From Octopus sinensis (lineage: Eukaryota): a stretch of 19,279 bases of DNA. How positions within the stretch are numbered: position 1 is the first letter of the stretch; the number at the start of each line of letters is the position of its first letter. The notes under the pieces are model-generated. The model saw nothing but the letters and a program-made list of their open reading frames with translations. It ran no database searches and had not been told where the DNA came from. The translations under genes and the position numbers were made by a program. Below are positions 1-19,279 of the stretch, piece after piece. The stretch is taken from contig NW_021824184.1 in assembly GCF_006345805.1 (NCBI RefSeq), positions 1-19,279 of the forward strand, given 5' to 3'.

Positions 1-52
1 CATGCGTGCACACATACACACACATACACAAATTCACGCGCGCATACATATA

Positions 53-98
<46 letters not shown>

Positions 99-125
99 GA
101 AACACACACTCTCTCTCACACGCAC
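1..125. repeat. Compound (CA)n/(TA)n microsatellite
   Basis: Direct reading: cacacatacaca...(ta)n...cacacac. Confidence 0.95.
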
Positions 126-279
126 ACACGCCTTTCTCTCAGATGTTTCTTGTAAAAAAAGTAGAGTCCTCAAATGAAAATTGAAATATTAACGAATTCG
201 AATTTGTCGACGGTCGTTGTGGAGAGATTGGTGGGCCTGGTGTGGGTGGGTGTAGGGTAGAATGGTGAAGGGGGTCATT

Positions 280-310
280 TGATGATGATGATGAGGATGA
301 GGACGAAGAT
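280..310. repeat. Degenerate (GAT)n/(TCA)n trinucleotide tract
   Basis: tgatgatgatgatgaggatgaggacgaagat; variation is confined to one position of the triplet. Confidence 0.85.
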
Positions 311-409
311 ACACCTACTATTTCCAGCACTTGCAGACACTCTCCTGGACTCCCTTGTTGGTGTTATTGTTTGCATTGACGTCCAGTTTTGATGTTGGTG
401 TTAAAGCTG

Positions 410-665
410 GTGATGTTCTAAGTTCGACTTCCTGCGTCGGGTTGTACTCTTGGGCAAGATACTTTATTTCACATTGCCTCAGGCCAATCAACTGGCAAAA
501 ACGAATAATATCTGTAATTCAAAGGGCTAGCATCGTCACATTCTATGTCACGTTGAATCCTCTTACGAACTATGTTAAGGGCATGCGTGTCTGTGGAGTA
601 TTCAGCCGTTCCATTGATCGGATCAACTGGAACAGTCATCGTCGTAACCGACGAAGAGCCAGTAG
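410..665 (+). mobile_element. tRNA-derived SINE (family C), 5'-truncated, small internal deletion
   Basis: Collinear with the reverse complement of 12888-13204 (ctttatttcac...tgtaattcaaagggc...gtcacattctatgtcacgttgaatc...gatcggatcaactggaac...cgtaacc); B-box-like gttcgacttcc at about 422. Confidence 0.8.
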
Positions 666-699
666 ATAAGATGCTGGGGTTGATTTTGTTGGTGGTGAG

Positions 700-1030
700 C
701 GAAGCGGTCTTCGTCCCAGAGCTCGCAAGATCACGCCTCAGGATTGTCTGTAGTGGGAGAAGTCCGAAACGTGGTCCTTTGCTTTTCGTAAGACCAGCAG
801 AAGAGAAAGCATCGACGGATGCATGAATGCGCATCCAGGCTCAGCGGTTGCGTAGGAAGTCGGGGACAAGAAACAGGAAGAAAGAGTTAGAGAAAGTTGG
901 AGCGAAAGAGTACAACAGGGGTCGTGGAGTTTAAGGTGTTTTCGCTCAACAAACATACACAACGCCCAGTCTGGGAATCGAAACCGCGATCCTCCGACCG
1001 CGAGTCCGCTGCCCTAACCACTGGGCCCCC
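700..1030 (-). mobile_element. tRNA(Arg-like)-derived SINE (family D)
   Basis: Minus strand reads cagtggttagggcagcggactcgcggtcggaggatcgcggtttcgattcc (A-box- and B-box-like); the same head is at 12426 (+). 3' boundary is approximate. Confidence 0.75.
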
Positions 1031-1181
1031 TGTTGGTTGTGATGCTGGTGGTGATGATATTTTTCGTGATGGCAGTGTTTTTATGTTTGGTGTTGCTGTT
1101 AGTAGTATCTATGGTGGTGGTGGTGGTGGGGGTGGTTGTCTCTTGACGTTGTAGACTAACTAATTTCAAGTCCTCAAGTTA

Positions 1182-1231
1182 TGTTGTACTGATGAACCCA
1201 AAATGAGGACGAAATAGCGCTTTCTACAACA
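1182..1231 (+). ncRNA. Minimal type I hammerhead ribozyme motif (AGCGCT stem III family)
   Basis: Stem I TGTTGTA(1182-88)/TACAACA(1225-31); CTGATGA 1189-95; GAAA 1211-14; palindrome AGCGCT 1216-21; UUC triplet, predicted cut after C1224; stem II weak. Confidence 0.7.
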
Positions 1232-1529
1232 ACTAAAACTACAGGAATATGCAGTAAACAGATACAATGGTAAAACTGAAACACCATATACTCTTTCACT
1301 CATAGCAAAAAAGAGCTCCCAAGATGAGTAGGAGATACGATGCATACCATGAAGCGGTTCTCTCTTATTGAGGAGAATATTCACCCTCTCTGTCATCTCT
1401 TAGTATCACTCTATCCCTCTCTATCCCCTTCTTACCCCGTAAGCCAATAAAGCAGCAGCAGCAGCAGCAGTTCCCAATCAAGTAACAACGTTGTTATTGT
1501 TGGTAATCTGTTGTGGTAATAAATCAACA

Positions 1530-1720
1530 TCTTTAAGAGAAGGAGAGAGAGAGGGGGGGAATGGCGAAGGGATTGTAGAATATTTAGAGAGTGAGGTGGT
1601 TATATACAGGGAAGGAGAGAGAGGAAAAGGGAGAGGGAAGAGAAAGTAAGAATTGAAGGGGATGAAGGGGAGGGAAGTAATAATGACTTGCTGGAGAGAG
1701 AAAAATATTTGTGAGATAAT
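1530..1720. repeat. Purine-rich low-complexity tract
   Basis: Degenerate GA/GAA/GGA repeats. Confidence 0.75.
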
Positions 1721-1939
1721 ATCGCGCGCGCGGGCGCGCACACAGTGACATACGTGCTAGTGCACATACACACACACTGATACACAGATATATTGCTGCA
1801 TACACGTAAACACACCTACCATTACACACATATCAGCACACTCACACACATGCATAGACATACACACCACGGATACAAATATCAAACACATACACAAATT
1901 TGCCAATGTCCGAGTTTGTAAGTACAAAAACAGAAAGAG

Positions 1940-1948
1940 ATGGAAAGG

Positions 1949-1979
<31 letters not shown>

Positions 1980-2025
1980 GAGAGAAAGAGAGAGAATGAG
2001 GGAGAGAAAGAAAAAGAAAGAGCGA
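1940..2025. repeat. (GA)n microsatellite
   Basis: Direct reading. Confidence 0.9.
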
Positions 2026-2121
2026 GAGACGGGGCGAAAATGAAAGCGTATATATTGTATCAGCAAATTTCATTCGTCGTTGACTTGTGTCTGTGCGCAC
2101 TATGAATGCAAGTATATATAC

Positions 2122-2124
<3 letters not shown>

Positions 2125-2180
<56 letters not shown>
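2125..2180. repeat. (AAT)n microsatellite, left flank of LINE-like insertion
   Basis: Near-perfect AAT run. Confidence 0.95.
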
Positions 2181-2729
2181 TGCCCTGATGCAGTACCAGG
2201 CAGTGGCTCTCATGGCTTCTGATCTTAACTGATTGGAAGTGTTATCATGTACATTGTTTTGTCTTGGTATAAAAGATGGGCTACAGCAAATATTTGCTCA
2301 ATACCACAGATTTACTTGTCATTGTTTGACCTTAACCAGTTGAGCATGTCCCTTAGTGGCTGACGATATGTGCATCTCTGATCACGAGCAGAAGTAGTGG
2401 GGGAGCATCATAGCCATGTGTTGAGAGGGATTCTTGGGGTTTGAATAGTTCACCTCTGGAAACATAGTGGTTCTTTCAACATCTTAAACAACCCTTATTC
2501 AGGGACCGTTTGGACGGATGGGCTACTCAACCTGAAGAAAATTCTAACTGGGCCCCACCTGCAAGGTCATGCGCTGTTTATCTTGATATGAGATCGCCGT
2601 GTCGCGCACATATGGCTGTGATGCATTTGCCTAGTGTACCCTTATCAGACGGGTAGTCATGATGGGTATACTGGGCTTCGTATATTTGACCTCAGTGTCA
2701 CATTGATGGCATGCACTACTTTCTCACTC
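2181..2729 (+). mobile_element. Probable 3' end/UTR of a 5'-truncated non-LTR retrotransposon inserted in an (AAT)n array (Dong/R4-like by inference)
   Basis: About 550 bp of complex sequence with sharp (AAT)n junctions on both sides, ending ...ctcactc(aat)n; recalled as an abundant Octopus repeat; no ORF. Confidence 0.55.

Positions 2730-2774
<45 letters not shown>
2730..2774. repeat. (AAT)n microsatellite / element tail
   Basis: Perfect AAT run. Confidence 0.95.
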
Positions 2775-2775
<1 letters not shown>

Positions 2776-2835
2776 TGACAACAAAAGAATTAATAAAACC
2801 TTCATATTATGTAAATAGAGGAATTTATCTATAAA

Positions 2836-3018
2836 TATAATATGTGACAATTAGTTGGTTGTCATAATAAACTCAGAGTTTCGGATGCCAGGCTGAAACC
2901 TGCTCCGGCATCTCTTTTTTTTGTCTTAATAACTAATGAGATGCCGGAGCAGACTTCGGCCCCGGCATCTGAAACTCTGAGTTTTATTATGACAACCAAC
3001 TAATTGTCACATATTATA
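2836..3018. mobile_element. Inverted duplication of an HHR-bearing, Penelope-like terminal-repeat fragment
   Basis: Arms 2836-2914 and 2938-3018 are reverse complements; the same family occurs singly at 18050-18191. Confidence 0.75.
2923..2993 (+). ncRNA. Type I hammerhead motif with core mutation (CTAATGA), AAACTC-N-GAGTTT family
   Basis: Stem I gtcttaataa/ttattatgac; CTAATGA 2933-39 (G5A); stem II GATGCCGG/CCGGCATC; GAAAC 2971-75; GUU triplet 2981-83. Confidence 0.65.
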
Positions 3019-3109
3019 TATAATATATTATATATTATATATATATATATTATATATATATATTATATATGAATAAATATGTATTCCCTCCCTGTTTATT
3101 TCGGTGTTC

Positions 3110-3144
3110 CTTTCTGTCGAAGAGGTAGGCTCGAAACTTAAAAG
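3110..3144 (+). ncRNA. Degenerate minimal hammerhead motif (CUGU-core, ACGT family)
   Basis: cttt-CTGTCGA-a-gag-gtag-gctc-GAAAC-tta-aaag; homologous to 8237-8272(-), with flanks also similar. Confidence 0.55.
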
Positions 3145-3802
3145 ATTTTCTCACTTCCTGAGCGTGTAAACAAATAAATCTGTTTGTTGTTTACAGACCC
3201 GTCTTCGTGCAGATCTTTGAGTTACATTAGTCTGGCTGTTTTGGCATTGTGTGTGAGGTCATCAGAAACAGAGTGCTTCCTGAGGAAATCACATGCGCGC
3301 GCGCACACATATACAGATATATATATAATTATATATAACCATAATACATACATATATATATATAAACATATATATGCATACATGCATATATATAATCATA
3401 ATTAAAACACACACACACGCGCGCACACACTCATATATATATATATATATATATTAGAAGAAATAAGATACTCAGAAATCTGGGTGGTTTTACATTTATA
3501 GATTTTTATTAATATGTTACATGTTTTTATAAATCATATATTAGCGCTTGCATCTACTCTAGTAGAATCTCCAAACCTTCTAATATATATATATATGGGA
3601 GGTGTTGGTATCCAGAAGACCCAAGGTGGCAGGTAACGCTATGTAAGTACTATGGCAGGATCGTAGATAAACTCTCGATTCGATAATAATACGAGTGAGG
3701 AGTCTAACGCGGATCTTGTATGAGGATGTATATATTAAATAAAATGATTCAACAAAGGCAAAGCTGTGTGGAATTTATAGGACATTTATAAAGAGAAAGT
3801 TG

Positions 3803-3850
3803 GTCTTACAGCTGTTTCTGGGATATTAGGAATATCCCTTCATCACAGAC
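3803..3850 (-). ncRNA. Type I hammerhead motif, C3G core variant (ACAGCTGT family)
   Basis: Minus strand: gtct-GTGATGA-a-gggatatt-cct-aatatccc-a-GAAAC-agct-GTA-agac; perfect 8-bp stem II. Confidence 0.65.
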
Positions 3851-4399
3851 TGTATGAGAGAGTTAACTAGACGGAAATATTGAAGTTCAATATGAAGAGC
3901 TGTTTTGGAAAAGGAAGCAAATAAGGAGTATATAAGGAAATTGGAGAATGAATGTAGAAATAAAAATAAAAATAAAAATGTATAAAAATGTTATAGTTGC
4001 AGTTCCATTATCCAAGGAAGGTGGTGTGTAGAAGAAGTAGAAGTGGTAGGGGTAGTATTCATATTAATACTACCTCAACATTCTCAAATTTTCAATCACA
4101 CTACAAAACCCCTTTGAATGAACAGTACATGGAATCTGTGTCTCCACACTTTCCATTTGTGATAACAAGATATAAACCCCTACTGGAATTTACATAGCAC
4201 GGACAGAAATAATTTCTACCACTTCTACACACCACTTTACATGGATAATGGGACTGCAAATATAACATCGTTATATATTTCCATTTTTATTTCTACATTC
4301 ATTCTCCAATTTCCCTATATACTCCTTATTTGCTTCCTTTTCCCAAATAACTCTTCATATTGAACTGTACTATTTCCCTCTAGTTAACTCTCTCATATC

Positions 4400-4447
4400 G
4401 TCTCTGATGAAGGGATATTCCTAATATACCAGAAACAGCTGTAAGAC
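4400..4447 (+). ncRNA. Minimal type I hammerhead ribozyme motif, intact core (ACAGCTGT family)
   Basis: gtct(4400-03)-CTGATGA(4404-10)-a-gggatatt-cct-aatatacc-a-GAAAC(4432-36)-agct-GTA(4441-43)-agac(4444-47). Confidence 0.75.
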
Positions 4448-4469
4448 TACCCTCCTCTTTATAAATATA

Positions 4470-4484
4470 TATTTTACATACATG

Positions 4485-4516
<32 letters not shown>

Positions 4517-4550
4517 CATACATACATACATACATATATATATATATATT
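4470..4550. repeat. (TACA)n/(TA)n microsatellite
   Basis: Direct reading. Confidence 0.95.
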
Positions 4551-5045
4551 CGTACCGGACGTTACAAAACGTAAACAACATGAAATACGACGGCAAATCT
4601 GAGTATGCGAACGAGAGAGACACATGGAAAACAAGACAAGTAACATAAAGAACGACCCTTCATCAGTTGTCGGCTGTTTATCTACTCCACATTTCGAGAG
4701 CAATTCCCGATAATATGTGTCTTCGTAAAACAGTTCCTTCCTTACAGAGGAGGTAAGGTAGCGAACGCTGGAATATACTTTGATAAGAGAAAAGATGGGA
4801 GAGGAGACAGGTAAGAATGTGCCTGGTCTGTGTGACAGACTGAAGGAAAAGAAAGATGGATGATGGTTACGTGTGAGCAACGGCAGATAGTAAAGGAGGA
4901 AGAGGGAGAGAGAGAGAGCGAGAAATAGAAAACGGTGATTGTGAGAAAAAAGAATTAGAGAAAGGATGAGATAAAAACGAAAGGGGGAGAGTGAGAACAC
5001 TACACGTAAGAGTCGCATGAAAATTAAGATAAACTTACTTGGAAT

Positions 5046-5085
<40 letters not shown>

Positions 5086-5197
5086 TACATGTATGTATGT
5101 ATGTAAACACGTGTACACGTACACACGCGCATATAAATGTACATATGTGTATGTATGTGTATATGTATGTAAGTATGTATGTATGTATGTATGTATG

Positions 5198-5237
<40 letters not shown>

Positions 5238-5280
5238 GCATACACCCATGTATGTGTGTGTATGTGCACATGTTATCATA
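5046..5280. repeat. Compound (TA)n/(TATG)n microsatellite
   Basis: Direct reading. Confidence 0.95.
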
Positions 5281-5534
5281 TACAGAATTACACGCACACA
5301 CCGCTCCGTACAACATGTATAGAGAGAGGGAGTGAGGAGAGAGAGGAACGTACGATAGGAGGAGGGAGGGCGAGGAAGAGGAGGGACAGATCTACAAACA
5401 AATTTGATTGGAGATGTCTACTCGATGATTTAATCATATTTATACATCCTGTTGATTTTCTAAAGCTACACACACTATGAATGTAATATATATGTATAGT
5501 TAAAACAAACACAAACGACGCAAAGACACATACA

Positions 5535-5588
<54 letters not shown>

Positions 5589-5595
5589 ATATACA

Positions 5596-5640
5596 TATGT
5601 AGAAGGTTAAGAAGAAGCAATATACATATATGTATATATA

Positions 5641-5675
<35 letters not shown>

Positions 5676-5751
5676 CATATATACATATATATATATATAA
5701 TATATATATATGTACATATATGTATATTGTTCCTTCTCAACCTTCTACATA
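5596..5751. repeat. 35-bp inverted repeat around a (TA)n core
   Basis: tatgtagaaggttaagaagaagcaatatacatata (5596-5630) vs tatatgtatattgttccttctcaaccttctacata (5717-5751). Confidence 0.8.
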
Positions 5752-5876
5752 ATATATATATATAGATATTATATATTATATTAATCATATATTATTTATT
5801 ATTGTTATTATGTATTGGTTTATGTCTGTCACTGTTTGAGTTGCATCATAGTGTTTTTATCTCTAATTCATATTTG

Positions 5877-5926
<50 letters not shown>

Positions 5927-6409
5927 CTACATGTATATATACAAATATAGTAGCCATCAGCCTCCTGATATAGTTTTTAAATGTATTATAGAATGGTAAG
6001 CGTATATGAAAAGGTCATTTATCATTAGAATCATGCACACATTTACACATTATTCTCTATTATTGGCTCACTCTTCACATATGCATACAAGTAGAAGCAT
6101 TATACGCTTTCGTACCATCATTCGAAAATTAAAAGCATTCGCAACATATCGCTTCTTGTGGTGGTGGGTGGACATGTGCTTAATGCGAATATTATCGCCA
6201 TATACACATACAGAGATATGCACACACACACACACACACACACTTACAAGAGAGAGAGAGAGAGAGAGAAAGACATGCACGTATACATACTTCATTTCTT
6301 CTCATATGTTCCTGCACTGACTCATGCACGAGTGGAAACTCATACTTCACCCACTTGCACTCAGCTTACACTCACGCCAAGATACACTTTTACACCTATA
6401 ATAGACCTC

Positions 6410-6523
6410 CTCTCTCTCTCTCTCTCTCTTCTCTCTCTCCCTCCCTTTGTTTCTCTCTGTGTTTGTCGTTTCAATAGACGAACAAACACTCTGCAACATG
6501 TTCCTACACAAACATATACATAC

Positions 6524-6559
<36 letters not shown>

Positions 6560-6647
6560 TCCTCTCTCGCTCTTTCTCTCTCTCTCTTTCTATCTTTCTC
6601 TCTCTCTTCCTCTCTTTCTTTCTTTCTCTCTCACTCTCTCTCTCCTC

Positions 6648-6684
<37 letters not shown>

Positions 6685-6700
6685 ATTTATATGTATAAGT
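6410..6700. repeat. (CT)n and (TA)n microsatellite cluster
   Basis: Direct reading. Confidence 0.85.
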
Positions 6701-6825
6701 TTATATGCCGTGTATTAATCCTCATAATGGGATGTGTACCAACAAGATTACACTGTTTTTATTACTTTATTGGGAACAAATTTCTCTAAAATAAATACGT
6801 ATATATTTAGCATATGACCTATATT

Positions 6826-7246
6826 CAATTAAGAGAAGAAGATAGAGAGTTAATAGATAATAATTAATTTATTAATATATTCATAATCATTCCTACAATT
6901 GTTTCAATTTATACTCAATTAATAAATTACAAATTTATATAATAAATTTGCATAAATAAGTTTTGAGCAAAATATTATCAGGGAAATATTAGATATTAAA
7001 GATTTACATGGTGAACAACTTGTTCTTTGTGTTTGAGAGAACAAATTGTTCACCATGTAATTCTTTAATGTCTAATATTTCCCTGGTGATATTTTGCTCA
7101 AATCTTATTTATGCAAATAAATTCACAAATTACATAAATTTGTAAATTATTTATTGAGTATAAACTGAACCAATTGTAGGAATGCTAATCAATATGTTAA
7201 TTGATTAATTATTGACCATTAACTCTCTATTTCCTTCCCTTAATTG
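6826..7246. mobile_element. AT-rich fold-back palindrome (MITE-like), about 420 bp
   Basis: Arms mirror over their whole length (catggtgaacaacttgttct / agaacaaattgttcaccatg); loop about 7027-7037; ends CAATTA...TAATTG. Confidence 0.8.
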
Positions 7247-7470
7247 TATACACACACATACACACACACACATACATATGTTCACACACATGCATACGCA
7301 CACATATATGTATGTATGTATGTATTATGTATGTATGTATGTATGTATGTATGTTTGTATGTATGTATGTATGTATGTGCGTGCGTGCGTGTGTGTATAT
7401 ATATGCATATATATGTGTATGTGTTTGTGTGTGCTTGCATACATGCATACATATATATATATATATATAG
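7245..7470. repeat. (CA)n/(TATG)n/(TA)n microsatellite
   Basis: Direct reading. Confidence 0.9.
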
Positions 7471-8032
7471 ATTCAGATGAATATGGTAGTTAAGTCAAAG
7501 GCACCAGAATTTTGTATGAAACGATGGTACCACATTCCTCGGATATACTTGTTGCTTATTTTGATTTATATATTATTATATATATAATTATATATATATA
7601 TTATATATATATATGTATGTATATATATACACTTGTATTTGTGTAGTAACGGTGCCATTAGTTTCGTGTTACGAAAATATCTTAGCAAGTTTTCAGGCTG
7701 ATTACATGGAGGAATGGATTTCGTCTACATTTGGAATTAAAGCACGATAAAAACACGAATTCGCAATAAAGTCTCGCGAAACGTTTTGGTAGACGAAACA
7801 AGAAACTTTGTATGACTTATCTGGCCGAAATTTCGAAGTCACTGTCAACAATATTCTCGTTTAAGAATAATAAATTTGTAATCTGCAGCAGTATCGAGTA
7901 ACCATCAAATTTATGTAAAAGTCTTTTTATTATAACTGAAGATAAAAACAAACGTTAATATGTATGTATCTCTCTTTTAGTTTTTAATTATTATAAATTT
8001 TCCACTGAGGAGGGAGCAAGTTTCCAACAAAG

Positions 8033-8146
8033 ATGTATGTATGTATGTATGTATGTATGTATGTATGTATGTATGTATGTATGTATGTATGTGTAGTATG
8101 TATGCATGCATGTATGTATGTATATTTTATGTATGTATGTATGTAT
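8033..8146. repeat. (TATG)n microsatellite
   Basis: Direct reading. Confidence 0.95.
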
Positions 8147-8300
8147 AGGGAGAGTTTACGAAAAAAACAAAAGACGAAGACAGGTGGTGTACAAAACAAA
8201 CAATGTATTAGTATAACGCTCAGAAATAGAAAAAGTCTTTTACGTTTCGAGCCTACGCTCTTCTACAGAAAGGGACACAGAAAAAACAAGGAGAGAAAAA
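8146..8300 (-). mobile_element. HHR-bearing dispersed repeat (Penelope-like terminal-repeat fragment)
   Basis: Minus strand is homologous to about 3085-3200 (+) and runs into (CATA)n. Confidence 0.6.
8237..8272 (-). ncRNA. Ultra-minimal hammerhead motif with CUGUAGA core (ACGT family)
   Basis: Minus strand: cttt-CTGTAGA-a-gagc-gtag-gctc-GAAAC-GTA-aaag; stem III is only the loopless palindrome ACGT. Confidence 0.65.
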
Positions 8301-8622
8301 AATATGTGTAGTGGCTAACAATCTATCACGGCGTCTCATATATGTATGTATGTATTACATCAGTGTGTCCTCCCAGTCTTTGCTCAATGAAAGGTTAACT
8401 ACAAGAAAGCAATCTGTCTAGGATCGACACCAGCAATCTATCTAGAAGAAGGTAACTCTAAATTCAAATCCCTCACTGCTATCGTGTCGTTAGCCTTTGA
8501 TTGGGCGAAAAGCGAGAGAAGGGCATTCTGATATAAAACTTGCGACTGCAAATGCACCCAATGATGTCGCCTTGATCTTCTTTTTGGATCATGCTTTGTA
8601 GTTTACAGAATGAGATTAGTTT

Positions 8623-8745
8623 CAGGAGACATCGTCTCCATCTAGCTATACAACACGATCTGTGAGAGGGGGTGCTAGATTCCCTTGTTCGAAAATATAA
8701 GGACACAGATCGTGTCGTATAGCCAGCTGGAGACGATGTCTCCTG
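8623..8745. repeat. 42-bp inverted repeat with 39-nt spacer and nested hairpins
   Basis: 8623-8664 vs 8704-8745, 39/42 complementary; each arm contains GGAGAC-NNN-GTCTCC. Confidence 0.9.
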
Positions 8746-9194
8746 GGGTTAAATTACAGCAACATTCGTCCTAAACTAGGACTGTCATATTATGTTGGCA
8801 AACAATCTTCACTCCAAAGTACTGTTGCTGAATATCTCTTGTTGTGACATTTAAAAATAGTAATTTTCTAAATATAAAATACTTTATATATTTTGTTGTA
8901 TTTCGGGACGGTCATCTTAATTTTAATTTGTGCCAAATAAACACTCGCACTGTATATTTGTTCTTCACTTGTTTATAACTGTTCTTATTCTAACTCATGT
9001 CCATTGTCCGGAAACACATCTGTGACCTCTTCAGCGGCACTTTTCGTGTGCGCTCCGTGTTTATGTGTGTGTGGTATGCTTATAAATATGACTTTGATGA
9101 TGATTGCAGACACATTCTCTTGCTTCTTTAAGTCATGTTCATATCGAAGGCATATTTCTCCATTTCCAGAATAACTAACTGCATTACTACAACT

Positions 9195-9218
9195 ACACAC
9201 ACACACACACACACACAA

Positions 9219-9268
<50 letters not shown>
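9195..9268. repeat. (CA)n microsatellite
   Basis: Direct reading. Confidence 0.95.
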
Positions 9269-9271
<3 letters not shown>

Positions 9272-9355
9272 TATTGAGTTTTCTGGCTTACTAACATTTT
9301 CCCTTCAGATGTAGGTGGACGTGGCCAGGCCGAAGTAATTTCCAGTTGAAAACTC

Positions 9356-9566
9356 ACTTTAAAAGCACTCAAAAACCGTTATATTCACTTCAACATTTAA
9401 TTCAGCAATAAAATTCAACAATTAAATTTAAAAATAGAATGTTGGAGTGAATCTAACGGTTTTTGTGTGTTTTTAAATGACTTATAACCCCTCCACGCTG
9501 CAATTGTTTTTGTTTCAGCACACAATCTCAGATCAGGCCACTTGCTATGCAAGTACATGTTCGTAA
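9356..9566 (+). mobile_element. Internally deleted copy of the palindromic element at 15018-15340
   Basis: Shares attcacttcaacattt, gaatgttg-agtgaatctaacg, tccacgctgcaattgtttttg and ctatgcaagtacat. Confidence 0.8.
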
Positions 9567-10739
9567 CTCACTTTAGATCTTGATGAAAAGAAAAATCAGT
9601 AAAATATTTCCAAGTTGTTCTCATTAACCTCAACGGAAAGTTGACCTTCTGCTTAATGAATAAACCATTACTTCAGCCTGTCTTCTGCTTGATTTCAATG
9701 TCCTTTGGTTTCGCTGTTATTGGTTCTATGTAAGAAATGACCAACCTTAAAATCTAATTTTCTTCTCGTTCACCCTTATTTCTACACTTGAAATAATAAT
9801 TATAACGTTAAGCCCCACTTTCTTTGTCGTCAGTAACTGCTTTCCACACCACCAGCTAGCAAAGTCGATCTGCTAGAAATGGCAGTTAAATCGCTCGGAA
9901 GTCAAACCTTTATCCTCTTCAGCACGGAAGGACACTTTGTTGGTTGAAGTAACAGCGAAAACGGCAATAACAACCACCGTAACGTTACAGTTTCCATCGC
10001 AGAGTACAGTCATCTCCATTATAAAACCACAACCAATCTTCACTTTGCTGTTAAATTTTCATACTCTCACCAACTCACCGAATACTCCTGATGCTCTTTT
10101 ATAGTTCCACAACTTGCTCTTTCTCTATGTAAATTATTTTACTTATTCGAAATATAATTTTTCCTATTTATATCACAATTACTCAACGAGGAAAACCATG
10201 AACGCCATAACTTCTTATTTTCTTTATAAATAATTAGACTTTGCAATTCATTGAAATAAGTAAGTTCCTGAAAATTTTAACCGCCAATTTCTTCGGGAAA
10301 GGGCATCAAGATAACTGCATCCGAAGTATTTATCTGCCCAAAATATGGATTAACTTTTGCTAACGTCACCACTAGCTTCCTTAGCTTCCACATCTTACTA
10401 AAATATATATATATATATATATAAGCTTTGTGCCTGCTTAGTCAAAATAAATAAATAAATGAATGAATAAAATAAATGAATCGATATTTCATCTTTTTTC
10501 TCGTACCAAACCCAATTCCGATATATCCCTCCCCTCGTCTTTCACTCTAAAAAAAAAGTCTCCCTTACACGCTGCATCTATGCTCGACCACCGACACAAT
10601 AGCTGTGCCTTATTACCAACCACCAAATAAATCTATTTACGTACTACAATTTTCTTGACTCACTCCCCTCTCATTTTCCCAGCCATTCAATGATTAATGG
10701 GCCACGCGACGCCATTAAACATTTCTCTCGCTCATTTTT

Positions 10740-10771
10740 ACTCACTCTTTCTCCTCCTTTCTCTCTGTCTA

Positions 10772-10853
<82 letters not shown>

Positions 10854-10938
10854 CCTCTTTATTTCTTTCAGCCTCTTTCTTTTATTGATCTAATTTTTGC
10901 TCTGCTCGCACAGCCTTTCGGCAATTTTGCTTGACTTT

Positions 10939-10998
<60 letters not shown>

Positions 10999-11050
10999 TA
11001 TATATATATATATATAATATATATATATATTATATATATATATATAATCT
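10740..11050. repeat. (CT)n and (TA)n microsatellites
   Basis: Direct reading. Confidence 0.9.
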
Positions 11051-11449
11051 ACATAATTATTTCTTTTTTCTTTATTCTTACTGTTGTCTCGTTCGGCAAG
11101 ACTAAAAAAATTTCCTATTCATCGTCGTTCTATCAATTTTATAATTATATCATATTCATTATGGTAATTAATTATTGTTAAATTAATCAAGAAAGCCACA
11201 CTTCTAATGCTAGCTATGACAATGACTAGGCTTCGATTTTTACTAGTAGGATATTGTCATTACTGAACTAATACCCTGGAAAAAAAAGGACCACAAATTC
11301 TTCCATCAAACATTCCTTTAAATTAGTGGTTCTCGACAAGGGTGCATCTGACCCTTAAAAGGTCCATATCAGATTTTATTGTTAAAGTTTATGACTGATA
11401 AACTGGTTATAATTTTACAATACACAAAATATTTTTAAAGATTTTTCAT

Positions 11450-11547
11450 AGGCGCAGGAGTGGCTGTGTGGTTCCGGGTTCAGTCCCACTGCGTGGTAGC
11501 TTGGGCAAGTGTCTTCTACTATAGCCTCGGGCCGACCAAAGCCTTGT
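11450..11547 (+). mobile_element. SINE family A, 5' part only, with 27-nt deletion
   Basis: Matches 13238 onward, but lacks the segment between two TGGT microhomologies; stops at ccaaagccttgt. Confidence 0.85.
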
Positions 11548-11718
11548 TCGTCTTTATGTTCTGAGTTCAAATTCCGCCGAGATCGAGTTCATTTTTCATC
11601 CTTTCGGGGTCGATGAAATAAATACAAACAAATACGAGTCAAACAGTAGGGTCGATGTAACCTACTTACCGCTCCCCGCCCTCAGATTTCAGGCCTTGTG
11701 CCTATTATAGAAAGGGAT
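11548..11718 (+). mobile_element. SINE family B, 5'-truncated
   Basis: gagttcaaattccgccgag (B-box-like)...aggccttgtgcct...tagaaagg; homologous to 11853-12072(-). Confidence 0.8.
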
Positions 11719-11852
11719 ATAACAAATGAATTAAGTTAGAAAACTGAGTTTAGCTTCCCAGTTGTGTCGAAGAATTTAGCATTTGTTTTTGTTTCTACCG
11801 TTATCTTCAGTTGAAAATTGGTGAAGGTGACCCCAACAATAACAATAAAAAT

Positions 11853-12072
11853 AATAATCCTTTCTACTGAAGGGACAAGGCCTAAAATTAAGGGGGGGAG
11901 GGTAAGTCGATAAAATCGACCCCAGTACATGACTGGTACTTATTTTATCGACACCAAAAGGACGAAAAGCAAAGTCAACCTCGGCAGAATTTGAACTCCG
12001 AGCGTAAAGACGTACGAAATGCTGCCAAGCATTTCGTCCGGAGAGCTAACGACTCTGTAATCCCTCCGCCTT
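11853..12072 (-). mobile_element. SINE family B, near full length
   Basis: Minus strand: aaggcggag...cagagtcgttagc...ggagttcaaattctgccgagg...aggccttgtccct...agtagaaaggattatt. Confidence 0.8.
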
Positions 12073-12425
12073 CAGTTATGTAATATGAATAGCAATAAGC
12101 TAACGCATAAACGTCTGACGAAATCAAGTCTAACTCAGCACACACCCAGGATAATTATCAAAACGCAATAACATAATTCATCTACAACAAAGAACAACAA
12201 TTTCGAACCAAATATATATGATCTGGTTCAATCCCCCGTTCACTCCTAATCACTAACACTTCGTCCACAAAATCAATAAAACTCATAAATCACTTAACAG
12301 AATCAATTTAAAAGCCGTCTACTTTACAACCCTTGACATGGGGAAAAATCATTATGTTACATAACACTAACAATAAAAAACGACCAGTAAAAAAACAACA
12401 GATAGTACCACTTACTAAAAGATTG

Positions 12426-12728
12426 GTGGAGGCATATGGCGTAGTGGTTAGAACAGCGGACTCGCGGTCGGGGGGTCGCGGGTCCGAATCTCAGACCGGG
12501 TGATGTGTGCCATTATGAGCGAAACACTCAAGTTCCACGCAGCTCCGGCAGAAGGTGATGGCGAACTTTTGCTAACTTATTTGCCAGAACTTTCTCTATC
12601 TCTTTCTTCTTGCCTCAAGCAGCTCATCTGTGACGGACCAGCGTCCCGCCCAGGTGGGGGAACCTATATACCATTGAAACCGGAAAACCGGCACTTATAA
12701 GCCAAGCATGGCTCGAGAAGGGACAAAC
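12426..12728 (+). mobile_element. tRNA-derived SINE with family-D head and a different body
   Basis: tggcgtagtggttagaacagcggactcgcggtcg (A box); head shared with 700-1030(-), then diverges. Confidence 0.75.
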
Positions 12729-12887
12729 AATTGGGTTGTATCTTCTTCACCATCAGTTCTTAGGTGATGATATCACATATCAGGCGACGCCATTATTACA
12801 TTCGCAAAGATACTCCGCAAGCGCTGTAATGACAATGACAAGAAATTCATTTAAAGGTAGATTCCATCAACATATGAAACCTTTTAG

Positions 12888-13204
12888 AGGCGCTTCGTGG
12901 GTTATGACGACAAGGGCTCCATTTGGTGCGATCAGCGGAACAGCTTGTTTGTGAAACTGACATGAAAGTAGCTGAGAACACCACAGGCACGCATAGCCTT
13001 AACGTAGTTCTCAGGGAGATTCAGCGTGACACAGAATGTGACAAGGCTGGCCGTTTAAAATTACAGGTACAAATAATTTTTGATTGTTGTGTGGATTAGA
13101 TCAACGTGAAATAAAGTGCCTTGCTCAAGGACAGATTTCGCCACCGGGAATCTAACTCATGACTGTAAGCCAGATACTCTAACCACTAAGCCACGCGGCT
13201 TCAT
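12888..13204 (-). mobile_element. tRNA-derived SINE family C, near full length
   Basis: Minus-strand head gaagccgcgtggcttagtggttagag (A box); body matches 410-665(+). Confidence 0.8.
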
Positions 13205-13237
13205 GAAAGCCTGTCAAGCAACATTAAGAAATTCCAT

Positions 13238-13636
13238 ATGCGCATGCGTGGCCGTGTGGTAAAAAGCCTGCTTCCCAACCACATGGTTCCGGGTTCAGAC
13301 CCACTGCGTGGCACCTTGCGCAAATGTCTCCTACTATAGCCTCGGGCCGACCAAAGCTCTGTGAGTTGATTTGGTAGACGGAAACTGAAGGAAGCCCCGT
13401 CATATATATATATATATATATTTGTGTGTTTGTATTTGTCCCCCACCACCACCATCGCTTGATAACCGATGTTTGTGTGTTTACGTCCCCGTGACTTAGA
13501 GGTTCAACAAAAGACACCAATAGAATAACTACTAGGCTTACAAAGAATAAGTCATGGGTCGATTTGTTCGACTAAAGGCGGTACTCCAGCATGGCCGCAG
13601 TCAAATGACTGAAACAAGTGAACGAATAAAAGAATA
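13238..13636 (+). mobile_element. tRNA-derived SINE family A, full length with internal (TA)n
   Basis: gtggccgtgtggtaa...gggttcagaccc (A/B boxes), ending ccagcatggccgcagtcaaatgactgaaac...; two partial homologs in the window. Confidence 0.9.
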
Positions 13637-14516
13637 ACAGTCTCGAACGAAAATATGAGAGTCTTCGAGATTTTTCGGAACGAGAGTTGGGACGGGAGGT
13701 TCGGGGAAGTAATCATCAGTCTCGGCTCCTGTTTCAACTGCCCCCACGAAAGGCTTTTAATGTCCGGCTGGTGGTTGCTTTAATCCGGGAGATGGATGAA
13801 GTCCACCTAACTTCAAACCAACGGTTAGTGAAGTAAATCAAATGAAAGAAACCCGAGCTGACAGTTTCTTTTCCTTCTGCAATTTATGTCTCTCCCCCAC
13901 CGCCATACTCTTCTTCTATGGGTGCTGTTATTGTTTAATTCATTTCCAAAGAATTCCCTACATTCAACTCCAATCCTTTTCCATTCCTTCTTTTATGTTT
14001 CTTCAGTTGCCATTTAAAATTGAATTTTCTGGCCAGGCCACTTATTCAAATTTTGCATTTTTCTCTGATGAAAATGTCATAAAATGAATAAATGAATTAA
14101 TAAAACTTTATTAATTAAATTGCTGATATTCTAAACCATTATTTTCACAATTTCCAAACTACAGTGTTAATCTATTTTGTGTATTATTCAAGACAATTAC
14201 CATTTGGTTTCTGTGTAATTATTCTCTTTAAAAATGTAAAAAATTGTTTTAATGAAATATCAATATCTGTTGTGAGGGTAACCTGTATTTAAGAATTATC
14301 AATGTTCTCTTGATACTTTCATAATTGTCGATGTATTGTGCTGTTAGCAGTATAATGTTATGATCAAGTCTGCTAATATTTCTCCCGATAGCCAACGTTT
14401 AGGTTTTACAACAGAAACGTCTGGGGTTTTATCACAACTGTTTCTTTTTGTAATAACCAATAGCTAAAAACTTGATAAGATTTTAATGTATGTTATAGCA
14501 AACTTTCAAGATATTA

Positions 14517-14815
14517 CTAGTGGTTAGTGATTAGGGTGTTGCACTCAAGATCGCGAGATCCCGAGTTCCTTTCCCGGACAGGGCGATGTGTTGTGTTCTT
14601 GAGCAAAACAATTAATTTCACTCTTCTTCAGTCCACTCAACAGTAAACGGGCCACCCTGTGACGGACCACCCTTTCGATCGGCGTGAATTTTGGCCTACT
14701 CACCATGCCAGTGGGGTGGCATCTATCGAAAGTTAACACGATGCGAAACGCATTGGGACTAGCGATGTAAAAGCAATATCCAATAGTCTGGTCGACAACG
14801 TGCTCACATGGTTTA
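14517..14815 (+). mobile_element. Degenerate tRNA-derived SINE (family E)
   Basis: tagtggttag head; gttgtgttcttgagcaaaaca..tttcac block as in family C; ctgtgacggacca shared with the 12426 element. Confidence 0.65.
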
Positions 14816-14819
14816 CACA

Positions 14820-14902
14820 TATAGATACATGTAAATATATACATGTATGTGTGTATGCGTGTCTATGTGTGTGCGTGCGTGTACATACATACATACATAC
14901 AG

Positions 14903-14997
<95 letters not shown>

Positions 14998-15017
14998 CAT
15001 ACATACATACATACATA
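14820..15017. repeat. Compound (TG)/(TACA)/(TA) microsatellite
   Basis: Direct reading. Confidence 0.95.
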
Positions 15018-15340
15018 CAATTGCACGTGGAAGGTATTCATACCCATTTAAAAACACAGTGGATTCACTTCAACATTTAAATTTCATTTGTGTCAAAATA
15101 TTTTCGTCGCTTTGAAACCATGACTTCTTCACTGATAAAATTCCGTGCTGCATCTGAGCATTTTGACAGTGAAGAGGTCGCGGTCTCAAAGCGACGGAAA
15201 TATTTTGGCACAAATGAAATTTGAATGTTGCAGTGAATCTAACGTTTTTTGTGTGTTGTTAAATGTTTTATGAACACTTTCCACGCTGCAATTGTTTTTG
15301 CTTCAGTACACGATCACTTTCTATGCAAGTACATCTTTGT
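15018..15340 (+). mobile_element. Palindromic non-autonomous element: 277-bp fold-back (15018-15294) plus asymmetric 3' extension
   Basis: caattgcacgtggaa...ttccacgctgcaattg; arms pair throughout; the 3' extension is shared with the 9356 copy. Confidence 0.85.
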
Positions 15341-15398
15341 AATATATATATATATATATGTGTGTGTGTGTATATTATAACTTAACATTATGTGCTTT

Positions 15399-15527
15399 AT
15401 AATCTCTGAAGAAGCCTAGAGATATATACAAATACCTCATGTTCATCTACCTATTACTTCAATCCACTTGAGTAATAAAGGTAGAATGAGATAGTTTTAT
15501 CTATTGGCTGAAACAGCTGTAAGTTAT
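15399..15527 (+). ncRNA. Type I hammerhead motif with intact core and 97-nt extended stem II (ACAGCTGT family)
   Basis: ataatct-CTGAAGA(15406-12)-agcc...ggct-GAAAC(15510-14)-agct-GTA(15519-21)-agttat; the insert folds as a long hairpin. Confidence 0.7.
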
Positions 15528-16561
15528 TTTCCCAATTTATATACATGTTTTTTATAATAATTACTGGTATCCTTATATATTACTATATTTTATATCTTAT
15601 ATCTTATATGTAAAGAATAATATGTTATATGTATGTATATTATTGTAATTATCAGTTTAGTAAATAAATAAATAGTTAACATAATATAATGTCTAAAAGT
15701 TGATGAACCACCTATTGTTCTCCATTTTCTTATTGCTATATATATATATACTTACATACTATTATAATATGCTATGTAAGACATTATAATCATAATAGAA
15801 TAGATTTCATAATATGTAACATGATATATATATATCTATATATATATATATATATATATATGATTTGATTATATTAAACCTTATAATGCATCAGTTTGAG
15901 AGAGAAGGGAGCGTCATAATTTATATTCGACTAATGGACGTATTTCCAGTGACAGACATTAAACGGATGTAGGGAACCCCGTTGTGAACATCATTAGTAC
16001 TATAACCTAGTATGCTAGCATCAAGTGACTGATGTATTATTTCTTAAAGATAAATTAATATCGTGAAAATAGGAGAAAAACCAATCTAATTTTAAATAAA
16101 ATGACAAGCCGCCTATGGTGTAATAGGCATTACTGGCAAACGGCAAGCGGTAAAAAAGCAATTTGTGTTTTTCTGATGAGCTTATTTTTGTATTTTAAAT
16201 TAATCCCGGCCAATAATTTTTGTAAATGCCCAAATTTACAGTTCCTATTATGCAAAATATCTCTTGGTTATTAACTTGGCATGCTTAATCTGACAACCAA
16301 TATTCCGTAACTTTCAATATTTTGCTAGTACTCCTGCTTACAAGCGAGAAATAAGGTAAAAAAAAAACCCTAATTGATGCCTTCGTGTTTTCGGTAGAGG
16401 TGAGATTTTGGTCTTGATTTAAAAATGGTCTTCATTAAAATGAAATTTATCTGTTAATCTTTGCAGACAAGATAAACGTTAACTTGCAAATGGAAGAAAA
16501 TGTGTAAAAGAGCAGAGGAAGAATTAAACGGTTTTACTGGACCGGCTCTTTCCTCGGTTCC

Positions 16562-17218
16562 TAAAAAAATAGAGAAAATAGAGAAATTACAAACGAAAGA
16601 AGAACAAAATCAATTAATGGTAAAGAGGAAGTTACTATGATAGGGTGGTTCAGCGAACGACTGGGTGGAATAAGGGTAGAAAAGGAGGAATGGCGAGAAT
16701 TGAGTAATTCTTTACCTCTATCTCTATGTGTTGTGTCTGAGAAGGAGAGGAGGGTGAGAGATGAAATGAAAGACGAGAGAATTATGAGGGATGGAGAATT
16801 ATGGATAAATGAAGGGGAGGGGTGCGAGAGAGAAAATCTGACAGAAAAGGTTGGAGATAAAAAGATAAAAAGAGAAGAAGAGAGGATGGATGGATGGATG
16901 GAGAGTTTCAATAGATATGGTGGGAGAGAAACAATTACGTGAGATGGAAAGAGTAAAAGTGAATGACTGAGGGAGAGAGGGGGGATAGGAGGAGAAAGAA
17001 AGAATGAGTAAAGGAGTGTGTGAGGGAGGAAATGAGTGATCGCATCAGAGAGAGAGAGAGAGAAAGAGGGAGAGAGAGAGAGTCGTAGAGAGAAATACTG
17101 ATGCGTTTGGTACAAGAAAAACAAAACTGATGAAGAGAAGTGTGTAAAAATATGAAATTAATGGCGTATGAAAGGAGAGTGGTAGGAAGGAGATCTAGAG
17201 AACTGAGAGGGTTAGAGA

Positions 17219-17251
<33 letters not shown>

Positions 17252-17480
17252 GGGAGAGAGTGGAAGAAAGACAGTGAGAGGGAGAGAAAGAGAAAGAGTC
17301 ATTGACTGTTATGAGATGGTAACTGAGGAAAAATACAGTTTCGAGAAAGACAAGAAGCAGAGATTGAATGTATAAAATGAGATATGATATTGTGAGGAGA
17401 TGTGGAAAACAAAAACGAGAGGAAACTGTTGATTGAAGATTAGGGTTTGTTAAAGAAAGGAACGAAATTAATAATGAGAA
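16562..17480. repeat. About 900-bp purine-biased low-complexity tract including (GA)n
   Basis: Strong A/G strand bias; (GA)n at about 17050-17090 and 17215-17295. Confidence 0.85.
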
Positions 17481-18049
17481 CAATTGCAGTCGTTCTTCAA
17501 GTTAATTACATGTGTAGTAAGGATGCCTATTTAGGTTGACCTTTCGATTACATTTCTGAAGTGGAAATGAAATGGTTTACTTCAGGAATCCCCATGTCTG
17601 ATGTAAAGTTGCTAATGAAAATTGGATTTTGGTTGTAAGGAAATATAGTTTAAAATAAGTTATTTTGTGGAATTTGCAAGGATATAAAGTGAAATCTCAA
17701 CATAGTTTAATATAAAATCTAGAATAATGATTGTTATGAACTAGGTAAAAAGGTTACTATTATAGGGGCGAGAGAAATGGGTTTTATATATATGTGTGTG
17801 TGTGTGTGTGTGTAAGGTATAAGCTAGAGGTGTTTAAACCCTCTAAGGGATAGATGTATCCAAAGGCACTCCTGGTAATTACCTCCGTAAGTATGGTCCT
17901 TGGTATAAGGTATACGGCAGCAGATAATTTACAAAGGTAAACCGTTGTTTGATGTATATAAAGACGATAGGAAAACGGAGGAAAAACACACAATAGAAGC
18001 GTGCCTGTTGTGTTAAAAAGCCATTATTTAGCACAACAGACACGTCATT

Positions 18050-18191
18050 TTCATAGCATTTTTGTTTGTCTTAATAACTGACGAGATGCCGGAGCAGATT
18101 TCCGCCCAGACATCCGAAACTCAGAGTTTTATTATGGCAATCGAATGATTGTCACATATTATATTACAGATAAATTCCTCTATTTACATTA
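18050..18191 (+). mobile_element. HHR-bearing repeat, same family as 2836-3018
   Basis: 18130-18191 matches the reverse complement of about 2808-2870. Confidence 0.75.
18068..18138 (+). ncRNA. Type I hammerhead ribozyme motif, intact core (AAACTC-N-GAGTTT family)
   Basis: Stem I gtcttaataa/ttattatggc; CTGACGA 18078-84; stem II gatg/catc; GAAAC 18116-20; GUU triplet 18126-28. Confidence 0.75.
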
Positions 18192-18461
18192 CTGGAGAAT
18201 TTCGCCGCCTGGTCTAACACAACCACTTGGCACTTGAGAGAGAGGTCACTGATAGTTCATACAGAGTTTGAGTCTGTGGCTACCTCGTCCCCTCCAAGGC
18301 AGTGGTCACTGTTTTACTCTGATTAAAAAAAACAAGATTATGTTCCGTTGCTTCAACACATTCATTCGCTTTAGTACAAGACTCCATCCTGCTCGAAATA
18401 ACAGCCCAATACCCTCATATCTCAGCGGCTCTTTAAAAAATGACGGACTCATTAGGCAGCC

Positions 18462-18725
18462 TCTTTCATCTTTTATCTTTGACTTCTTTCAGCCATTAGA
18501 CTGCGGCCATACTGGGGCACCACCTTGAAGAATTTTTGTCGAACGAATCGACCTCGCTACTTATATTCTTAAAGCTCGGTACTCATTCTATCGGTCGCTT
18601 TGGCCGAACTCCTAAGTTAACGGGGTATAAACACCCCAACACCGGTTTTCACGGTGAGACACACACACACACACATATACGACAAGCTTCTTTCAGTTTC
18701 CATCTATCAGTTCTACTCACAAGGC
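18462..18725 (-). mobile_element. SINE family A, 3' part only
   Basis: Reverse complement aligns to about 13345-13636; begins at gccttgtgag. Confidence 0.85.
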
Positions 18726-18975
18726 GTGTATGTGCGTGTGTATGTGTGTATGTACCTGTGTGTGCGTGCGCGTGTATATGTGCCTGTGTGTGTTTGTGTG
18801 CGTATGCGTGCGCGCGTGTGTGTATTTGCATGCGTGTGCGTGTACGTGCGCGTGTGTGTGTGTTTGCGTGCGCGTGAGTGTGTGTCTGTGTATGTGTGTT
18901 CGTGTGCGTGTATGTGCGTGCGTGTATGTGTGCGCGTGTGTGGTGTGTGTGCGTATGTAAGTATAAGTGTGTGCA
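18726..18975. repeat. Degenerate (GT)n/(GC)n alternating purine-pyrimidine tract
   Basis: Direct reading. Confidence 0.9.
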
Positions 18976-19029
18976 AATGTTTCCGTGGATTTTACATAGA
19001 AATGTCTTAGAGTAAAGTTGTTGCGATTG

Positions 19030-19215
19030 TTTGGTTCTCAGTCAGTTCCGATCGAAAAGATAAAGGTAATCCATCCGTGACCAACCTAGCCTTTTCCTGT
19101 GTGCAAGAGAACGAGAAACATATCCACAGCATCTTTCTGAGACTGTGAGATATGATTTAGAGTAGGATAACTGCTATTTCCAGCAGATGGAGCGACCGCG
19201 TAGAGGACATGTGGT
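19030..19215 (+). mobile_element. Degenerate dispersed repeat carrying the ctgctatttc-agcag motif
   Basis: Motif recurs at 9864-9892(-) and 18382-18425(-); 5' boundary is approximate. Confidence 0.45.
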
Positions 19216-19279
19216 TAGCTGGGGGCTGCAAAGTGAGATAATTAGTGGTTGCTATGGTAACAGAGATTCTGAAATGTAA

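What the first reader, a model, noticed from the sequence alone, without database searches (positions are those of the whole stretch)
1182..18138. Dense set of minimal type I hammerhead ribozymes, all with palindromic stem III 'barcodes'
Seen: 8 full-length HHR motifs plus 2 partial ones in 19 kb, at 1182+, 2923+, 3110+, 3803-, 4400+, 8237-, 15399+, 18068+, with partials at about 2861-2914- and 4635-4671-. Each full-length motif has a closing stem I and GAAA...NUH. Stem III is too short to fold alone but is self-complementary in four versions: AGCGCT, ACAGCTGT, ACGT (damaged in the 3110 copy) and AAACTC-N-GAGTTT. Established: minimal type I HHRs with palindromic stem III occur in Penelope-like element terminal repeats and in metazoan retrozymes, and cleave as dimers. 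Inference: four unrelated HHR-bearing families coexist here, and stem III could act as a family-specific pairing code, so copies from different loci might activate each other in trans.
Basis: partly seen in the sequence, partly recalled or inferred. Interest (0 to 1): 0.85.

Follow-up and report, generated by a model that had tools for sequence, protein, structure and literature searches.

The report
Penelope-element hammerhead ribozyme motifs, mostly decayed
The hammerhead-ribozyme-like motifs are real, but they are the usual small ribozymes carried at the 3' ends of Penelope-like retrotransposons and their short relatives, which litter this whole 2.7-Gb animal genome; most copies here are broken, so the finding is a new example of a known thing.

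Summary
All ten motifs are at the stated coordinates. Only four (1182+, 4400+, 15399+, 18068+) keep the full conserved core.

- **Broken or non-canonical:** 2923+ (G5A) and 3803- (C3G) are dead copies. 3110+ and 8237- belong to a family whose consensus has U at invariant A6. 4635-4671- has no GAAA and is not a hammerhead.
- **Families:** the motifs fall into five unrelated high-copy repeat families. Four have a canonical type I hammerhead in their consensus. All five stem III segments are self-complementary.
- **Identity:** families B and C are 5'-truncated 3' ends of autonomous Penelope-like elements, with a GIY-YIG endonuclease ORF 0.7-1.2 kb upstream. Their 5' ends are ragged, their 3' ends are fixed at (TA)n, and the window pairs are head-to-head inverted copies. 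C' (~400 nt) and D (~215 nt) are short units with the same 3' layout.
- **Density:** these families occur about once per 7 kb in unrelated loci, so the window is only about 3-fold denser than that sampled background.
- **Prior work:** this matches the minimal hammerheads described by Cervera and de la Peña in 2014.
- **Barcode idea:** it is untested. Different palindromes necessarily pair poorly with each other, C and C' share one, and the predicted dimer also needs stem I pairing in trans.

Verdict: new members of a known kind.

The parts
1152..1321 (+). Family A element, an old low-copy family. The hammerhead is at 1182-1231: stem I 1182-1188/1225-1231, core 1189-1195, helix II 1196-1210, GAAA 1211-1214, stem III 1215-1222, U16.1-C17 1223-1224. 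The core is intact, but helix II and stem III are decayed.
   Evidence: blastn to the family consensus gives 83% identity. The consensus from 20 genomic copies is UGUUGUA-CUGANGA-GCCC..GGGC-GAAA-UAGCGCUA-UC-UACAACA, with N7 hypervariable.
2758..2914 (-). Family B (Penelope-like element 3' end), a copy 5'-truncated inside the hammerhead. It lacks CUGAU. The remaining part of the ribozyme is at 2914-2861. Its 3' end faces left into (AAT)n/(TA)-rich sequence.
   Evidence: blastn to B consensus positions 282-439 gives 87% identity.
2915..3019 (+). Family B copy, head-to-head with the previous one. The hammerhead is at 2927-2989 with core CUAAUGA (G5A), which is predicted dead. Its 3' end runs into (TA)n.
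   Evidence: The family consensus core is CUGACGA.
3084..3208 (+). Family D short element (full unit about 215 nt). The hammerhead-like motif is at 3109-3144: CCUUU-CUGUCGA-A-GAG(-)GUAGGCUC-GAAA-CU-UA-AAAG. It has U at invariant position 6, and stem III ACGU is damaged to ACUU.
3726..4045 (-). Family C (Penelope-like element 3' end), 5'-truncated copy. The hammerhead is at 3852-3802 with core GUGAUGA (C3G), which is predicted dead.
   Evidence: blastn to C consensus 114-427 gives 89% identity. Inverted-repeat arms are 3784-3974/4276-4466.
4098..4466 (+). Family C copy, head-to-head with the previous one. The hammerhead is at 4399-4448: CGUCU-CUGAUGA-A-GGGAUAU..AUAUACC-A-GAAA-CAGCUG-UA-AGACU. 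The core is intact and helix II has one mismatch. The predicted cleavage is after A4443. The 3' end abuts (TACA)n/(TA)n.
   Evidence: It is a descriptor hit.
4611..4698 (-). Family F repeat. It has a conserved CUGAUGA (4666-4660) closed by GACAA/UUGUC, but no GAAA. It is not a hammerhead.
   Evidence: Alignment with two relatives in L077 and L025 and anatomy.
8164..8302 (-). Family D copy. The hammerhead-like motif is at 8273-8237 with core CUGUAGA (U6) and stem III ACGU intact. The 3' end abuts (TACA)n.
15373..15770 (+). Family C' short element (about 398 nt), with a fixed 5' end and a 3' end at (TA)n. The hammerhead is at 15399-15527: core CUGAAGA (N7 = A, canonical), helix II a 97-nt imperfect hairpin closed by AGCC/GGCU, stem III ACAGCUGU. 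The predicted cleavage is after A15521.
   Evidence: Most genomic copies cover query positions 44-441. The long hairpin is visible.
18044..18189 (+). Family B copy, 5'-truncated. The hammerhead is at 18072-18134: UAAUAA-CUGACGA-GAUG..CAUC-C... GAAA-CUCAGAG-UU-UUAUUA. All core positions are intact. The predicted cleavage is after U18128.
   Evidence: Rfam RF00163 scores 17.9 bits over the full model. It is a descriptor hit.

Best explanation
The motifs are the minimal type I hammerhead ribozymes that Penelope-like retrotransposons (PLEs) carry in their 3'-terminal (pseudo-LTR) region. Here they are seen in decayed, mostly 5'-truncated insertions.

**What each family is.**
- B and C are the 3' ends of autonomous PLEs.
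- C' and D are short units of about 400 and 215 nt with the same layout: ribozyme, then a tail of about 100-250 nt, then (TA)n. They are probably mobilised by PLE enzymes.
- A is an old family whose full structure is unknown.

**How the copies got here.** They arose by target-primed reverse transcription into (TA)n-type microsatellites. This explains the ragged 5' ends, the fixed 3' ends and the head-to-head inverted pairs at 2758-3019 and 3726-4466.

**How the ribozyme works (inferred from published work, not shown here).**
- Stem III is too short to close on its own.
- Two copies of the same family pair through the self-complementary stem III, and through stem I in trans, to form a double hammerhead.
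- Cleavage occurs 3' of H17. This would process transcripts that contain two same-strand copies (partial tandems).
- Solo or inverted copies like those in this window are expected to be inactive.
- Published in vitro work suggests cleavage is not needed for insertion.
For: **Shown here.**
1. Family consensus sequences from genomic copies carry canonical CUGANGA, GAAA and UH. Helix I, helix II and a self-complementary stem III sit in the right places for A, B, C and C'.
2. Across eight families in this genome the helix I and II sequences are all different. Helix II is fully paired in all eight. Helix I is fully paired in four and has one mismatch in two, but is weak in C' (3 of 5) and PLE1 (3 of 6).
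3. N7 is the one hypervariable core position in A and D.
4. The central unpaired nucleotide of the B stem III varies G/A/U, while the arms stay fixed.
5. B and C copies have 5' ends spread from 0 to about -640 nt and constant 3' ends at microsatellites.
6. A GIY-YIG-type endonuclease ORF lies 661 nt upstream of the B hammerhead in L040 and 1186 nt upstream of the C hammerhead in L080, on the same strand. The Pfam GIY-YIG hit has E = 0.005.
7. The B endonuclease peptide has 16,202 genomic candidates with ORFs up to 717 aa. The C peptide has 9,487.
8. The genome holds at least 4,846 GIY-YIG candidates. 147 of 150 scored pass the Pfam cut-off, and open frames reach 883 aa.
9. Other PLE 3' regions end in (TA)n. 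One carries a canonical minimal hammerhead at L130:528-570.
10. Folding predicts the double hammerhead, with intermolecular stems III and I.

**From the literature.**
[quoted passage not shown] Pairs occur 100-700 bp apart on opposite strands. They are expected to act as dimers and have low activity in vitro (PMC4209133).
- PLE insertions show 5' truncation, adjacent inverted 5'-truncated copies and a bias towards microsatellites (PMC8557442).
Against: - No cleavage, expression or RNA-end data were available.
- Rfam covariance models do not reach their thresholds: 0 hits at gathering, 17.9 bits for the best copy, none for C, and only one weak HH9 hit among the A, C' and D copies.
- Within family A, pair changes are no more compensatory than in shuffles.
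- Family C has an A.A mismatch at the base of helix II. Family D has U at invariant A6.
- C', D and A were not linked to a PLE ORF. They share no sequence with the nine GIY-YIG-flanking 3' regions sampled, seven of which are PLE ends, beyond (TA)n.
- The Pfam hit for the B endonuclease is below the curated cut-off, and the C peptide gave none.
- Hammerhead mutants did not affect PLE insertion in vitro (PMC11167929). The role of the ribozyme itself therefore remains open.
Confidence: 0.8

Rival explanations
1. The short families (C', D, perhaps A) are non-LTR retrozymes. These are non-autonomous units that are transcribed as multimers, self-cleaved by the hammerhead, circularised by a tRNA ligase and copied back into the genome.
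For: - C' (about 398 nt) and D (about 215 nt) are discrete units in the retrozyme size range, with one hammerhead-like motif each.
- Retrozymes are reported in molluscs and are thought to derive from PLE pseudo-LTRs (PMC7229834; bioRxiv 10.64898/2026.07.22.740005).
- One partial tandem with 431-bp spacing was seen for family E.
Against: - Copies in the window and in the sampled loci are solitary, not tandem.
- Unit ends do not coincide with the predicted cleavage site, and 3' ends sit at (TA)n like the PLEs.
- D has U6 in its core, which predicts poor cleavage (PMC3088659).
- No RNA data were available.
Confidence: 0.2
2. One reading: stem III palindromes are a family-specific pairing code that lets transcripts of dispersed copies from different loci activate each other in trans.
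For: - Predicted homodimers gain 6.4-12.5 kcal/mol over two monomers. Most heterodimers gain 0-6 kcal/mol.
- Across eight families in this genome, stem III takes six different sequences.
- Bimolecular dimer cleavage of such hammerheads is reported in the literature cited.
Against: - Different palindromes are expected by chance. Only 16 six-nucleotide or 64 eight-nucleotide palindromes have A...U ends, so distinctness is no sign of selection.
- C and C' share ACAGCUGU and cross-pair at -9.3 kcal/mol. E and PLE1 share ACAUGU.
- The dimer also needs stem I in trans, so stem III alone is not the code.
- About half of the sampled B and C copies, and 4 of the 8 window copies, have lost a required core, GAAA, stem III or UH element.
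- In the inverted pairs, a read-through transcript would bury the ribozyme in a long hairpin.
Confidence: 0.07
3. The motifs are chance resemblances inside ordinary repeats, and the inverted pairs are MITE-like DNA transposons.
For: - This is true for some. F (4635-4671-) lacks GAAA.
- A descriptor hit at 14631- lies in a SINE-like repeat and has no palindromic stem III.
- D has a non-canonical core.
- Rfam thresholds are not met.
Against: - Four unrelated families each have the full core, three correctly placed helices and a self-complementary stem III in their consensus.
- Shuffles give 0.27 hits per window.
- The inverted arms are unequal, 5'-truncated copies of PLE 3' ends with their 3' ends facing outward. 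Genomic copies are mostly solitary.
Confidence: 0.03

Closest known systems
Minimal hammerhead ribozymes of Penelope-like elements (Cervera and de la Peña 2014, PMC4209133; Lünse, Weinberg and Breaker, RNA Biol 14:1499, cited in PMC6765202)
   Same: - Type I topology and the canonical 11-nt core.
- Helix I of 4-7 bp and helix II of 4-7 bp.
[quoted passage not shown]
- A very short, self-complementary helix III that predicts dimers.
- Location in the PLE 3'/pseudo-LTR region.
- Pairs a few hundred bp apart on opposite strands, and many consensus families per genome.
   Different: - Family C (and PLE2) has an unpaired base on both sides of helix II.
- C' has a 97-nt helix II.
- D has U6.
- Activity was not tested here.
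- These particular families were not found described in the literature I could search.
[quoted passage not shown] 2021, PMC8557442; Frangieh et al. 2024, PMC11167929)
   Same: - An endonuclease ORF upstream of the hammerhead.
- Strong 5' truncation.
- An inverted 5'-truncated copy next to an insertion.
- Ends in (TA)n microsatellites.
- Thousands of copies.
   Different: - The window holds only the last 100-370 nt of such elements, with no ORF.
- The PLE clade (Penelope/Poseidon, Neptune or Hydra) was not determined.
- No reverse transcriptase domain was examined.
Metazoan non-LTR retrozymes (Cervera and de la Peña 2020, PMC7229834)
   Same: Short AT-rich non-coding units (C' about 400 nt, D about 215 nt) carrying one type I hammerhead-like motif, in a genome that also has PLEs.
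   Different: - The copies are not in tandem arrays.
- Unit ends are set by (TA)n insertion and not by the cleavage site.
- Circular RNAs were not tested.
Rfam Hammerhead_1 (RF00163)
   Same: The same core and topology. The genome's commonest family (E, not in the window) scores up to 48 bits.
   Different: The window copies score 17.9 bits at most, because of the long helix II, the extra unpaired bases and a stem III with no loop.

Membership tests
Hammerhead ribozyme, type I | Conserved core C3 U4 G5 A6 N7 G8 A9 ... G12 A13 A14 ... A15.1-U16.1 H17 | tested here: met
   - Met in the consensus of families A, B, C and C'.
- Met in window copies 1182+, 4400+, 15399+ and 18068+.
- Not met in 2923+ (G5A) or 3803- (C3G).
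- Not met in family D (U6 in the consensus) or F (no GAAA).
Hammerhead ribozyme, type I | Three helices around the core, with helix I open (5' and 3' ends in helix I), kept by compensatory change | tested here: met
   - Across eight families the helix I and II sequences all differ.
- Helix II is fully paired in all eight (4/4 to 7/7).
- Helix I is 4-7 pairs in six families, but only 3/5 in C' and 3/6 in PLE1.
- Within family A alone, covariation is not above shuffles.
Hammerhead ribozyme, type I | Score at or above the Rfam RF00163 gathering threshold (34 bits) | tested here: not met
   - 0 hits at gathering threshold in the window.
- 17.9 bits for 18072-18134, and nothing for 4385-4465.
- Copies of A, C' and D gave only one HH9 hit, at 18.3 bits.
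- Published PLE hammerheads were likewise found with relaxed descriptors.
Hammerhead ribozyme, type I | Site-specific self-cleavage 3' of H17 | not testable with these tools
   No RNA or biochemical data were available.
PLE-type minimal hammerhead | Helix III too short to close by itself, but self-complementary, so that two copies can form an extended helix III | tested here: met
   - Stem III segments: AUAGCGCUAU, ACUC-N-GAGU, ACAGCUGU (C and C'), ACGU, ACAUGUGU, AGUACU, ACAUGU.
- The cofold minimum-energy structures show the double hammerhead, with a gain of 6-12.5 kcal/mol.
PLE-type minimal hammerhead | Location in the terminal (pseudo-LTR/3') region of a Penelope-like element | tested here: met
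   - Met for B and C and for PLE2 (L130).
- Not established for A, C' or D.
Penelope-like element | ORF with reverse transcriptase plus GIY-YIG endonuclease | tested here: inconclusive
   - Endonuclease-type ORFs lie upstream of B and C hammerheads. Pfam GIY-YIG gives 17.5 bits against a cut-off of 22.6 for B, and no hit for C.
- These peptides have thousands of genomic relatives, with frames up to 717 aa.
- The genome has many GIY-YIG ORFs of 775-883 aa.
Penelope-like element | Insertion signature: 5' truncation, partial tandem or inverted 5'-truncated copies, microsatellite targets | tested here: met
   - 5' ends are spread over 0 to -640 nt and 3' ends are fixed.
- Head-to-head pairs lie at 2758-3019 and 3726-4466.
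- (TA)n or (TACA)n follows the 3' ends of B, C, C', D, E and the PLE loci.
Non-LTR retrozyme | Head-to-tail tandem repeats of 150-450 bp, each with a hammerhead | tested here: not met
   - There is no tandem pair in the window.
- Sampled copies of B, C, C' and D are solitary or inverted.
- One same-strand pair of family E, 431 bp apart, lies elsewhere.
Non-LTR retrozyme | Expression as unit-length circular RNA | not testable with these tools
   No transcriptome data were available.

The most novel reading that the evidence does not exclude
Stem III together with stem I forms a family-specific recognition code. Under this reading, transcripts of dispersed solo copies of one Penelope-like family find each other and cleave in trans, while copies of other families in the same cell are ignored. 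A second point not excluded: the natural core variants seen here are active, which would widen the hammerhead consensus. These are U6 in the very abundant family D, and U3/A8 in an apparently intact PLE family.
Probability: 0.07. Interest if true: 0.6.

Novelty: new member of a known kind. Interest (0 to 1): 0.3.

Why it matters
- **Annotation.** A large group of repeats in this cephalopod-like genome can now be placed. Families that an automated repeat annotation might leave unclassified (not checked) are 3' ends of Penelope-like elements, or short elements with the same architecture. Each carries a hammerhead motif.
- **Test material.** The families offer natural cases for open questions about PLE hammerheads. 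These include dimer dependence, tolerance of unpaired bases beside helix II, a 97-nt helix II, and the U6 and U3/A8 cores.
- **The role of the ribozyme.** The most abundant family has a non-canonical core. This fits published hints that cleavage is not needed for spread.
- **Scope.** None of this changes what is known about the kind.

Tried and rejected
- **Rfam scans.** Gathering and E-value scans of the window gave no hammerhead. The only hits were low-complexity microRNA-like matches on microsatellites.
- **Strict descriptor.** It allowed no mismatches or unpaired bases and found nothing. I replaced it with a relaxed one plus shuffles.
- **ORFs near family E.** I looked for PLE ORFs within 1.5 kb of the 30 best RF00163 hits. 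There were none, only unrelated LINE fragments.
- **Similarity to PLE 3' regions.** blastn between families A-E and nine sequences downstream of GIY-YIG hits (seven are PLE 3' regions; L132 and L133 are not) found only (TA)n, plus a stray D copy.
- **Within-family covariation in A.** It was not above shuffles, as expected for neutrally decaying copies.
- **Family F as a permuted hammerhead.** I tried reading it as type II or III. It does not fit (and inspection).
- **Family D in another register.** No register restores A6.
- **Lünse et al.** The paper could not be read. It is cited only through a review.
- **Sequence allowance.** I used query-coverage ranges and chance copies in loci already held instead.

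Full report
**Setting.** The window is a whole 19,279-bp contig (C655) of a 2.72-Gb, 13,516-contig assembly. It is AT-rich and full of microsatellites and repeats. The assembly size, the contig number and the roughly 30 very large contigs recall an Octopus assembly. That is from memory and was not tested.

**Checking the observation.** All ten motifs are at the stated places.

The conserved hammerhead core (CUGANGA, GAAA, U16.1-H17) is complete only in four copies:
- 1182-1231
- 4399-4448
- 15399-15527 (N7 = A is allowed)
- 18072-18134

The other motifs deviate:
- 2927-2989 reads CUAAUGA (G5A).
- 3852-3802(-) reads GUGAUGA (C3G). This single change is reported to abolish activity (PMC11167929).
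- 3109-3144 and 8273-8237(-) read CUGUCGA and CUGUAGA, with U at invariant A6.
- 2914-2861(-) is a copy truncated inside the ribozyme.
- 4671-4635(-) has CUGAUGA and a closing stem but no GAAA. Two relatives elsewhere show the same, so it is not a hammerhead.

Rfam gives no hit at gathering thresholds. Searched on its own, 18072-18134 matches Hammerhead_1 over the full model at 17.9 bits, against a cut-off of 34. The C copy gives nothing.

A relaxed descriptor finds 3 hits in the window against a mean of 0.27 in 300 dinucleotide shuffles. Two are claimed motifs. The third, at 14631-, looks like chance.

**The motifs belong to repeat families.** Searching the genome with each region gave these numbers of first-look candidates:

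| Family | Window copies | Candidates |
|---|---|---|
| B | 18068+, 2923+, 2914- | at least 2,137 |
| C | 4400+, 3803- | at least 1,465 |
| C' | 15399+ | at least 1,121 to 2,185 |
| D | 3110+, 8237- | at least 1,959 |
| A | 1182+ | 34, at 70-84% identity |

Consensus sequences from the copies:

| Family | Consensus |
|---|---|
| A | UGUUGUA-CUGANGA-GCCC..GGGC-GAAA-UAGCGCUA-UC-UACAACA |
| B | UAAUAA-CUGACGA-GAUG..CAUC-(C)GAAA-CUCNGAG-UU-UUAUUA |
| C | CGUCU-CUGAUGA-A-GGGAUAU-CCCUA-AUAUCCC-A-GAAA-CAGCUG-UA-AGACU |
| C' | AAUCU-CUGA(C/U)GA-AGCC..(97-nt hairpin)..GGCU-GAAA-CAGCUG-UA-AGUUA |
| D | CCUUU-CUGUCGA-A-GAGC-GUAG-GCUC-GAAA-CG-UA-AAAG |

So four families have a canonical type I hammerhead as their ancestral state. 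D has U6 in nearly all copies. Changes at A6 are reported to give low activity (PMC3088659).

The families share no sequence apart from the core. C and C' share only 14 nt.

**Evidence that the fold was selected.**
- Across eight families in this genome, helix I and II sequences are all different. This set includes the commonest family E, found with RF00163 at up to 48 bits, and two PLE families.
- Helix II is fully paired in all eight. Helix I has 4-7 pairs in six of them, but only 3/5 in C' and 3/6 in PLE1. Every stem III segment is self-complementary.
- N7 is the single hypervariable core position in A and in D.
- The unpaired centre of the B stem III varies G/A/U (10/6/6), while the arms are fixed.
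- Within the old family A, changes look like neutral decay: 79% of cells are paired, which is no better than shuffles. That is expected for dead copies. It means the support for covariation comes from between families, not within one.

**What the families are.**
- In 29 B and 28 C loci the 5' ends are spread continuously from 0 to about 640 nt upstream, while the 3' ends are fixed. This is the signature of target-primed reverse transcription.
- Longer copies share more than 1 kb.
- They contain ORFs of the PLE endonuclease type, with a zinc-finger-like CxC...C segment, Y..YVGLT...F..RF..H, and C..C..E.
- The ORF lies 661 nt upstream of the B hammerhead in L040 and 1,186 nt upstream of the C hammerhead in L080, on the same strand.
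- Pfam gives GIY-YIG at E = 0.005, below the cut-off.
- The B peptide has 16,202 genomic candidates, with open frames up to 717 aa. The C peptide has 9,487.
- The genome has at least 4,846 GIY-YIG candidates. 147 of 150 scored pass the Pfam cut-off, with frames of 775-883 aa.
- Seven of the nine regions sampled downstream of GIY-YIG hits are PLE 3' regions, and all seven end in (TA)n. The other two (L132, L133) are not recognisable PLE ends.
- One of these families carries a canonical minimal hammerhead, GAAC-CUGAAGA-U-UGCA..UGCA-U-GAAA-GUAC-UA-GUUC, at L130:528-570.
- B, C, C', D and E all place the ribozyme about 100-250 nt before a 3' end that abuts (TA)n or (TACA)n.
- C' is a unit of about 398 nt with a fixed 5' end (15373-15770). 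D is a unit of about 215 nt. Neither was linked to an ORF.

**The inverted pairs.** The two pairs in the window, 2758-2914(-)/2915-3019(+) and 3726-4045(-)/4098-4466(+), are head-to-head, unequal, 5'-truncated copies whose 3' ends point outward.

**Comparison with what is known.** Every one of these features is described for PLEs:
- Hammerheads in the pseudo-LTRs, with a long helix II, a short helix I, an unpaired base at the 5' end of helix II and a small palindromic helix III.
- Pairs 100-700 bp apart on opposite strands.
- Expected action as dimers, and low activity in vitro (PMC4209133).
- 5' truncation, an adjacent inverted 5'-truncated copy and microsatellite targets (PMC8557442).

Retrozymes are the tandem, circular-RNA-forming relatives (PMC7229834). 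A 2026 preprint derives them from PLE pseudo-LTRs. The tandem criterion is not met here.

I found no description of hammerheads in octopus repeats in the searchable literature. A 2026 repeat annotation of O. vulgaris lists 31 recently active PLE families and 893 unclassified SINE families.

**Density.** In 265 kb of unrelated loci fetched for other reasons, there were 37 chance copies of B, C, C', D and E, about one per 7 kb. D alone occurs about once per 20 kb. The window has 9 copies in 19 kb, about three times that sampled background, on an unplaced repeat-rich contig. The 'dense set' is a property of the genome, not of this locus.

**Mechanism.**
- *Shown here:* the sequence architecture and the insertion signature.
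- *Predicted:* two copies of one family form a double hammerhead in which both stem III and stem I are intermolecular. Homodimers gain 6.4-12.5 kcal/mol. Most heterodimers gain 0-6 kcal/mol, but C x C' gains 9.3.
- *Inferred from the literature:* cleavage happens when two same-strand copies are on one transcript (partial tandems).
- *Consequences for the window:* there are no nearby intact same-strand pairs. In the inverted pairs, a read-through transcript would bury the ribozyme in a long hairpin. The copies here are therefore expected to be inert.

The role of cleavage in the PLE life cycle is unsettled. Hammerhead mutants did not change insertion in vitro, some PLE clades lack the motif, and here the most abundant family (D) has a non-canonical core.

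**The barcode idea.**
- Different palindromes cannot cross-pair well. That is arithmetic, not evidence of a code.
- With A...U ends fixed there are only 16 possible six-nucleotide palindromes and 64 eight-nucleotide ones. Six different stem III sequences in eight families is what chance gives.
- Two pairs of families share one: C with C', and E with PLE1.
- Specificity would rest on stem I as well as stem III.
- The idea remains untested, and I rate it unlikely as a biological function.

**Verdict.** The identity is PLE-type minimal hammerheads in truncated PLE ends and short relatives. These are new members of a known kind, of modest interest.

Noticed in passing
L125:~1045-1090, L126:~975-1020, L128, L129:643-685, L131:979-1020 (3' regions of PLE copies with ORFs of up to 883 aa): A hammerhead-like motif with UUGAUAA in place of CUGAUGA: U3 and A8 replace the C3-G8 pair. 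It is followed by helix II GGUUC/GAACC, GAAA, stem III ACAUGU and UA/AA, about 90 nt before the (TA)n end. U3/A8 covariation is a known active natural variant (PMC3088659). Stem I is weak.
   Followed up: partly
L130:528-570 (also L127, with U4C): A second PLE family carries a canonical minimal hammerhead with stem III AGUACU and an unpaired U on each side of helix II. This resembles the A/A beside helix II in family C.
   Followed up: partly
L125:230-680, L128 and L131 likewise: The PLE 3' region holds 4-5 tandem repeats of about 90 nt, each containing GATTGGTCA (CCAAT-box-like, reverse) and TGATGACGTC (CRE-like). This may be promoter modules of the pseudo-LTR.
   Followed up: no
window 3084-3208, 8164-8302; L010, L013, L015, L046, L058, L059, L068, L076, L077, L086, L088, L090, L126: Family D is the commonest of these families, at about one copy per 20 kb of sampled sequence, although its consensus core has U at invariant A6. 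Position 7 still varies freely (C/U/A/G). One copy (L068) reads canonical CUGAAGA.
   Followed up: partly
window 15413-15509: Helix II of the C' hammerhead is a 97-nt imperfect hairpin. That is unusually long for a hammerhead, and it draws spurious plant microRNA matches in Rfam.
   Followed up: no
window 6822-7250; 9358-9477; 15051-15250; 8610-8760; 5596-5751: Several other long inverted repeats and hairpins, some nested, look like MITE-type elements. The 9358-9477 and 15051-15250 hairpins share the string CACTTCAACATTTAA. They are unrelated to the hammerhead families.
   Followed up: no
window ~955-1030(-), 11450-11560, 12430-12500, 13100-13200(-), 13240-13350, 14520-14640: tRNA-like SINE heads, for example GGCGCAGGAGTGGCTGTGTGGT...GGTTCCGGGTTCAGTCCC. 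ARAGORN calls none of them a tRNA.
   Followed up: no
window, many sites (e.g. 5179-5248, 7270-7350, 14843-14915): Microsatellites of the (TA)n, (TG)n and (TACA)n types give dozens of sub-threshold Rfam 'mir-297/mir-3149/mir-466' matches. These are low-complexity artefacts.
   Followed up: yes
window 14500-14631 (-): The relaxed hammerhead descriptor also hits here: CUGAAGA, a 120-nt 'helix II' and GAAA. There is no self-complementary stem III, and the site lies inside a SINE-like repeat. It is most likely chance.
   Followed up: partly
L006 (G000:C16:25146363-25146839): Two family E copies lie 431 bp apart on the same strand, each with an intact hammerhead. This is a partial tandem of the kind in which cis dimers could form.
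   Followed up: partly
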